A DNA stretch of 64,000 bases from Candidatus Poribacteria bacterium. Lineage in GTDB: Bacteria > Poribacteria > WGA-4E > PCPOR2b. Shown here piece by piece: positions 1 to 64,000 of the stretch (its first letter is position 1; each line of letters starts with the position of its first letter). The notes beneath the pieces were generated by a model. It ran no database searches and was not told the origin of the DNA. It was given only the letters and a program-made list of their open reading frames with translations. A program made the translations under genes and the position numbers. Where the stretch lies: the NCBI GenBank assembly GCA_965218095.1, contig OZ244587.1:4320001-4384000 (forward strand), in the 5' to 3' direction.

Positions 1-1516
1 ACCGCTGATAAGAAAAGCCTGCAAACACGGTCGCTTTGAGCGCGTCCTTCGCAAATTCGTTGAGAGTCTTCTCCCGCCATTCGTAGAATTTGGCAATCAC
101 CTGTTGATCAGATAGATCTTCAAGCGAAATCTGTTGCTGGGTCTGTACATACCGTTCAAATGCTGGAAAGATTTCTGCGGTGAGGATTTTATCAAAATCT
201 TTACGCATACGCCATTGTTTCAGTTCAGCAGCGATTGCCTTAACGGTGTAGTAAGGGAATTTGAACCAAAACGAAGCATTACTGCGTCTGACGTTTGGGG
301 TAGGTTGTGGATAAATTGCCTTTTGCGGGTCACGCTTGAGTTGTTCAAAGTCGTGTTCAAACAGAAAACCGCGGAAATTGAATTCGACTTCTCGGCTCAG
401 GTTGAAGTAGAGGCGCCCACAGATCAGATCCAGCACGCCCTCCTTATCGAACCGGCGGCTGGGCAGGAACCCCAATTCACGACAGGCCATCCCAAATCCG
501 CCTCGTCCTGACATAAATTCCTTCACGATTGCCCATGTCATCGGCAGTGGGGCAGGCAGGACTTCTGATAGATTGTATCGGCTCCAGACCGTCCCGCCTT
601 CATCGGCTTTCTTTTCGAGGGCTTCAATCTCCTGGCAACGCAACTGCTCGATCTCCGCTGCGTCTGTGAGTGTCGTGATCGGTCGGGCCTGGAGCAGATG
701 GAATTGTGCATCGGCGATCGTCCATTCGATATCTTGTGGTGCGCCATAAAATTCTTCAACCTGCAGGCCGATTTCGGCGAGTTCGGTGACTTGCCCGCGT
801 CGCAGGCTTGGAATATCCCGTTGACCGATTGGCACGGTTTGGAGCCCTTCATGCGTGATCATTTTGCGTTTGGTTACGATGGTCTCCCTGATAAGCGTGA
901 AGGTTTCCCGCGAGACAATAAAGTGATCGGGCATGACTTCGCCGGAGACGACCGATTCGCCCAACCCCCAGTTCGATTCGACGACGAGTTCATCCCCTCC
1001 GGTTGGGTTGCGTGTGAACATCACACCGGAAACTTCGGAATCAATCATCACCTGAACCACAACAGCCATCGCTAACTGTGCGTCATCGATTTCGTGGTCA
1101 CGGCGGTAGGCAATTGCGCGTTTTGACCACAGCGACCCCCAACACGCTTTGATTTTTTCCAATAACTCAGATTCCCCGGAAACATTCAGAAATGTATCCT
1201 GCTGTCCGGCAAAGCTCACGTCGGGCAGATCCTCTGCGGTGGCAGATGAGCGAACTGCAACGCTGTCTGCGCCCAATTGGTGATAAGCTGTCAAAATCTC
1301 CGATGGGAGCCCCTCCGGCAGTGTGACGGCTTGAACAGCTTTGCGCCCCGGCGCGTCAACTGCTTCGACAGCGGTACGATAGGCGTCTGTTGTCACGCAA
1401 AAACCGGGCGGCGCCACAAACCCCGCCTTTGTTAGCTTAGCGAGATTCAGCCCTTTCCCACCGACGAGGGGAAGGTCGCTATCATCGATTTCTGCAAAAT
1501 GTTTTATCCATGCCAT
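1..1516 (-). CDS. PEP/pyruvate-binding (PEP synthase-like ATP-grasp) protein, RPH/PigC-like; 3'-partial
   Basis: Not in the ORF track because it runs off the edge. Manual translation from ATG 1516 gives MAWIKHFAEIDDSDLPLVGGKGLNL..VAVRSSATAEDLPDVSFAGQQDTFLNV..SGVMFTRNP..QDIEW..LLQARPIT, then WSRYNLSEVLPAPLPMTW. Confidence 0.88.
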   Translation of the reverse strand, partial: MAWIKHFAEIDDSDLPLVGGKGLNLAKLTKAGFVAPPGFCVTTDAYRTAVEAVDAPGRKAVQAVTLPEGLPSEILTAYHQLGADSVAVRSSATAEDLPDVSFAGQQDTFLNVSGESELLEKIKACWGSLWSKRAIAYRRDHEIDDAQLAMAVVVQVMIDSEVSGVMFTRNPTGGDELVVESNWGLGESVVSGEVMPDHFIVSRETFTLIRETIVTKRKMITHEGLQTVPIGQRDIPSLRRGQVTELAEIGLQVEEFYGAPQDIEWTIADAQFHLLQARPITTLTDAAEIEQLRCQEIEALEKKADEGGTVWSRYNLSEVLPAPLPMTWAIVKEFMSGRGGFGMACRELGFLPSRRFDKEGVLDLICGRLYFNLSREVEFNFRGFLFEHDFEQLKRDPQKAIYPQPTPNVRRSNASFWFKFPYYTVKAIAAELKQWRMRKDFDKILTAEIFPAFERYVQTQQQISLEDLSDQQVIAKFYEWREKTLNEFAKDALKATVFAGFSYQR

Positions 1517-1547
1517 AGCGTTATTGGTATAATGCGTAATAGAGGCC

Positions 1548-1617
1548 CAGGGATACAGGGATTCAGGCATGCCGAAATTGCAAGGCATCCTTGCACCCCT
1601 GAATCTTTGTATCCTTG
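1548..1617. repeat. Inverted array of degenerate octamers (CAGGGATA-like x3 / CATCCTTG-like x4)
   Basis: cagggata cagggatt caggcatg ... catccttg cacccctg aatctttg tatccttg; the two arms are roughly complementary. Confidence 0.65.
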
Positions 1618-1662
1618 TTTTTTTCTGAATAAGGACATCCATCAACCTTCAACTTTCAATTT

Positions 1663-2715
1663 TCAATTCCCTTGTTGCTCTGGAAACGGAGCGCGGATAT
1701 CGTAACGTCCTTCGACAAACACAGGTAGGGTGCCGCCTTCAACCATCAGATCCAGTGGATTGGGGCGTGTGGTTAGGGGAAACTTGACAACATCCTTGAT
1801 TCGCAAGGATTCATAGATTGCCATCAAGATCGCCATTGTGGTGGCGGCGTGTCTCCCCGCGTTGCGATGCTCCTCGATCTCCCCATCAAGCCACGCGATC
1901 ATCTCCTGATACTGATTCGGTTCACCCTGACGCGGCGTGATGGTCTGCCAACCAGCCACCTTGCTATTGAGTAATTCAATTGCGCCATCTTCGCCGTGCC
2001 TGAGTTGCCCATCACTCCCGTAAACGGCATCGTCGCCAAGTCCAGGCTCAGGAAGATCACTCTCGTAAATTCCGCGAATCCCCCCTTCAAAGCAGATCTC
2101 ACCCATACACAGATCTTCGCAGCGGACACGGCGTTCCCACCTATCTGTCTTACGAGACGTCTGTCCGATCAGCCACAACGGCTCCGGATCGCCGAGGATA
2201 TAGCGCATTTGGTCAATCTTGTGGGTGCCGCGATTGAGCAAGCCATGCCTATCACGGCGCAGCATCACCTGCGGTTCGCCGATAGCCCCTTCTTGAATAA
2301 GCTGTCGCGCTTCACAATTCTGGGGTGTAAAACGCTGTTGATGCCCGATAGCCAACTTCGTCCCACTCTTTTCGCAGGCAGCCATCATATCCTTCGCTTC
2401 GCCATAGGAGGCGCTCATCGGCTTCTCACCGAGAATGCCCGATACGCCTGCTTCCGTGGCAATCAGCGTGAGTTCTGCACGAACGCTCTGCCACGTTGTG
2501 ATACTCACGATATCCAACATCTCTTTTTCAAACATTTCGTGGATGTCGGTATAATGTGTGGGGAGTGAAAACTCCTCCGCCAATCTTGCGGCGGCTTCTA
2601 CGTTCATATCTGCTGTGGTCACCACTTGAGCACGACCGGTGCTTGGCCAAGCATTGGCATGAGATCTCCCCATCCCACCACAACCAATAATTCCGACACG
2701 GTATGTTTTTGCCAT
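1663..2715 (-). CDS. Gfo/Idh/MocA family oxidoreductase
   Basis: VGIIGCGGMG Rossmann motif, EKPM motif, AGGAGA RBS. Confidence 0.92.
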   Translation of the reverse strand: MAKTYRVGIIGCGGMGRSHANAWPSTGRAQVVTTADMNVEAAARLAEEFSLPTHYTDIHEMFEKEMLDIVSITTWQSVRAELTLIATEAGVSGILGEKPMSASYGEAKDMMAACEKSGTKLAIGHQQRFTPQNCEARQLIQEGAIGEPQVMLRRDRHGLLNRGTHKIDQMRYILGDPEPLWLIGQTSRKTDRWERRVRCEDLCMGEICFEGGIRGIYESDLPEPGLGDDAVYGSDGQLRHGEDGAIELLNSKVAGWQTITPRQGEPNQYQEMIAWLDGEIEEHRNAGRHAATTMAILMAIYESLRIKDVVKFPLTTRPNPLDLMVEGGTLPVFVEGRYDIRAPFPEQQGN

Positions 2716-3070
2716 AACCTTAATCTCTCCTTAAAAACCGGGGGCAAATTGTACGCGATTCTTTGCACTGAATAAGCAATTCTATGATAGCATCACCCCA
2801 TTATACCAAATTCGACGTTGCGAATCAATTATAAAGCATTCCTTGATCGGGGGCATTTCGTGGGCTCTTGAGTCGTGGACATTGAGTTTCTAACATTTTC
2901 CTTCACCCTCTTCAGCATTCCTCCCCTCGAAGGAGATTACTATTACTCATAAGCCTGCAAACCCCCATGGGGAGCGGACCTCTCCCTCTCGGTTTCGGTC
3001 TCCCCTTCGCTTCGGAGGGGCTGGGGGAGGTCAGGCCGGGGGAGAGGTCAAAACCGAAACAGGAAAATTG

Positions 3071-3099
3071 TTGACATAAAATTCAAGGGATGCTAAACT
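3071..3099 (+). promoter_or_regulatory. Sigma70-type promoter with extended -10
   Basis: TTGACA (3071-3076), 17-bp spacer, TGnTAAACT (-10 at 3094-3099). Confidence 0.75.
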
Positions 3100-3102
3100 A
3101 TT

Positions 3103-3165
3103 TTGCGTATTGCGTATTGCGTATTGCGTATTGCGTATTGCGTATTGCGTATTGCGTATTGCGTA
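3103..3165 (+). repeat. Perfect tandem heptamer (TTGCGTA)x9
   Basis: Nine exact copies counted directly. Confidence 0.98.
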
Positions 3166-3240
3166 AAACAGAAGTGAGGCGGTTCTTTTACGTTTTACGT
3201 GCTTCATCGAAAACATGATGAAAACGAGATGAGGTGAAAT

Positions 3241-4128
3241 ATGAAAAGATTACCCCTCGGCCCGCTATACTATGAATTCAGTCGCCATAATGAGCCGCGC
3301 TTGCGAATTGAGCCGGGCGAGACGGTATTTGTAGAGGCAGAGGACGCATTCTCGGGCCAGATCCGCACCAACGCCGACCGGCGGGATAAGACCAAAAAAC
3401 CTTACGGCAATCCGCAAACGGGCCCGATCTGGATCAAGAACGCCGAGCCAGGGGATGCTCTGGCGGTCAAGATTGAAGAAATCCGTCCGAGCAGCGGCCA
3501 ATGCGCCACGCGCACCTCCGACCCCAAACAGCTTGCTGAGTGACTGGGCGCCGATTGTCCGCACGGCGTGCATGTCTGTCCTATCCACGACGGCAAAATC
3601 TACTGGAGCAACAAGATCGCTATTCCCTACGCCCCCATGTTGGGTTGCATTGGGACGGCACCGGATACTGGCGTACCGACAACCGGGCCGGCGGGCCCAC
3701 ACGGCGGGAATATGGACATCATTGAGACTTGCCCTGGCACCATTGTCTACCTACCGGTGTTCGTTCCGGGCGGATATTTATACCTGGGAGACGCCCACGC
3801 CGCGATGGGACATGGAGAACTTTCGGCTTCTGGACTGGAAATGCCTTCGGAGACGGTGATTACCGTCGACCTGATCAAGGATAAAAACCTGCTGGGGCCG
3901 CGAATCGAATCCCCCACAGAGATCATGACAATCGCCACAGGGTATCCGATGGAACGATCGACGGCTCAGGCTTATGCGTGGTTAATCCTGTGGATGGAAG
4001 AGGAATATGGTTGGGATCGCTGGAAGGCCTATGACATCTTGACCCATGTTGGCCAGATCTTGGTCGGCTACTATCAAATTGGGGCCGTGGCTGCCAAGAT
4101 TGCCAAAAGGTATCTGAAAAGGGATTGA
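3241..4128 (+). pseudogene. Acetamidase/formamidase family gene with one in-frame TGA (3541-3543)
   Basis: ORFs 3241-3543 and 3568-4128 share a frame (QLAE*LGADCPHGVHVCP). Motifs NPQTGPI, GGNMD, GDAHAAMGHGE. Confidence 0.88.
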
Positions 4129-4224
4129 AATCGAAAGACAAGCGTGAAAGCCCTATTGGACGGTCAGTCAGTTTCTCAGCAAGTTGTGACCGAAAGCGTT
4201 TCGCTAGAATTGCGAGGTAAGATT

Positions 4225-4317
4225 ATGGCTACAGTATCAGTCAAAGATAAATACGTTGAGGTATTAACAGCCTTTGTCGATTGGCTGAAAGCAAACATTC
4301 AACCTATATCCAGATGA
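4225..4317 (+). other. 30-aa ORF, probably a gene remnant
   Basis: GAGGT RBS; MATVSVKDKYVEVLTAFVDWLKANIQPISR*; its stop abuts the next gene. Confidence 0.3.
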
Positions 4318-4318
4318 G

Positions 4319-5038
4319 GTGATAAGTATGTACGGACAAAATGGACGAATTGGCCTGTTAGTACCGTCGGTCAACACTGTGGTTGAACCGGAGTTCGGAC
4401 GATTAGTTCCGGATGGCATGGGCGTTTACGCGGCACGAATGCGCAACAGTCGGTCGGACGTGGACGACTCCAAGGCGATGCTTCAACATGTTGAACGCGC
4501 CGCCGATGAACTCAGCAGCGCGCATGTAGACGTGATTGCCTTCGCGTGCACCGCCAGCAGTTTCGTGGAGGGCGTTGAGGGCGAAATCGAATTGCGAGAC
4601 CGTATGGAGCGGGCAGGGCAGACAAAGGCGGTGACGACGTCCGGTTCCGTTGCAGCGGCGCTACGGATGCTCGGCATTCGCCGTGTCGTGGTTGCCACGC
4701 CTTACCTGGACCAACTCAACGTCCTAGAGAAGGGTTTTCTGGAAGACGAAGGGGTTGAAATCCTCTTGATATCTGGCATGGGCATCGTCGATGCATTCAG
4801 CATTGGAAAGGTGACGCCGCAAGAGACTTACGAGTTTGCCCGCCGTGTCTGGCGGGATGACGCCGATGGGATGTTTATCAGTTGCACTAACTTGCGCACC
4901 ATTGATGTGCTGGCAAGGCTGGAAGATGAGCTCGGAAAGCCGGTTGTTTCCAGCAATTCGGCGACGTGCTGGGGGTGCTTGCGGGCGTTGGGATGTCAGG
5001 AGACGATTGAAGGATATGGTCGGCTTTTGGTATCTTGA
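4319..5038 (+). CDS. Maleate cis-trans isomerase / Asp-Glu racemase (AMDase-like) family protein
   Basis: RIGLLVPSVNTVVEPE, FACTASS, ISCTNL, PVVSSN; the start may be ATG 4328. Confidence 0.9.
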   Translation: MISMYGQNGRIGLLVPSVNTVVEPEFGRLVPDGMGVYAARMRNSRSDVDDSKAMLQHVERAADELSSAHVDVIAFACTASSFVEGVEGEIELRDRMERAGQTKAVTTSGSVAAALRMLGIRRVVVATPYLDQLNVLEKGFLEDEGVEILLISGMGIVDAFSIGKVTPQETYEFARRVWRDDADGMFISCTNLRTIDVLARLEDELGKPVVSSNSATCWGCLRALGCQETIEGYGRLLVS

Positions 5039-5408
5039 TTAGGATTCAAGATGCAAGATTTATAAAATAAGTTTCGAAAGGATATAACAAATTATGGGAA
5101 CAATCCGTTTTACATGGTGGGACCTTCAAAACTTCTTTGATACTGATATCGCTCGATAATTGGTAGCGAGTCGCGGTCTTTTGACCGGATCCGGGTTGAG
5201 TTTGGATCTGGATAGCGTTGACATCTTTCGTGATGCCTTGGTGGCGACGGGGAGTGGAAGGCCCCGCGCTTTCAGGAAAAACACAAGGAAGGGAACGTCC
5301 GACCATTTACCGCTGATAAGGTATTGAGGCTATCCACCGATGGCTGACGCGATTGACTCATGATCCAAACCTTAGTACAACACCACCAAGTATGAGAGGG
5401 AGACAAGT

Positions 5409-6176
5409 ATGAAGTTGTCCGATGAACAGGTGAATCAGTTTTGGGAAGGTGGATTCCTCATTGTGGAGAATTTGCTTGATGAGGATGAGGTCGCTACGCT
5501 CCTGGCGCGCGCCGAATGGGTGGCGAGCGGGAATGCTTCCCACATCCCGACAACGCAACTCCAGGTGGAGCCTCGCGTGGTCGAAGGAGAGGTTCAGGCA
5601 GAGACCTACGCCGATTCCCTGCGGAAGATGGGTCACCTCGCGTTCTACGACGAGGGCTTTCAAAACCACGCCCGCAACCCGAAGATTCTGGACATCATCG
5701 AATCCCTGCTGGGGCCCGATATCAAGCTCTATCAAGACCAACTCTTTATGAAGCCGCCACGAATCGGCTCCCGGCAACGTTACCATCAGGATATGCCGCT
5801 CGGCTTCTACATTGACCCACCCGAATTGGTGACCTGCTGGGTGGCGCTCACCAATTCGACAATCGAGAATGGGTGCGTCTGGATGCTGCCGGGTACTCAT
5901 AAGTTTGGCATTACTGAAAAGTCGGTATGGGCGAAATACGAGCAGATGTCGGTTGAAGGGCGTCTGCCCGAGGAACGTCCGCTGGAAATGAAGGCGGGCG
6001 ATTGCAGCTTTCACCACGGTTTAATCATCCACAGCAGCCGCCCCAACCTGACAAATCAACGGCGACGCGGCTATGCGACGCACTATGTCAGCGCCCACTG
6101 TCGATATACAGGCCCGCCCGAAAGAGAAAACGATGCGATGCTTATGCGGGGCAGGTCAATACCAAGGTGCATCTAA
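5409..6176 (+). CDS. Phytanoyl-CoA dioxygenase (PhyH) family protein
   Basis: HQD iron motif, ENGC..LPGTH, H-S-x-x-N..R motif. Confidence 0.92.
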   Translation: MKLSDEQVNQFWEGGFLIVENLLDEDEVATLLARAEWVASGNASHIPTTQLQVEPRVVEGEVQAETYADSLRKMGHLAFYDEGFQNHARNPKILDIIESLLGPDIKLYQDQLFMKPPRIGSRQRYHQDMPLGFYIDPPELVTCWVALTNSTIENGCVWMLPGTHKFGITEKSVWAKYEQMSVEGRLPEERPLEMKAGDCSFHHGLIIHSSRPNLTNQRRRGYATHYVSAHCRYTGPPERENDAMLMRGRSIPRCI

Positions 6177-6209
6177 AAAACGGCGGAGGCGGCGAGACCG
6201 GGATGGATT

Positions 6210-6572
6210 ATGATGAATCTTGAGATAGTGGAAGGCAATCTTCTCGATCAAGACGTTGATGTAATCGTGAACACCTGGAGCCGTAATATCATTCCCTGGT
6301 GGCTTCTCCTGCCACAAGGCGTGTCAGGCGCGATTAAAAAACACGCGGGTTATGGGCCCTTTCGGGAACTTCGCAAACGCGGTTCCATTCTGCTTGGTCA
6401 AGCCGTTATGACTGAGGCCGGAAAACTCCCTCATAAACCATTATTTACGTTGCGGGAATCAATATGCTGTAGCGTGCGAGTGAACACTCCATCCATGATT
6501 CAGTCAAGAACGCCCTGGTGGTTGCGAAAGAGTGGGATTTCGATTATATCTCGTAAATTGAAAACGAGTTAA
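6210..6572 (+). pseudogene. Macro domain protein, frameshifted and truncated
   Basis: EGNLLDQDVDVIVN..GVSGAI..GQAVMTEAGKLP, then a frameshift near 6437; the other frame reads IIYVAGINML*RASEHSIHDSVKNAL. Confidence 0.8.
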
Positions 6573-6616
6573 GCCTATCTTCATAGAGAGAATTGGCAGA
6601 AGGAGGTCGATAAATA

Positions 6617-7540
6617 GTGCGTTATCCGCAAGCGGTGCTTGTGTCCTGCGAGATACCGTGGGACGAAAACGAGAACTTGATGGAAGATGTGTTTCGAATG
6701 GAAGTTCAGCACACCCTCAAAGCGGGGTTCAACCATTTATACATCTTTGGCACAGCCGGTGAGGGCCACGCGGTTAATACGGCCCGCTTTCAACAGATTG
6801 TCCAGATTTTCTACGAAGAAACATGTGGTCCGGATGTCCACCCGATGGTTGGGGCGATCGGTCTGTCCACGGCGAATATTGCCGAGCGTGTGGGTTTCGC
6901 TCATGACGTTGGCTTTCGCACGTTTCAAACCGTCCTGCCGAGTTGGGGAGCACTGAACGATGCCGAGTTGATGACCTTCTTCAAAGATCTATGCAGCACG
7001 TTCCCTGACTCGCAGTTTTTGCACTACAACTTGCCGCGTGCCAAGCGTGTCCTCGGCGGCGCAGAGTATCGGCGATTAATCGACGCCGTGCCCAACCTCG
7101 TGGCGACGAAGACGACCAGCGGAGGTCTGCCTGGAGCAGGCGATCTGATGCGCCATGCGTCCGAGCTCCAACACTTCTTCGGCGAATGGAACTTTCCGCA
7201 CGGCTGCATGTTCGGCGAATGTTCGCTGCTGGCGTCCTTTGGGCCAATGACGCCCCACAAGACGCGGGAGTATTTTGAAGCGGGTCGGGCGCGACAAATC
7301 GAAAGGCTCTTTCAGTTGCAACACGACTTTCACAGGGTAAGCATGGATGTCCTTAGCCCAGTGCGGGATAAGGAACGGATAGACGGCGCTTATGACAAAA
7401 TCATTGTACGCTTGGGTGGCCTGGAAGAAATGCCCTTGCACTTGCTCTCGCCGTATCAGAACTTCACAGAAGCGGAGTATCAAGCCTGCAAGCGGATACT
7501 CCATGAAAAGTACCCAGAGTGGGTTCGGAGGGAATCATGA
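6617..7540 (+). CDS. Dihydrodipicolinate synthase / class I aldolase family protein
   Basis: GTAGEG, HYN and Schiff-base Lys region (VATK); AGGAGG RBS. Confidence 0.85.
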   Translation: MRYPQAVLVSCEIPWDENENLMEDVFRMEVQHTLKAGFNHLYIFGTAGEGHAVNTARFQQIVQIFYEETCGPDVHPMVGAIGLSTANIAERVGFAHDVGFRTFQTVLPSWGALNDAELMTFFKDLCSTFPDSQFLHYNLPRAKRVLGGAEYRRLIDAVPNLVATKTTSGGLPGAGDLMRHASELQHFFGEWNFPHGCMFGECSLLASFGPMTPHKTREYFEAGRARQIERLFQLQHDFHRVSMDVLSPVRDKERIDGAYDKIIVRLGGLEEMPLHLLSPYQNFTEAEYQACKRILHEKYPEWVRRES

Positions 7541-8295
7541 CATCACTCAATTTCAAACCGAGAACACCTGTTTTTGACGCCAATGTTCGAGTGGGCGATC
7601 TACGAGAGGAACCATCTCCTTGCCGCAGCCGGGACGAATTGCTGGCTGAAATGGATAGGCATGGAGTGGAACGGGCGCTCGTTTACCACGCCCAGGCCGA
7701 AACCATCAGCTCCATTGACGGCAATTGCTACCTGGAAGCGTGGTTGGGCGATGATGGACGCACCTACCCCCAGTGGCTGGTTATGCCCACAGCCGATTCT
7801 CTCGCCCAGATTCAGAGGCTTCACGCCGGGGGGAAAGTTCAGTGCGTGCGGTTGTACGATACCCGGCCGGTAGGACTGCCCTTCCGCCCCTGGGCTTACG
7901 ATACCCTCCTTTCGTGGTTAAGCGATGCCCGTATCCCAGCCTGGGTGTCCCTGCCGGAGGCCGCCCCCGATGAATTGGTAACAACGCTCCGGGCTTACCC
8001 CGATCTCGTAACGGTTTTGGTGGGAGCGCATTACACTCATACCCTGTGGGTACGGCCAATCTTAGCCGCTTTGCCCAATGCTCACCTGGAGTTGAGCCGT
8101 TATGAACCGATCGGCGAGGTAGAAGCCTTGTGCGATGAGTTTGGGGTAGAGCGGTTGGTCTACGGTTCGTGGTATTCGCGCTACGCGATGGGAACGATGT
8201 TGTTTTATCTGTACCACACCAACCTGAACGATGCCGAATTGGCGTTGGTTTGTGCGGGCAACCTTGAGCGTATTTTACCAAGAGGAACACAATGA
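7537..8295 (+). CDS. Amidohydrolase_2-like protein with degenerate metal site
   Basis: ATGA overlaps at both ends; FDANVRVG in place of DxHxH; ERLVYGSWY. Confidence 0.8.
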   Translation: MTSLNFKPRTPVFDANVRVGDLREEPSPCRSRDELLAEMDRHGVERALVYHAQAETISSIDGNCYLEAWLGDDGRTYPQWLVMPTADSLAQIQRLHAGGKVQCVRLYDTRPVGLPFRPWAYDTLLSWLSDARIPAWVSLPEAAPDELVTTLRAYPDLVTVLVGAHYTHTLWVRPILAALPNAHLELSRYEPIGEVEALCDEFGVERLVYGSWYSRYAMGTMLFYLYHTNLNDAELALVCAGNLERILPRGTQ

Positions 8296-9041
8296 TTGAA
8301 GGAACCCAGGTCATCGACTTCCACGGGCATGTCGGCCGCTGGGACCAATACGGTATGATAGATGATCCGTACCTGATGCTCCGCGCCATGGACTCCGCCG
8401 GAATCGACAAATCCTGCCTTTTCAACATCTTCCACCCTGATGGTACAACGGGCAACGACCTGCTCGCCCGTTTTGTGGCGCAGCATCCGGATCGTTTCAT
8501 CGGCTTTGCCTACGTCTCACCGACCCTGCCGGAGCGCATGATACCCGAGCTAGAACGCGCGATTGACGGACTAAAATTTCCCGCCATCAAGCTCTATCCC
8601 CCCTATGCACCTTGGCCGTTCAACCAACCGCAGTGGCAGCCCATCTACGAATTTGCGAACGAGCGCGGACTCGCTGTTCTCTTTCATACTGATGGAGGCG
8701 AGTTAAGCCGCCCCCGGTATCTGAGCGAGATCGCGCCGCAGTATCCAAACGCCAAGTTTGTTTCCGGGCATTCCGGCAACGTTGCTGAACCCCGAGCCGA
8801 AGCCATCGCTGCGGCGCAGGCGCACCCCAACGTCTATCTCGAAACCTGCTCGACCTATCGCACCCCTGGCGTGATTGAGCAATTGGTGAATGAAGCGGGC
8901 GCCGACCAGGTGCTGTTTGGGTCTGATACACCCTTGATGGACCCGCGTCCCCAAATCGGTAAGATCATCACCGCTGATATTTCTGATGAAGCCAAGCGAC
9001 AGATCTTAGGTGACAACGCTCGGCGGTTATTGGGAATTTAA
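8292..9041 (+). CDS. Amidohydrolase_2 family metallohydrolase
   Basis: IDFHGH, IKLYP, LFHT, GHSG, VLFGSD, ILGDNARRL. Confidence 0.93.
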   Translation: MIEGTQVIDFHGHVGRWDQYGMIDDPYLMLRAMDSAGIDKSCLFNIFHPDGTTGNDLLARFVAQHPDRFIGFAYVSPTLPERMIPELERAIDGLKFPAIKLYPPYAPWPFNQPQWQPIYEFANERGLAVLFHTDGGELSRPRYLSEIAPQYPNAKFVSGHSGNVAEPRAEAIAAAQAHPNVYLETCSTYRTPGVIEQLVNEAGADQVLFGSDTPLMDPRPQIGKIITADISDEAKRQILGDNARRLLGI

Positions 9042-9208
9042 CCCGAGATTTGCTACCTTTGACGAGATTGGCTCATTTTCTAAACTGATGCCCCTCAAAT
9101 CCGAGACGGCTGGAAGGAAAGGAAGGAAGAAACGGGCGTTGCGCCGTTTTCTTCCGCTTGACCGACAATCTACCAACACTCGTATTTCCGTTAAACTGGA
9201 GGGTTTCG

Positions 9209-9880
9209 ATGAAAGAAAGCATTAATTTCAAAGTCGGTGATGTTGTTTCCGTTAAACCTGACGTGGAAGATCCGGATTTGGGGATTAACATCGAAGGCTG
9301 GCAAGGCAGGATTTCAGAAATTCGCCGGGAAACCAACATTATCGCTGTGGATTGGGATAGTGTGACATTGAAAAATATGGCAAATTCAGTCATTGATAAA
9401 TGTGAAGAAGAGGGGTTTAGACTGGAGTAAAATACACTTTGAGCCTACGGAGGTTGAGTTATCCACCCCCAGAGACACGGCAGAAGATGTTGCTAGGATA
9501 ATTGACAAACTTGAGGCAGAACACGCCTAGAGTCATTTGGGAAAAGAGGGCAGACGTATCCAAGCTATTAGCCGATATTGACCCTGATGATGAATGGGCG
9601 GTTTTTGAAGCGTGGGAAGCACATCTGCGTAGGGTAAGTTTTGAGTTTCTCCTTTGAAGCTGAAGTCGCTGAATTTCAAGAGCGAGGCCCCCTCCAATCA
9701 GGAGACCGTGTCACTGTGCAGGGAATTACAGACGTAGACGATTTGTATGGTGTCCTCATTAAAATCAAACATAAGCACAGGACGTATCATTTTCCGCTTT
9801 GCGACTTGGAAGTCACAGATCACAACTCCCCGAATTACGATTTTCTTCGGGCGTATGTTGTTTGGTTTGCGAATCGGTAA
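9209..9880 (+). pseudogene. Calcium-binding protein CcbP-like gene, multiply disrupted
   Basis: N-terminal GWQGRI..DWDS and C-terminal DDLYGVL..FPLCDLE..Y.VWFANR fragments, with frameshifts and an internal TAG at 9528-9530. Confidence 0.7.
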
Positions 9881-9901
9881 TCCGAAGAAAGGAAGGCGAC
9901 A

Positions 9902-11026
9902 ATGATTATTGACTCCCACGTATATTGCTTTGAACCGGCGGACAGCCCACGCGGCTATGTGAGCAGCGAGGAACACCTCAAGTGGGTCCAGGCGGCGCAT
10001 GCGGTGCACCATCAACCGGCGTTCCGGATTCGAGACCGGGCCTCTGGCCCATCAGACGTCCTTGCTCCAGAAGGACGTCGCGATTTAGCCAAACTTCCTG
10101 ATGTGAAGTTTCGTATCAATCACCCACGCGGCAGAGTGGTCTGGAATTACGAAGGCGAGGAATACACGAAACATTTCTATCCACCGAATTTGCGAAATTG
10201 CGAATTCACGCCTTTCAGTTTGGATTGTGAGATGGATTATGCGGGCGTGGATATGGCGCTGCTCCACACAAACCCGATGTTGGGTCGAGACAGCGCATAC
10301 CAGGCGGAATGCGTGGATCGGTTTCCAGACCGCTTTCGCTCAATGACGCATGTGGATGAATGGCGTATCCGTGATGAAATGGACGCCGTCATTGACGAGA
10401 TCAACACCGCCATCACCGTCCACGGGTTACACGCAATCAAGTTCAATCCGCTGACTTATATGGTAAGCCCCGACCCTTGGGACGATGGCGCCTACCGCCC
10501 ATTTTGGGAGGCAGCGACAGCCCTCAACGTCCCGATATTCTTCACGCTCGGTACGGGGCCGGAGGCGGAGCACCGGACGCTTTCTGATGCTGAACAGCGA
10601 GAAGGCTATCTTAATGAACTGCGCATCCTGATGCGATGGATGGGGCGCTACCCGGAGGCTGTGTGCAGCATTACCCACGGCTTTCCCTGGCGTGCATTTC
10701 TGGATGGGGAGGGAATCACGCTTCCGGATGCCATCTGGGAGCCATTCCAGAATCCCAACCTCAACCTGGAGGTGTGCTTCCCCGTCCGGCTGGGGGACAT
10801 TTTCGATTATCCCTACCGTGAGGTTTGGCCGACCCTTGAAGCAATGGTTGAGCGCGTCGGTGCAGACCACCTGCTTTGGGGAACGGACATGCCGTTCCAA
10901 AACCGTTTCTGCACGTACCGCCAGTCACGCAACTGGACCGAGAAATACTGTAGTTTCCTCAGCCAGGAAGATCTGGTGATGATCATGGGGGGGACTGTAG
11001 GGTGCATCCTCGGGCTTAACGGATGA
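9902..11026 (+). CDS. Amidohydrolase_2 family protein
   Basis: MIIDSH, THGFP, LLWGTDMPF. Confidence 0.88.
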   Translation: MIIDSHVYCFEPADSPRGYVSSEEHLKWVQAAHAVHHQPAFRIRDRASGPSDVLAPEGRRDLAKLPDVKFRINHPRGRVVWNYEGEEYTKHFYPPNLRNCEFTPFSLDCEMDYAGVDMALLHTNPMLGRDSAYQAECVDRFPDRFRSMTHVDEWRIRDEMDAVIDEINTAITVHGLHAIKFNPLTYMVSPDPWDDGAYRPFWEAATALNVPIFFTLGTGPEAEHRTLSDAEQREGYLNELRILMRWMGRYPEAVCSITHGFPWRAFLDGEGITLPDAIWEPFQNPNLNLEVCFPVRLGDIFDYPYREVWPTLEAMVERVGADHLLWGTDMPFQNRFCTYRQSRNWTEKYCSFLSQEDLVMIMGGTVGCILGLNG

Positions 11027-11115
11027 CGCAAAGTGGAGCAACCTGATATGGAGGTGGTCCGCTACGGAAGCTGGCTGAATATAGTTATGCGGATTTCCTC
11101 ACGAGGAAGTCTAAA

Positions 11116-12681
11116 ATGGAACCTGTCACTTCCTATCTGCTGAGATACCGATTTTTCCTCTTATCCCTGATTCTTTCCGTGTTTATGGTTTTTCATACCG
11201 TAAATGGGCAGTGGATCGGTGACTTTTGGGAGCACAGTGCAGTGGTTCGGGAGTTGGGGACTCACCCGTTTTCCCCGAAGCATCCGCAACTCCTACTCGA
11301 CGCGCCGCATGCCTTCTATTCCCCCTACACTTTGGCGGTGGGTTGCGTTTCAAGCGTTCTGCGGCTATCCCCCGTGGCGACGCTTTCTCTGTTTAGTATT
11401 TTCAACCTCCTGCTTTTCTTATTCTCCCTGAGACTTTTTGTTCTGTTACTATTGGATAGTGAAGCAACGGCGTTTTACACGCTGCTGTTCACACTGCTTC
11501 TGTGGGGCGGCGCCGTATGGGGGTATAGCGACCTTTTCCATTTGAAAGCCTGCGCCTATATCCGGCCTTATCCATCCAGGTTTGCAATCTCTCTCGCGTT
11601 AATAGGACTTTCGATGTATGTTTTACACGCCAGAAGTGGAAACCGATTGTGGCTCATTCCCGTTGTCGTGGTTAATGTCGTTGTGATGCTAACGCACCCG
11701 CTCACTTTCAATCTAATGGTTGTAGGAGTTGTTTCGTTATCTCTCGGACTACGCCGCCTCCCCTCAGTTGATTATGGGTTACTCGCAGGTGTTTTCATTC
11801 TTTCCTTATTGGTTGCTGCCGCCTGGCCATATTTCCCGTTTGTTAAGCTTGTTTTGTCCGATTCGGAAGTATACCACCTGAGTAATCGCGGGATATATAG
11901 TCACGTCATTAAGAGTATATACCCCGCTTTTATCGGCATTCCGCTATTGATGCTCCAGATCAGATCGAATTGGCGGGCCCCCTTAGGATTTATGTTTTTA
12001 GGGCTGTGTCTGATCTATACCTATGGGGCTGTGTTCGAGAAATGGAGTTACGGTCACGTCATGACACACATCGTCCTGGTATTGCACATAGCTATTGCAG
12101 ACGCTGTGTCCCGAATCGAATCGAAGTTAGTATTTCGTCAGATTCCCGCCTCAGTCATCCGATTTGCCTATTGTTGTCTGATCCTCATAATCACAGTCGC
12201 TTTCTCATTCAAGCTCATCATTCAACCTGCTATTTTGAAGCCTGAAATTCGGTCTGAATTACGACCGGCTGTTACCTTTGCTCTACCAGGCTGCCCAAAT
12301 ACTTATGATCAGTATCTATTTCTTTCGCAATATACCCGGCAATATGATGTTGTGTTATCAGATAAAAATACTAGTTGGGTCGTACCAAGTTTCGGAGGGA
12401 AGGTCGTTGCGGCTCTACATCCTTTAGCTTTCGTTCCCGATCATGACATAAGAATGAAGGATTTGGAACGTTTCTTTCGTGAGACAACTCCTCATCGTGA
12501 TCGATTAGAGATTATTCGGAAGTATCAAGCCAAGTTCCTGCTACTCAATAAGGCGCTTGTTCCGATGTGGGAAACGATGATGCATGCGTTTCAACCTTCA
12601 GGTCGTGTTGTATTTCATAATGACCAATTCGTACTGATTTCTCTGGATGCCTTGAATGAAAGCCCTCGATATTCTGAGTAA
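11116..12681 (+). CDS. Polytopic membrane protein, probable GT-C-fold glycosyltransferase
   Basis: About 11 hydrophobic segments, an acidic GDFWEH motif after TM1 and a soluble C-terminal domain. Confidence 0.6.
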   Translation: MEPVTSYLLRYRFFLLSLILSVFMVFHTVNGQWIGDFWEHSAVVRELGTHPFSPKHPQLLLDAPHAFYSPYTLAVGCVSSVLRLSPVATLSLFSIFNLLLFLFSLRLFVLLLLDSEATAFYTLLFTLLLWGGAVWGYSDLFHLKACAYIRPYPSRFAISLALIGLSMYVLHARSGNRLWLIPVVVVNVVVMLTHPLTFNLMVVGVVSLSLGLRRLPSVDYGLLAGVFILSLLVAAAWPYFPFVKLVLSDSEVYHLSNRGIYSHVIKSIYPAFIGIPLLMLQIRSNWRAPLGFMFLGLCLIYTYGAVFEKWSYGHVMTHIVLVLHIAIADAVSRIESKLVFRQIPASVIRFAYCCLILIITVAFSFKLIIQPAILKPEIRSELRPAVTFALPGCPNTYDQYLFLSQYTRQYDVVLSDKNTSWVVPSFGGKVVAALHPLAFVPDHDIRMKDLERFFRETTPHRDRLEIIRKYQAKFLLLNKALVPMWETMMHAFQPSGRVVFHNDQFVLISLDALNESPRYSE

Positions 12682-12833
12682 ATAGTTCGTCTCAGGCCAT
12701 GCTTTGTCGTGCCTCGTGATTCGTCGCAGTTGAATGGACAGTTTATCAGCAGTCTAATTCACCATAATACCGTCTACTTCTCAGTTGAGCCCCGATAGAT
12801 CGGGCGCCCGAGTTGAGTCCGCCAATTCAGACT

Positions 12834-12882
12834 TATTACGTTTTATGCTTTACGTTTTACGCATCACGCATCACGCATCACA
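12834..12882 (+). repeat. Degenerate heptamer array (TTTTACG-like x4, CATCACG-like x3)
   Basis: tattacg ttttatg ctttacg ttttacg catcacg catcacg catcaca. Confidence 0.85.
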
Positions 12883-14959
12883 CAGTTCGTTTTACCCAAT
12901 CTTCGTCTCTCTCTTAATTCTCTTGTCGGTTTGGCGTTGCGACCAGATTCATGCCGAAGAGACGCCAGAGCCAATACAACTCGAAGAGATCACCGTGACG
13001 CCGGGAAAGTTCACCATTCAAGGTGGAACGGGAGCAAGGCTGTCACTGTCGAAGAAGGAGATTAATCTGTTTCCCCTGATCGATAATGATGTCGCCCGCG
13101 CCGCACAGATCTTCCCCGGCGTAACCTCCAACGATTTCAGTGCTAGGTTCAATCTGCGGGGCGGCGAGAAGGACGAAATCCTTGTACGATTGGACGGGAT
13201 GGAGTTATTTGAGCCATATCACCTGCAAGACTTCGGTGGAGCGATTTCCATCATCGATCTGGGGCTGGTACGCCGCGTGGATCTGCTGATGGGCGGTTTC
13301 CCCGCAACGTATGGCGATAAAATGTCGGGGGTGTTCGACATTACCACGAAAGCGGGGAGTCGGGAGGGATTCTCCGTGAATCTGGGCATAGATTTGATCA
13401 ACGCACATGCGCTGCTAGAAGGGCCCCTATTGGACAAAGGCTCATGGCTCGTCTCAGCGCGACGCGGCTATGTAGATCTCATCCTCGCATTGATAGATGC
13501 AGACGAAGACATCAAGCCGCAGTATGCAGATCTCTACGGCAAGATTACCTATGATCTGACCGAGAAAGATCAACTCACCCTCAACACACTTTACGCTTGG
13601 GATGACAACTTCATCAATGAGGATGATGACGAAGACGATCTCGATTCGACCTATCAGAACGCGATGATCTGGACGAAGTGGCGTCATTTCTACAGCGAGG
13701 CGATCTGGTCGGATCTGTTCATCTTCAACGGCTTGGCGACCCGAGAGCGCCGGGAAGGGATTGATGGGGTCGATACACGGAATTTTGGTTTCCTCGGCGC
13801 AAAAGGGGAGTTGACCGCGCGCTTGCTAAACGCGCACACGATTCGTGGCGGATTGGAATGGCGTTGGTCCGTGGCGGAGTACGATTATTCTGTTCCCAGA
13901 CATCAGCAGGTCACGACACAGTTTATCTTGAACCGTTGTGAACTTTGCGACTTTACGCATAGAATTTCGGCAGAAGTTGATGATCGAGGCTGGGAGGTCA
14001 AGGGATACCTGCAAGATGAATGGCAACTTCATCCCAGGCTGGCAATCAACATCGGCGGACGCTATCTGTTCCAGGATTATCGCCGTAGCGAAGTCCAGAA
14101 GTACGAGTTTGGCCCACGGGTCGCACTAGCTGTGAAGCCAATCGAAAACCTCGTGCTGCGTGGCGTGTGGGGGCTTTACCATCAGCCAATCGATCTGATG
14201 ACGATTGCTGTCGAAGACGGCACTGACGACGTTGGTAGGGCAGCGAAGGCAGCGCACTACGTTGTCGGTGCAGAGTATGCTTCTGATGGGAACTTTATGA
14301 TCCGCGCCGAAGGGTATTACAAAAAGCTGGAGAACCTCACAGGTCAGATTCAGGATTTCGGCAGGGGGGCGCAGATTATAGCACCCGCGGATTCGGGAGA
14401 TGTGAAAGGTTTCGATCTTTTCATGAGTAGTGCGCTATCAGATCGGTTGACGGGGAGCGTGGGTTATGCCTTCTCAATCACAAAAGCAAGAGAGGATAAT
14501 CCGCGGTTTAATCCGCCGTTGTTCGGCAAGGAATTTTATCGTGATTTTGATCAACGCCACACAACTGCCCTCAACGGCAGTTATCGGATCTCGCCGAGTT
14601 TGCATTTGCACGTCGTCTGGCGTTTTCACACCGGCAACCCCACAACGCATCTGGAGCATACCCTTATTCAGGCTTCCGATGGCAACTTGGTCTGTAAACG
14701 GGGATTTGGCGAGTACAACGCCGAACGCTTGCCAGCATATCATAGTCTCGACCTGCGACTCACGAAAACGAGCGAGTACAAAAGCTGGACACTCAACTGG
14801 TACGTTCAGATACTAAACCTTTACAACCGATCCAACGTTCATGAACGTGCATTCGACATCGTCCGTGATGAGGATACCAATGCCCTAATCAACTGTGAAG
14901 TGAGTAATGAGCCGCTTTTTCCGATTCTCCCAACGTTGGGTGTGAGTGCGACATTTTAG
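12845..14959 (+). CDS. TonB-dependent receptor
   Basis: Signal peptide, LEEITVT TonB box, plug motifs (RGG..LDG; GGFPATYG..MSGV), barrel ending in Phe. Start uncertain (12785 or 12845). Confidence 0.92.
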   Translation: MLYVLRITHHASHSSFYPIFVSLLILLSVWRCDQIHAEETPEPIQLEEITVTPGKFTIQGGTGARLSLSKKEINLFPLIDNDVARAAQIFPGVTSNDFSARFNLRGGEKDEILVRLDGMELFEPYHLQDFGGAISIIDLGLVRRVDLLMGGFPATYGDKMSGVFDITTKAGSREGFSVNLGIDLINAHALLEGPLLDKGSWLVSARRGYVDLILALIDADEDIKPQYADLYGKITYDLTEKDQLTLNTLYAWDDNFINEDDDEDDLDSTYQNAMIWTKWRHFYSEAIWSDLFIFNGLATRERREGIDGVDTRNFGFLGAKGELTARLLNAHTIRGGLEWRWSVAEYDYSVPRHQQVTTQFILNRCELCDFTHRISAEVDDRGWEVKGYLQDEWQLHPRLAINIGGRYLFQDYRRSEVQKYEFGPRVALAVKPIENLVLRGVWGLYHQPIDLMTIAVEDGTDDVGRAAKAAHYVVGAEYASDGNFMIRAEGYYKKLENLTGQIQDFGRGAQIIAPADSGDVKGFDLFMSSALSDRLTGSVGYAFSITKAREDNPRFNPPLFGKEFYRDFDQRHTTALNGSYRISPSLHLHVVWRFHTGNPTTHLEHTLIQASDGNLVCKRGFGEYNAERLPAYHSLDLRLTKTSEYKSWTLNWYVQILNLYNRSNVHERAFDIVRDEDTNALINCEVSNEPLFPILPTLGVSATF

Positions 14960-14995
14960 CGGCAGCCGAACATGATGATTCATGCGTATAATCCC

Positions 14996-15025
14996 TTGAC
15001 ATTCCCCAATTACTTTGATTATAAT
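14996..15025 (+). promoter_or_regulatory. Sigma70-type promoter
   Basis: TTGACA-18 bp-TATAAT upstream of the rhodanese gene. Confidence 0.7.
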
Positions 15026-15137
15026 TGAAGCGTTACTCCGGGTAATGTCAGTTACTTGTATCAACCATTTTATGACAACTTGCTATCATCATTTGGACTT
15101 ATTATCTCTTTCATCATGATATTCAAGGAGAAAGCCG

Positions 15138-15581
15138 ATGCTGAACGGTATCAAAAAAGCGCTGCAAGATCTTTTCGATAAAAACCCGAAATATTCGACC
15201 AAAAGAGATTTGCCCAGAGCTGTACCGAGCGCCGAAGAGGCAATTCTCCCTTTCAACCCTGCCGAATATGCAATCCAACCTCACAGTCTCAAGCGTTTGA
15301 TGGATGAAGGGAATGATCTTATTTTATTAGATGTGCGCGAAGAGAGGGAGTATCAGACTGTCCATCTCGATGGTGCGAAGTGGATTCCCCTGAGAGAGCT
15401 GCCGCAGCGGGCATTGGCACTGAACCCTTACGCCGAAATCATTGTTTACTGCCATAAAGGAATGCGCAGCTTAGATGCGGCTTATCTTCTGCAACAGCTT
15501 GGATTCAAGCGGGTCAAAAGCCTGGTTGGCGGAATCGATCGATGGGCGAGAGAAATTGACACCGGCCTCCAGCGATATTAA
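15138..15581 (+). CDS. Rhodanese-like sulfurtransferase domain protein
   Basis: LLDVRE, VYCHKGMRS, SLVGGIDRW..ID..L.RY. Confidence 0.92.
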   Translation: MLNGIKKALQDLFDKNPKYSTKRDLPRAVPSAEEAILPFNPAEYAIQPHSLKRLMDEGNDLILLDVREEREYQTVHLDGAKWIPLRELPQRALALNPYAEIIVYCHKGMRSLDAAYLLQQLGFKRVKSLVGGIDRWAREIDTGLQRY

Positions 15582-15893
15582 TCCTTCCGATTACCCTGAT
15601 TGACTGACAAAAGTCGCTTCCGTATAGATGCAAACAGGAGGGATGTAACTTTCCAAAAACTGGAAAATATGATAACCTTCATAGAAAGTGGGAGGGCTCA
15701 AAATCCGGTCGGCGATTTTTTGGTGTTTGGAAAGTGTCAACCGAACTCAGCCCGAAAATGAACCACTCCAATTCTTCTTCGTTTTACCACCTAAACGGTT
15801 ACGGAAAATCCTTCCGAAGACAGGTGACCACAGGATGCGGCTCAAAATCCTATGACGGTTTTCGTAGTACGGTTTGACCGAAGTTTAGAGGAA

Positions 15894-17657
15894 ATGCCAA
15901 TGAATGTTACTGGAAAAGCTGAGATGATCGTCGAATTTTATACCACCCTCAACGGCGTCTATGCGGTTGAGGAAACGGCTCATGTTGTCATCGCTGTGCG
16001 AGATGGTCGTGCCCATTATCCCGTTGAGGGTGGTCGGGTGAACCTGGAAATCAACACGGCCACCGGTGAAATTCATAAGCGCGAGGGCCCCACCGATATG
16101 GATGGCAGGGCGTGGTTCGAGTTCGACTTTGACCGAGGCACGAATGGGCTCGGGGTTTACCAGGCCAAAGTGGCCGTTTCTAAAGACGGCTACGTTGACG
16201 AGACGACCGCGGGGAAATTAGAGATGCGGAGCAACCCCAAAGCGCCGGATGTGGAAAAATATCTGTTCTTAGATGACTTCATTGTCGAGAACCACGAAAG
16301 TGTGTTCTTTTGCGTAAACAGACCATCTAAGTTTGAGGGCAATCCTATACTCAAACCCGACAATCCTTGGGAAACAAAAGACGTGAGTATGCCCTCCGTC
16401 ATCTTCGACGAAGACGAGGGGATCTTCAAGATGTGGTATCGCACCGTTGTGTCATACAATTAGCCGCCGTGGGAAAAATACATCTGCTGCTACGCCACCT
16501 CGAAAAACGGGATTCATTGGGAGAAACCCACCCTCGGACTGGCTGACTTTGATGGTTCGAAGGAGAACAACATTGTCCCCGATGGCCCCTCGGCGGTTTT
16601 CAAGGACCCGGACGAGCCTCGGGCGGAGAGGCGCTACAAGGGAAGCCGCTTTGTGTAGGGGTTAGGCCCATGCATTCACTTCTCGCCCGATGGCCTGAGG
16701 TGGGAAGAATATCCCTGGAACCCAATTCCGCTTGAGACCGGGGATGATTTCCGCATCATTCGCCACTGGGGCAAATACATCGCTTGGACGAAGAGTTCAT
16801 CTGACAACGTAACAACTGTTCAGGGTATGCAAGCGGGGAAACGCGCCATGTCCGTGAGCGAGAGTCGAGACCTGATTCATTGGGCAGCGCCGGTACAAAT
16901 CCTTCGAGCTGATGAGGCCGATCCACCCGGAACGCAGCCCTACTCCATGACTGCCCATTGGTACGGCAGCCATTATGTGGGTCTGGTCAGCATAATAAGG
17001 GATCCGGGCGCCGAGACCGAAGACATTAGACTTGCCACAAGTCGCGATGGGGTTAACTGGAAATGGGTGGGAGATCGGTCGGCTTTCCTGCCCCTGGGGC
17101 AGAAAGGAGATTGGGACCGCGGGATGCTGTTCCCGAACCCGAGCGTTCCTTTTATCATTCGGGGAAACGAAATGTTGATTTATTACTGTGCCTACAGCAA
17201 CAGCCACGGCATGAAAGTCATGTTCAATGACGGGCGCACCGGATGGCTCGGTTCGGCGCGCAACTCCGCAATCGGACTGGCAAAGTTGCGCCTCGACGGA
17301 TTTGTCTCCGTCGAGGCGGGTGATTCTCCCGGAACGCTGACCACGAAGTCGTTTTTCTTACACGGGAACGAGGTCTTTATCAATGCGGCGTGCAAAGGTG
17401 AGATCAGAGTCGGGCTCCTCGACCCAGAAGCCCGGGCGGTGGAAGGTTTCTTGGTAGATGATTGTGAACCGATAACTTGCGACCAGGTGGAACATCCTGT
17501 CAGGTGGAAAGCGGGCGCTGATTTGAGCCGGTTAATGGGCCGCCGCGTGAAAGTGATGTTCAAACTGAAAGACGCGAAGCTCTATTCTTTCAGCACCAGG
17601 TGTTCACAAAGAGCGCGAAAGATTGTGGGCGAGTTGGCGAGTAGCTACCAGAACTAA
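15894..17657 (+). pseudogene. Five-bladed beta-propeller glycoside hydrolase-like gene (Ig-like N-domain) with two in-frame TAG stops
   Basis: One continuous frame with TAG at 16461-16463 and 16656-16658. Motifs FKMWY, YATSKNGIHWEKP, SRDGVNW, LRLDGFVS. Confidence 0.85.
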
Positions 17658-17715
17658 CTTGACAATGTTAAATTACCGCTTTAGTAGATAACACTTAGGA
17701 GAAGTCATAACCAAA

Positions 17716-18591
17716 ATGTCCAGATTCGTCACAGTTGCTGCTCTTTCGATTCCACGCATCAAGTGGGATAAGGAAGCCGCATACCGAAAAGCCGAGGAAA
17801 TGATACGCGAGGCTGCGGAGCGCGGCGCCCATATCATTTGTACGACCGAGTGCTTCCTTGATGGCTACGTCATTCTGGATGAAGGTTTAACCCTGGGGCG
17901 TTACCGAACTGCGGCTGAACCGATACCCAACGGTGAATACGCACGCCGCCTCCTTAATCTCGCCCGTGAGTTGAAAATATACCTCGTTGCCGGCCTCGCG
18001 GAGGTAATAGCAGACAAGATCTATAATTCGGCCGTGCTGATAAGTCCGGCAGGAGAGGTGATCGGCAAGCACCACAAGGTGCGCTCCGTCGGTTCATCAC
18101 AAGCGGAAACTCTGAACACTCCAGGGGACCATTTCTCGGTGTTCGAGACGCCTTTGGGAAAGGTCGGCATGATGATCTGCGCAGATCGCAAGATGTTGGA
18201 GCTTCACCGCCTGCTGGCGCTGCAAGGGACCGAACTGGCCCTTATTCCGTCTGCAGGAGGGTTCGGCGAAGTGAATGAAATGATCCTTCGGATGAATGCG
18301 AGAGAGAATCTGATGTTTGTGGTGCATTCCAATGTGTGGAGCTGTGTGATGATCGATCCCCGTGGTCAGGTGATAGCCCGATCGGAAGAAATAGGCAGGG
18401 TCACGCTACAGGAGATAAACCTGGACGAAGTGCCCAAAGGCCGTTTCGACAAGCTGCGCGAAACGCTGTTTCCCATTTGCCGTGCCTTGATGGAGGAGTT
18501 AGAGAATAGCCAACTAGGTTCTGTTGACATTTCAAGGGAGCCATATAAGAGTGGAGACAAAGCTGAGAAATCCAAAATAACGGACAGCTAG
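17716..18591 (+). CDS. Carbon-nitrogen hydrolase (nitrilase superfamily); C-terminus replaced by IS5 sequence
   Basis: E-K-C triad context (TTECFLDGY, HHK, MICAD); the last ~24 codons lie inside the IS. Confidence 0.88.
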   Translation: MSRFVTVAALSIPRIKWDKEAAYRKAEEMIREAAERGAHIICTTECFLDGYVILDEGLTLGRYRTAAEPIPNGEYARRLLNLARELKIYLVAGLAEVIADKIYNSAVLISPAGEVIGKHHKVRSVGSSQAETLNTPGDHFSVFETPLGKVGMMICADRKMLELHRLLALQGTELALIPSAGGFGEVNEMILRMNARENLMFVVHSNVWSCVMIDPRGQVIARSEEIGRVTLQEINLDEVPKGRFDKLRETLFPICRALMEELENSQLGSVDISREPYKSGDKAEKSKITDS

Positions 18592-19336
18592 TTTCTCAAA
18601 CCGAGAGAAGATACGACGATACCATTTTATCTTGTTGATGAAACATTCAACCCGATGTCTCTCTTTGTATAAGCGTTTGTCATACGTTCTTTGGTCAACA
18701 CGATGACTTTTGGGCGGTATCACCGCAATCGCTCCCTTCGCCTCAATAACGGCGATAAAAGCGTCTGAATCGTACCCCTTGTCTCCAATCACATATTCAC
18801 TGTTATATCCGATTATCAACCCTTCCGCCTCAGTTATGTCATGTCTCTGACCGGGGGTCAGATGAATTCTTAGGGGATTGCCTAGTCCGTCAACGGTGAT
18901 GTGAATTTTTGTGCTGAAACCGCCCCGAGAGCGACCTAATGCTTGGTTTTCAGTGCCACCCTTTTTTTTAAGGCGCCCGCCGCAGACGGGTGAGCGCGGC
19001 AGATGGTACTGTCCACAATAAGCGACTCGATATCGGGGTCGGCGGCGAAGTGGTGGTGCATCTGTGTGAAGGCCCCTTTGTCGCACCACCGTGCAAACCG
19101 CTTATAGAGGGTGTTCGATTTACCATAGGTGTCTGGCAGAATCCGCCATTGAGCCCCGCTACGGGTCGCCCAGAGAACAGTTTCGATAAAGCGGCGTGTT
19201 GTCGCTTCGTTGCTAACATAGATGGTGGGACAAGTTAGAAGAAACGAGTATATCTTTTTCCATTGGTCATCGGGTAAGGTTATTGGCATCATTCTTCTAT
19301 TATGCCACAACCTTATACTCAAATGTCAACAGAACC
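18517..19336 (-). mobile_element. IS5-family element (two-ORF, A-tract frameshift type), copy 1
   Basis: 16-bp TIR GGTTCTGTTGACATTT, TA duplication, 820 bp. Motifs IVDST, GRSRGGFSTKIH, GDKGYDS, YKERHRVE. Confidence 0.95.
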
Positions 19337-19406
19337 TAGCAACTTGCGTTAGTATATAGTACCTCGACCAACCTAATTTTGACGGGTCGGAGGTGAGAGA
19401 ATCAAC

Positions 19407-20531
19407 CTAACCCTCCTCATCTCGCCATTGCTGCAAGGGATGGGTTCGATCTTTGAGTGGAAATGGGACACGCCCGCCGCGTCGATGAGATTCCCACGAG
19501 CCGTGAATCATCTCCAGCGACGCTCGTCCCTCCCGACCGGACGAAATCGGATCGGCGTCCGGGGAATTTGGTTCGAGCAACGAGCGGATGATGCGAGACT
19601 GAAGCACGCGATTGATGGCTCGGGTTTCCAGATGCTGACCGGTTATCTGATCTTCTTCAGGTAGCGAAACCGGCTTCCACTGATGCCCCTCCACAGGAGT
19701 CATAAATTCTCCGTGGTGAATAAACATCACGGTGGCTACACTTCGACGCAAGGCAATTCGTCCGTTTGTGCCGATGAGGTCTAAGCCGTAAGCCTTATCA
19801 TTTGCAACCAATTCTGCTAAAAAGTCGCAATCGGCGTGGAGCCCGTTGACAAATTCAAACGAACAGAATGCCCGTTCACCGATGACAAGCCCTGCATCGC
19901 GGTCACGGGGGTTGACCTCCTGACTATGTTTGATGTCCTGAACGGCAGCTTCACGGCCCGCCGCAGTGATATGCGCAGCAGCCCAACCCACATCTCCCCC
20001 CAAGTTGTGAACCCAATCAAAAAGGTGCGTCCCCATCTCCATCATCGCGTTGCCTGATTTGCGCCCACCTTTTTCGTAAGCACGTATCAAGAAGACCTCA
20101 CCGATTTCCCCGTGGGCAATCAACCCTTTCACATAAGCGTTGTATGCGCTGGCACGTTTCTGATGATTAATGGACAATCGCACGCCGGCTTCGTCGCACA
20201 CCGCAACCATCTCATCCGCTTCCTGAAGCGTCATGGCCATTGGTTTTTCGCAGAACACATGGCATCCGTGTGCTGCTGCGGCAAGCGTTGTCGCATGGTG
20301 TTGCGGTGCCTGCGTTGAAATCACGACGAGGTCTAGCTTCTCCCGCTCAAACATCTCATGATAATCTGTATAGAGGGCTGGCACGCCATACGTCCCCTGG
20401 AACGCTTGCAGGGCTTCCTCACGAATATCGCACAAAGCGACCAGATTTACAAGGTCATCCTTGACAAGCGTATTGGCGTGGTCTTTTCCCTTTCCACCGC
20501 ACCCGATCAGCGCGGCTCGATATTTTGCCAT
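19407..20531 (-). CDS. Gfo/Idh/MocA family oxidoreductase
   Basis: ALIGCGGKG, CEKPMA, GTHLFD; AGGAGG RBS. Confidence 0.92.
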   Translation of the reverse strand: MAKYRAALIGCGGKGKDHANTLVKDDLVNLVALCDIREEALQAFQGTYGVPALYTDYHEMFEREKLDLVVISTQAPQHHATTLAAAAHGCHVFCEKPMAMTLQEADEMVAVCDEAGVRLSINHQKRASAYNAYVKGLIAHGEIGEVFLIRAYEKGGRKSGNAMMEMGTHLFDWVHNLGGDVGWAAAHITAAGREAAVQDIKHSQEVNPRDRDAGLVIGERAFCSFEFVNGLHADCDFLAELVANDKAYGLDLIGTNGRIALRRSVATVMFIHHGEFMTPVEGHQWKPVSLPEEDQITGQHLETRAINRVLQSRIIRSLLEPNSPDADPISSGREGRASLEMIHGSWESHRRGGRVPFPLKDRTHPLQQWRDEEG

Positions 20532-20547
20532 TGATTTCTCCTCCTTT

Positions 20548-21058
20548 TTAGGTGCTTTCAGTATCTAAATCTATTTGCCCCTCACCACGCTCATAATAAT
20601 GGTGAACATCACGTTGTGGGAAAGGAATGGTGATGTTGTGTTCACGGAACTTCCGATCTCGCAACACCAATCGTAAGTATTTAGATAGGGGGGACCGCCC
20701 CGATCACCACTGCCAAAAACCAAAGAAGTTTGGTGAGGCTCAATTCGGTCTGTCCAACTGGAATTGAGTAGTTCAGGACGCGCTCCAACAGCGTGAGGTC
20801 AATGCCGAGGACCGTGAGCCCAAAAACCAGCCCAAAGGCAAGCACAATGAGGAAGACAAGCCAGAGAATACGCTCTTGGGCATGCTCATCTATTTCTAAT
20901 CGTGCGATGAACGGACGCAAGAGCCGGCGCAAAAACCGGGTAGCTATCAGAAATAAGATAAAAATGAGTAGAAATTGAATGACGTTAAGCAGGTTGATTG
21001 TTGTTCCTGCTAACGGTTCTCTAAATAGCCGATCGAACCATAGAATCAAATCATCCAT
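20548..21058 (-). pseudogene. MscS-family mechanosensitive channel gene with a large internal deletion
   Basis: N-terminal TM helices join, after a +1 slip in a C6 run, directly to the C-terminal KFREHNITIPFPQRDVH. Confidence 0.75.
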
Positions 21059-21078
21059 TCCTCTCCTCCTACACTTGT

Positions 21079-21284
21079 TAGGACTTACGCACTTTGGATT
21101 TTGGAGACTGAAAGCGGACAGCTCGGTACGGGTATTATACCAAAGTGGGCGAGCAGGCGAGCAGGCGAGTGGGGGAGCGAGGGGATATGCGGGAATCCCG
21201 TTCTCCCGCTTTCTCGTTTTTTTGTCCTCTCATCCTGCCGTTCGATGAGCCTGTCGAATCATCAGTTTCAAAGCGTAAGTCCTG
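21079..21284. mobile_element. MITE with YAGGACTTACGC terminal inverted repeats (206 bp)
   Basis: TAGGACTTACGC..GCGTAAGTCCTG with 5-bp TSD CTTGT on both sides. Confidence 0.88.
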
Positions 21285-21439
21285 CTTGTCTTTTCACAGT
21301 ATGATCTGCTTGAGCGGTTTCGCACTCAGTCAAGAGCGTTTTGGCCTCTTCAAAAACGACGTCGCCTGCCATCACAACCGAGCGAGCGGCATGAGCCACT
21401 GGTTTTAGCCGCCATTCCGGCTTTGTGTGAGACCTGCCT

Positions 21440-22561
21440 TTAACGCTTCACAAAGCGAGCGGGTGAGAAAATCTTCATTGGCTTATCCCAATGCCCGTCT
21501 ACTATCAGTTCTTTGATAATTTTTGCGGTAATCGGACTGCCGGTGATGCCCATCGTAAAGTGCCCGGTTGCCACAGCGACATTTTCCCATTCAGGGAGTG
21601 CGCCAATCACCGGGAGACCATCCGCGCAGAAGGGTCGCAAGCCGGACCACATCCGATTGATGCGCCCATCACGCAAACGCGGCACCACAGCAGAACCCCT
21701 TTCCAGTATGTCAGCGACGCCTTCGGGGGTATTGCGTTTATCAAAGCCGACATGTTCAATCGTCGCCCCAACGTAGAACGAACCGTCTGCTTTTGGGATA
21801 ACCGTCCCTTTGCTGGAATTGATGGGGCGTTGGAGTAGACGCTCAATGGTTGTAACAGCCAACATCTGTCCACGCGACGGGGCAACGGGAATGGTAATGT
21901 CCAACGCTTCGCAGAAGGTCCGGCTCCATGCCCCCATTGCTATCACCAGATGTCCTGCTGCAATCTCTCCTTCGTTGGTTTGGAGGGCGGAGAAACGCCG
22001 GCCAGACCTGCCAATGCCGGTGGCAAGACATCCCTCAAGAACACGTGCTTTTCGGAGGGAAGCGGCTCTCGCCAGCGCCAAAACCAGACGGCCATTATTG
22101 ATGTATGCCTCATCGTGGGAAAAGATGCCGCCACAAACCGTTGGCGCCAGTTCGGGTTCAAGGGAATGTATCTCCGCTTTGTCCAGCCATGTCATCGCCA
22201 TCCCAAACATTTTCTGCCATATTTGGAAGCGCGCAAATACCTCTGCCTCCTCCGCCTCGCTTGTGGAAATCCTGAGAATTCCAGAGGTGATATGTTCCAC
22301 ATCGATTCCCGTTTCCTGTTGGAGCGCCGGTACGAATGAGGGAAACATCCGTGTCGAAGCTAGGTGAAGATCGAAGAGCTCCCGCTTCTCCGCCGCCATG
22401 TGTAAGGGCACCAGTAGCCCCGCAGCCGCGCTGGAAGCCTCCGCTCCGACCTGACCTTTCTCCACGACGACAACCTCAAGTCCCGCCTTCGAGAGCTCGT
22501 AAGCAATGAAACACCCAATAACGCCACCGCCAACCACAACCACATCCACTGTTTGATTCAT
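21440..22561 (-). CDS. thiO: Glycine oxidase / FAD-dependent D-amino acid oxidase family protein
   Basis: VVGGGVIG, ASSAAAGLL, RGQM, WSGLRP..DGLPVIG, ATGH; ThiO-like, although no thi genes are adjacent. Confidence 0.75.
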   Translation of the reverse strand: MNQTVDVVVVGGGVIGCFIAYELSKAGLEVVVVEKGQVGAEASSAAAGLLVPLHMAAEKRELFDLHLASTRMFPSFVPALQQETGIDVEHITSGILRISTSEAEEAEVFARFQIWQKMFGMAMTWLDKAEIHSLEPELAPTVCGGIFSHDEAYINNGRLVLALARAASLRKARVLEGCLATGIGRSGRRFSALQTNEGEIAAGHLVIAMGAWSRTFCEALDITIPVAPSRGQMLAVTTIERLLQRPINSSKGTVIPKADGSFYVGATIEHVGFDKRNTPEGVADILERGSAVVPRLRDGRINRMWSGLRPFCADGLPVIGALPEWENVAVATGHFTMGITGSPITAKIIKELIVDGHWDKPMKIFSPARFVKR

Positions 22562-22742
22562 CTGCCTCTCCTTCTGTTACGATAATCGCCATCTGCAAAA
22601 TCTCGGAATGAGTAGTTTTAGGCTTTTTACATTTTTTGCTTGATATATCTTGTGCCTTTTTGTTAGGATGTTTTACGTTACATGCTTACATATATGCTAA
22701 GATACTTTAACCTGAAAAAGTTAGGTGGTGAGAAAAATAAAG

Positions 22743-23072
22743 ATGTTGAGAAAACGCTTTTTAACCTTACTTTTGTTGGTTGTTTTACTTTCATGTGATA
22801 AAAGGGATAAGCAAACTGATGAGATTCCGGTATACCAACTTGAGGCTTTTGTAAGGACTGAAGGTGAAGCAATGACGACTCGGGTAGGGCGGATAGTGAA
22901 TGGTGATTATGAGGATGCGAAAGGCCTCTGTGATGATATTCGTGATGAACGGATAGCATTTGACAAAAAGATGAAGAAGGCTTTGGGTTTGACAGTACCT
23001 GGTTATAACGCTTGGATGTATCTACACGACGATCAAACTGCAAAAATTCCTGCAATGAAGTTACAAACGTAA
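22743..23072 (+). CDS. Hypothetical lipoprotein, probably truncated
   Basis: Basic n-region, hydrophobic h-region and LLSC lipobox; AT-rich; degraded coding-like sequence continues downstream. Confidence 0.5.
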   Translation: MLRKRFLTLLLLVVLLSCDKRDKQTDEIPVYQLEAFVRTEGEAMTTRVGRIVNGDYEDAKGLCDDIRDERIAFDKKMKKALGLTVPGYNAWMYLHDDQTAKIPAMKLQT

Positions 23073-23639
23073 GTATCATGATGCTGTTTGGAAACTAGAA
23101 AAGCGGTGTTATGCTTTCCTTAAAAATAAGAAGTGATGGGAGAATCTCATAATTCTCACAATTTATGAAGGTTGTATGATGGTTAGGATAGCTAAGCCTT
23201 CTAATTCCTTAGATGAAATTCGAGATCTTCTGAAAGAAGCTGTTGAAATTGGATAATGTAGTATTTTACGCTACAAAAAAATTATAAGCCCACATCTAAG
23301 TAACCCCCAAAATCTTACACATTATATGCTATTCATTATCTCACATTGCAACGAACTTTGCAATGTTGAAAATGTTCTGATACAAATTCCCCACGAGAAA
23401 AAACAGGTTGAATTTCGGTGTTATCGGTCGTAAACTTTGCGATGAAATGATTCGGCGATACATTCACCCCAAAACTACCAATCGAAAGGAGGTGGCTCTA
23501 CTCAATCGTCGGCAAACCCGTGAGTATTTGCCGACGACTCATACTTGAAGTCTGTCTGGACCTGTTTTTTCTGGGTCAGCCCCTCGGCAAACTCGATTGA
23601 GCCCATGCGTGGGGAATTTGTAATGTTCTGAGTTTTTTA

Positions 23640-23668
23640 TTGACTTAATTTCTCCCCTGCGCTACACT
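23640..23668 (+). promoter_or_regulatory. Sigma70-type promoter
   Basis: TTGACT-17 bp-TACACT upstream of the 23748 gene. Confidence 0.6.
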
Positions 23669-23747
23669 ATTAAAGATTCGCACGCGGAACAAGCAGCCGG
23701 CTTGCCCTGCAATTCAATCTGCCACAATACCGGAAGGAGAATGAACC

Positions 23748-24383
23748 ATGTCCTTCTTGAGAAAAAGCTGGGCATTCACAATTGCTCTGGTCATTTTGCT
23801 TGGCATCGGAGCATTCACGCTATACAGCACCAGCAAAAAAACCGACCCGATAAGGGTCTATGAGTTACCGGGGTCAAGTTCTCGCAGTGCTGTTGCGTCG
23901 CAAGTGGCACAGGTCAGAACGCCACCCGGTGCATCGACGCAAGAGAACTGGCTCCGCAACGACAACGTTGCCACGACGCTAAATCCTCCAACTGATGTAC
24001 CGGCGGAAGAGAACTTGGCAGAAACCGTTCAGGTCGCACAACACAACAGCGACACCCGCTCGGGGGATGACCCAACCTTCTCTCACTCGAATCCTGTGCC
24101 GCGCGAAGCTATAGAAGACGCAAGGCGTGATTTGGAATGGTTCGACGCTTCAGATAAGTATTATGAAAAATTCTCGGTACTTGATGCGGAATTTGATAAA
24201 TTGCAAGAAGAGTTTCATTCACTTATGTCCCGTGATTTAGACCAAACCCTTCGTGATTTGGCTGACCCTTCTTATTTACCTAGGCTGAAGGCTTGGCAGG
24301 CCAAAATGGAGGCTTGGGAGAAAAAGGACGAGGAATTGTATCGAGAAAAACCAGTTCGTCCAATTCCCACCCACATACACTAA
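23748..24383 (+). CDS. Hypothetical membrane-anchored protein with helical C-terminus
   Basis: AAGGAG RBS, N-terminal TM segment, low-complexity linker, coiled-coil-like end. Confidence 0.7.
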   Translation: MSFLRKSWAFTIALVILLGIGAFTLYSTSKKTDPIRVYELPGSSSRSAVASQVAQVRTPPGASTQENWLRNDNVATTLNPPTDVPAEENLAETVQVAQHNSDTRSGDDPTFSHSNPVPREAIEDARRDLEWFDASDKYYEKFSVLDAEFDKLQEEFHSLMSRDLDQTLRDLADPSYLPRLKAWQAKMEAWEKKDEELYREKPVRPIPTHIH

Positions 24384-24439
24384 GCCGAAGTCTATTTATG
24401 AAAGGAGTCAACTCATTTTTCATTTCATTTGCTTCCGTC

Positions 24440-24720
24440 TTAACCCATTCTGCTTGATCCATCGAGTTGCCAGTTCCCCTTGATGGCATAGATATTGATT
24501 TGTTGACTCGAAGCAACCGTCAGAATCTCCATACACTCCAGCATTGACCGCCCCAACCGAGATAACTCGCTGACGATTATATGATCACCAACTTGTAAAT
24601 CCTTAATCACACCTCCAATCTTTCGTTTTCTACAACTGACCCGTCCACTGACAATCTCTTCCACCCAAACGACCTGCCCCAGTTTTTTCTCGTTCGCAAA
24701 GAGCAGAATCTCTGCTTTAT
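24440..24720 (-). pseudogene. Serine recombinase (resolvase) fragment
   Basis: EEIVSGR..GDHIIVSELSRLGRS; both ends are missing. Confidence 0.8.
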
Positions 24721-25128
24721 GTACTTACCCCCATTGTCTAGACAAATGTTGGGCAAAACTTGCTCTGTGGATGGAGAAAAACGCACTCACATCTCTGAAA
24801 ATTCGTGTCCAACAAAATTTCTTCTGGATGTTTGCGCTATTTTAGCTTATAATACTTCCGAGAAATAATGTCAAGAGGGTTTAGCGCGACGATTAAAGCC
24901 AATTGGAGGGCATGAGAACGCTTGAATTTCTGTTCTCGTTGCCACTGTTTCTCAAACGAAAATAACTCACGATGGAGTTTCTCTGTGGGACTACAACGGA
25001 GTATCTCACAGCGTTCACAGGTAATCATGTCATTTCCAAATGAAATGGCGTAAATAACAACTCAGAGACAACGGTGTTATCTGACAGATGCCCTGGCTTC
25101 TCAAACCCCATGATGAAAAGAGAAGAAA

Positions 25129-25555
25129 ATGGCGCGAGCGGAACATGATGATACTGTCAAGGCACACTGACTGGTACACTGGAAGATGGCACCGTGTTCG
25201 ATTCATCGATGAACCGTGAACCACTAGAATTTACAATCGGTGAGGGGAAGCCAATCCCCGGGTTTGAACAAGTGGTTCTTAGGATGAGTCCTAGCGAGTC
25301 AAACACCGAAACGGTGTCAGTTTCCCAGGTATACGGCCCACACCGGGAAAATGGTACTGGAGGTTGATAGAGAACAGATACCGCTAGACCTGAAACCCGG
25401 AAGTCGGTCAGCAATTACAAGTTTGCCGCGAGAATGGATAGACAATCCAGGTTGTGGTTACTGATGTTTCTGAATTGAAGGTAACATTAGATGCCAATCA
25501 TCCGCTGGCGGGAAAAGATCTCATTTTCCAGATTCAACTTCTTGAGATTACTTAG
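25129..25555 (+). pseudogene. FKBP-type peptidyl-prolyl isomerase (SlyD/FkpB-like), frameshifted
   Basis: Not in the ORF track. [41 protein letters not shown] spread over several frames, with an internal TAG. Confidence 0.88.
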
Positions 25556-25664
25556 ACGCCTCATCTATACCATGAGGCCCACCGAAATCAATCCTGGGCT
25601 TGCTTTGCGAAGCCCAGAAACGTTTGCAAATTTTGAACAACATCTTTTGAGAGAGGAAATTCAG

Positions 25665-25976
25665 ATGAATATTTATGTCGGTAATCTGTCATTTGATGCT
25701 ACGGATGAGGACTTGCAAGAGGCTTTTAAAGCCTTCGGACAGGTTGAATCCGCTCAAGTGATTCAAGACAACTACAGTGGACGATCCAGAGGATTTGGAT
25801 TCGTCGAAATGCCTGACAAGGAAGAAGCAGAGGCGGCGATTTCCCAGTTAGATGGAACAGAGTTAATGGGACGGGCTCTGAAAGTAAATGAGGCCCGCCC
25901 TCGTTCTCAGCGCCGCGATCGAGGCAGAGGAGGAGGAGGAGGAAGAGGTCGGAATGATGACCGCAACAGATGGTAA
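25665..25976 (+). CDS. RRM-domain RNA-binding protein with Gly/Arg tail
   Basis: RNP2 IYVGNL and RNP1 RGFGFVEM; GAGGA RBS. Confidence 0.95.
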   Translation: MNIYVGNLSFDATDEDLQEAFKAFGQVESAQVIQDNYSGRSRGFGFVEMPDKEEAEAAISQLDGTELMGRALKVNEARPRSQRRDRGRGGGGGRGRNDDRNRW

Positions 25977-26007
25977 ATGATGCTTTGGCTCGATAAGTTT
26001 ATAAAAG

Positions 26008-26044
26008 AAGCACCGGGTGATATCATCCACCCGGTGCTTTTTTA
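26008..26044 (+). terminator. Rho-independent terminator
   Basis: AAGCACCGGGTG / CACCCGGTGCTT stem followed by a T-run. Confidence 0.85.
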
Positions 26045-26057
26045 GTTCGATACGTTG

Positions 26058-26370
26058 TTTAGCCTGCTTTCCCAGGACAGACTGACCGTAACTTCACGTC
26101 TCAGCCGTGAGGATTCATAGAGCCAATCAAAAATCCCGTTAGTGTACAGGAAGGTGTCCCCAAGAATGGGAGAGGGACGTTCTTCACGGATGGCTCTCAC
26201 GAATTGCTTGATTTCATAACAATATCTGTGCTTCCTTCCGGAAGTTCAGCCGGTGTGACATCCTGTAAATTGCTGTATTCCCCGTGCGATAGACGAAGCT
26301 TCGGTTCTGAATCGAAGGGAAAGATTTCAACAACTCCACGGCTGCCAGCAATCCTCATTTGCCATTAATC
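26058..26370 (-). pseudogene. C-terminal fragment of a Gfo/Idh/MocA-like oxidoreductase
   Basis: MRIAGSRG..EIKQFVRAIREERPSPI..LYES..RREV; no N-terminus. Confidence 0.55.
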
Positions 26371-26420
26371 CGGGAAATTATACTGCGGACGGTCACAAAT
26401 GACGCTTTCGTCGCCTGAAT

Positions 26421-26451
26421 CCCCGATGGATCGGGATTTCGCTTCACTCAA
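26421..26451 (+). mobile_element. 31-bp micro-element, copy A
   Basis: CCCCGATGGATCGGGATTTCGCTTCACTCAA; 28/31 identical to the reverse complement of 49541-49571; interrupts a heptamer array. Confidence 0.75.
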
Positions 26452-26630
26452 CTTGCATCTGGCATTGATACAGGATTCAAGATGCAAAATGGTGGTGGTG
26501 TAAGTTATGACCTATCGTAGTATAGTACGCGTCCGAGAATCGGATACACTCTACGATTTTTATCTGTCTCAGGGAAAATGGGTAACATTATTCTGACCAT
26601 TGCACAATCTTGGAAAAAATGAGGAACATC

Positions 26631-27185
26631 ATGACTACAAAGTTAGAAACAGCAACACTCGGCACCGGATGTTTCTGGTGCGTCGAAGCCATTTTTCAAG
26701 ATCTCCAGGGCATACATGAGGTGGTTTCCGGATATGCAGGTGGCACAGTTGAGAATCCGACCTATCAACAGGTTTGCACTGGCACGACCGGTCATGTGGA
26801 AGTCGTGCAGATGACTTTTGAGCCCCAGGTCACTTCATTTGAAGACTTGCTATATGTTTTCTGGCGAACCCATGACCCAACGACCTTGAACCGGCAAGGC
26901 GGCGACGTTGGAACTCAATACCGTTCTGTGATTTTTTATCACAGTAAGCAACAGAAAGCCATCGCAGAAAAATCCAAAAAGGAAACAGATACTTCAGGAT
27001 TATGGCCGAATCCCATCGTCACGGAGATTGAGCCTTTTCCCCATTTTTACCCGGGAGAGACATATCACCAGAATTATTATCGGCTGAATCCCTATCAGCC
27101 ATATTGCCGGTTGGTGATTGACCCTAAAGTTCGGAAATTCAAGAAAGCGTTTCGGGATAAGCTCAAAGATGAGGCGCCCAAATAA
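26631..27185 (+). CDS. msrA: Peptide-methionine (S)-S-oxide reductase
   Basis: GCFWC, SGYAGG, HDPTTLNRQGGDVGTQYRS, YHQNY. Confidence 0.96.
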   Translation: MTTKLETATLGTGCFWCVEAIFQDLQGIHEVVSGYAGGTVENPTYQQVCTGTTGHVEVVQMTFEPQVTSFEDLLYVFWRTHDPTTLNRQGGDVGTQYRSVIFYHSKQQKAIAEKSKKETDTSGLWPNPIVTEIEPFPHFYPGETYHQNYYRLNPYQPYCRLVIDPKVRKFKKAFRDKLKDEAPK

Positions 27186-27496
27186 GTGAGGAGGGCACCC
27201 TGATTGACTGACAAAACTCGGTCGGATCGATGTCATGGCTCGTTTTATCCGATTTCTCATGCGTTGTGAAAGATGGAAGCCAGGGAGCGAGGGAGCGTGG
27301 AGGCGGGCAAGGGCGAACCTCACAGGATCGCTCTCTCACATATTGGTCTGAATCCCGATCCTATCGGGGCTCGCCCCCTCTGTTGTTTGACAAGCCCCCG
27401 ATGAAGCATTGGGAGCAAAGTGAGTTATGATGCGTATCAAAAGTCACACAAATGTTAGGATGCACTTTCTTTTGACATGAGCCAACCTTTTCAAAG

Positions 27497-28603
27497 TTAA
27501 AAATGCTGCGCCGGCTCAAGCCGTGTTTCACCTATTGTCCGGTCAAATAAATGCACCTTGGTCGGGGTAAAACGAACAGCGATGTGTTCGCCGCGGTCAA
27601 TGCGAGCGTCAGGGTGCGTGCGTGCTTTGAAAGTCGTTCCGTTCAATTTCAATGTCAGAAATAGGTCGCTGCCCAACGGTTCACGTACCACAACGATGGC
27701 GTGGGCAGTAGGTGAGTCGTCAGGCAATACCTCAATATCCTCCGGGCGAATGCCAAGCTGTACTTCGGCGGAAGGGTTTGCGATTAGGCGCTGTGCGGTT
27801 TCCGGCGTAAATTCACAAGCAAATCCTGCGCCTTTCACCCGCCACTGCCCACTTCCATCGTCCTGTAACTCTCCCTCAAAGAAATTCATCGGTGGACTCC
27901 CGACGAAACCAGCAATGAACACATTGGCGGGCTGGTTGTAAATTTCTTCAGGCGTGGCCAGTTGTTGTAGCTTCCCCTTATTAAGTACCGCAATCCGATC
28001 CGACATGATGAGCGATTCAGCCTGGTCGTGGGTGATATAGACGAATGTCTTTTCTAGCTCGACATGCAGCCGCTTGAGTTCAGTGCGCATAGTCACGCGC
28101 AATTTGGCATCGAGGTTCGAGAGAGGTTCGTCAAGCAGGAACACCCGTGGATCGCAGCCGATCGCACGTGCCAGTGCCACCCGTTGTCGCTGCCCACCGC
28201 TGAGTTCACGTGGCTTCCGTTTGAGCAGGTGGTCAATCTCCACTGCCTTTGCCGCCTCCTGCACGCGACGCTCAATCTCATCGCCCGGCATGCGACGCAT
28301 CCGCAAGCCAAAGGCGATGTTATCGTAAACCCGCATGTGTGGGTATAACGCGTAGGTTTGAAAGACCATCGCTATATCGCGTTGCTCCGGTGCCACGTCA
28401 GTTACATTGTCGGTGTCGAAAAACACCTGTCCGTTTGTCGGTGCTTCGAGCCCCGCAATGATGTTCAGCATCGTGGTTTTGCCACAGCCTGACGGCCCCA
28501 GCAAAGTCAGAAACTCGCGGTCTGCAATTTCCAGTGTCAGGCCGTCCACCGCAACGATGTCCCCGAAATGTTTTGTGAGGTGTTCAAGAACAACTTTTGC
28601 CAC
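27497..28603 (-). CDS. Sugar ABC transporter ATP-binding protein (MalK/UgpC-like), orphan
   Basis: GPSGCGKT, LSGGQRQR, LLDEPLSNLD, FIAGFVGSPPMN. Confidence 0.93.
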   Translation of the reverse strand: MAKVVLEHLTKHFGDIVAVDGLTLEIADREFLTLLGPSGCGKTTMLNIIAGLEAPTNGQVFFDTDNVTDVAPEQRDIAMVFQTYALYPHMRVYDNIAFGLRMRRMPGDEIERRVQEAAKAVEIDHLLKRKPRELSGGQRQRVALARAIGCDPRVFLLDEPLSNLDAKLRVTMRTELKRLHVELEKTFVYITHDQAESLIMSDRIAVLNKGKLQQLATPEEIYNQPANVFIAGFVGSPPMNFFEGELQDDGSGQWRVKGAGFACEFTPETAQRLIANPSAEVQLGIRPEDIEVLPDDSPTAHAIVVVREPLGSDLFLTLKLNGTTFKARTHPDARIDRGEHIAVRFTPTKVHLFDRTIGETRLEPAQHF

Positions 28604-29040
28604 GAAATTTATCCTCTCCCTTGAGAAATCTTAGTCCCTGGTACACTGTGAAATGTGTTCTGACCTATTCCCGCTTCTGGTAGGATCCGGATATGGGAAC
28701 GGGGAAAGGCAATGGATCCACCCTCACCCCCAACCCTCTCCCGTCGTCAAGGGTTCAGGGGCGGACAAGAGGAGAGGGAATGAATGCTCGCTTTCCTGCT
28801 CGTTCCGAAGCTCCCCGATAGATCGGGGCAGGTCCGCCTCGCGGACTCTTGGAACGAAGCTGTGCTCGTCCGATTGCTTTGAATCCTCGATGCTTCATCG
28901 GGATCTGATCGGACTTCGCTCCAACCTGTTTCGGAACGTCATTCAGGAAGCTCTACTTCCCCACTGCGAAGTGGAGCTTCGCCAACGCCGGTTCCCAATT
29001 TACCAAAGTCAAACTATCAGCCATTTATAAAAATTAGGAT

Positions 29041-30329
29041 TCACTGCTTAGCAGGCAGAACCCATGACTCCTCCTGATACCGATTAATGGCGTCTGCATC
29101 ACCCAGGATCGACAGGAAATACGACTGTAGTAAGGCGCCTCCCAGGCCATACCCGTAATGCGTCTGCCATTGAATGGGGACTTCTGCAAGATGAAGATGA
29201 AAGTACCAGTTAAAGGTGCTGATACCATTGGCGCCGTCGTTGTACAAATCCATCGCAAGCTGGCAAATCTCGTCCTTGTAGCGTTGCAATTTTGCTGTAT
29301 CATTGACTTCGATGGGCCCCTTGTACGGGTCCATCTCCCCCAGCTAGGCAGCGGGAACAGGGTCGGATAGATAACGACTGCCTTATCCCTCGCTAATGCG
29401 GCAAACTCGGACGTCTTTGGCGGTCCAGGCCATCTGGGCCAGAACAAGGAGGGACAAACATAATCCACCCATTCTGCTTCAATCTAGGTCGTCACATCCA
29501 ACCCGAGATCTCTACAAGAGATGTCGGTTCTCACGTTTCCGCCCGGATACTCGGTCCCTGGTGCATCCGCCAGAGATGGGCCAACTCGCACTTCCAGAAG
29601 CAATTTCTTTTGCCCCTTTACCCGCGCTGTTTCATCCAACATTTGGTAGGTCTCCCTGACCATCTTCGTTAAGATTAGGTAGTTCTCATGAGGGCTCGAG
29701 ATCATGTGAGTCCAACGATGGAAGTCAAATTCAATTCCATCAATGTCGTACCGCTCGGCGACCTCGGTAAAGATCTTCAGCCGATGCTCGTAGACCTCTG
29801 GAATGGCGGGGTCTAGCGCGCCGGTGTTAGGAATCAACCATTCCGGATGTGCACGCCCAAAATCAGATAGCTTCCAGGTGTGATTGTACCAGCCCTCCGG
29901 ATTCATGCGATAACTGTCCACAATTGGTACGTTGCGTTCGCGGCAGGCTTCGATCGTCAGGGTGAAAGGATCTGTTCCCGATTCGCGCAATTTAATCATG
30001 AAATTGCGTTGACGGATTGCCCTATCATCTTCTACATCAGGTGTGCCGTGGACAAGCGCCGTCGTTTCGACGATGTGCTTGTCAAACGTGTTCTCCACTT
30101 CGGTGGGATAAAGAACCGCTTCGGGCAAGCCCGCGTTCTGGGCGAAAACGCCCGGCTTTGCGTCCAGGATGGCGGTAACCGTTCGCCGGTAATCTTCGGT
30201 GGTACTATTGCTGCCATCCATCCCACAAAGGATGTTATTACTGTCGTTATTAAAAATTGTGCCGAACTTCTTGTTATCCACGAGGACATCTCCCGTTTGA
30301 TGCCATATTGAAAGCGAGTTCCGATCCAC
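29041..30329 (-). pseudogene. Glycoside hydrolase-like TIM-barrel (GHL10/DUF187-like) gene, frameshifted
   Basis: IFNND, SYRMN, RYDIDGIEFDF and GANGISTFNW lie in three successive frames. Confidence 0.7.
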
Positions 30330-30386
30330 TGCAACGAGTTGTTATACCCACTCGATTTTGAAATGACATTATCGGGCAGTTCTATG

Positions 30387-30640
30387 TCATTCTGTGCCGC
30401 TGCCGTTGGGAGCTTCAGAACAGGCTCCCTGTCCAAGCAGTTCCTTCCGTACCTTGGCAACGCAGAGGTCTCTCAGGGGTATCCCCTCCTTAACTGCCAC
30501 GGCGGCTACTACCCACGCCGCTTGCCCTACGGCCGCGGTCATCCCTTGATAGCGCAGCACAGAATAGTCCGGCTGGCCGGTTACCAAAATGCCGTCCAAT
30601 CCCTTGGGTATCAGGCTCCTGTAGGGAAGTTGCCATCCTC
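30387..30640 (-). pseudogene. C-terminal fragment of an FAD-dependent oxidoreductase
   Basis: LPYRSLIPKGLDGILVTG..GQAA..AAVAVKEG..L..QG. Confidence 0.6.
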
Positions 30641-30754
30641 CGGGTGCCTTCCGAGCTTTTCATCCTTTGACGTGCCTCAACCGAATCATCATTGCTTGAG
30701 TTTCGTGAAGCTTTCCACAGCATAGTGTAATTTGGATTTCTATGTGCAAATCGC

Positions 30755-32720
30755 CTACACCAGCCTCCAACGGATGAGAACGAAGCGAGTTTTGCCAATC
30801 ATGAGTTTTTTTTCTAGGGGACCTGTGTACGAGCCGACGAAGATCAGCATCTCCTCCCCGTTAAGGGTGATAGTGAAAGCGTAGCTAGCAGCACTGCCGT
30901 GACAGAGATAGTAGACTTCGTCTTCCCAGGTCTGTCCACCGTCGAGGCTTACCATGGCTCGGCCGCTGGCCAACTCCCTTGGATAGCGGTGGTCGTGGAC
31001 CACCACCACTCGGTCTTCGGAGAGGCCCACCGCCGAGCCAAAACACTGGCCGAAAACAGTGGTCAACTGCCTCAGATTTCTCCACGTCAGACCATCATCC
31101 GCCGAGTCGGCGAGGAAAACATGCTTGTAGGGAAACAGGCTCCTGAAGGTGGCGGTGCCTGTGCGCTCAAAGAGGTCTGGAGGGTTCCCAGGCAGCCTCG
31201 GTCGCTGATAACGGATGACCACCAGCAATTTGCTGGAGGGTAAGGCTGCGATGTTGGTCTCAACGGAGCACCAATCACCCAAGATAGAACGGTATGGGAA
31301 GGTGCGTCCACCATCCTTAGAACGGGAAGCGTACAGGGTGTTCTTACCCGAGATTACGGTGCTCCAATCTTCGCTGATCCGTGCCTCGCTGCTCTGGATA
31401 GGTAGCAGCAACGTGCCGTCTTCAAGTCGAGTCATGCTCCAACTATCGGCTTTCTTGAATGATGTGATGTCAATCTTGCCGATCTGCTCCCAAGTCTTGC
31501 CGTCGTTGTCAGAGTCCCAACTAGGTTCTGTTGACATTTGAGTATAAGGTTGTGGCATAATAGAAGAATGACGCCAATAACCTTACCTGATGAACAATGG
31601 AATAAGATATACCGATTTCTTCTTAGCTGTCCCACCATCTATGTTGGCGACGAAGCTGCTACACGCCGCTTTATCGAAGCGGTTCTCTGGGCGACCCGTA
31701 GTGGTGCTCAATGGAGACTTCTGCCAGACACCTATGGTAAATCGAACACCCTCTATAAGCGGTTTGCTCGGTGGTGCGACAAAGGGGGCTTCACACAGAT
31801 CCACCACCACTTCGCCGCCGACCCCGATATCGAGTCGCTTATTGTGGACAGTACAATCATTCGAGCGCACCCGTGTGCGGCGGGTGCCGAAAAAAAAGGG
31901 TGGCACTGAAAACCAAGCGTTAGGTCGCTCTCGCAGGGGATTCAGTACAAAAATTCACATCACCGTTGACGGCCTGGGTAATCCACTAAGAATACATCTG
32001 ACACCCGGTCAGAGACATGACATAACTGAGGCAGAAGGGTTGATAATCGGATATAAAAGCGAGTATGTGATTGGAGACATGGAGACAAGGGATATGACTC
32101 CGACAATTTTATCGCCGTTATTGAGGCGAATGGAGCGATTGCGGTGATACCGCCAAAAAGTCATCGTGTTGACCAAAGAACGTATGACAAACACTTATAC
32201 AAAGAGAGACATCGGGTTGAATGTTTCATTAACAAGATAAAATGGTATCGCCGCATCTTCTCTCGGTTCGAGAAGTTAGCTATCCGTTATTTTGGATTTC
32301 TCAGCTTTGTCGCCACTCTTATATGGCTCCCTTGAAATGTCAACAGAACCTAGTTAGGGAGGGTTGACTTATGTTAATCAGCCTGCCTTCTTTGTTGACC
32401 CCCCAATATAGCCAGCGCCTCGAGTGCGCTTGCGAAGGGTGCCGTTGAAGGTGTTCCCAAGTTTTCCCTCCGTCCGTCGACTTTGAAATAATTGTGAGTT
32501 GGGAGGCGTAGATGGTTCCGTTCGGAGCCAGAACCAAGCGCACGTCCTGAACGTATCCCTGTGGATCTAGTGGCATCCTGGTCTTCTCCACCGGTGCTTT
32601 CTTCAGCTTGCCGTTGCGGGCGTGCAAAATGTAGCCGCCAGCCTGCATCGCCTCGAGCTGCTCGGCACCGACCTCCACGCCGCCGAGGCGATCCGTCCGC
32701 AAGTGCGTCGATTCTTCCAT
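30755..32720 (-). pseudogene. BNR/Asp-box sialidase-like protein interrupted by IS5
   Basis: Removing the IS and one TA restores the frame (ISQPSLTSWDSDNDGKTW); multiple SxDxGxTW boxes. Confidence 0.88.
31524..32350 (+). mobile_element. IS5-family element, copy 2 (defective)
   Basis: Same TIRs and TA duplication; 827 bp; an 8-bp duplication TGGAGACA breaks ORF B, and 1 nt is missing before the A8 tract. Confidence 0.95.
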
Positions 32721-33283
32721 GCTTCCATCCTCCCTCGCTTACGCAGAATTCTTACGTCGAACTCACGTTAGTGTAGCATCCCGGCTGGTCCGCCGCCCAC
32801 GCAGAACAGCTTGGCCTTGCCGCCCAGCAGCGACTGATTTGAGAGTTCACCATGATTTTTGAATCGCTATCCCCACCGATAGCGTATCTAAAGCAAAAGC
32901 CTCGCCTATCGTCCAACAGGAAGGGTCATTATCCGCCGAAAATTGTTTGGTGCGCCTTGACCCATAAGCGCACATGACAGTCAGCCCGGTCGGTAGGGGC
33001 ATTTGTAGAAGTCTCTTTTGCCTGTCGGTGTCCTAGAAGCGATGGGCATAGGTCCTGCTGAAAAAGAGTTCGACTTTAGCGTGGTGATGAAGTCACCGCG
33101 CTAAAAAACCGCGCCCAATAAATTGGGCTCAAGCCCTCAAAAGTCCGACTCATCGGATGCCGTTTGGTAGCCTGCTGATTCATTAGCAGGCGGGGAGGTA
33201 CGCTAAATCCCTTAAATTAACGGCCATGGGGGGATATGGAATTTGCGCTAAATAAACAGGAAAACCAATGTGACTTTGACCGG

Positions 33284-33886
33284 TCATTTAGTTTCATTTA
33301 GCGCCTTCAGGTACTCACGCATCCACTGCCAGCCATCGCGAGCACCCCGCGCAGTGATAATGAGACCGTCCACCACCACCGGTGCCTCTACATACGTGGC
33401 CCCACAGACTTCGGCGTCGAACCGGCATTTCGCCACGGTGGCGATCTGCTTCCCCTTGATCACCCCGGCCATCGCCAGCACCTCAATCCCGTGGCAGACG
33501 GAGCCAACCGGTCGCCCTGCGTCCACCAGCCACTGCACAGTGTAAATTAGGTGCTCGTCGTAGCGAATGTATTCGGGCGCCCGGCCGCCACTGACCAACA
33601 GCCCCGCGTATTCCTCGGGGTTGATATCCCGGAAAGCGATGTCGGCATCCAGGTGATAGCCGGGACTTTCGCGAGTGATATCCCACCCCTCTGGCTGCTC
33701 GTGCAAGACAAGCGGGTAAGCCCGGACCTCGGGCGCCGCCACAACTACCTGATAACCAGCTTCTTGCAGACGCATCCACGGGTACAGCGTATCGGTCGCT
33801 TCGGCTGCGTCGCCAATGACCAAGAGAATTTTTCCTGTCGCCAAATCCTCTCCATTGGTTCGTCTCAGATGTCCTTCTATTGCCAT
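33284..33886 (-). CDS. DJ-1/PfpI family protein
   Basis: SGGRAPEY, SVCHG. Confidence 0.92.
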   Translation of the reverse strand: MAIEGHLRRTNGEDLATGKILLVIGDAAEATDTLYPWMRLQEAGYQVVVAAPEVRAYPLVLHEQPEGWDITRESPGYHLDADIAFRDINPEEYAGLLVSGGRAPEYIRYDEHLIYTVQWLVDAGRPVGSVCHGIEVLAMAGVIKGKQIATVAKCRFDAEVCGATYVEAPVVVDGLIITARGARDGWQWMREYLKALNETK

Positions 33887-33998
33887 TTTCTTTACCTCCA
33901 CTATTCTTAGTTATCACGGAGAGCCGGAAAGTCTTCTGAATATCTCTGGCTTTCCGGCTTTTTGACCTGCTGACTTTCCGTATCGATCAGTCCACGGC

Positions 33999-34657
33999 TC
34001 ATCTCACAACTGTGGTTTCTATGATTCGCACTGAATATTCCCCCGGATAGCGCGCGTTAGGCATATAAGGGTCTTCTATATCCAAGCTACCCGCCCGGAT
34101 TGTTATCTTGTTTGTCCTTTCTACCCTGAAGAAAGCGGTATTCTCGTAGACTCCCATCCAGATACTGCCGTAGAATCCTCCACTTCTGTGTGAGAACCAG
34201 TCTACTACCCCGCCGTGGCTATCCAGGTATTCTTGCTCTCTTGACTCTCCTTTGAACTGCCCCATGAGTACCCTTCTGCCGTAGTCGAAATGTATCCCAT
34301 TTAAGTTGTCGATTTGCTGTCTTTTCGGCGCGCCGGGTGCAAGGTCCTCGAGTTTTTCTTCGTCTTCCCCGTATTCGCAGACGACATACCCTTTGGGGCA
34401 ACATCCACTACTCACCACTGTAACCGCTACGATGGGTTGCTGCTCCTCGATAGTAATGAATCCCTTTTCAGGGATGACTCCATTCCTGTTTGAGTATCAT
34501 ACTCCGCAAAGTTTCCGAGGGTGACATTGACATAATTGAACGGCGACACGTACTCGTGGTGTTCGGTTGAAAAAGCTTCGGGCGTCTTTGGGGGCCCCAG
34601 CCTCTTCCTGTCTTCATCTGTGAATTGACTGAAGATCTTCACTGGCTCTCTTCTCAT
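33999..34657 (-). pseudogene. Hypothetical protein, frameshifted near 34485
   Basis: GGAGG RBS before ATG 34657; two ORFs join by a single frame change. Confidence 0.55.
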
Positions 34658-35249
34658 TTTAACAATACCTCCTTGGGGTTGCTCCAAATAATGGAGTGAT
34701 GCAGGGGAGGGTTTCTACGCTTGAAGGCGGGTTCAGAGCCCCGTCATACAACTGAACTTATAGCGAGTAAAACGCGCGCTTCTCCTGTCATCCTCAACGA
34801 AGGGACGGATCTCTTGCACCTTAACGAGGAGATTCTTCGCTGCGCTCTATTAGACTTCCAAGAAACTACCCGCAATGCACTCTATAACCTTTGGTGCTAG
34901 TTTTGGAATGTGGATTTAATAACGACGGGCATAAAGCCCTGGACCACGGAAAATCGTGTCGTAGCCTAGTACACGTCGGCAGAAGTATCTGAGCCTCCCA
35001 GCCTCGATTCTCCCCCTTGCAGAGCCCCACTAGGCGGGATTAAGAAACCTGCTCCGAGCCATCGGAGGGGAATTAGAGGGGGTCAAGAACTTACGCCACC
35101 CTGCTCTAGTCCCTTGTGGGTGTTGAGTTTGGTACGAACCTAGCACCATTGGTTTTATAGTAGTTACGCAAGTTGTCTACCGAAATGTTAATCCCAATTC
35201 GCATGAGGGAATTGTTAAAGCGGCGTTTTTAGCCATCTTGTGAAGATAC

Positions 35250-36952
35250 CTAACTCTTCGCTTTGATGCGTCCCCAACTGGCAGCCAATTTGCCATTGGC
35301 ATCCACGGAGAATCGCCCCCCAAGTCCCCCATTTATGAACTTTTCGATCTCTGCTTCGTCTAACGCCCGGTTGAAAATCGCAGGTTCGTCTATCGCTCCC
35401 ATCATCCAAAACTGGTTTCCATTTCCTCCAGCGCCAATTGTTACATCAGCTAAGCTGAACTCCGGCTCCCCACACTGTGTCTCCTCTTTATTCCCATCAA
35501 TGTAGGCGCGTAGAGTTCCCTTCTCAACAGTCATAACGCAATAGTGCCACTTGTCATCAGTGACTTTCGCTTGGCTGTCTATCCGCGTATCTGCCGGATC
35601 ATGGAGGTTAAAGTGGATGCCCCCATTAACTGGGATGACGAACATGCCGTAGTTTCTTCTGTTAAGCGTTTTTGTGAGTATGGTCTGCCAAGTATTCTTG
35701 CGGTTGCACTTAACCCACGCGGCGATCGTGAAAGCCTTTAAATCGAAGTCTTTGTGATGTTTAATCTTGACAAAACTATTAGAGGGAACCCAAGTTGCGA
35801 CCTATTCATCGAATATGTGAGTGAACTCAGAGCTGATTGATACTGCTAGCCAATACAAACAAGACCACTTTCAATTCAAATCCGTGTCGCGTTACTGCAT
35901 GGATTGAACGTGGAAGCAGTTTGTTAATCAAACTGCCAGCCGTCTCAACAGACTTACGATGGTAATTAGCCAAGTAGGTCTCCCATGGTGGATACAGCCG
36001 CTTGGAATTCTTCTTGCGTACTGGCTTTAATTCGACTCCGACTGATGTAACAATATCTTCTATCTCATAATTATTGTATGCTTTGTCACCATAGCCCGGT
36101 GGCAAGTCGAAGTCAAACCACTGTAACCCTTCAACGTCCCCTGTACTGGCTGGGGTCACAAAAAATTCAACAGGGTGTCGACTCGCAGTCACTAGCAGAT
36201 GAACTTTCAAGCCATAGAAATACCGACGTTTGGACGCTTGATAGCCTCGATATGCCTTATCGGTGTAGATTTTTGACCGACGAATGCGGAACAAACAGCA
36301 ATTGGTATGGTATCCAGTGCATAGATTTTCTGTTGATTAAGTTGCACATAGCTTCGTCCCAAGATTTTGAACAATGTGGTGAACATCGGTTTAATTCGAT
36401 GAAGTCGTCGGTTGAATCGACTTTTTGAAAGCATCTTGGGTATATAGCCATGAGTCTTTAGAAAGTCACAAGTGGTTTGCAAGTTTGCCCCGAAGAACAA
36501 CGCAGCGACGATGCCGGTGGTCATCACTTCGGCATCAGACATCTGCGTTTGTGGGTGTGGTTTTGAGTTGAGTGCTTCTAAGAGCTTGTCACAGAGATAG
36601 AAAATGGTTGCAATTTGGATGTCCATGGGTTTCTCCTTTGGTTTCTCCTTTGAGGTATTATGGTTTGGATTACCTCTACTTTAACGGAAAACCCATGGAT
36701 TTTCAATTACTAGCAACTTGGGTTAGAGGGACCAAAACTCAAAGCTTGTCCGAATTTCCCCTTGACCCACTTGGCTTTGATGATTCTTCCATCATGCCCG
36801 TTGCCAGAGACATCCCTTGCCACTTTTCCTTCCCCTTCGTCAAAAGTCCATGCCGCGACGAGTCCCGCTATCTCTATTGCCCTGGCATCTGATATGCCTA
36901 TTGTTATCAGAATGCAGATACCAATAAGACTCATCCAAATTTTCTTGCTCAT
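35250..36952 (-). pseudogene. Secreted LamG/concanavalin A-like jellyroll protein interrupted by IS982
   Basis: Removing the IS and one TSD restores the frame (ALSFGPSNSFVKIKHHKDFDLKAFTIAAWVK). Signal peptide, WTFDEG..DVSGNGHDG, C-terminal GKLAASWGRIK. Confidence 0.9.
35788..36723 (-). mobile_element. IS982-family element, transposase frameshifted
   Basis: TIR ACCCAAGTTGC, 8-bp TSD TAGAGGGA, 936 bp. Motifs SKSRFNRR, YFYGLKVH, GDKAY, RKSVET. Confidence 0.92.
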
Positions 36953-37257
36953 TTTACCCCTTTCACTTTTTTAAGTGATTATGAATAAATGTCTTCCATA
37001 ATTCCCCTCACTCTAACCTTCTCCCACCAGGGGAGAGGGAACTATTTCTCCCCTTGCCCTTGACGGGAGAGGGGCCGGGGGTGAGGGCGAAAACGTAAAA
37101 GGAAATAATTCAAACTTACTTGACATTTTACCGCAACACTTCCGTTGAAATTTCTCGGACGAAACGAACCTTCTCGAAAAAAGCATAAGCGGTTGTCATT
37201 TCGCGGAGTCGCGAGCCAATTGAACATCTTTTCACTCACTAGCCGGTAATCGGGTTT

Positions 37258-38517
37258 CTATAAGACCAACTTCGGCTCTTTATAGCAGTTGAAAGCAACC
37301 AGCAGCGACTTCAGGATGCGCAGGGATATCCCCTCCTGCCATTCCACCACTTCGCTCGCAAGCCACAGTCCCGGCAGACAGCGAAGCAACGTGTTGAAGG
37401 CGATTTGACCCTCCAGCCGGGCCAGCGGCCCGCCCAGGCAGAAGTGGATTCCGTAACCGAACGCCACGTGCCGGTTCTCCTGCCGGCTGATGTCGAATCG
37501 ATCAGGATCCGGAAACTGCGACGAATCCCGGTTGGCTGCGCCCAGCATGGCCCAAATACGCTGCCCCTGCTCAATGCGTTTTCCGTGCAGTTCGAAATCT
37601 TGCTTGGCCACCCGTGAAATGCGTTGTATTGAACTATCGTAACGCAAGAATTCCTCCACCGCAGTTTTGATCGATGAGGGCTCGTTCTTCAGTTTTTGCA
37701 ATTGATCGGGGTGCTGCAGGAGCGCCAGCAGGCCGTTCCCGATCAACCCCGTCGTTGTCTCGTGGCCGGCGAGGAGCAGAAAGGAGCACATCCCGAACAA
37801 CTCCGTCTCGCTGAGCTTGTCGCTCTGCTCCTCAACGGCGACAAGAGCACTCATCAAGTCTTCCTGGGGGTGCTGCTGGCGTTGGTCGAATAAGCCGCGC
37901 AGGTAATCCGTCTGTTCAAGTGCGCTCTGATTGGCGCGCCGGGCGATGTTGGGGAAGGTTGGGCTAACCCCCTCCAAGAACGCGGCAATGTCGTCGGCCC
38001 AATGTTTGAACTGATCGCGATCTTCCGGGGGGACCCCCAGCATCTCGGCGATCACAATGGCCGGCAAGGGGTAAGCAAAATCGCGGATCACTTCCATGCA
38101 CCCGGTATCCTTGACCGCGTCAAGCAACTCGTCCACAATCGCCTGAATACGTGGGCGCAGGCGCTCCAGCATACGTGGGGTGAAGGCTTTACCCACCAGT
38201 GCCCGGAGACGCGTATGGTCCGGTGGGTCATAGTTCGACATGAACGCTAAGAGACAACGCCGGAGCGGCTGCATCTCCGCCTGCATCGCCTCCGGCAACT
38301 GCTTGAATAATAAACTTTGTCGTTCAGCGGTCAGGCGTGGATCATATTGCAAGGCGAACTTGACATCGTCGTAACGGGTGAGGATCCAACTGTTTGCCAA
38401 GTCGCTCCAGTGGACAGGATCTTCGGACCGGAGCTGCTCATAGAGAGGATAGGGGTTTGCCAACTGCCCTCTACAAAATAGTGTGTATTCGTCGAGCGTC
38501 TGATTATCTTCTTGCAT
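37258..38517 (-). CDS. Cytochrome P450 (CYP107-like), paralog 2
   Basis: DPPDHTRLR, LLLAGHETT, EEFLRY, FGYGIHFCLG; GAGGA RBS. Confidence 0.96.
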   Translation of the reverse strand: MQEDNQTLDEYTLFCRGQLANPYPLYEQLRSEDPVHWSDLANSWILTRYDDVKFALQYDPRLTAERQSLLFKQLPEAMQAEMQPLRRCLLAFMSNYDPPDHTRLRALVGKAFTPRMLERLRPRIQAIVDELLDAVKDTGCMEVIRDFAYPLPAIVIAEMLGVPPEDRDQFKHWADDIAAFLEGVSPTFPNIARRANQSALEQTDYLRGLFDQRQQHPQEDLMSALVAVEEQSDKLSETELFGMCSFLLLAGHETTTGLIGNGLLALLQHPDQLQKLKNEPSSIKTAVEEFLRYDSSIQRISRVAKQDFELHGKRIEQGQRIWAMLGAANRDSSQFPDPDRFDISRQENRHVAFGYGIHFCLGGPLARLEGQIAFNTLLRCLPGLWLASEVVEWQEGISLRILKSLLVAFNCYKEPKLVL

Positions 38518-38577
38518 AGCTATCCTCGATTTCCCACTACGCTGCACATAACCTGCGCTAATGACGTATAATCTTCA

Positions 38578-38705
38578 TAGGACTTACGCAATTGAATCGG
38601 TATCCCCCAACCTTCTGTGCATCTTACATCTTGTATCGGATTCAGGATTCAAGATGCGGGATGCGGTCAAATCGCAGGTTCTGCACATCGGCTGCGTAAG
38701 TCCTA
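38578..38705. mobile_element. MITE with YAGGACTTACGCA terminal inverted repeats (128 bp)
   Basis: Perfect 13-bp TIR; 5-bp TSD CTTCA overlaps the P450 stop codon. Confidence 0.92.
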
Positions 38706-38707
38706 CT

Positions 38708-39940
38708 TCAGTTGAAAGCAACCGGCAGCAACTTCAGGGTGCGCAGGGATACCCCCTCCTGCCACTCCAGCACTTCGCTCGCCAGTCGCAGTCCCGGCAG
38801 CCGGCGAAGCAGCGTGTTGAAGGCGATTGCCCCCTCAAGACGCGCCAACGCCGCACCCAGGCAATGATGAACCCCATGGCCAAAGGCGACGTGCCGGTTC
38901 TTCTGCCGGCTGATGTCAAGCCGGTCAGGTTCGGGAAACTGGGCTGGGTCCCGGTTCGCCGCGCCCTGCATCGCCCAGATACGCTGTCCCTGTCTAATTT
39001 GCTTGCCGCCCAGTTCGAAGGCTTGCACCGCCACGCGGGAAATGCGCTGAATTGAACTGTCGTAACGCAAGAATTCTTCGACAGCAGTCTTGATCAGTGA
39101 GGGATCGTTCCTCAGTTTCTGCATCTGATCCGGGTGCTGCAGCAGCGCCAGCAGGCCATTGCCAATCAGCCCCGTCGTCGTTTCATGGCCGGCTTCTAGT
39201 ATGAAGGAGCACATCCCAAACAACTCCGCCTCGCTCAATCTATCGCCCGCCTCCTCGACAGCGACGAGCGCGCTGATCAGGTCCTCCTGGGGATGCTGCC
39301 GGCGCTCGGCGAATAAGCGGCCCAGGTAGTCTGTCAGCTCAAGCACGCTCTGATTGGTGCGCCTGGCAACGGCAGCATAGTCTTCGCCAACTCCCTCGAA
39401 AAACTCGGCAATATCGTCAGACCACTGCTTGAACTGATCGCGATCTTCCGGGGGGACCCCCAGCATCTCAGCGACCACGATGGCCGGCAAGGGATAGGCA
39501 AATTCGCGGATCACCTCCATACGTCCACTGTGGTAGACGGCATCGACCAGTTCGTCTACAATCTCTTGAATACGCGGGCGCAAGCATTCTAACATGCGTG
39601 GCGTGAAGGTTTTGTTCACCAACGTCCGCAGACGAGTGTGGTCCGGTGGGTCATAGTACTGCAAAAACGTTGAGAGGTGCTGTCGGAGCGGCTCCACCTC
39701 TATCTGCGTCGCCTCCGGTAACTGCTGAATTAACGGACTGAGCCGTTCCGCGGTCAGGCGCGGATCGTATTGCAAGGCGAACTGGACATCGTCGTAGCGG
39801 GTGAGGATCCAACTGTTCGCTAAGTCGCTCCAGTGGACAGGATCTTCGGACCGGAGCTGATGATAGAGAGGATAAGGGTTTGCCAACCACCCTCTACAAA
39901 ACAGCGTGTATTCATCGAGCGTCTGATTATTTTCTTGCAT
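38708..39940 (-). CDS. Cytochrome P450 (CYP107-like), paralog 1
   Basis: ILEAGHETT, EEFLRY, FGHGVHHCLG. Confidence 0.96.
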   Translation of the reverse strand: MQENNQTLDEYTLFCRGWLANPYPLYHQLRSEDPVHWSDLANSWILTRYDDVQFALQYDPRLTAERLSPLIQQLPEATQIEVEPLRQHLSTFLQYYDPPDHTRLRTLVNKTFTPRMLECLRPRIQEIVDELVDAVYHSGRMEVIREFAYPLPAIVVAEMLGVPPEDRDQFKQWSDDIAEFFEGVGEDYAAVARRTNQSVLELTDYLGRLFAERRQHPQEDLISALVAVEEAGDRLSEAELFGMCSFILEAGHETTTGLIGNGLLALLQHPDQMQKLRNDPSLIKTAVEEFLRYDSSIQRISRVAVQAFELGGKQIRQGQRIWAMQGAANRDPAQFPEPDRLDISRQKNRHVAFGHGVHHCLGAALARLEGAIAFNTLLRRLPGLRLASEVLEWQEGVSLRTLKLLPVAFN

Positions 39941-39953
39941 AGCTATCCTCCAA

Positions 39954-40730
39954 CTACTTAGGCGCAGAAGCCGCGCCGACCATACAGCCACCGTCGGTAA
40001 GAATAGTAGATCCTGTCAGATAATCGGAAGCCTCAGAAGCTAGGAAACCTACCGTTTCGGCAACGTCTTCTACCTGTTGTATTTTGCCAAGGGGAATGAG
40101 ATTCATGAACTCTTCGCGAAATTCGGGGAATTCTTCCATTTCTCGCGCCGTTAATCCGCCCTCGACGATTCCGGGAGCGACAACATTGACAGTGATGCCA
40201 TAAGGCGCCAATTCTAAAGCCGCGCAGCGGGCAAGCATCCACACGCCCGCCTTCGACACGCAGTAAGGGGCGATGAGCGTGTAGGGAACATCCTGAACCC
40301 AGGATCCAGTGAAAATAATCTTACCTTTCTGTTTTGATTCGACCCATCTCTGCGCGACAGCCTGGCAAACGTGGAAGTAGCCTGTCAGGTTAATGTCGAG
40401 ATGTTGCTGCCATTGCTCAACCGTATATTCAAGGAAAGGCACATTCATGCTTATACCCGCATTGCACATGCAGACATCCAATCGACCAAATTCTTCCCAT
40501 AGTTTATCCATGGTGCCCTCGACTAATCCTCTGTCAACCACGTCAGCCTTCAAGTACAGAACCTTTATTCCCTTTTCCCTCAAGGCTCGAATTCGTGCAT
40601 TTGCCTGCTCCTCATCTACCCGATCCAGGAGCGCCAGATTCATCCCCATGTCACCCATCTTTTGAGCTGAGGCAAATCCGATATCTCCCGCACCTCCTGT
40701 GATTAGGGCTACCTTTGTGTCAGGCGCCAT
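39954..40730 (-). CDS. SDR family NAD(P)-dependent oxidoreductase
   Basis: TGGAGDIG, NAGI, YCVSK, DGG. Confidence 0.95.
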   Translation of the reverse strand: MAPDTKVALITGGAGDIGFASAQKMGDMGMNLALLDRVDEEQANARIRALREKGIKVLYLKADVVDRGLVEGTMDKLWEEFGRLDVCMCNAGISMNVPFLEYTVEQWQQHLDINLTGYFHVCQAVAQRWVESKQKGKIIFTGSWVQDVPYTLIAPYCVSKAGVWMLARCAALELAPYGITVNVVAPGIVEGGLTAREMEEFPEFREEFMNLIPLGKIQQVEDVAETVGFLASEASDYLTGSTILTDGGCMVGAASAPK

Positions 40731-40859
40731 CTTTGCACCTCCATTATTTTTTGGATTCTATCGATTCAATTCTGCTCCATTGGCCTGGAAAAGTACCGGA
40801 AGGTGTAATGGTCAACAGGATGATAGACACTTTTGCTCACCAAATCTAAGCGACAAATC

Positions 40860-40884
40860 GTAGGGTGGGCAGTGCCCACCCTAC
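40860..40884. repeat. GTAG-type REP-like perfect palindrome
   Basis: GTAGGGTGGGCAGTGCCCACCCTAC. Confidence 0.75.
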
Positions 40885-40945
40885 AAGGAATGATGTCTAC
40901 CATCTTCCTGACTAATACATTCTTTTGGAATTTTCAAACAGCCTC

Positions 40946-41701
40946 TTAGCGCGCTCTCTTTATCGCTCCCCAAAACGTGGCGAGCTTCCCCGAGGCACCC
41001 ACCGCGGCGACGCCTATATCTTTCTGAAACGCATCCCTTATCTCTTTTTCTGTCCGTGCGACCTTCGAAATACGAAGATTATCCAGCGCACCGTTGAAGA
41101 ACCCTCTCGTTCCGTCTTCTGCACCGATGAACAGATCACTGGCGCCGCCAAGGTCCCCATTCCTACCCTTCTCCACGGCGAGCTTTGCATCCACATAAAG
41201 TTTCATCTTCTTCCCGTCATAGACCGCGGCATAGTGATGCCACTCGCCAACAGGCACAGTCTTTTCTGTGTTCATATCGGTTTGACCCTTGACGGTATCA
41301 ATCATCATGTAAACGGCAAAGCTACCCCCCGCCCAGAACATCAGCTCAAATCCTCCACCCGCTCTCTTATCGAAGATCAAATCATTATCACCCCCGTGAT
41401 CCCGTTTCGCCCATGCCTCAAAAGTGATATTTTTTCTGATATTCAACGTATCTGATTTTTTAACCAGGATGAAGGATTTCCCATCGAATTCATAACCATT
41501 ACCCCACTTCCCCCTGACGATCTTGATTTTGCCCTGAATCTTTCCATCATTGCCGTTCCCGGAAAGATCTTTGACCGTCTTACCGTTGATTTCTTCACAC
41601 GGAAACAGTAATACTGTATCGGCATCTTCGGAGAACCCAACAACGGGGGCAACCGTTAAAAACAATACGGCTGCCAGAAAAACAGTGAATTTTTTCATCA
41701 C
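40946..41701 (-). CDS. Secreted LamG/concanavalin A-like jellyroll protein
   Basis: Signal peptide, DLSGNGNDG, TFEAW, WHHYAAVYDG..LYVD, FNGALDNLRI, C-terminal GKLATFWGAIK. Confidence 0.92.
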   Translation of the reverse strand: MMKKFTVFLAAVLFLTVAPVVGFSEDADTVLLFPCEEINGKTVKDLSGNGNDGKIQGKIKIVRGKWGNGYEFDGKSFILVKKSDTLNIRKNITFEAWAKRDHGGDNDLIFDKRAGGGFELMFWAGGSFAVYMMIDTVKGQTDMNTEKTVPVGEWHHYAAVYDGKKMKLYVDAKLAVEKGRNGDLGGASDLFIGAEDGTRGFFNGALDNLRISKVARTEKEIRDAFQKDIGVAAVGASGKLATFWGAIKRAR

Positions 41702-41851
41702 GAAAACCTCCTTTTATTTTGACAATGTGAACTTGACTTTGTCACATGAAAATGAATGGTACTGAAGTCAGACCTTATTCTGGGCTGTACGAAGCGAAGT
41801 CTATAGGCTCGTCAGCGGTACCGTAAATAATGAACCACAGAAACGGTCCTA

Positions 41852-41973
41852 GGGCGTGTTGACGAATTCCTCTTGCTCCCTTTGGATTGGCAAATCCAAG
41901 GATCGGGAAATGCCTTTCCCAATCGAGCAAAAGCGCGTCACGAGTGCGTTTCCCCGAGTTCGTCAACACGCCC
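41852..41973. mobile_element. IS5-type MITE (122 bp)
   Basis: 15-bp TIR GGGCGTGTTGACGAA with TA duplication; shares the TGTTGAC core with the IS5 TIR. Confidence 0.85.
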
Positions 41974-42183
41974 TAAACCGGCATTGGAGGGAATTACCCA
42001 TTACGTGTTTTGCCCTGGGTCTATCCAGATATCTGGGGGAATGAGCCCTTGAAGGTACATTGGCTTTCTCTCCAAGTCGCATGAATTCTACACAATTTAT
42101 TCTACACGAAATCGGCACCATTGTCAAGCGCCATCTCGTAAAGGGTGTGGCAAGAACTTGTCAGTCTATCAAAGTCGCCGGGG

Positions 42184-42495
42184 CTATTGGTCCGTCTTCC
42201 TGAGCGCAATATAGCCTCCTTGGGGAACGCCCAGGTCAACCAGCAAAGCTCCGTCCGTGGCGCTCAAGTTCGTCTCCGAAAGCAGCGTTGGATCATAGTT
42301 ATGTACCATCGCCGCAAACTCACCCTCAACATCCGAGAGGATCGTGTACAGGGCGTCCTCGTTGGTGCAATTGAACAGGTAGATCTCCGCCGCTTCCTGG
42401 TTGAGCGGCACTTTCAGCGCCGGGAAGTTGGCATAGTGCACAAAGTCCTTCCGGCCATGCTCAACCTTGATCGTCGAGAACAGGACATCGTGCTG
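42184..42495 (-). pseudogene. C-terminal gene fragment starting at a REP hairpin
   Basis: Open frame QHDVLFSTIKVEHG..GGYIALRKTDQ* with no convincing start; it begins at the loop of a half REP. Confidence 0.55.
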
Positions 42496-42682
42496 TTAGG
42501 GCCGAAATGTCTATAAATAGCGGTCTTCCGTTACATTGTCTAGCTCCGTAGGAGCGAAATGTAACCTCATTCACGCCAATCCATGGGCGTCCATTACACA
42601 TAATCACATGTCGCTCCGATGGAGCTATGGATATGTGATTAATGCCGAATCGTGCTATAAACATGTCGCGCCTGGCGGCGCT
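42495..42682. repeat. REP cluster (2+2 inverted hairpins, no transposase)
   Basis: GCTCCGTAGGAGC-type hairpins with a 3' GNNATGT(TTATAG) tail, arranged as around tnpA at 47597-48230. Confidence 0.85.
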
Positions 42683-43024
42683 AAAGCTACGAGGTTGTTG
42701 GTCAACAGCAGGTTCTATTCGCAGAAACATACCCTTATCAGCTCTGTGTCTCCCCCAAGATTGGGGGGAGATTCAGAGGGGGGCTGGAGAGCACCAAGTC
42801 ACCAGGGAAAAACTTCTGCCGCGATGTACTACGTTGACTGTTCACTTGTTCTGCCCCAACACCTAATACTGGATTAGGATTTAAATTTCTCATTCCGACC
42901 TCCCCCCAACCCCTCCTTCGCAAGGCGGTTCTTCTCCTTAAGAAGGGGAAGTTAGAGGGGTTTATTTGATGGGAAATCAAAAACCTAAATCGGTATAAGT
43001 CCGTCGTAATGCTTTGGCGGGCAG

Positions 43025-45553
43025 CTATCGCATGTCAACGCGCTGCAAACTCGCGTCGTCAAAGAGCGCGAAGTCTCCCGCTGACTGATCAAACACACTT
43101 AAAAGCATGACTGCCCGCTCCACGCCATCGGGGACGCGGAAAAAGACCACAAGCCGCTGCCAATCGAGCGAAGCGAAGAGCTCAATCTCATCGGGGTCCT
43201 TGGTTTCGCCGGTAGGCAGTTGATCGACCTTCGGCGAGATCTTGTTGAGCCAGCTCCCTTGCGCATCCTGCCACTGGACCCGAAGCTGGACTTTCGCGCC
43301 CCCTATTACACTCGCCTTCACAAATACCGATGCCATATAAAGTTCGCCCGATTTCACATCTACCGACTGCTGGAAGGAGGCCCCTCCCTCTACGCCTGTC
43401 ATCTTCACAGCCGCTGCGCCTGTACGGGGTCCTTTGTTAGTCCAGGTCAGCGTCGCTTTTGTGCCAGGGCGAATCCAATGGCCCCAACCGGGTGGGTCCT
43501 TGCTGCTGTCCCATTCCGGTCCCTCCGGCGGCGTACCTTTTTCGACGACGTCCTCTAAGCTCGGATTCTGAAGCCGCTCCACCGCTGTCTCCGAATGATG
43601 GCGCATCCTGCGCAGCACGCTCACTGCGACGACCACATCGTCATCAGGGAATGCCCTTTCTAACTCGTTCAGCACCTGCTCCACGCTTTGGCGCCCTCCA
43701 CTGCGCTCACCCCACTCTGCTATCTCCAATAGCACCCGTGATAATCCTCCGCCTGGCTCCCACCGCGCCCGTCTCGTGAACGAAATCACCGGCTTGTGCA
43801 GTGGATTCGTCATGATGACTTCGCGGTAGTAGCAGTCTAGTTCCCGTCGTGCCTCCGCAAACTGGCGCACCAGGGGCGGCGCCTCCTCAAACTGTGACTG
43901 ATTTTGCACGCGAAAGCTGGTCAGTTGCTTATCGACATAGTGGAGCGTTGCGTAAAGTTTGGTGTAGCGAAAACCCTCGGCGTAAAGCTTCACTCTCCGT
44001 TTAATCAACTCGTCCTCGGCGGTCCCCATTGCCTCGTTCAGGTAGCGTCGCGCTTGCACACAGACATCAGGAGGGAACAGTTCCAACTGCATCGGGTCGA
44101 AGAAGTAGCGGAACCACTCTCCCTTTCCTTTCTGTCCCATCCACTGTCCCTCACACAACTCGAAGTAGGCGCGCATAGGCGCAGCGGCTTTCCCGAAGAA
44201 GTTTGTATAGAAGTCGAGGAGCAAAGCCTCCAGGTCCCCATCCGTATCCCACAAGAGTTGGCTTGCGGCCCAAGCCTTTGGCCCATCCAGGCTCCAGTTC
44301 GAGTAAATCTCGGCGTAGAACCCTCGCACGCCTGCGCCCTTGCAAAACTTCAGGCTCTCAGCGGAAAGGCGTGTGAAGATGCGCGGGATGACATAGCCAG
44401 AGCCGTAGTAGTAGTCGTAGATGCCGATGATCGGCACCGCCTGCGTCCAGCGGCGAATGAGCTCTTGGTCAAGCCGCTTAAAGTCGGGGTCGCGCCATTG
44501 AGCGCGGTCGTTGGTCAGGTAGGGGATGATGTGAGGGTGGACGGGGAATGACGGGGTATTCTCACACCAAGAGTAAGCAAGACAGCCGATGAATTTGTCG
44601 GGATGCGTCTTGACCAGTTCCTCGGCGGCGCGATTGAGAAACGTGAAGACCAGGTCGGAGTAGTCGGGGCGTCCCCTGAACGCCCTCCCGTGCGCCACCC
44701 ACGATTGGCAGTCGTCACACTCGCAATAGCCGCGACTGTCGTTGACCCCCAGAGAAAAACTGACCGCCTTCGGATTCCCCTCAAAGTGGCGAGCCGCAAC
44801 CTGCCCCGCATACTTCGCTGCTTCGAGGTTGCTCATACATGGCTGCCAACCGTGCTCATCTGTTCCCTGTGGCTTGTAGCGCGCTCCGTCACGTAGTGGA
44901 AACCATTCGGGATGCGCCTCGAACAGGTCAGGCGTGAAGACGTGCAGCAGGTTGTGATGGAAGTTGAACCGCTCCCACATCAGGTTGCGTTTCTCCCAAA
45001 CACCGTCATCAAAGGGAGCCGCGGAACTCCACTGCCGCGAGAGAAAGTCTGGCTGCTCAACATCATTGATTTGCGGCGTTGTAAATTCCACCCGCCTGGG
45101 CACATGCTCACCAAGTTCCGTCGGAATATACCATCGCACGCCGCCATACTTCTGAAGGAAGCGATAGACCGCGAACTCCGTGCCGTGTAACTCTCGTCCG
45201 CAAAGCACTAAGCGGTTATCCACCACCTTGATGACGAACCCGTCTATGTCTATCGCTTCCAGATTCAGCCCCAAACCTTTCACGAACTTCGTCCGCCCGA
45301 TGTGTACCTCACCCCCCCCATCTCCCTCAGAACCTTCCGCCACAATTGACAGCTTGATGCCCGTCATCTTCCCAAGGTAGGTCTGAAGCTCGTGTGCAGC
45401 ACGACTTTCTTCCGTCTCGGACGGATAAGGGAGGACGATGCGGGCAACGGGCTCCCCATCTTTGACCAGGGGCAGCACATCTGCTGCGGGTGTCCCTTGC
45501 GTTGGCACCAATACGCTGACGACGGTCAGCGGCAACATGATAAAGCTTTGCAT
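43025..45553 (-). CDS. Secreted DUF4838-type protein with C-terminal CBM4/9-like domain
   Basis: ELQTYLGKMTG, GVRWY.P, HPEWF, CECDDC, LAY, LLWD..FFGKAA..MR.YF. Likely start 45553 (track start 45754). Confidence 0.8.
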   Translation of the reverse strand: MQSFIMLPLTVVSVLVPTQGTPAADVLPLVKDGEPVARIVLPYPSETEESRAAHELQTYLGKMTGIKLSIVAEGSEGDGGGEVHIGRTKFVKGLGLNLEAIDIDGFVIKVVDNRLVLCGRELHGTEFAVYRFLQKYGGVRWYIPTELGEHVPRRVEFTTPQINDVEQPDFLSRQWSSAAPFDDGVWEKRNLMWERFNFHHNLLHVFTPDLFEAHPEWFPLRDGARYKPQGTDEHGWQPCMSNLEAAKYAGQVAARHFEGNPKAVSFSLGVNDSRGYCECDDCQSWVAHGRAFRGRPDYSDLVFTFLNRAAEELVKTHPDKFIGCLAYSWCENTPSFPVHPHIIPYLTNDRAQWRDPDFKRLDQELIRRWTQAVPIIGIYDYYYGSGYVIPRIFTRLSAESLKFCKGAGVRGFYAEIYSNWSLDGPKAWAASQLLWDTDGDLEALLLDFYTNFFGKAAAPMRAYFELCEGQWMGQKGKGEWFRYFFDPMQLELFPPDVCVQARRYLNEAMGTAEDELIKRRVKLYAEGFRYTKLYATLHYVDKQLTSFRVQNQSQFEEAPPLVRQFAEARRELDCYYREVIMTNPLHKPVISFTRRARWEPGGGLSRVLLEIAEWGERSGGRQSVEQVLNELERAFPDDDVVVAVSVLRRMRHHSETAVERLQNPSLEDVVEKGTPPEGPEWDSSKDPPGWGHWIRPGTKATLTWTNKGPRTGAAAVKMTGVEGGASFQQSVDVKSGELYMASVFVKASVIGGAKVQLRVQWQDAQGSWLNKISPKVDQLPTGETKDPDEIELFASLDWQRLVVFFRVPDGVERAVMLLSVFDQSAGDFALFDDASLQRVDMR

Positions 45554-45583
45554 AACCAAGATCCTTAATCGCTTTTGAAGTAA

Positions 45584-45685
45584 TTTGACTTTGTTACATT
45601 CGCCCCCCGGCCCCCAATTCTGAGGGCCGGGGGGCAAGCCAGCAGTGGATCTGTCGATGATCTCTTTTAATCTAACAAAGTCAAG
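45584..45685. mobile_element. MITE-like element carrying a GC-rich palindrome
   Basis: TTGACTTTGTTA / TAACAAAGTCAA inverted ends; possible GTAA duplication. Confidence 0.55.
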
Positions 45686-45757
45686 GTAACTTGACAATGT
45701 TATACCGTTTCTGAATAAAAATGCAGCATTGGAGTGGAAAGAAGGTGCCTGCAAAGG

Positions 45758-46042
45758 CTATGCTCCTCGCTTGTCCCCAAAGTCCACTCGATTGGCTTTC
45801 AGTAACATGTTGATATACTTCCTAACCTCTCCGGTGTTCACTCCGACCTTGTAGACGCTAATGCCCGTTTTCTCGTAGGCATCCACAAGCACATCAAATT
45901 TCGTTTCGAGCGCATCAAGAATCTCATCTTGAGTTGACAGCACCACTGTTTCTGCGGACGTGGATTGGGCGGGGGCGGACAGCAACGTTGCCGACGAGCA
46001 ATAGATATACTCAACCGTTTCATCGCTTGGATTCATCAGCAA
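45758..46042 (-). CDS. Hypothetical protein or gene fragment
   Basis: AGGAG RBS-like site and protein-like composition. Confidence 0.4.
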   Translation of the reverse strand: MLMNPSDETVEYIYCSSATLLSAPAQSTSAETVVLSTQDEILDALETKFDVLVDAYEKTGISVYKVGVNTGEVRKYINMLLKANRVDFGDKRGA

Positions 46043-46084
46043 ATGGAGCTCCTCGGGTTCTAACTATAGTGCACAACCGGGCGG

Positions 46085-46312
46085 TTAAGGTTGGTTTGGA
46101 TTCGCTGTAGTTTCTGAATGCTCCCGTGTCCACTGAGCCTGGGGCTGGTAGCCACAACAGCCAAGAACGGGCAGACGCGGATACTTGGCGAAATTGGGAT
46201 TGGATGTTGATAGAAGGCAGAGATAAAAGCGGCTTTGGTTGGCATTTTGGATGACTTTGGCGTGTTCACAAGTCTGACACAACCCGATTTCTACAGGACT
46301 TTTAGCTTTCAT
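46085..46312 (-). CDS. Small Cys-rich (putative metal-binding) hypothetical protein
   Basis: GLCQTCEH..FYLC..KYPRLPVLGCCGY; the track's longer N-terminus is IS5 sequence. Confidence 0.65.
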   Translation of the reverse strand: MKAKSPVEIGLCQTCEHAKVIQNANQSRFYLCLLSTSNPNFAKYPRLPVLGCCGYQPQAQWTREHSETTANPNQP

Positions 46313-46320
46313 AGCACCTA

Positions 46321-47140
46321 GGTTCTGTTGACATTTGAGTATAAGGTTGTGGCATAATAGAAGAATGACGCCAATAACCTTACCTGATGAACAATGGAAT
46401 AAGATATACCGGTTTCTTCTTAGCTGTCCCACCATCTATGTTGGCGACGAAGCTGCTCCACGCCGCTTCGTCGAAGCCGTCCTGTGGGTGACTCGTAGCG
46501 GCGCTCAATGGAGACTTCTACCAGACACCTATGGCAAATGGAACACCCGCTACAAGCGGTTTGCTCGATGGTGCGACAAAGGTATCTTCACACAGATGCC
46601 CCCCCACTTTGCCTCTGACCCCGATATCGAGTCGCTTATTGTGGACAGTACAATCTGCCGCGCTCACCCGTCTGCGGCGGGCGCCTTAAAAAAAAGGGTG
46701 GCACTGAAAACCAAGCATTAGGTTGGTCTCGGGGCGGTTTCAGTACAAAAATTCACATCACAGTTGACGGACTAGGCAATCCGCTAAGAATTCATCTGAC
46801 ACCCGGTCAGAGACATGACATAACTGAGGCGGAAGGGTTGATAATCGGATATAACAGTGAATATGTGATTGGAGACAAGGGGTACGATTCGGACGCTTTT
46901 ATCGCCGTTATTGAGGCGAATGGAGCGATTGCGGTGATACCGCCCAAAAGTCATCGTGTTGACCAAAGAACGTATGACAAACACTTATACAAAGAGAGAC
47001 ATCGGGTTGAATGTTTCATCAACAAGATAAAATGGTATCGTCGTATCTTCTCTCGGTTCGAGAAGTTAGCTGTCCGTTATTTTGGATTTCTCAGCTTTGT
47101 CGCCACTCTTATATGGCTCCCTTGAAATGTCAACAGAACC
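46321..47140 (+). mobile_element. IS5-family element, copy 3
   Basis: Same TIRs, TA duplication, 820 bp; ORF A and ORF B overlap at TTAAAAAAAAGGG. Confidence 0.95.
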
Positions 47141-47596
47141 TAATCTCTTTTAAAGCAACTAAAATCAGAGGTGTTCCGAAGCAGGAGCTTCGGAACGAGC
47201 AAATGTTAAGTTTCAGGCGAGAGCCAAGTAGTACGAGATAATTATTTTGATAAATCTGGGAGCAGGGTGTTGGGGGATTGGGCTGTTGGCAGGCTGAGTC
47301 AGTGGCTGGTGACAGTCAAAGCAAATCGCTGCCAACTTGCTTTGACTGCTACTGCGACTTTGCCAGCGGAGGTCTCCCATTACCCCATCACCGTTGTTGA
47401 GAGAGTTCACCGTTTTTCGTGACATCTGACAATAATCAAATTAAATTTGTCCAAGCACTTATATGCTTGCATCCCGATCCATCAGGGTCTCCCGACTTAT
47501 GATTCGATTGGTGCACGCCGTGCGCCTACTTTGCTCCCGCTAGGCAGAGGGGCGGCCCTCCGCATCAGATCTGAATTCCACTGGGAGAGAATTTTT

Positions 47597-48230
47597 GCTC
47601 CGTTAGGAGCATGATGTTTATAGCATACGAGAAACAATCAACCCCATAGCTCCGTAGGAGCGGAATGACTATGGCAAATACAGCTTATGAATCCTCTACC
47701 CAATCAAAGACATATCTCGCATCGTATTCCACATCAAAGCGTTCTAGGTTCGAGATATTCTTCGCGAAAGGGTTTGATTGAATGATGCTGTTCCTGATTG
47801 CGAATATAATTAACAACCATATTGAGTTGCGAATGAGAATAGGAAAACGCTCCAAATCCTTCCTGCCAATTGAATCTTCCCCGAATCCACCGCTTTTCAT
47901 TGATGAACCTTGAAGAATTCGCCTTGATGTCTCTGACCACATCGGATAATGCAATAGTCGGCGTCATTCCGACGAGGATGTGGGCGTGATCGGGCATGCT
48001 GTTTATGGCAATCAGTTTCTGTTTATTGTTTCGGAGGGTACCCGTGATATATTTGTGGAGCTCCTCCTTATGTGCCTTTGGAATAAGGCTTTGTCTGCCT
48101 TGCACCGCGAAAACAATGTGGATATAGATTTGGATGTAGGTATTGGCCATTATTGCCTCCATTTCGCTCCTAACGGAACTATGTGATATTAGGGTTTGGG
48201 TGTCTATAAACATTACGCTCCTATGGAGCT
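47597..48230. mobile_element. REP-flanked Y1 transposase locus (REPtron-like)
   Basis: Two hairpin REPs on each side of tnpA, in inverted orientation. Confidence 0.85.
47685..48150 (-). pseudogene. tnpA: IS200/IS605-type HUH Y1 transposase (RAYT-like), frameshift near 47749
   Basis: HIVF, DHAH (HUH), WQEGFGAFS, NYIRNQEQHH; C-terminal LERFDVEYDARY is in another frame. Confidence 0.9.
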
Positions 48231-48268
48231 TCAACCCTCGTGTGAGTAGCTTGCCTGTACAATATACT

Positions 48269-48359
48269 GGCTCATGTTAAGACTTCGTGCAAAGGCAAAA
48301 TTCACACCAATGATTTCACGGCTTCTCTAACACTTTTGCACTTTCTTTTGACATGAGCC
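48269..48359. mobile_element. MITE with GGCTCATGT ends (ISL3-like), 91 bp
   Basis: GGCTCATGT..ACATGAGCC with 8-bp TSD AATATACT; a matching right end occurs at about 27461-27483. Confidence 0.85.
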
Positions 48360-48473
48360 AATATACTTTATCATAGGAACGGTTGAATCGCTTATCTAAA
48401 ATTCAGGATTGACTCATGTTTTCTTGGTTTGATGGGTATGGGGCTGCCCCACATGCACCAAGCTAACATGCCT

Positions 48474-48581
48474 CACCCCGTAGGGGTGGTATGTTTATAG
48501 AACCCACGCCAACCGTTAGCCCTAGCTCCGTAGGAGCGGCATGTTTTGCGAACTGGCCCACATGTCGCCCCGATGGGGCTA
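48474..48581. repeat. REP cluster (2+1 hairpins)
   Basis: ACCCCGTAGGGGT, GCTCCGTAGGAGC and inverted GCCCCGATGGGGC. Confidence 0.85.
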
Positions 48582-48770
48582 ATGCTTCTCCTCGTAGACA
48601 GCTTCAAATGCCGCCATCTGCTCCGGCGGTACCCAGAAGGACAAGCGTGTCAACGTTGGCACGGTGCGTGGCTTCTCCTCCGCAGCACTGTGGGCGGGAA
48701 CGGCGTCCTGAGCGGTCACGGTAAAGTGTCCCACCATGGTCAATAAGAGAATCAGGCTGACGTATTTCAT
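48579..48770 (-). pseudogene. N-terminal fragment of a secreted protein truncated at a REP
   Basis: AAGG RBS, signal peptide, RLSFWVPPEQMAAFEAVY; the TAG stop is at the REP edge. Confidence 0.6.
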
Positions 48771-48893
48771 CGGATGCCTTCCTTCGTCTGTGGATTGGAG
48801 AATAATGGACGGACTGCTGCCGCGAAGATCAGTATTACGGATTTTCTGAGTCTCTGTTATGGTCCCAAACGTGCTGGCGGAATGTTATACCAA

Positions 48894-49025
48894 CAGACTT
48901 ACGCAATTGAATCGGCTGATTATCCCCCAACCTCCTGTGCCTCTTGTATCTTGTATCGGATTCAGGATTCAAGATGCAGGATGCGGTCAAATCGCAGGTT
49001 CTGCACATCGGCTGCGTAAGTCCTG
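48894..49025. mobile_element. MITE, second copy of the 38578-38705 element
   Basis: Near-identical interior; CAG-ACTTACGCA..TGCGTAAGTCCTG; 5-bp TSD ACCAA. Confidence 0.9.
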
Positions 49026-49188
49026 ACCAAATTCGACAGGAGATCTATGAAAAACTTGGGATCATGTCAAAGGTAAGTGCATCCACCGATTATAATGGTT
49101 GCCACGACGCGCCCCCCATACAGATCAAGTTAAGCGAAAAATTGTGAATTTGCTTAAGTCGTTGAATGAGGCTAGAGGAGGCGAGAAA

Positions 49189-49607
49189 TTATTTATCTCT
49201 GTTCGGTTTGAGTAATCATTGAGAAGAATTATTCTCCATTGTGACGAGTTTGCCGATGACGTTGTTGTATAGTTGGAAAAGTTCACCACCAACTTCCTTC
49301 GTAATGTATTCACACTCAACAGCACTTTCTATCCAAGACTGTGTTTCTCTCGCCTCACTTTCAGCCATGTTCAGTTTATTGATAAAGTCAGCGCGGTAGA
49401 GCGTTCTCCTCCACGCTTCAACAATGTGAGCACAGGCAAATCGTGACGCTCGGCGGATCCCGAAGATCGGGACTGTACATTTCCTCTTTTGGAAAACGAC
49501 GACTCAGCTTAAAAATCCGCTGCCTCTCTTCCCTCGCGAGTTGAGCGAAGCGAAATACCGATCTATCGGGGTTTATACGCATCAAGCTCTCAATAGTTTT
49601 CTGCCAT
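49189..49607 (-). pseudogene. Four-helix-bundle (23S rRNA IVS-type) protein gene disrupted by micro-elements and stops
   Basis: GGAGG RBS; MAENY*ELDAYK[31-bp insert]LAREERQRIFKLSRRFPKEEMYS[13 bp]IRRASRFACAHIVEAWRR..EARETQSW. Confidence 0.85.
49541..49571 (-). mobile_element. 31-bp micro-element, copy B
   Basis: CCCCGATAGATCGGTATTTCGCTTCGCTCAA between codons AAA and CTC; removing it restores the frame. Confidence 0.8.
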
Positions 49608-49669
49608 TCTCAATCCTCCCTTCTACTCACTTCCTCCCCCCACGCCCCCATGCTACCTCTGAGCAGAGG

Positions 49670-50900
49670 TCTCATGGTCACTTCGTCATCAAAGGCAACC
49701 GGCCCGTATCGGTGGTCGCTCAGGCGCTTTGTAGGCCACACTCAGGTGCGGCGTTTCCACTCGCACCCGTCCTCGAATTCGAGACTCCATGAGCGCGTCC
49801 AGCACCCCGGTCACGAGCAGAGTGCGCTCGACTGGGTACTGAGGTTCGCCGGTCAGGAACATCTCCTGTATGTTAAGCGCCTGGTTGCCGAACAGCTGAT
49901 GGGGAACAGGTCAATGTCGAACCTCGTGCTCACGACCTGACCGCCCACACAGGCGGCGTACCCCCAACCACGCAGATGCCCCGGAAGCAGCAGGGTTGCG
50001 GCGCGGAGTCCGTCGGTGTATTCGAGTAGAAAGACCGCCGGGGTCTCGCAGTTATCCTCCATGCGCCCCGGCCCCTTGGCCTCGACGAGTGCCTCGGCCG
50101 CCTCAGCAAGCTCCCCTGGCCACACGCCCACGTCTCTCGCCTCCCAAACGGCGTCGCCCTCCAGGCATCACACCGCTGCGATGCCTGTCTCGCCTCTGCT
50201 GCGGCGCTCGACCATGCACTGGAGAACTTCGAGCCCGTGGAACCCGTACGAGTCGAGTCCGTTGACGTACAAGTTGAAGTAGCCGATAGACAGTGCTTCT
50301 TCGTTTGAGTGCCATCGTGCTCCAAGTGTGGGGTGGTGCCCACGACCGGTAGCGCTGAGCCGGCCATAGGCGGCACGCCAAGCTCCTGAGCACGCTTGTA
50401 CATCCACATGGCGTCCGTCCAGTTATAGGCAAGATACTTGTCGGTGAAGACGGGCACGGATCGTCCAGAAACGGCCATGATTCCGCAGACCTGCTCGAAG
50501 AAATAGCGGCGCGGATACATCTGCCGGTGCCGCTCGTTCCCGGCGTAATCCCCGTGCTCCGCGATGATGAGCACGCCGTCAACAGCCAATTCCCCCACCT
50601 GCCAATCCGGCGCGGTCGGCCAATAACCGGCACTTGGAGGCGTCAACGTCAATGCAGCCCGGATACTCGGAATGCAGCCTAGATACTCGGATAGACCTCG
50701 ATGCTATGCCCCCGCGCCAGCTCAAGCCCAATGTCACTCGAATGCACCTGGTCCATGTACATCGACACGACGTCCACCTTCGGCTCGATCAGGCTGTCTT
50801 CGGCAGGAAACCCCCTGACGAACTTGGACACAATCAGATCGGCGTGCGAGCTGGAAAAGTAGGTCGTAACAATGGCCGCGATCTTCTTACGCTCTGTCAT
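49670..50900 (-). pseudogene. Oxidoreductase-like conserved protein, multiply frameshifted
   Basis: SHADLIV..SMYMDQ; LAVDGVLIIAEHGDY..YPRRYFF..PVFTDK; YGFHGLEVLQCMVERR..GETG in different frames; TAG at 50679. Confidence 0.75.
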
Positions 50901-51076
50901 GGCAACTTATTCCTCCCGTTTCTTCTCAACTCGTACTGCTGGCACTTCACATCCGCGTACAATTCGAGGAATCGCTCCACCATGCTCCGTGCCAGATTCG
51001 CCGGAATGCGATCCTCCAGCAGGCAGTAGTCGTAGATCGCCAGGTGATCAATCGCGGCTTTGAGATCATTATTCAT
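50897..51076 (-). pseudogene. Probable N-terminal fragment of a PhyH-family dioxygenase
   Basis: AGGAGA RBS; AIDHLAIYDYCLLEDRIP resembles PhyH N-termini; the catalytic core is absent. Confidence 0.4.
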
Positions 51077-51395
51077 CGGTCTCTCCTTTCCGTGGGACTT
51101 CGTTCCCGCCCCGCTTAACCTTCCCACGGTGGGAGCGGGAACTCCTCATATTCGTGGGAGAGATGTGGGTAATAGAGGGAGGGGCGGACAGTTACTCCAA
51201 AAAGCAGGCGGTAACGGTCTACGACGCCTTGAACTGAAGTTCAGGTCTCTAGCAAAGCGAGATTCCGTGAAGCGGAGCTCAAAGCTGAAGTCCACTCAAG
51301 TGGACTGGGATCCATTGATAGTCGTCTTGAGACGACTTAAGCTATTAGTCCGGATCTTGAGATCGGGGGAAAAATGCCCGCTTACCCCAAGGTGT

Positions 51396-51587
51396 CCGCC
51401 CCCTTCCCCCCAAAGTTGGCTGACAGGGGTAGATTTTTAGACCCGTAGGGTCGAAATGTTTATAGGGAGCTCGTATCTATAAACATTTCGCTCCTAACAG
51501 AGCAACAACGATGGGACTCAAAAGATGGTCCCATTCGTAGAAAACCTACCCCTATCAACCCAGAGTTGGGGGATTGAGGGGGGCGGG
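51396..51587. mobile_element. Nested repeats: REP doublet inside a MITE (51418-51560) inside a C/G-rich palindrome
   Basis: TIR GGCTGACAGGGGTAGATTTT / AAAACCTACCCCTATCAACC; flanking CAAAGTT / CAGAGTT; REP doublet at 51440-51503. Confidence 0.8.
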
Positions 51588-51595
51588 GTAGCTAT

Positions 51596-53236
51596 CTACT
51601 CGAAGCGGGACCTGCGGGGCTCCATGTTAGAGTGCACATCTATCAGCACTGTTCGTCCTTCAGCGTTCAGTTGCTGCGCCTGCTGAAGGGCAGGAACCAT
51701 TTCGGTCGGTTGGGTGACCGTGATGCCGACAGCACCCATGCCTTCGGCTATCTTGGCGTAGTCGCCCATCATCTCGGTTGTACCAAACTGCTTGCGGGCG
51801 GTGGGATAGCCGCCCGGATAGGTCGCCATGCCACCGTTGTTGAGAACGATGGTGGTAATTGGCACGCCGGCGCGAACAGAGGTCTCAATGTCCAGACCAG
51901 ACATACCGAAGGCCCCGTCGCCCATGAAGTTCAGGCAGAATTTGTTGGGCTTTGCTACCTTCGCGCCGATCATCAGCGGGATGCCGAAGCCGAGGTGGGT
52001 AGTCTTGCCCCATCCGATGTAGCTGTGGGGAACCGTTGCGGGATAAAAGGGCAGGATGCAGTCACGTGGTGCGCCAGCATCATGGGTAACAATGCTGTTC
52101 TCTAGGTCGAGGGTCTTGATGATGTCCCCAATCACACGGTATGTGTTGAGGGGCACCTCGTCAGAAGTCAGCAGAGGGGCCCACTCTTTCAGCCAGCGCT
52201 TTTTGACTTCGGCGATCTCTTCTGCGACTCTGGTCTGGCCTTTGCGTCCATTCGCGCCGAGTTGGGCTTTGACCTCCTCGATCATGGACTGCAATGTCAG
52301 CCTGGCATCGCCCGGCAGTCCAACGTCAACCGAGAAGTCTTTGTTGATGTCTTCTATGCTCTCGACGTTGTGGATGATGACCTTGTTATCTGGAATGGGC
52401 TGGCTATAGGTGGTGCGGGTCATGCTAGAGCCGACGGCAAACAGCACGTCCGACTTCTGTATCCACCGCCGGGCGGGCAGGGTAGTCGCGCCACTGCCTG
52501 CACCAACGGAGAGAGGATGCCGCTCATCGAAGGCGGACTTGCCGGGCATGGTGCAATACACCGGTATCTCAGTCAATTCGGCAAATTCTTTAAGCGCCTC
52601 GGTCGCGCCGGAGAATAGCACACCCATGCCGGACCAGATGAGGGGCTTGTTGGCGTTGAGCAGGAGCTTGACGGCGTCCTTGACATCGCTGGTAGCCGGA
52701 ACTTGAAGCGCTCGCTTCGGTGGCTTGTAGTTCAGGGCATCGTCCGGAACTTCCTGAAGCCCGACATCATCAGGTATCTCAACGATGACGGGGCCAGGAC
52801 GTCCGTTGCGGAGGTGGTGGAAAGCCCGTCGCATGACGTTAGAAACCTGGCTGGGCTCCGTAATGACCTCGCCATACGTCGAGACAGTATGATATGTGCG
52901 AACGGCGGAGAAATTGGGCGAGATGGCATACCGGTCGAGCCGGGGCCCTCCTGGCACGAACAGAATGGGGCTGTTGTCCGAGAAAGCTTGCGCAATGCCG
53001 CCCATAGCGTTCTCGGCGCCGGGCCCACTTTGGGTGAGGATGACGCCGAACTTGTTACGGTCGTTCACGCGGGTGTATCCGTCGGCGGCCATAACAGCCC
53101 CACGCTCATGGCGGAACATGGTAGAACGAATGCCTTCGTGGGCAGCCTGCTCGATGAGCTGGTTGGATGGGAAACACGCTATCCATTCGACGCCTTCGGT
53201 TTTCAAGATTCGCGCCACGGCTTGCGTTGTGTTCAT
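51596..53236 (-). CDS. Thiamine pyrophosphate-dependent enzyme (acetolactate synthase-like)
   Basis: RHERGAVMAADGY, GPGAEN, GRPGPV, GDGAFGM..LNNG. Confidence 0.93.
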   Translation of the reverse strand: MNTTQAVARILKTEGVEWIACFPSNQLIEQAAHEGIRSTMFRHERGAVMAADGYTRVNDRNKFGVILTQSGPGAENAMGGIAQAFSDNSPILFVPGGPRLDRYAISPNFSAVRTYHTVSTYGEVITEPSQVSNVMRRAFHHLRNGRPGPVIVEIPDDVGLQEVPDDALNYKPPKRALQVPATSDVKDAVKLLLNANKPLIWSGMGVLFSGATEALKEFAELTEIPVYCTMPGKSAFDERHPLSVGAGSGATTLPARRWIQKSDVLFAVGSSMTRTTYSQPIPDNKVIIHNVESIEDINKDFSVDVGLPGDARLTLQSMIEEVKAQLGANGRKGQTRVAEEIAEVKKRWLKEWAPLLTSDEVPLNTYRVIGDIIKTLDLENSIVTHDAGAPRDCILPFYPATVPHSYIGWGKTTHLGFGIPLMIGAKVAKPNKFCLNFMGDGAFGMSGLDIETSVRAGVPITTIVLNNGGMATYPGGYPTARKQFGTTEMMGDYAKIAEGMGAVGITVTQPTEMVPALQQAQQLNAEGRTVLIDVHSNMEPRRSRFE

Positions 53237-53549
53237 CTGGAATCCTCCTTTGGTTTTTGAATCCTGATCTCCTCTCGATTGAAAAATCGGTCACGCTAAA
53301 ATTTGATATACGATAACATAGCACACTGTTAAATTAGTCTTAACAAGTCACTCACTACTCGCTTGGATTTGCCAATCCACAGCGGGCAGGGTTATCAGGA
53401 TTTATTTCACAGTGTAATAGTTCTGTGACGAAATCAACAGATTTATAACACTACCCGGCTTGGCTAATCAGCGCCTACAACTGCACCGTTGCGCGATAAG
53501 AGGGAGCGAACGCTTCGCTCAAGCAGCGACGATTGTAGGCCTTTGTCTG

Positions 53550-54592
53550 TCAATCCGCACCAACGCCTTTAAGGGTGAGGCTCCCAGCCAGGTGACAGGC
53601 GACGTAGCGCCCACTAGATCCGTCAATAGGCGCTAGAGGCGGTTCCTCCTGCCGGCATATTTTCTCTGCATATCGGCAGCGGGTATGGAATCGACACCCC
53701 GTGGGTGGATTCGCCGGACTGGGAACGTCGCCTTCAAGGACGATTCTCGATCTGCTGCGCCCCCGACCGGACGCATGGTAGGAGGGGATGGCCGAGAGCA
53801 ACCCTTCGGTATATGGGTGCCGGGGACGGCGGAAGAGCGCCTGAACTTCGCCGAATTCTACCACTTGCCCCAGGTACATTACCCCCATCCGATCGCTCAG
53901 GTGTTGCACGACGGAAAGATCATGTGAGATGAACAGGTACGTCAGATGCCTCTCCTGCTGTAGCTTTCTCAGCAGGTTGATAATCTGGGCCTGGACCGAA
54001 ACATCCAGGGCTGAAACCGGCTCATCGCAAACAATGAACTCCGGATCCAGACTCAAGGCTCGGGCAATGGCAATGCGCTGCCGCTGGCCACCGCTGAACG
54101 CATGCGGATAGCGGTGCAGATAGCCGCTGGACAGACCCACAGACTCGAGCAACGCTACGACCTTATCCCGCCTGTCCGGAATCTGGTGGATTTGCATGTA
54201 CTCGTCAACGATGTCTCCAACCGACATTCTGGGGTTGAGAGACGAATTCGGATCCTGAAAGATAACTTGCATGCGCCGCCTGATGTTAAACATTTCCGCA
54301 GTATCCAGTTCAAAGAGGTTTGCCATCTTGTCATCTACCCTGTACTCCACTTGGCCGTCGGTGGCTGGAATCAGCCGCAGGATTGTCCGGCCCAGGGTCG
54401 TCTTGCCACAACCGCTTTCGCCCACCAGCCCCACAGTCTCCCCCCGGCGAATCGAAAGGCTCACGCCATCCACCGCCTTGACGTGGCCCACCACCCGTCG
54501 CCAGAAGCCTTTCTTGATCGGAAACCATGTTTTCACATCCGCGATCTGTACCAAGACATCTTCGTTATTGCCTTTTTCCGCTATCATTGCGC

Positions 54593-54620
<28 letters not shown>
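53550..54620 (-). CDS. Oligopeptide-type ABC ATPase (OppF-like)
   Basis: GESGCGKT, FSGGQRQR, CDEPVSALDVS, GCRFHTRC. Confidence 0.95.
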
Positions 54621-55686
<1,066 letters not shown>

Positions 55687-55690
<4 letters not shown>

Positions 55691-56811
55691 CGGTAGGGAT
55701 CGGCTGCATCCCGCAGTCCATCCCCAACGAAGTTAAAACAAAGGACGGTCATGACGATGAATATGCCAGGGATTAGAATCCACGGCGCAGTGATGATCGT
55801 TCCCACATTCTGGGCATTTTGTATGAGTAGTCCCCAACTGGTCATTGGCGGTCGAATACCCAGCCCCAAGAAGCTCATAGCGCTTTCCGCCAGGATCATG
55901 CCCGGGAGCGCCAGGGTCGCTACCACGATGAGGTGGCTAAGCGTATTGGGAATAATGTGCTTAAACATGATGTGGACATGACTGCCGCCTCCCCCCTTGG
56001 CCGCCATGACAAAGTCCCGTTCCCTGATGCTGAGCACCTGACCGCGGATCTGTCGCGCCAGGCCCGTCCAACCGATGAGCGCCAGTATCGTGACAATCCC
56101 CCAGTAGGTATAAGTCGAAGGCCAATCTCGAGGCAGTATCGCCGATAGAGACAACCACAGCGGCAAGGTGGGAATAGCGCTGATAATCTCGATCATTCTC
56201 TGGATGATTATGTCCACTACCCCACCAAAGTATCCCGATATCGTTCCCAGAATCGCGCCCAGTACGATGCTCAGAAGAACGCCAAACAAACCAATACTCA
56301 TGGTGATGCGGCCCCCATGGATAATGCGGGTCAGCAGGTCCCGCCCACGATAGTCCGTGCCTAAAAGTGCAATCGTACCACCATCATCCACGCCAAACAG
56401 CCTGATCCCCTGCTCGTCTCGATCCGGACCGTGGAGCGCCTTCGGGCGCCTAACGAAGATGCGAATCGGATATAGACGGTCTTTATCCTCAATGTATACC
56501 CTTTGGAGTTTCTCCAGATCCATCTCCGATTTCATGCCATACATGAATGGCATGAGATGCAACTTGCCCTGGTGATCGAAGAAATGAATCCTTTGGGGAG
56601 GCATGTGAATGTGTGGCAGTGTCTCGGCAGGCAAGTACGGGGCGAAGAACCCGGCAAAAATAACCATAACGTAGACAAAGGCAAGAATCGCCATTGCTGT
56701 TATGGCTAACTTGTGCCGTTTGAATTTTCGCCAGGCCAAACCCCAGGCCGTCACGACCTCTGCTTTCTCAGAATCAGAGGCATTATTTCGGGTGAATATT
56801 CTCATGGGCAT
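55687..56811 (-). CDS. ABC permease (OppC-like)
   Basis: LLGTDYRGRDLL, ESAMSFLGLG..SWG. Confidence 0.95.
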
Positions 56812-56825
56812 TGGCTCCTATTCAC

Positions 56826-57833
56826 TTACTCGTACGAAATCGTTGGATCAATCCGGATCAGGGCAATGTCAGCCAGCAGGTTGCCGATCTGCAGCAACAC
56901 GGCCAGCATCACAAGGAAACTGCCTGCCAGGTAGGTGTCCTGGTACATCAAGGCATCATAAAAGGTTTTGCCAGCCGTGGGCAAACCGAGAACAATACTG
57001 ACGATAATCTCCCCGGCGATTAGGGTTGGCAGTGACGATCCGATGCTCATGATGAGCGGATGCAGAGAGTTCCTCAAGGCATGGCGGTAGATGACGATCC
57101 GTTCCGCCTGTCCTTTGGCTCTGGCTGTCTGGACATAGGGTTGTCCGAGTACGTCAAGCAGATTGCCGCGCACAATCCTGATATTCGAGGCCGCACCGGC
57201 AATCCCGACAATTAGCACTGGAATCCAAAGATGGCTCAACAAGTCCAGCAGCTTATCCCAACTCCAGGGTGCAGCAACATACTCCGCCGAAAACAGCCCG
57301 CCCACCTGGCCCTGGAAAACAAACACCACCATTGTCATCAGCAGCAGTGCAAGAAAGAAACTCGGAACTGCTAATCCGATGTAAGAGATAAAGGTGGCGA
57401 CGTAATCGACGATTCCGTACTGATGCGTCGCCGCATAAACCCCAACCACAAAGCCGACCAACAACGAGAAAAGCATGCTACAGCTTGTTATGGCGAGCGT
57501 CCATCCAAGTTTTTCCCAAATGATTGTGGACACCGGTCGCATGACCATGTAGGCATAGCCAAAGTCGCCTCGCGTGATGATTCCAAACAACCAGGTGAAA
57601 TACCGCTGCAATATCGGCTTGTCCAGACCATATAGCGCCCGCATCTCGTCCAGGAATTCCAGTTGCGCTTGAATGGCTTCCTGCGTCATTTGACTACTCA
57701 TACTCATAATCCGGGTTTTGTAAATGGATACGAAGTCCCCGGGAGCGAGGTCTATCACAAGAAAGCACATGATGGAAAGGATTAACGTCACCGGAATCAT
57801 GTGCAGCAATCGTTTGATAATGTATGAAACCAT
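56826..57833 (-). CDS. ABC permease (OppB-like)
   Basis: YGLDKP..GDFG, YVQTARAKG, NLLADI..DP.I. Confidence 0.95.
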   Translation of the reverse strand: MVSYIIKRLLHMIPVTLILSIMCFLVIDLAPGDFVSIYKTRIMSMSSQMTQEAIQAQLEFLDEMRALYGLDKPILQRYFTWLFGIITRGDFGYAYMVMRPVSTIIWEKLGWTLAITSCSMLFSLLVGFVVGVYAATHQYGIVDYVATFISYIGLAVPSFFLALLLMTMVVFVFQGQVGGLFSAEYVAAPWSWDKLLDLLSHLWIPVLIVGIAGAASNIRIVRGNLLDVLGQPYVQTARAKGQAERIVIYRHALRNSLHPLIMSIGSSLPTLIAGEIIVSIVLGLPTAGKTFYDALMYQDTYLAGSFLVMLAVLLQIGNLLADIALIRIDPTISYE

Positions 57834-58288
57834 AGGGATCCTCTTTTCCTAACTTCTCGCGTAACAGTTCAGACTCTCAGTGCAGCAACTACGAGAGATA
57901 ATCGCACCGTAAAAGGCTTTCTTCGCTAATTCTCAATTGTCTCCCTAAGTCATGTCACTTATGTCGCTGCCACGAGACTCATAGGCAAAATGACAGGGAG
58001 GTGGCGAATTTTGTTCCACTATTGTACCACAATTTGTGGCAAGATTCCAAGTCGTGCGCTAACGTCATGTAAAACTGACGATTGAATATTGACCCACGAC
58101 CCAAGGAGTTGAGTCATTCTCCCCCAGCTCCGGTGCGAAGCACCGAGAGTCCTCGACCTTCGGTCGGGACATTGGGGGCCGGAGGGCAAGCAAAGACCCT
58201 GAACTAAAGTTCGGGCTGAAAGCTAAAGTCACAGGCGCCAGCGGGATTACCGAAATAAATTCTGAAACGCCACCGAGTGTCGGCTTTG

Positions 58289-60286
58289 TCACTTTATCTT
58301 ATACCATTCCCAGACACGGTGATGCACAAAACTGGTCCAACTGTAGGAAATACGCGGGCCCTTGTGCTGGCTGAGGTGCGGGTGATACACCCGTGGGTTG
58401 TTGCCGATGTCCTTTCGGAAGACCGTAAACGCCTTGTAGCCCCCCATCGGGATTGCCCCTCGCCACGCATCCCGCCCAATAAGGTCAGCAATTTGCCGAA
58501 GGGCAGTTTTCTCCTCAATCTCACCTGCCTCGTAGTCATCGACGATGCGGAGCCACTCCACCTGCCAGGGAAGGGGATGCGTCGCGCCGGTTTTTCGCTG
58601 AAAATGGGGCAGATTACTCGGCATCACCGGCAGCACATGGGCGGGCAGTCTGTTCCGCTCCAGAAAATACATCGGCCCGTGCCCAAAGCCGGGGAATTTA
58701 ATGTACATATCGAAATCTCCGGGGTCGGTGATAATATCCGTCATGAGCTGCTCATTCATCGCGTCAATTTTGGCATCGAAGCCCATGCTTCTCAACTGCT
58801 CGACGAGGTCTTCCCCGATCCGGACGCGGCTGACATCGTGAACCGCGACCACAATCGTGAAACCCACCGGTTTGCCTGCTCTGGGGGTCCCGGGCGGGAA
58901 TTCTCTCCAACCATCGCCATCGGTGTCAACCACGCCAATCTCCTCCAGCATTTTTAGCCCCAGGTCCCGATCGTCCTTCAACTCGTACTTCGCTGCAATC
59001 TCTGGGAACCGCTCCTTCAGGACGTCCGGCAGCGGAGACCTATCGGCGACCATCACCGGCGCGGTTCGCTCTGCCATCCGGTCTCGGTCCATAATTAGGC
59101 TGAGTGCCTCCTGGAACCTGGGATGGGTGAACAGCCACCGCAGGCTTTCATCCGGATGATCGAAATTCAGCCACAGGGCATAGAACCGACTGACCTCGGG
59201 AAACAGGAGTAACCGGATATTGGCTCGTGCCTCATTTTGCTTGATGAGCCCTAACTCCATCATACTATAGAAGCCACTCAGATCGGCGGCGATCTCTCCT
59301 GAGATGAGCCCCAGCGCCACCTCGCTTCCACTGGTACTCAGCTTAAATAAGAATCGGTCAAAATAGGGCAACTGCTGCCCCCGACGGTCTACTTTCCAGT
59401 AATAAGGGTTGCGTTCACAGACCAGCTTGTCGCCAAGGGCCCCAACCGTAATCCACGGAGCGAGCACCGCTGGTCTCTGGTTGGGCTTGGGCATCCGCGC
59501 CCCCTGCCAATCGGCGAGGGTCGCTTCGGGATTGTATTTGGGGTGGACCTTTACCATTTCATGTTTCGGCAGAATGTGGAACCCCGTCGTCACCCCGGGG
59601 GCAAACAGGTCCTCAATCAGGGTGGGATACGGTTGGGTCATGACGATCTTGAAGGTATAATCATCAATTTTCACCATCTCGGTGTCGCCGCCGGTGGCAA
59701 GAAGGCGTCGGATTCCGGTACTTTGCAGGTTAACCAACTCGTCATTGCGGATGACATCGTAGTACGTGAACAGAATGTCGTCGATGGTGAACGGCATGCC
59801 GTCAGACCACTTGACCCCCGGACGGAGATGAAAGGTAATCACTTTCCCGTCGTCGGAGAACTCCCAGCTTTCCGCCAGGTCTGGCTCCAGGATGGGCTCT
59901 TCATCAAGGCTCCAAACTGCCAGGCTCTGAAAGAATCCGAGTTGCGTTCCGTTCCGCTGACCAAGATGATACATATTCATCGGATAATCAATTCCCCCGA
60001 AGATGTTGTGAGCTAGGACGTCGCTGTAAGACCCAATCTCGGGGGCTTTTGAAACCACGGGTTTGGCGGGAAGACGCTGTTCAACGGGTGGAAGTTTGCC
60101 GGCCTGAACCCATTTGGCGAGCATGGGGGCTTCGCTAAACTGCGTGATCGCCTCAACTGTCGCTGGCTCCGCCGGTGGAGGGGAATCCGACGTCGGTTGG
60201 TCGCAGCCCGACAGCACGAACGCCACTATCACAATGCTGTTGCATAGCAGCATCGGCCAGAGGAAGTGAGCAAGATTGGACTTCAT
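58289..60286 (-). CDS. ABC substrate-binding lipoprotein, family 5 (SBP-1)
   Basis: LSGC lipobox, GKLPPVEQRLP, LAESWE..KWSDG.PFT.DD, RNPYYWKVD..GQQLPY. Confidence 0.95.
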   Translation of the reverse strand: MKSNLAHFLWPMLLCNSIVIVAFVLSGCDQPTSDSPPPAEPATVEAITQFSEAPMLAKWVQAGKLPPVEQRLPAKPVVSKAPEIGSYSDVLAHNIFGGIDYPMNMYHLGQRNGTQLGFFQSLAVWSLDEEPILEPDLAESWEFSDDGKVITFHLRPGVKWSDGMPFTIDDILFTYYDVIRNDELVNLQSTGIRRLLATGGDTEMVKIDDYTFKIVMTQPYPTLIEDLFAPGVTTGFHILPKHEMVKVHPKYNPEATLADWQGARMPKPNQRPAVLAPWITVGALGDKLVCERNPYYWKVDRRGQQLPYFDRFLFKLSTSGSEVALGLISGEIAADLSGFYSMMELGLIKQNEARANIRLLLFPEVSRFYALWLNFDHPDESLRWLFTHPRFQEALSLIMDRDRMAERTAPVMVADRSPLPDVLKERFPEIAAKYELKDDRDLGLKMLEEIGVVDTDGDGWREFPPGTPRAGKPVGFTIVVAVHDVSRVRIGEDLVEQLRSMGFDAKIDAMNEQLMTDIITDPGDFDMYIKFPGFGHGPMYFLERNRLPAHVLPVMPSNLPHFQRKTGATHPLPWQVEWLRIVDDYEAGEIEEKTALRQIADLIGRDAWRGAIPMGGYKAFTVFRKDIGNNPRVYHPHLSQHKGPRISYSWTSFVHHRVWEWYKIK

Positions 60287-60606
60287 AGAATGCTTTGCGG
60301 CAGAAAGGGAGCCACGACTCCTCTCGTTTTTGGGACGTCGGACGAAATATGACAGTAAACAGCGGAAGTTACATTTCTTCAGAATAAATGCCTATCATCA
60401 TCTGGTTACATCAAATTAACCGGCAAATATTCTGTAAAGACCTAATGTATGGAACATTAGTCGGCGAATCCATACATGTTCAGTCTAAATTCAATCCACT
60501 TTCGGCGAGGGCTAATAAGACACGCAGCCATGTGATATTAAGAACTGTACCCGGATAGATTTGTTGATTGTTTTGGGCGGTTAATTCTTTCAAGATTTTC
60601 AAAGTC

Positions 60607-60838
60607 TCACTTTTTAATTGAGGAATGTCTGAACTTTTTGATTATAAAATCTTCGTAAGTATCATTCACAATTTCCCCTAGCCAGGGGGAAAGTTGAGGG
60701 GTGTCGTGAATCGAATTCCAGATACCTGTAATGACATCGTCTCCAAATTCAACCCTGGTTTCTGAATTGCCAGTTAGACACTCATTTTCCGCTAACACAT
60801 CAGATAAAAGGGATTCCCACCGGTTCTTTCTCGTTCAT
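60607..60838 (-). pseudogene. Small acidic hypothetical gene, apparently frameshifted
   Basis: Strong AGGAGGAG RBS before ATG 60838; an early stop, then an open frame to 60607. Confidence 0.35.
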
Positions 60839-60939
60839 TGTCTCCTCCTCCTTTTTTCAGTCGCGAATTTCCGTGGAGAATGGCCCATCCCCTTTTGCAA
60901 CTCAGTGAATTTTCGTTATCCATCTCTGTTTATACCTGC

Positions 60940-62973
60940 TCACTTCATCTTATACCATTCCCAGATACGCTGATGCACAAAACCAGTCCAACTGTAGGAA
61001 ATATGCGGACCCTTGTGCTGGCTGAGGTACGGGTGATACACCCGCGGGTTGTTGCCGATGTCCTTCCGGAAGACCGTAAACGCTCTAACGCCTCCCATCG
61101 GGATTGTCCCTCGCCAGCCATCCCGCCCAATAAGGTCGGCAATTTGCCGGAGCGCGATTTCCTCCTCAATCACCCCCGCCTCGTAGTCATCCACAAGACG
61201 GAGCCATTCTACCTGCCAGGGGAGGGGATGGGTCACGCCGGTTTTCCGCTGGAACGAAGGCAGGTTATGCGGCATCACGGGCAGCACATCGACGGAAAGT
61301 CTGTCCCGGTCCAGACAATACATTATCGGGTGCCCGAAGCCGGGGGCTTTAATGTACATATCGAAGTCCCCGGGGCCGGTAATGGTGTCGTTCATGAGTT
61401 GCTCGTTCAGCGCGTCAACTTTGGCGTCGAAACCCAGTGATCTCAACTGCTCGACGAGGTCTTCCCCGCTTCGGACACGGCTGATATCGTGAACCGCGAC
61501 CACAATCGTGAAACCCACCGGTTTGCCCGCTTTGGGGACGCCGGGCGGGAATTCTCTCCAGCCATCACCGTCGGTGTCAACGACCCCAATCTCCTCCAGC
61601 AGCTTGAGCCCCAGAAACCGGTCCTCCTTCAACTCGTATTTCGTAGCGAGCTCTGGGAACCGCTCTTTCAGGGTGTCGGGCAGCGGGGACCTATCGGCGA
61701 CCACCACCGGTGCTGTTCGCTCCGCCATCTGGTCTCTGTCCATAATCAAGCTGAGGGCTTCTTGAAACTTAGGATTCGTGAACAGCCACCGCAGACTTTC
61801 GTCGGAATGATCGAAATTCAGCCACAGGGCATGGATGCGATTGACTTCGGGAAAGATGAGTACCTTGAGATTGGCTCGCGTCTCATTTTGCTTAACGAGC
61901 CCCACCTCCATCATACACGCGCCGCCTATATCGGCAGTGATCTCTCCTGAGATGAGCCCCAGCGCTACCTCGCTTCCACTGGTACTCAGCTTAAATAAGA
62001 ATCGGTCAAAATAGGGCAACTGCTGTCCCCGACGGTCCACTTTCCAGTAGTAAGGGTTGCGTTCGCATACCAGCTTGTCGCCAAGGATCCCAACCGTAAT
62101 CCATGGGGCAAGCACCGCCGGTCTCTGCTTGGGTTTGGGCATCCGCGCCCCCTGCCAGTCGGCTGGAGTCGCTTTGGGATTATATTTGGGGTGGACCTTT
62201 ACCATTTCATGTTTCGGCAGAATGTGGAACCCCGTCGTCACCCCGGGAGCAAACAGGTCTTCAATCAGGGTGAGATACGGTTGGGTCATGACGATCTTGA
62301 AAGTATAGTCGTTGATTTTCACCATCTCGGTGTCGCCGCCGGTGGCAAGAAGGCGTCGGATTCCGGTACTTTGCGGGTTGACCAAATCGTCATTGAGAAC
62401 CACGTCATAGTAAGTGAACAAGATATCGTCAACGGTAAACGGCACGCCGTCAGACCACTTGACCCCCGAACGGAGATAAACCGTAATCACTTTCCCATCA
62501 TCAGAGAACTCCCAGCTCTCCGCCAGGTCCGGCTCCAGCACAAGCTCTTTCTCGAGGCTCCAAATCGCCAAGCTCTGAAAGAATGTGTATTGCGTTCTGT
62601 TCGCCTGGCCAACAAGATACATATTCATCGGATAATCAATTCCCACGAAGATGTTGTGAGCTAGGACGTCGCTGTAAGCGCCAATCTCGGGGGCTTTTGA
62701 GACGACGGGTTTGACGGGGAGACGCTCCTCGACGGGCGGGAGCTTGCCGGCCTGAACCCGTTCGGCGAGCATGGGGGCTTCGCTAAACTGAGTAATCGCC
62801 TCGACTCTGGCCGGCTCCGCTGGTGGAGGGGCTTCTGTCGTTGGTTGGTCACAGCCCGACAACACAAACGCCACTATCACGATGCTGTTGTATAGCAGCA
62901 TCGGCCAAAGGAAGTGAGCAAGATTGGACTTCATAGAATTCTTCTCAGCGGAAATTGCTTGCATTCCGATCAT
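60940..62973 (-). CDS. ABC substrate-binding lipoprotein, family 5 (SBP-2)
   Basis: Close paralog of SBP-1 over its full length. Confidence 0.95.
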   Translation of the reverse strand: MIGMQAISAEKNSMKSNLAHFLWPMLLYNSIVIVAFVLSGCDQPTTEAPPPAEPARVEAITQFSEAPMLAERVQAGKLPPVEERLPVKPVVSKAPEIGAYSDVLAHNIFVGIDYPMNMYLVGQANRTQYTFFQSLAIWSLEKELVLEPDLAESWEFSDDGKVITVYLRSGVKWSDGVPFTVDDILFTYYDVVLNDDLVNPQSTGIRRLLATGGDTEMVKINDYTFKIVMTQPYLTLIEDLFAPGVTTGFHILPKHEMVKVHPKYNPKATPADWQGARMPKPKQRPAVLAPWITVGILGDKLVCERNPYYWKVDRRGQQLPYFDRFLFKLSTSGSEVALGLISGEITADIGGACMMEVGLVKQNETRANLKVLIFPEVNRIHALWLNFDHSDESLRWLFTNPKFQEALSLIMDRDQMAERTAPVVVADRSPLPDTLKERFPELATKYELKEDRFLGLKLLEEIGVVDTDGDGWREFPPGVPKAGKPVGFTIVVAVHDISRVRSGEDLVEQLRSLGFDAKVDALNEQLMNDTITGPGDFDMYIKAPGFGHPIMYCLDRDRLSVDVLPVMPHNLPSFQRKTGVTHPLPWQVEWLRLVDDYEAGVIEEEIALRQIADLIGRDGWRGTIPMGGVRAFTVFRKDIGNNPRVYHPYLSQHKGPHISYSWTGFVHQRIWEWYKMK

Positions 62974-63378
62974 ATTCCCCTCATTTGAAAATTACTTAAT
63001 GCTTTGTTACCTTTGGTTTGACAAGTAAAGTAAGCAGTGCGCGTCCGATTTACCAGCGTCAACCTGTCCTTGCAGGGTTGGCAACAAATACCCGACAGCC
63101 TGGGCTGATATGCCTTCCTGCGATTGGCAGATGTCCAATTTCAGCCCAACGGGGTTGTCAACCCTGCATCATTGTGGGGATTAACAGATGTTTAACCCGA
63201 AATTACCTTAAGCGGAGAACACAGTTGGCATCAGGTGGGAAGCCACGATTGGTTCGACGGGTTTGTGAATCGTGCTAAGCCGCGTCACGCCTGCAATCAC
63301 GCGCATATATTGCCATGACTATGTCCTTGTTGAGGAATCCCCGAACAAGCTCGAGCGCCCAACTTTCCAGACAGGCTC

Positions 63379-64000
63379 TTACTTCATCTTGTACCATTCC
63401 CAGACGCGGTTATGTACAAAACCGCCCCAAATTGGCCCTCTGTGCTGGCTGAAGTACGGGTGATACACCCGTGGGTTGTTGCCGATGTCCTTTCTGAAGA
63501 CTATAAACGCTCTAGCGCCTCCCATCGGGATTGTTCCTCGCCACGCATCCCGCCCAATGAGGTCGGCAATTTGCCGAAGGGCGGTTTCCTCCTCAATCAC
63601 CCCTGCCTCGTGGGCATTGACGATCCGGAGCCACTCCACCTGCCAGGGGAGCGGATGGGTCGCACCAGTTTTTCGTTGAAACGAAGGTAGATTACTCGGC
63701 ATCATGGGCAGTACATGGGCAGGCAATCGGTCATGCTTCAGAAAATACATCGGCCCGTGCCCGAAACCGGGGGCTTTAATGTACATATCGAAATCCCCGG
63801 GATTGGTGATGGCATCCATCATGAGCTGCTCATTCATCGCGTCGATTTTGGCGTCGAAGCCTATATCTCTCAATTGCTCGACGAGGTCTTCCCCGCCCCG
63901 GACGCGGCTGACATCGTGAACCGCGACCACAATCGTGAAGTCCACCGGTTTGCCCGCTCTGGGGGTACTCGGCGGGAATTCTCGCCAGCCATCGCCATCG
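63379..64000 (-). CDS. ABC substrate-binding lipoprotein, family 5 (SBP-3), 5'-partial
   Basis: The C-terminal third matches SBP-1 and SBP-2; the frame continues beyond the window edge. Confidence 0.92.
   Translation of the reverse strand, partial: DGDGWREFPPSTPRAGKPVDFTIVVAVHDVSRVRGGEDLVEQLRDIGFDAKIDAMNEQLMMDAITNPGDFDMYIKAPGFGHGPMYFLKHDRLPAHVLPMMPSNLPSFQRKTGATHPLPWQVEWLRIVNAHEAGVIEEETALRQIADLIGRDAWRGTIPMGGARAFIVFRKDIGNNPRVYHPYFSQHRGPIWGGFVHNRVWEWYKMK

Follow-up and report, generated by a model that had tools for sequence, protein, structure and literature searches.

Very small mobile repeats, among them the REPs and the SDRs, have been known for decades, and their movement is largely unsettled. 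SDRs are associated with heptamer repeats. Insertion sequences of the IS200/IS605 type have neither inverted ends nor target duplications; they enter the DNA on the 3' side of a fixed tetra- or pentanucleotide, carry hairpins near their ends and stack by re-use of the target. IS91 moves by a rolling-circle route into the target CAAG/GAAC, again without duplication, and one of its ends is sufficient. REPs, as described in PMC3733652, consist of a palindromic unit with GTAG or CGTC as a tag on one side. According to PMC5861425, SDRs measure 21–27 nt and are given as not found outside the Nostocaceae. The Rickettsia palindromic elements (RPEs), of about 150 bp, are presented in PMC10969869 and PMC3733652 as described for Rickettsia.

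The window analysed here is a stretch of 64,000 nt from Candidatus Poribacteria bacterium (contig OZ244587.1, positions 4,320,001 to 4,384,000). The original prediction had claimed two copies of a 31-bp mobile element in it: copy A (26421..26451, + strand; 31 nt, CAA type, main hairpin CCCGAT/ATCGGG) and copy B (49541..49571, − strand; 31 nt, CAA type). When the window was searched with the predicted consensus at ≤3 mismatches, exactly these two matches were returned, of equal length and 28/31 identical to each other; 100 dinucleotide-preserving shuffles of the window gave 0 matches, and none are expected by chance. A third copy (51246..51277, − strand; 32 nt, AGAGA type), which the prediction had not mentioned, was found nested in another repeat, and a match at 1434–1448, which has no hairpin, was rejected. 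At gathering score no Rfam family matched the window, and ten loci bearing the element yielded only a weak tRNA match elsewhere at an E value ≤1. An exact-string search of the searchable literature with the sequence of the element found no paper.

Copy B was said to interrupt a four-helix-bundle gene, and its host (49216..49607, − strand) is indeed a gene of this kind (PF05635, 23S rRNA IVS/four-helix bundle), now decayed. Homologues in four genomes (G017, G011, G016 and G014; PF05635 for the G017 homologue with an E value of 3.9e-28) show a gap of exactly 31 nt at copy B and read Y-K-(L/F)-A-R-E over the site, in agreement with the claim that removal of the copy restores YKLARE. The host is still broken after in silico removal of copy B, by a nearby TGG>TGA stop and a further +1 frameshift. 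For a population comparison, assembled contigs of public runs were used: copy B was bridged ungapped by contigs of 3–4 of 4 runs from near-identical strains and 3 studies (X1, X2 and X4 named), and current polymorphism was not seen in those contigs. A 32-nt joint across the third copy was present in contigs of 4/4 runs; it is not taken as evidence of excision, because its flanking sides are short and it is identical to the empty paralogous host repeat at genome position 2811464 (tttgag|cctgaac).

Copy A splits a heptamer array (cctgaat|cttgcat), as had been stated, at the centre of a MITE-like repeat of about 147 nt (26378..26524, + strand) with inverted ends and a central heptamer hairpin. 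Eleven genomic copies of this host repeat were aligned, and it has matches in genomes G000 and G001. The 31-mer is absent from five other genomic copies of the repeat. Both empty sites had been called reconstructable; this holds exactly for copy B but only approximately for copy A, where the empty host repeats differ by one heptamer.

Both 31-mers of the window belong to one subtype of a dispersed family, here called E, of 30–33 nt and with members in many phyla; the predicted 31-bp family is real in this wider sense. Members are laid out as Y-CCCG-loop-CGGG-ATYTCGCTNCGCT-(CAA or AGAGA). Read on the opposite strand (5'-TTGA-GC(GNA)GC-GAAAT-CCCG(loop)CGGG-R), a 2-bp mini-hairpin is followed by a spacer and then by a main hairpin of 5–6 bp at the end of the element. 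The consensus of 57 and of 26 copies, aligned with MAFFT and with the variable loop right-justified, shows the stem preceded by Y and followed by ATTT. In 130 instances collected with a pattern that held the 3' arm only, a perfect 5' partner of the main stem was present in 77 (4% in shuffled sequence), and its fifth pair was C:G (n=39), A:T (n=26) or G:C (n=1). The outer pair of the mini-hairpin is mostly G:C, with A:T (n=7), C:G (n=1) and one one-sided break, and its middle loop base varies freely. Both stems are thus supported by covariation, and they differ from each other in size and sequence. The folding energies of single copies are ordinary (z −1.3 to −0.4).

The 6.35-Mb genome holds 40 copies of E by a strict and 67 by a loose definition, and 21 loci lie within 7 substitutions of the window 31-mers, which speaks for a mobile family and against a reading in which only two copies exist. 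A relaxed pattern gave 48 matches in the genome and 0 in the reversed genome. A generic pattern of any hairpin plus tail was dropped as unspecific (126 matches against 74 in the reversed genome), and patterns anchored on CCCG/CGGG, with 0 control matches, were used instead. Both 70-nt flanks are unique in the genome for 18 of the 67 loose members.

The ends and the target were determined from nine comparisons of filled and empty sites: the host repeat of copy A; copy B; genome positions 210678, 4371248 (the third window copy) and 2495160/4448964; a TTAA-flanked MITE (12 copies without E, 9 filled); locus L269; and the genes for the CCA enzyme and GlnE. A tenth pair (1360004/1377249) was excluded for its unclean junction (GG^TTA-like target, extra A). 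In all nine, the ends are sharp and neither inverted ends nor a target duplication is seen, with a junction ambiguity of 2–3 nt in 3/9. The predicted constant boundaries, the lack of terminal inverted repeats, of a consistent target duplication and of an own transposase, and the existence of empty alleles at orthologous and paralogous sites were accordingly upheld. The insertion lies directly after CAAG on the reverse strand in 6/9 pairs and after CAGG, GAGG or CAAT in the others. The target AA(A/T)^CT proposed for the two window copies is literally correct, but conservation lies in the 3' flank ^CTTG, which reads CAAG on the other strand, and not in the AA. Genome-wide, CAA-type copies are followed by CTTG or CCTG in 14/24 cases and AGAGA-type copies by CTTG, CCTC or CCTG in 14/17, on a flank background of 0.4% per tetramer. 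Among the g4 genomes compared at the orthologous locus L269, 5 have an empty site and 3 a single module; in 2 others this module is accompanied by E, which uses the same ^CTTG. Copies lie in spacers, in other repeats and in working genes. That E is or was mobile is regarded as very likely.

Nine host genes of E match Pfam domains, and eight of the copies concerned are 30 nt long. These 30-nt copies lie in frame within real genes, are open in 5/6 frames and add about 10 residues. Four of five orthologues of the CCA enzyme, and likewise of GlnE, lack exactly 30 nt (10 aa), so that exact 10-aa gaps were obtained in 2/3 host genes compared with orthologues; an Lpd-like gene was not counted, as its E-like stretch lies within a variable loop and a clean gap was not seen. 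Intragenic insertion has a polarity: 8/8 antisense frame-1 copies are preceded by a Gln codon plus G. The proteins that carry E include GlnE, the CCA-adding enzyme, a RecQ-like helicase and NtrC-type regulators. Copies of 31 nt, such as copy B, disrupt genes.

E is present in 23/25 f1 genomes and in 0/100 f2 genomes, and counts in relatives and in other phyla run from 0 to 106 copies per genome. Genome G001 has 87 copies, and copies identical over the 26 nt matched stand there in different flanks; this suggests recent activity in that genome. Identical copies also occur in a genome with the title Alkalitalea. The tail is near-unchanged in Bacteroidota, Ignavibacteria, Planctomycetota, Desulfobacterales and others, in genomes of 32–68% GC. 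No cyanobacteria occur among the 80 titled tail matches listed, and viral contigs gave 0 matches. A cultured carrier, under the genome title Pedobacter sp. BS3, has 16 copies, and one Bacteroidota genome has back-to-back arrays with a period of 29–30 nt. At locus L272, E lies just past a stop codon and is kept in 11/11 aligned g4 genomes; in one metagenomic lineage it occupies one locus in 16 contigs. The genome of the window is not of the Nostoc type, and HIP1 is not enriched in it (156 sites counted, about 97 expected). In G000 neither GC skew nor ORF-strand skew reveals replichores, both being flat.

The REP/RAYT system is among the closest known to E: as far as PMC3733652 and PMC3116915 describe them, its repeats are dispersed hairpins of 20–40 nt that are at times nested, clustered or translated within genes, and they are thought to be moved single-stranded by a Y1 enzyme in trans, an idea that may also apply to E. 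Unlike REPs, E bears neither GTAG nor CGTC as a tag, is asymmetric, with a hairpin plus a non-palindromic tail of 16–18 nt that contains its own mini-hairpin, and has a defined target, CAAG, and the same tail in many phyla; furthermore, no tested Y1 gene is flanked by E or co-occurs with it. The SDR4–6 repeats of Nostocaceae share with E the very small size, a mobility judged from nesting and from insertions relative to related genomes, and an unsettled mechanism, as portrayed in PMC5861425 and PMC2884548. E differs in its length of 30–33 nt and in its occurrence in Poribacteria, Bacteroidota and others, and it is set apart from the SDRs by their published description rather than by sequence. 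RPEs, according to PMC10969869 and PMC3733652, are selfish palindromic DNA that lies in frame in unrelated housekeeping genes and adds a peptide. E too is found in frame in unrelated protein genes and absent from orthologues, but it adds 10 residues only, is tied to a fixed target motif and occurs in many phyla. With IS200/IS605 it has in common the absence of terminal inverted repeats and of duplication, the fixed short 3' target and the stacking; in contrast, no TnpA/TnpB parent with the same ends was found in the genomes examined, the two hairpins of E are dissimilar, and E is several-fold smaller than any IS200/IS605 derivative known to us. The tetranucleotide that abuts one end is the same as in IS91, which likewise makes no duplication. 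MITEs differ from E by their terminal inverted repeats and target duplication, and integron attC sites by their paired inverse core and core sites.

The best explanation as a whole, to which we would give a little less than an even chance, sees in E an ultra-small, non-autonomous insertion element that moves as a single strand through an HUH-type enzyme acting in trans. The element of 30–33 nt has entered precisely 3' of CAAG (sometimes CAGG, GAGG or CAAT) without duplication, and re-use of one CAAG has stacked modules side by side. Copies of 30 nt persist in genes as 10-residue loops, and those of 31 nt break them. The data above show the family with its ends, target, intragenic polarity, two stems and spread over phyla; the single-strand intermediate and the class of enzyme are inferred. 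The DNA would move, or would have moved, as a single strand that is cut and rejoined in a manner like that of IS200/IS605 and REP/RAYT, and E may still be active in this genome. A single-strand route is favoured because 30 nt is probably too short for the duplex pairing of two ends; the HUH-type form of this route is put forward tentatively. Known elements of the IS200/IS605 type have two similar hairpins, and those of E differ greatly, which counts against a route of that kind.

Y1 transposases were examined as candidates for an enzyme in trans, and a co-occurrence of E with HUH genes had been put forward for checking; the Y1 genes examined do not follow E. One of them, an IS200-like gene of the RAYT type (47737..48153, − strand; PF01797, 94 bits), lies in the window 1.4 kb from copy B and was rejected as the mobiliser: its flanks hold GCTCCGTAGGAGC-type inverted units of its own and no E. 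Its protein was found in 18/25 f1 genomes and in 63/100 of the E-free f2 genomes, and not in G001; from the flanking repeats together with a distribution that does not follow E, it is not supported as a partner. The PF01797 genes of G000 (4/4) and G001 (5/5) have other hairpins in their flanks and no E. An IS200-type TnpA of G001 was set aside, with homologues in 40/100 f2 and 7/25 f1 genomes and none in G000. The E motif is absent from the ends of the two TnpB elements of this genome, and in G014 a distance of 160 nt separates the end of an IS605-like copy from the E beside it. No full-length parent with E ends was found in G000 or G001, nor next to E in G014. A Y2/IS91 transposase was found in 0/4 genomes (G000, G001, G014 and G017), a weak test in that the control genomes were silent too. 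A DUF559 nuclease gave one weak match, away from E. Among the metagenomic neighbours of E, the 150 longest of 291 ORFs of ≥90 aa were ordinary genes, with no transposase. A partner enzyme was thus not found among the Y1, TnpB, Y2 and neighbour candidates examined, and this result, the ordinary folding energies and the lack of polymorphism at copy B all speak against the single-strand HUH route.

Alternatively, the replication or repair machinery could switch templates at a hairpin (copy choice) and so copy E to a site with which it has a few bases in common, with no need for a dedicated enzyme. Microhomology of 2–3 nt at the junction in 3/4 clean CAA-type events (TT at copy B, TT in the CCA gene, TTG at L269) fits this process as well, E is often found within or next to short tandem repeats, a slippage-prone kind of DNA, and the back-to-back arrays of the Bacteroidota genome point the same way. 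However, microhomology is seen in 0/3 AGAGA-type events and not in GlnE, the ends are identical in all events, and the preference for CAAG reaches past the few shared bases; the near-constant 20-nt tail, over many phyla and so wide a range of GC content, argues for a sequence-specific reader. We rate template switching as rather unlikely, at about one chance in several.

An improbable further possibility is the insertion of E at G^TT-like sites by a site-specific recombinase, or by some other nuclease-ligase that works on folded DNA, much as the integron integrase treats attC. The attC core reads GTTRRRY, and the target G joined to the reverse-strand start TTGAGC gives GTTGAGC, which fits; the target is G^TT in 3/9 events, with a crossover point as ambiguous as in cassette insertion, and serial insertion at one site is seen at L269. 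This match is confined to one end, since the other reads CGGG-R and offers no second core site; moreover, 6/9 targets differ from G^TT, and copies of the AGAGA type begin with TC.

Copying of E through RNA and insertion by a reverse transcriptase, for which we see little chance and which the original prediction had raised as something to check, would agree with precise insertion without duplication and with the host family of copy B, which we take to include accessory proteins of DGRs, but neither poly-A nor 5' truncation is seen, and a GNA loop between G:C pairs is known as a stable DNA mini-hairpin rather than as an RNA motif. That E is an immobile conserved signal (a terminator, protein-binding site or uptake sequence), either ancestral or repeatedly arisen, accords with the copies at L272 and in the metagenomic lineage and with the strongly conserved tail, but it is the least credible reading of all and is already largely refuted by the intragenic insertions, with exact gaps of 30–33 nt in orthologues and paralogues, within conserved enzymes and other repeats alike, a widely varying copy number per genome, and a weak hairpin without a T run. 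Some copies could nevertheless have a function added by a physiologically relevant binding protein.

At its boldest, the preferred reading of a single-strand insertion element would make E the smallest self-contained bacterial transposable unit yet: a 30-nt two-hairpin element with a CAAG target that has been carried between phyla, is served by an enzyme family new to mobile DNA or by a conserved replication or repair factor, and has brought 10-residue loops into housekeeping proteins on a wide and so far unrecognised scale. We consider this extended form possible but unlikely. E is in any case an unusually clean system, with sharp ends, a four-base target, two covarying stems and dozens to about 100 copies in some genomes, and the conservation of its tail across phyla should allow a phylogenetic profile to point to the enzyme that reads it. 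For gene annotation, a 31-nt copy yields pseudogenes. For protein evolution, the 10-residue insertions fixed within enzymes are of relevance: 30 nt suffices for precise and repeated insertion, and for fixation within enzymes.

The consensus of the two 31-mers of the original prediction matches the window at 26421-26451 (+; copy A) and 49541-49571 (-; copy B), with no further match there at up to three mismatches and none in 100 shuffles. Across the source genome (G000; a single 6.35-Mb contig, 50% GC, of which the window is 4320001-4384000), 21 loci lie within seven substitutions of either copy. Because the flanks of these loci showed so, the 31-mer was treated as one form of a broader unit, E, consisting of a pyrimidine, CCCG-loop-CGGG, ATYTCGCTNCGCT and a 3' end of CAA or AGAGA. 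Searching strictly, for a perfect stem and no more than two tail mismatches, returned 40 copies and a looser search 67, a few of them false positives, so that the pair is indeed accompanied by many more. A pattern with seven free tail positions gave 48 copies vs 0 in the reversed genome; a generic search for any hairpin was dropped as non-specific (126 matches vs 74 in the control). CAA-type copies measure 30 nt in 15 and 31 nt in 6 of 24 cases, AGAGA-type copies 32 nt in 13 of 17 and otherwise 33 nt. A third window copy, of the AGAGA type, lies at 51246-51277 (-). Both 70-nt flanks are unique in the genome for 18 of the 67 copies, and the short unit itself is therefore the repeat; the others are carried within larger repeats.

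Single copies fold no better than their shuffles (z -1.3 to -0.4); comparison among copies indicates that both stems hold across the family. In 26 aligned copies, whose rows were picked for a paired fifth position, 91% of cells are paired and 18 are changed on both sides (0/500 shuffles as high). Given this pre-selection, the fair stem test is the genome-collection pattern, which held the 3' arm only and left the 5' partner free: a perfect partner was present in 77 of 130 instances (4% after shuffling), and 66 of the 130 had five or more stem pairs (fifth pair C:G 39, A:T 26, G:C 1). A second, tiny stem in the tail reads GC-TNC-GC on the strand of the 31-mer consensus (GC-GNA-GC opposite) and has an outer pair that is mostly G:C (A:T in 7, C:G in 1, one one-sided break); its middle loop base is the sole freely variable tail position. 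GNA loops closed by G:C pairs form unusually stable DNA mini-hairpins, for which reason the opposite strand, as DNA, was taken as the putative active form.

Sites without E, of the kind reconstructed in the original prediction, occur as paralogues within G000 and as orthologues in relatives, giving nine clean filled/empty pairs; a tenth (1360004/1377249) was left out of the count, its junction not being clean. At copy B exactly 31 nt are missing from the homologous PF05635 genes of G017, G011, G016 and G014, which read TATA/AACTTGCTAGG (slash, junction) where G000 reads TATAAA-(31 nt)-CTCGCGAGG, with a two-base AA ambiguity left. A TGG>TGA stop and a +1 frameshift are further defects of the host gene in G000, making it a pseudogene; contigs of four runs (three studies) span copy B ungapped. 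A ~147-nt MITE-like repeat has copy A in its middle; five further instances of the repeat are without the 31-mer and have other small hairpin modules there instead. The repeat copy at 210678 is filled, and those at 4514744 and 6309341 are empty (gggg/cttgcccc). The third window copy has an empty paralogue at 2811464 (tttgag/cctgaac), which explains the 32-nt joint seen over this copy in contigs of the runs. Copies 2495160 and 4448964 are filled and 4420006 is empty (tgg/attgac), and in three further copies another module, of 24 nt, occupies that point. Among 21 aligned copies of a ~115-nt TTAA-flanked MITE (293534, 1767962 and others; ends TTAAGTAATTTTCA...TGAAAATTACTTAA), 12 are empty (GAATCG/CCTCAC) and 9 carry E at one fixed point, two of these with a different main hairpin. 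At locus L269 in genus g4, five genomes are empty, three have a 27-nt module with E's hairpin and another tail, and two have the module plus E, which is inserted between this module and that same CTTG. All 11 aligned genomes have E just behind a stop codon at locus L272, two of them with further hairpin modules nested inside it.

Stop-to-stop frames of at least 300 codons hold 22 of the 67 copies (random expectation 37.5 +/- 4). Many in-gene copies are 30 nt long, in frame and mostly antisense, reading V-E-R-S-E-I-P-R-x-G; by sequence, E is open in five of six frames. The in-frame hosts are real genes: N6 DNA methylase, GlnE, RecQ-like helicase, Lpd-like oxidoreductase, CCA/poly(A) polymerase, two NtrC-type regulators, BadF/BcrA-type ATPase and copper ATPase. 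In the CCA enzyme exactly ten residues are absent from four of five orthologues, and the fifth (G023, locus L334) has a similar decapeptide, KPSKIPRDAV where G000 has ERSEIPRNGI; the E pattern was found in 0/10 genomes of its family, f3, and the peptide would be the degenerate remnant of an old copy or the product of a parallel insertion. In GlnE the residues are absent from four of five orthologues, with another insert at that place in the fifth; comparison of the Lpd-like gene with orthologues gave a variable loop at the E-like stretch and no clean gap. The in-gene copies are insertions, the polarity being clear where E sits inside a conserved reading frame. A 31-nt copy lies in a heptosyltransferase (PF01075) frame at G000 6211194-6212369, whose domain match begins only at profile position 59, just past E; this gene may be frameshifted by E.

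The nine clean pairs contain neither inverted ends nor a consistent duplication, as had been predicted. On the strand opposite the consensus, E starts directly 3' of CAAG in six (A, B, CCA, GlnE, L269, 210678), of CAGG in the third window copy, of GAGG in the TTAA-flanked MITE and of CAAT at 2495160. Genome-wide, the 3' flank is CTTG or CCTG in 14/24 CAA-type copies and CTTG, CCTC or CCTG in 14/17 AGAGA-type copies, against a background of ~0.4% per tetramer; a glutamine codon plus G precedes E in 8/8 antisense frame-1 in-gene copies. In member m58 an A follows CAA in filled and empty site alike, so the usual C after CAA belongs to the target. E start and target have 2-3 nt (TT or TTG) in common in three of four CAA-type events and none in AGAGA-type events.

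The core pattern occurs in 25 of 151 genomes of the phylum, including 23/25 of family f1 (20 exact copies in G000, 81 in G001, 1-7 each in genus g4) and 1/4 of f4; it is absent from f2 (0/100), f3 and five further families (0/11), and the reversed pattern from all 151. A shorter pattern finds 87 copies in G001, where several CAA-type copies are identical over the 26 nt matched with different flanks and AGAGA-type copies are carried in a larger repeat. Outside the phylum, E was found in at least 117 metagenome stretches (32-68% GC), with CAA next in 106 of the 123 matches listed and many within short tandem repeats. At least 122 genome-collection stretches have E; titles among the 80 matches listed include Bacteroidota (among them Pedobacter sp. 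BS3), Ignavibacteria, Kapabacteria, Zixibacteria, Desulfobacterales, Planctomycetota, Puniceicoccaceae, Neomarinimicrobiota, a Clostridia MAG and Poribacteria. Five such genomes hold 16, 87, 49, 106 and 33 copies; one of them, G157 (source of locus L174), has back-to-back arrays of 29-30-nt period without spacer (e.g. C1:125161-125237), produced by slippage or by one insertion after another at the border of the preceding copy. In 16 contigs of one metagenomic lineage E occupies a single locus, and three of these contigs have an additional related unit, in inverted orientation, at the CAA/CTTG junction. Viral contigs gave no match.

E is, or was, very probably a mobile insertion element. The route favoured, tentatively, is that an HUH-type enzyme acting in trans would cut and join E as a single strand, because insertion is precise and without duplication, one end has a fixed tetranucleotide, modules pile up where a target is used again, the unit is delimited by hairpins and not by inverted ends, and an element of 30 nt is too short for its ends to synapse as duplex DNA. 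An origin by template switching is unlikely, insertion by a folded-DNA recombinase improbable and movement by an RNA route highly improbable; the insertions inside genes largely rule out a signal that is functional only and does not move.

In metagenome loci the flanks of E hold ordinary genes, as judged from a scan of the 150 longest of their 291 ORFs. Each of the four Y1 genes of G000 has hairpins of its own on its flanks, and a Y1-like gene at 3422249 is surrounded by cas-like genes. The best Y1 match, a 139-aa gene (PF01797), forms a REPtron-like unit at 47599-48546, 1.4 kb from copy B, flanked by inverted GCTCCGTAGGAGC + ATGTTTATAG-type units with further copies at 48470-48546. Its protein has homologues in 93/151 phylum genomes (among them f2 63/100, f3 9/10 and f1 18/25), and a search of G001 did not find it; it was rejected as mobiliser since its distribution does not follow E, and the co-occurrence with HUH genes that the original prediction proposed to test is not seen for it. 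Homologues of the G001 IS200-type TnpA occur in f2 (40/100) and f1 (7/25), with none in G000. Nothing linked two TnpB elements to E, DUF559 gave one weak match, and an IS605-like copy in G014 has E 160 nt outside it. Y2 gave 0/4 genomes, a weak result since the control was also silent.

Other repeats were noticed. At G000 334231, 3954143 and 5779353, and at L269 in G103, G095 and G098, 24-27-nt modules with a CCCGAT..ATCGGG hairpin and tails ATGCGAGC or ATTCAAAGCRA occupy the same kind of site as E, before (C/A)TTG; shared hairpin and site suggest a superfamily of hairpin modules. The 18-mer TAGGTTCTGTTGACATTT, which contains TTGACA and is the most frequent 12-mer source of G000, occurs ~300 times on both strands, in spacers, and also in the L269 alignments; a 37-nt CRISPR-type repeat (GTTTCAACCTTTGCCCCGATGAAAAGGGGACTGAAAG) occurs ~110 times. 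In the copy-B pseudogene (49457-49475) the relatives' cttaaccgatcaaatcc is remodelled into the hairpin tcccgaagatcggga with one extra base, which is not a simple insertion. At 49610-49650 and loci L010-L012, tandem GAGGGAGC/GAGGAGGC units precede four-helix-bundle genes and their complement follows, as if the gene sat in a repeat-bounded cassette.

The Nostoc frame of the original prediction is wrong, as HIP1 is not enriched in G000 (156 copies vs ~97 expected) and the genome is poribacterial; the analogy is still useful. E may be likened to REPs and IS200/IS605 miniatures in way of working, to the SDRs of Nostocaceae in scale, judged from their descriptions, and to RPEs in its coding insertions; by the membership features tested it fully fits none of them. 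Rfam has no family for E, and an exact-string literature search, with the main SDR paper and any supplements outside its scope, found none. E files as a kind of very small mobile repeat whose sequence is, as far as searched, previously undescribed.
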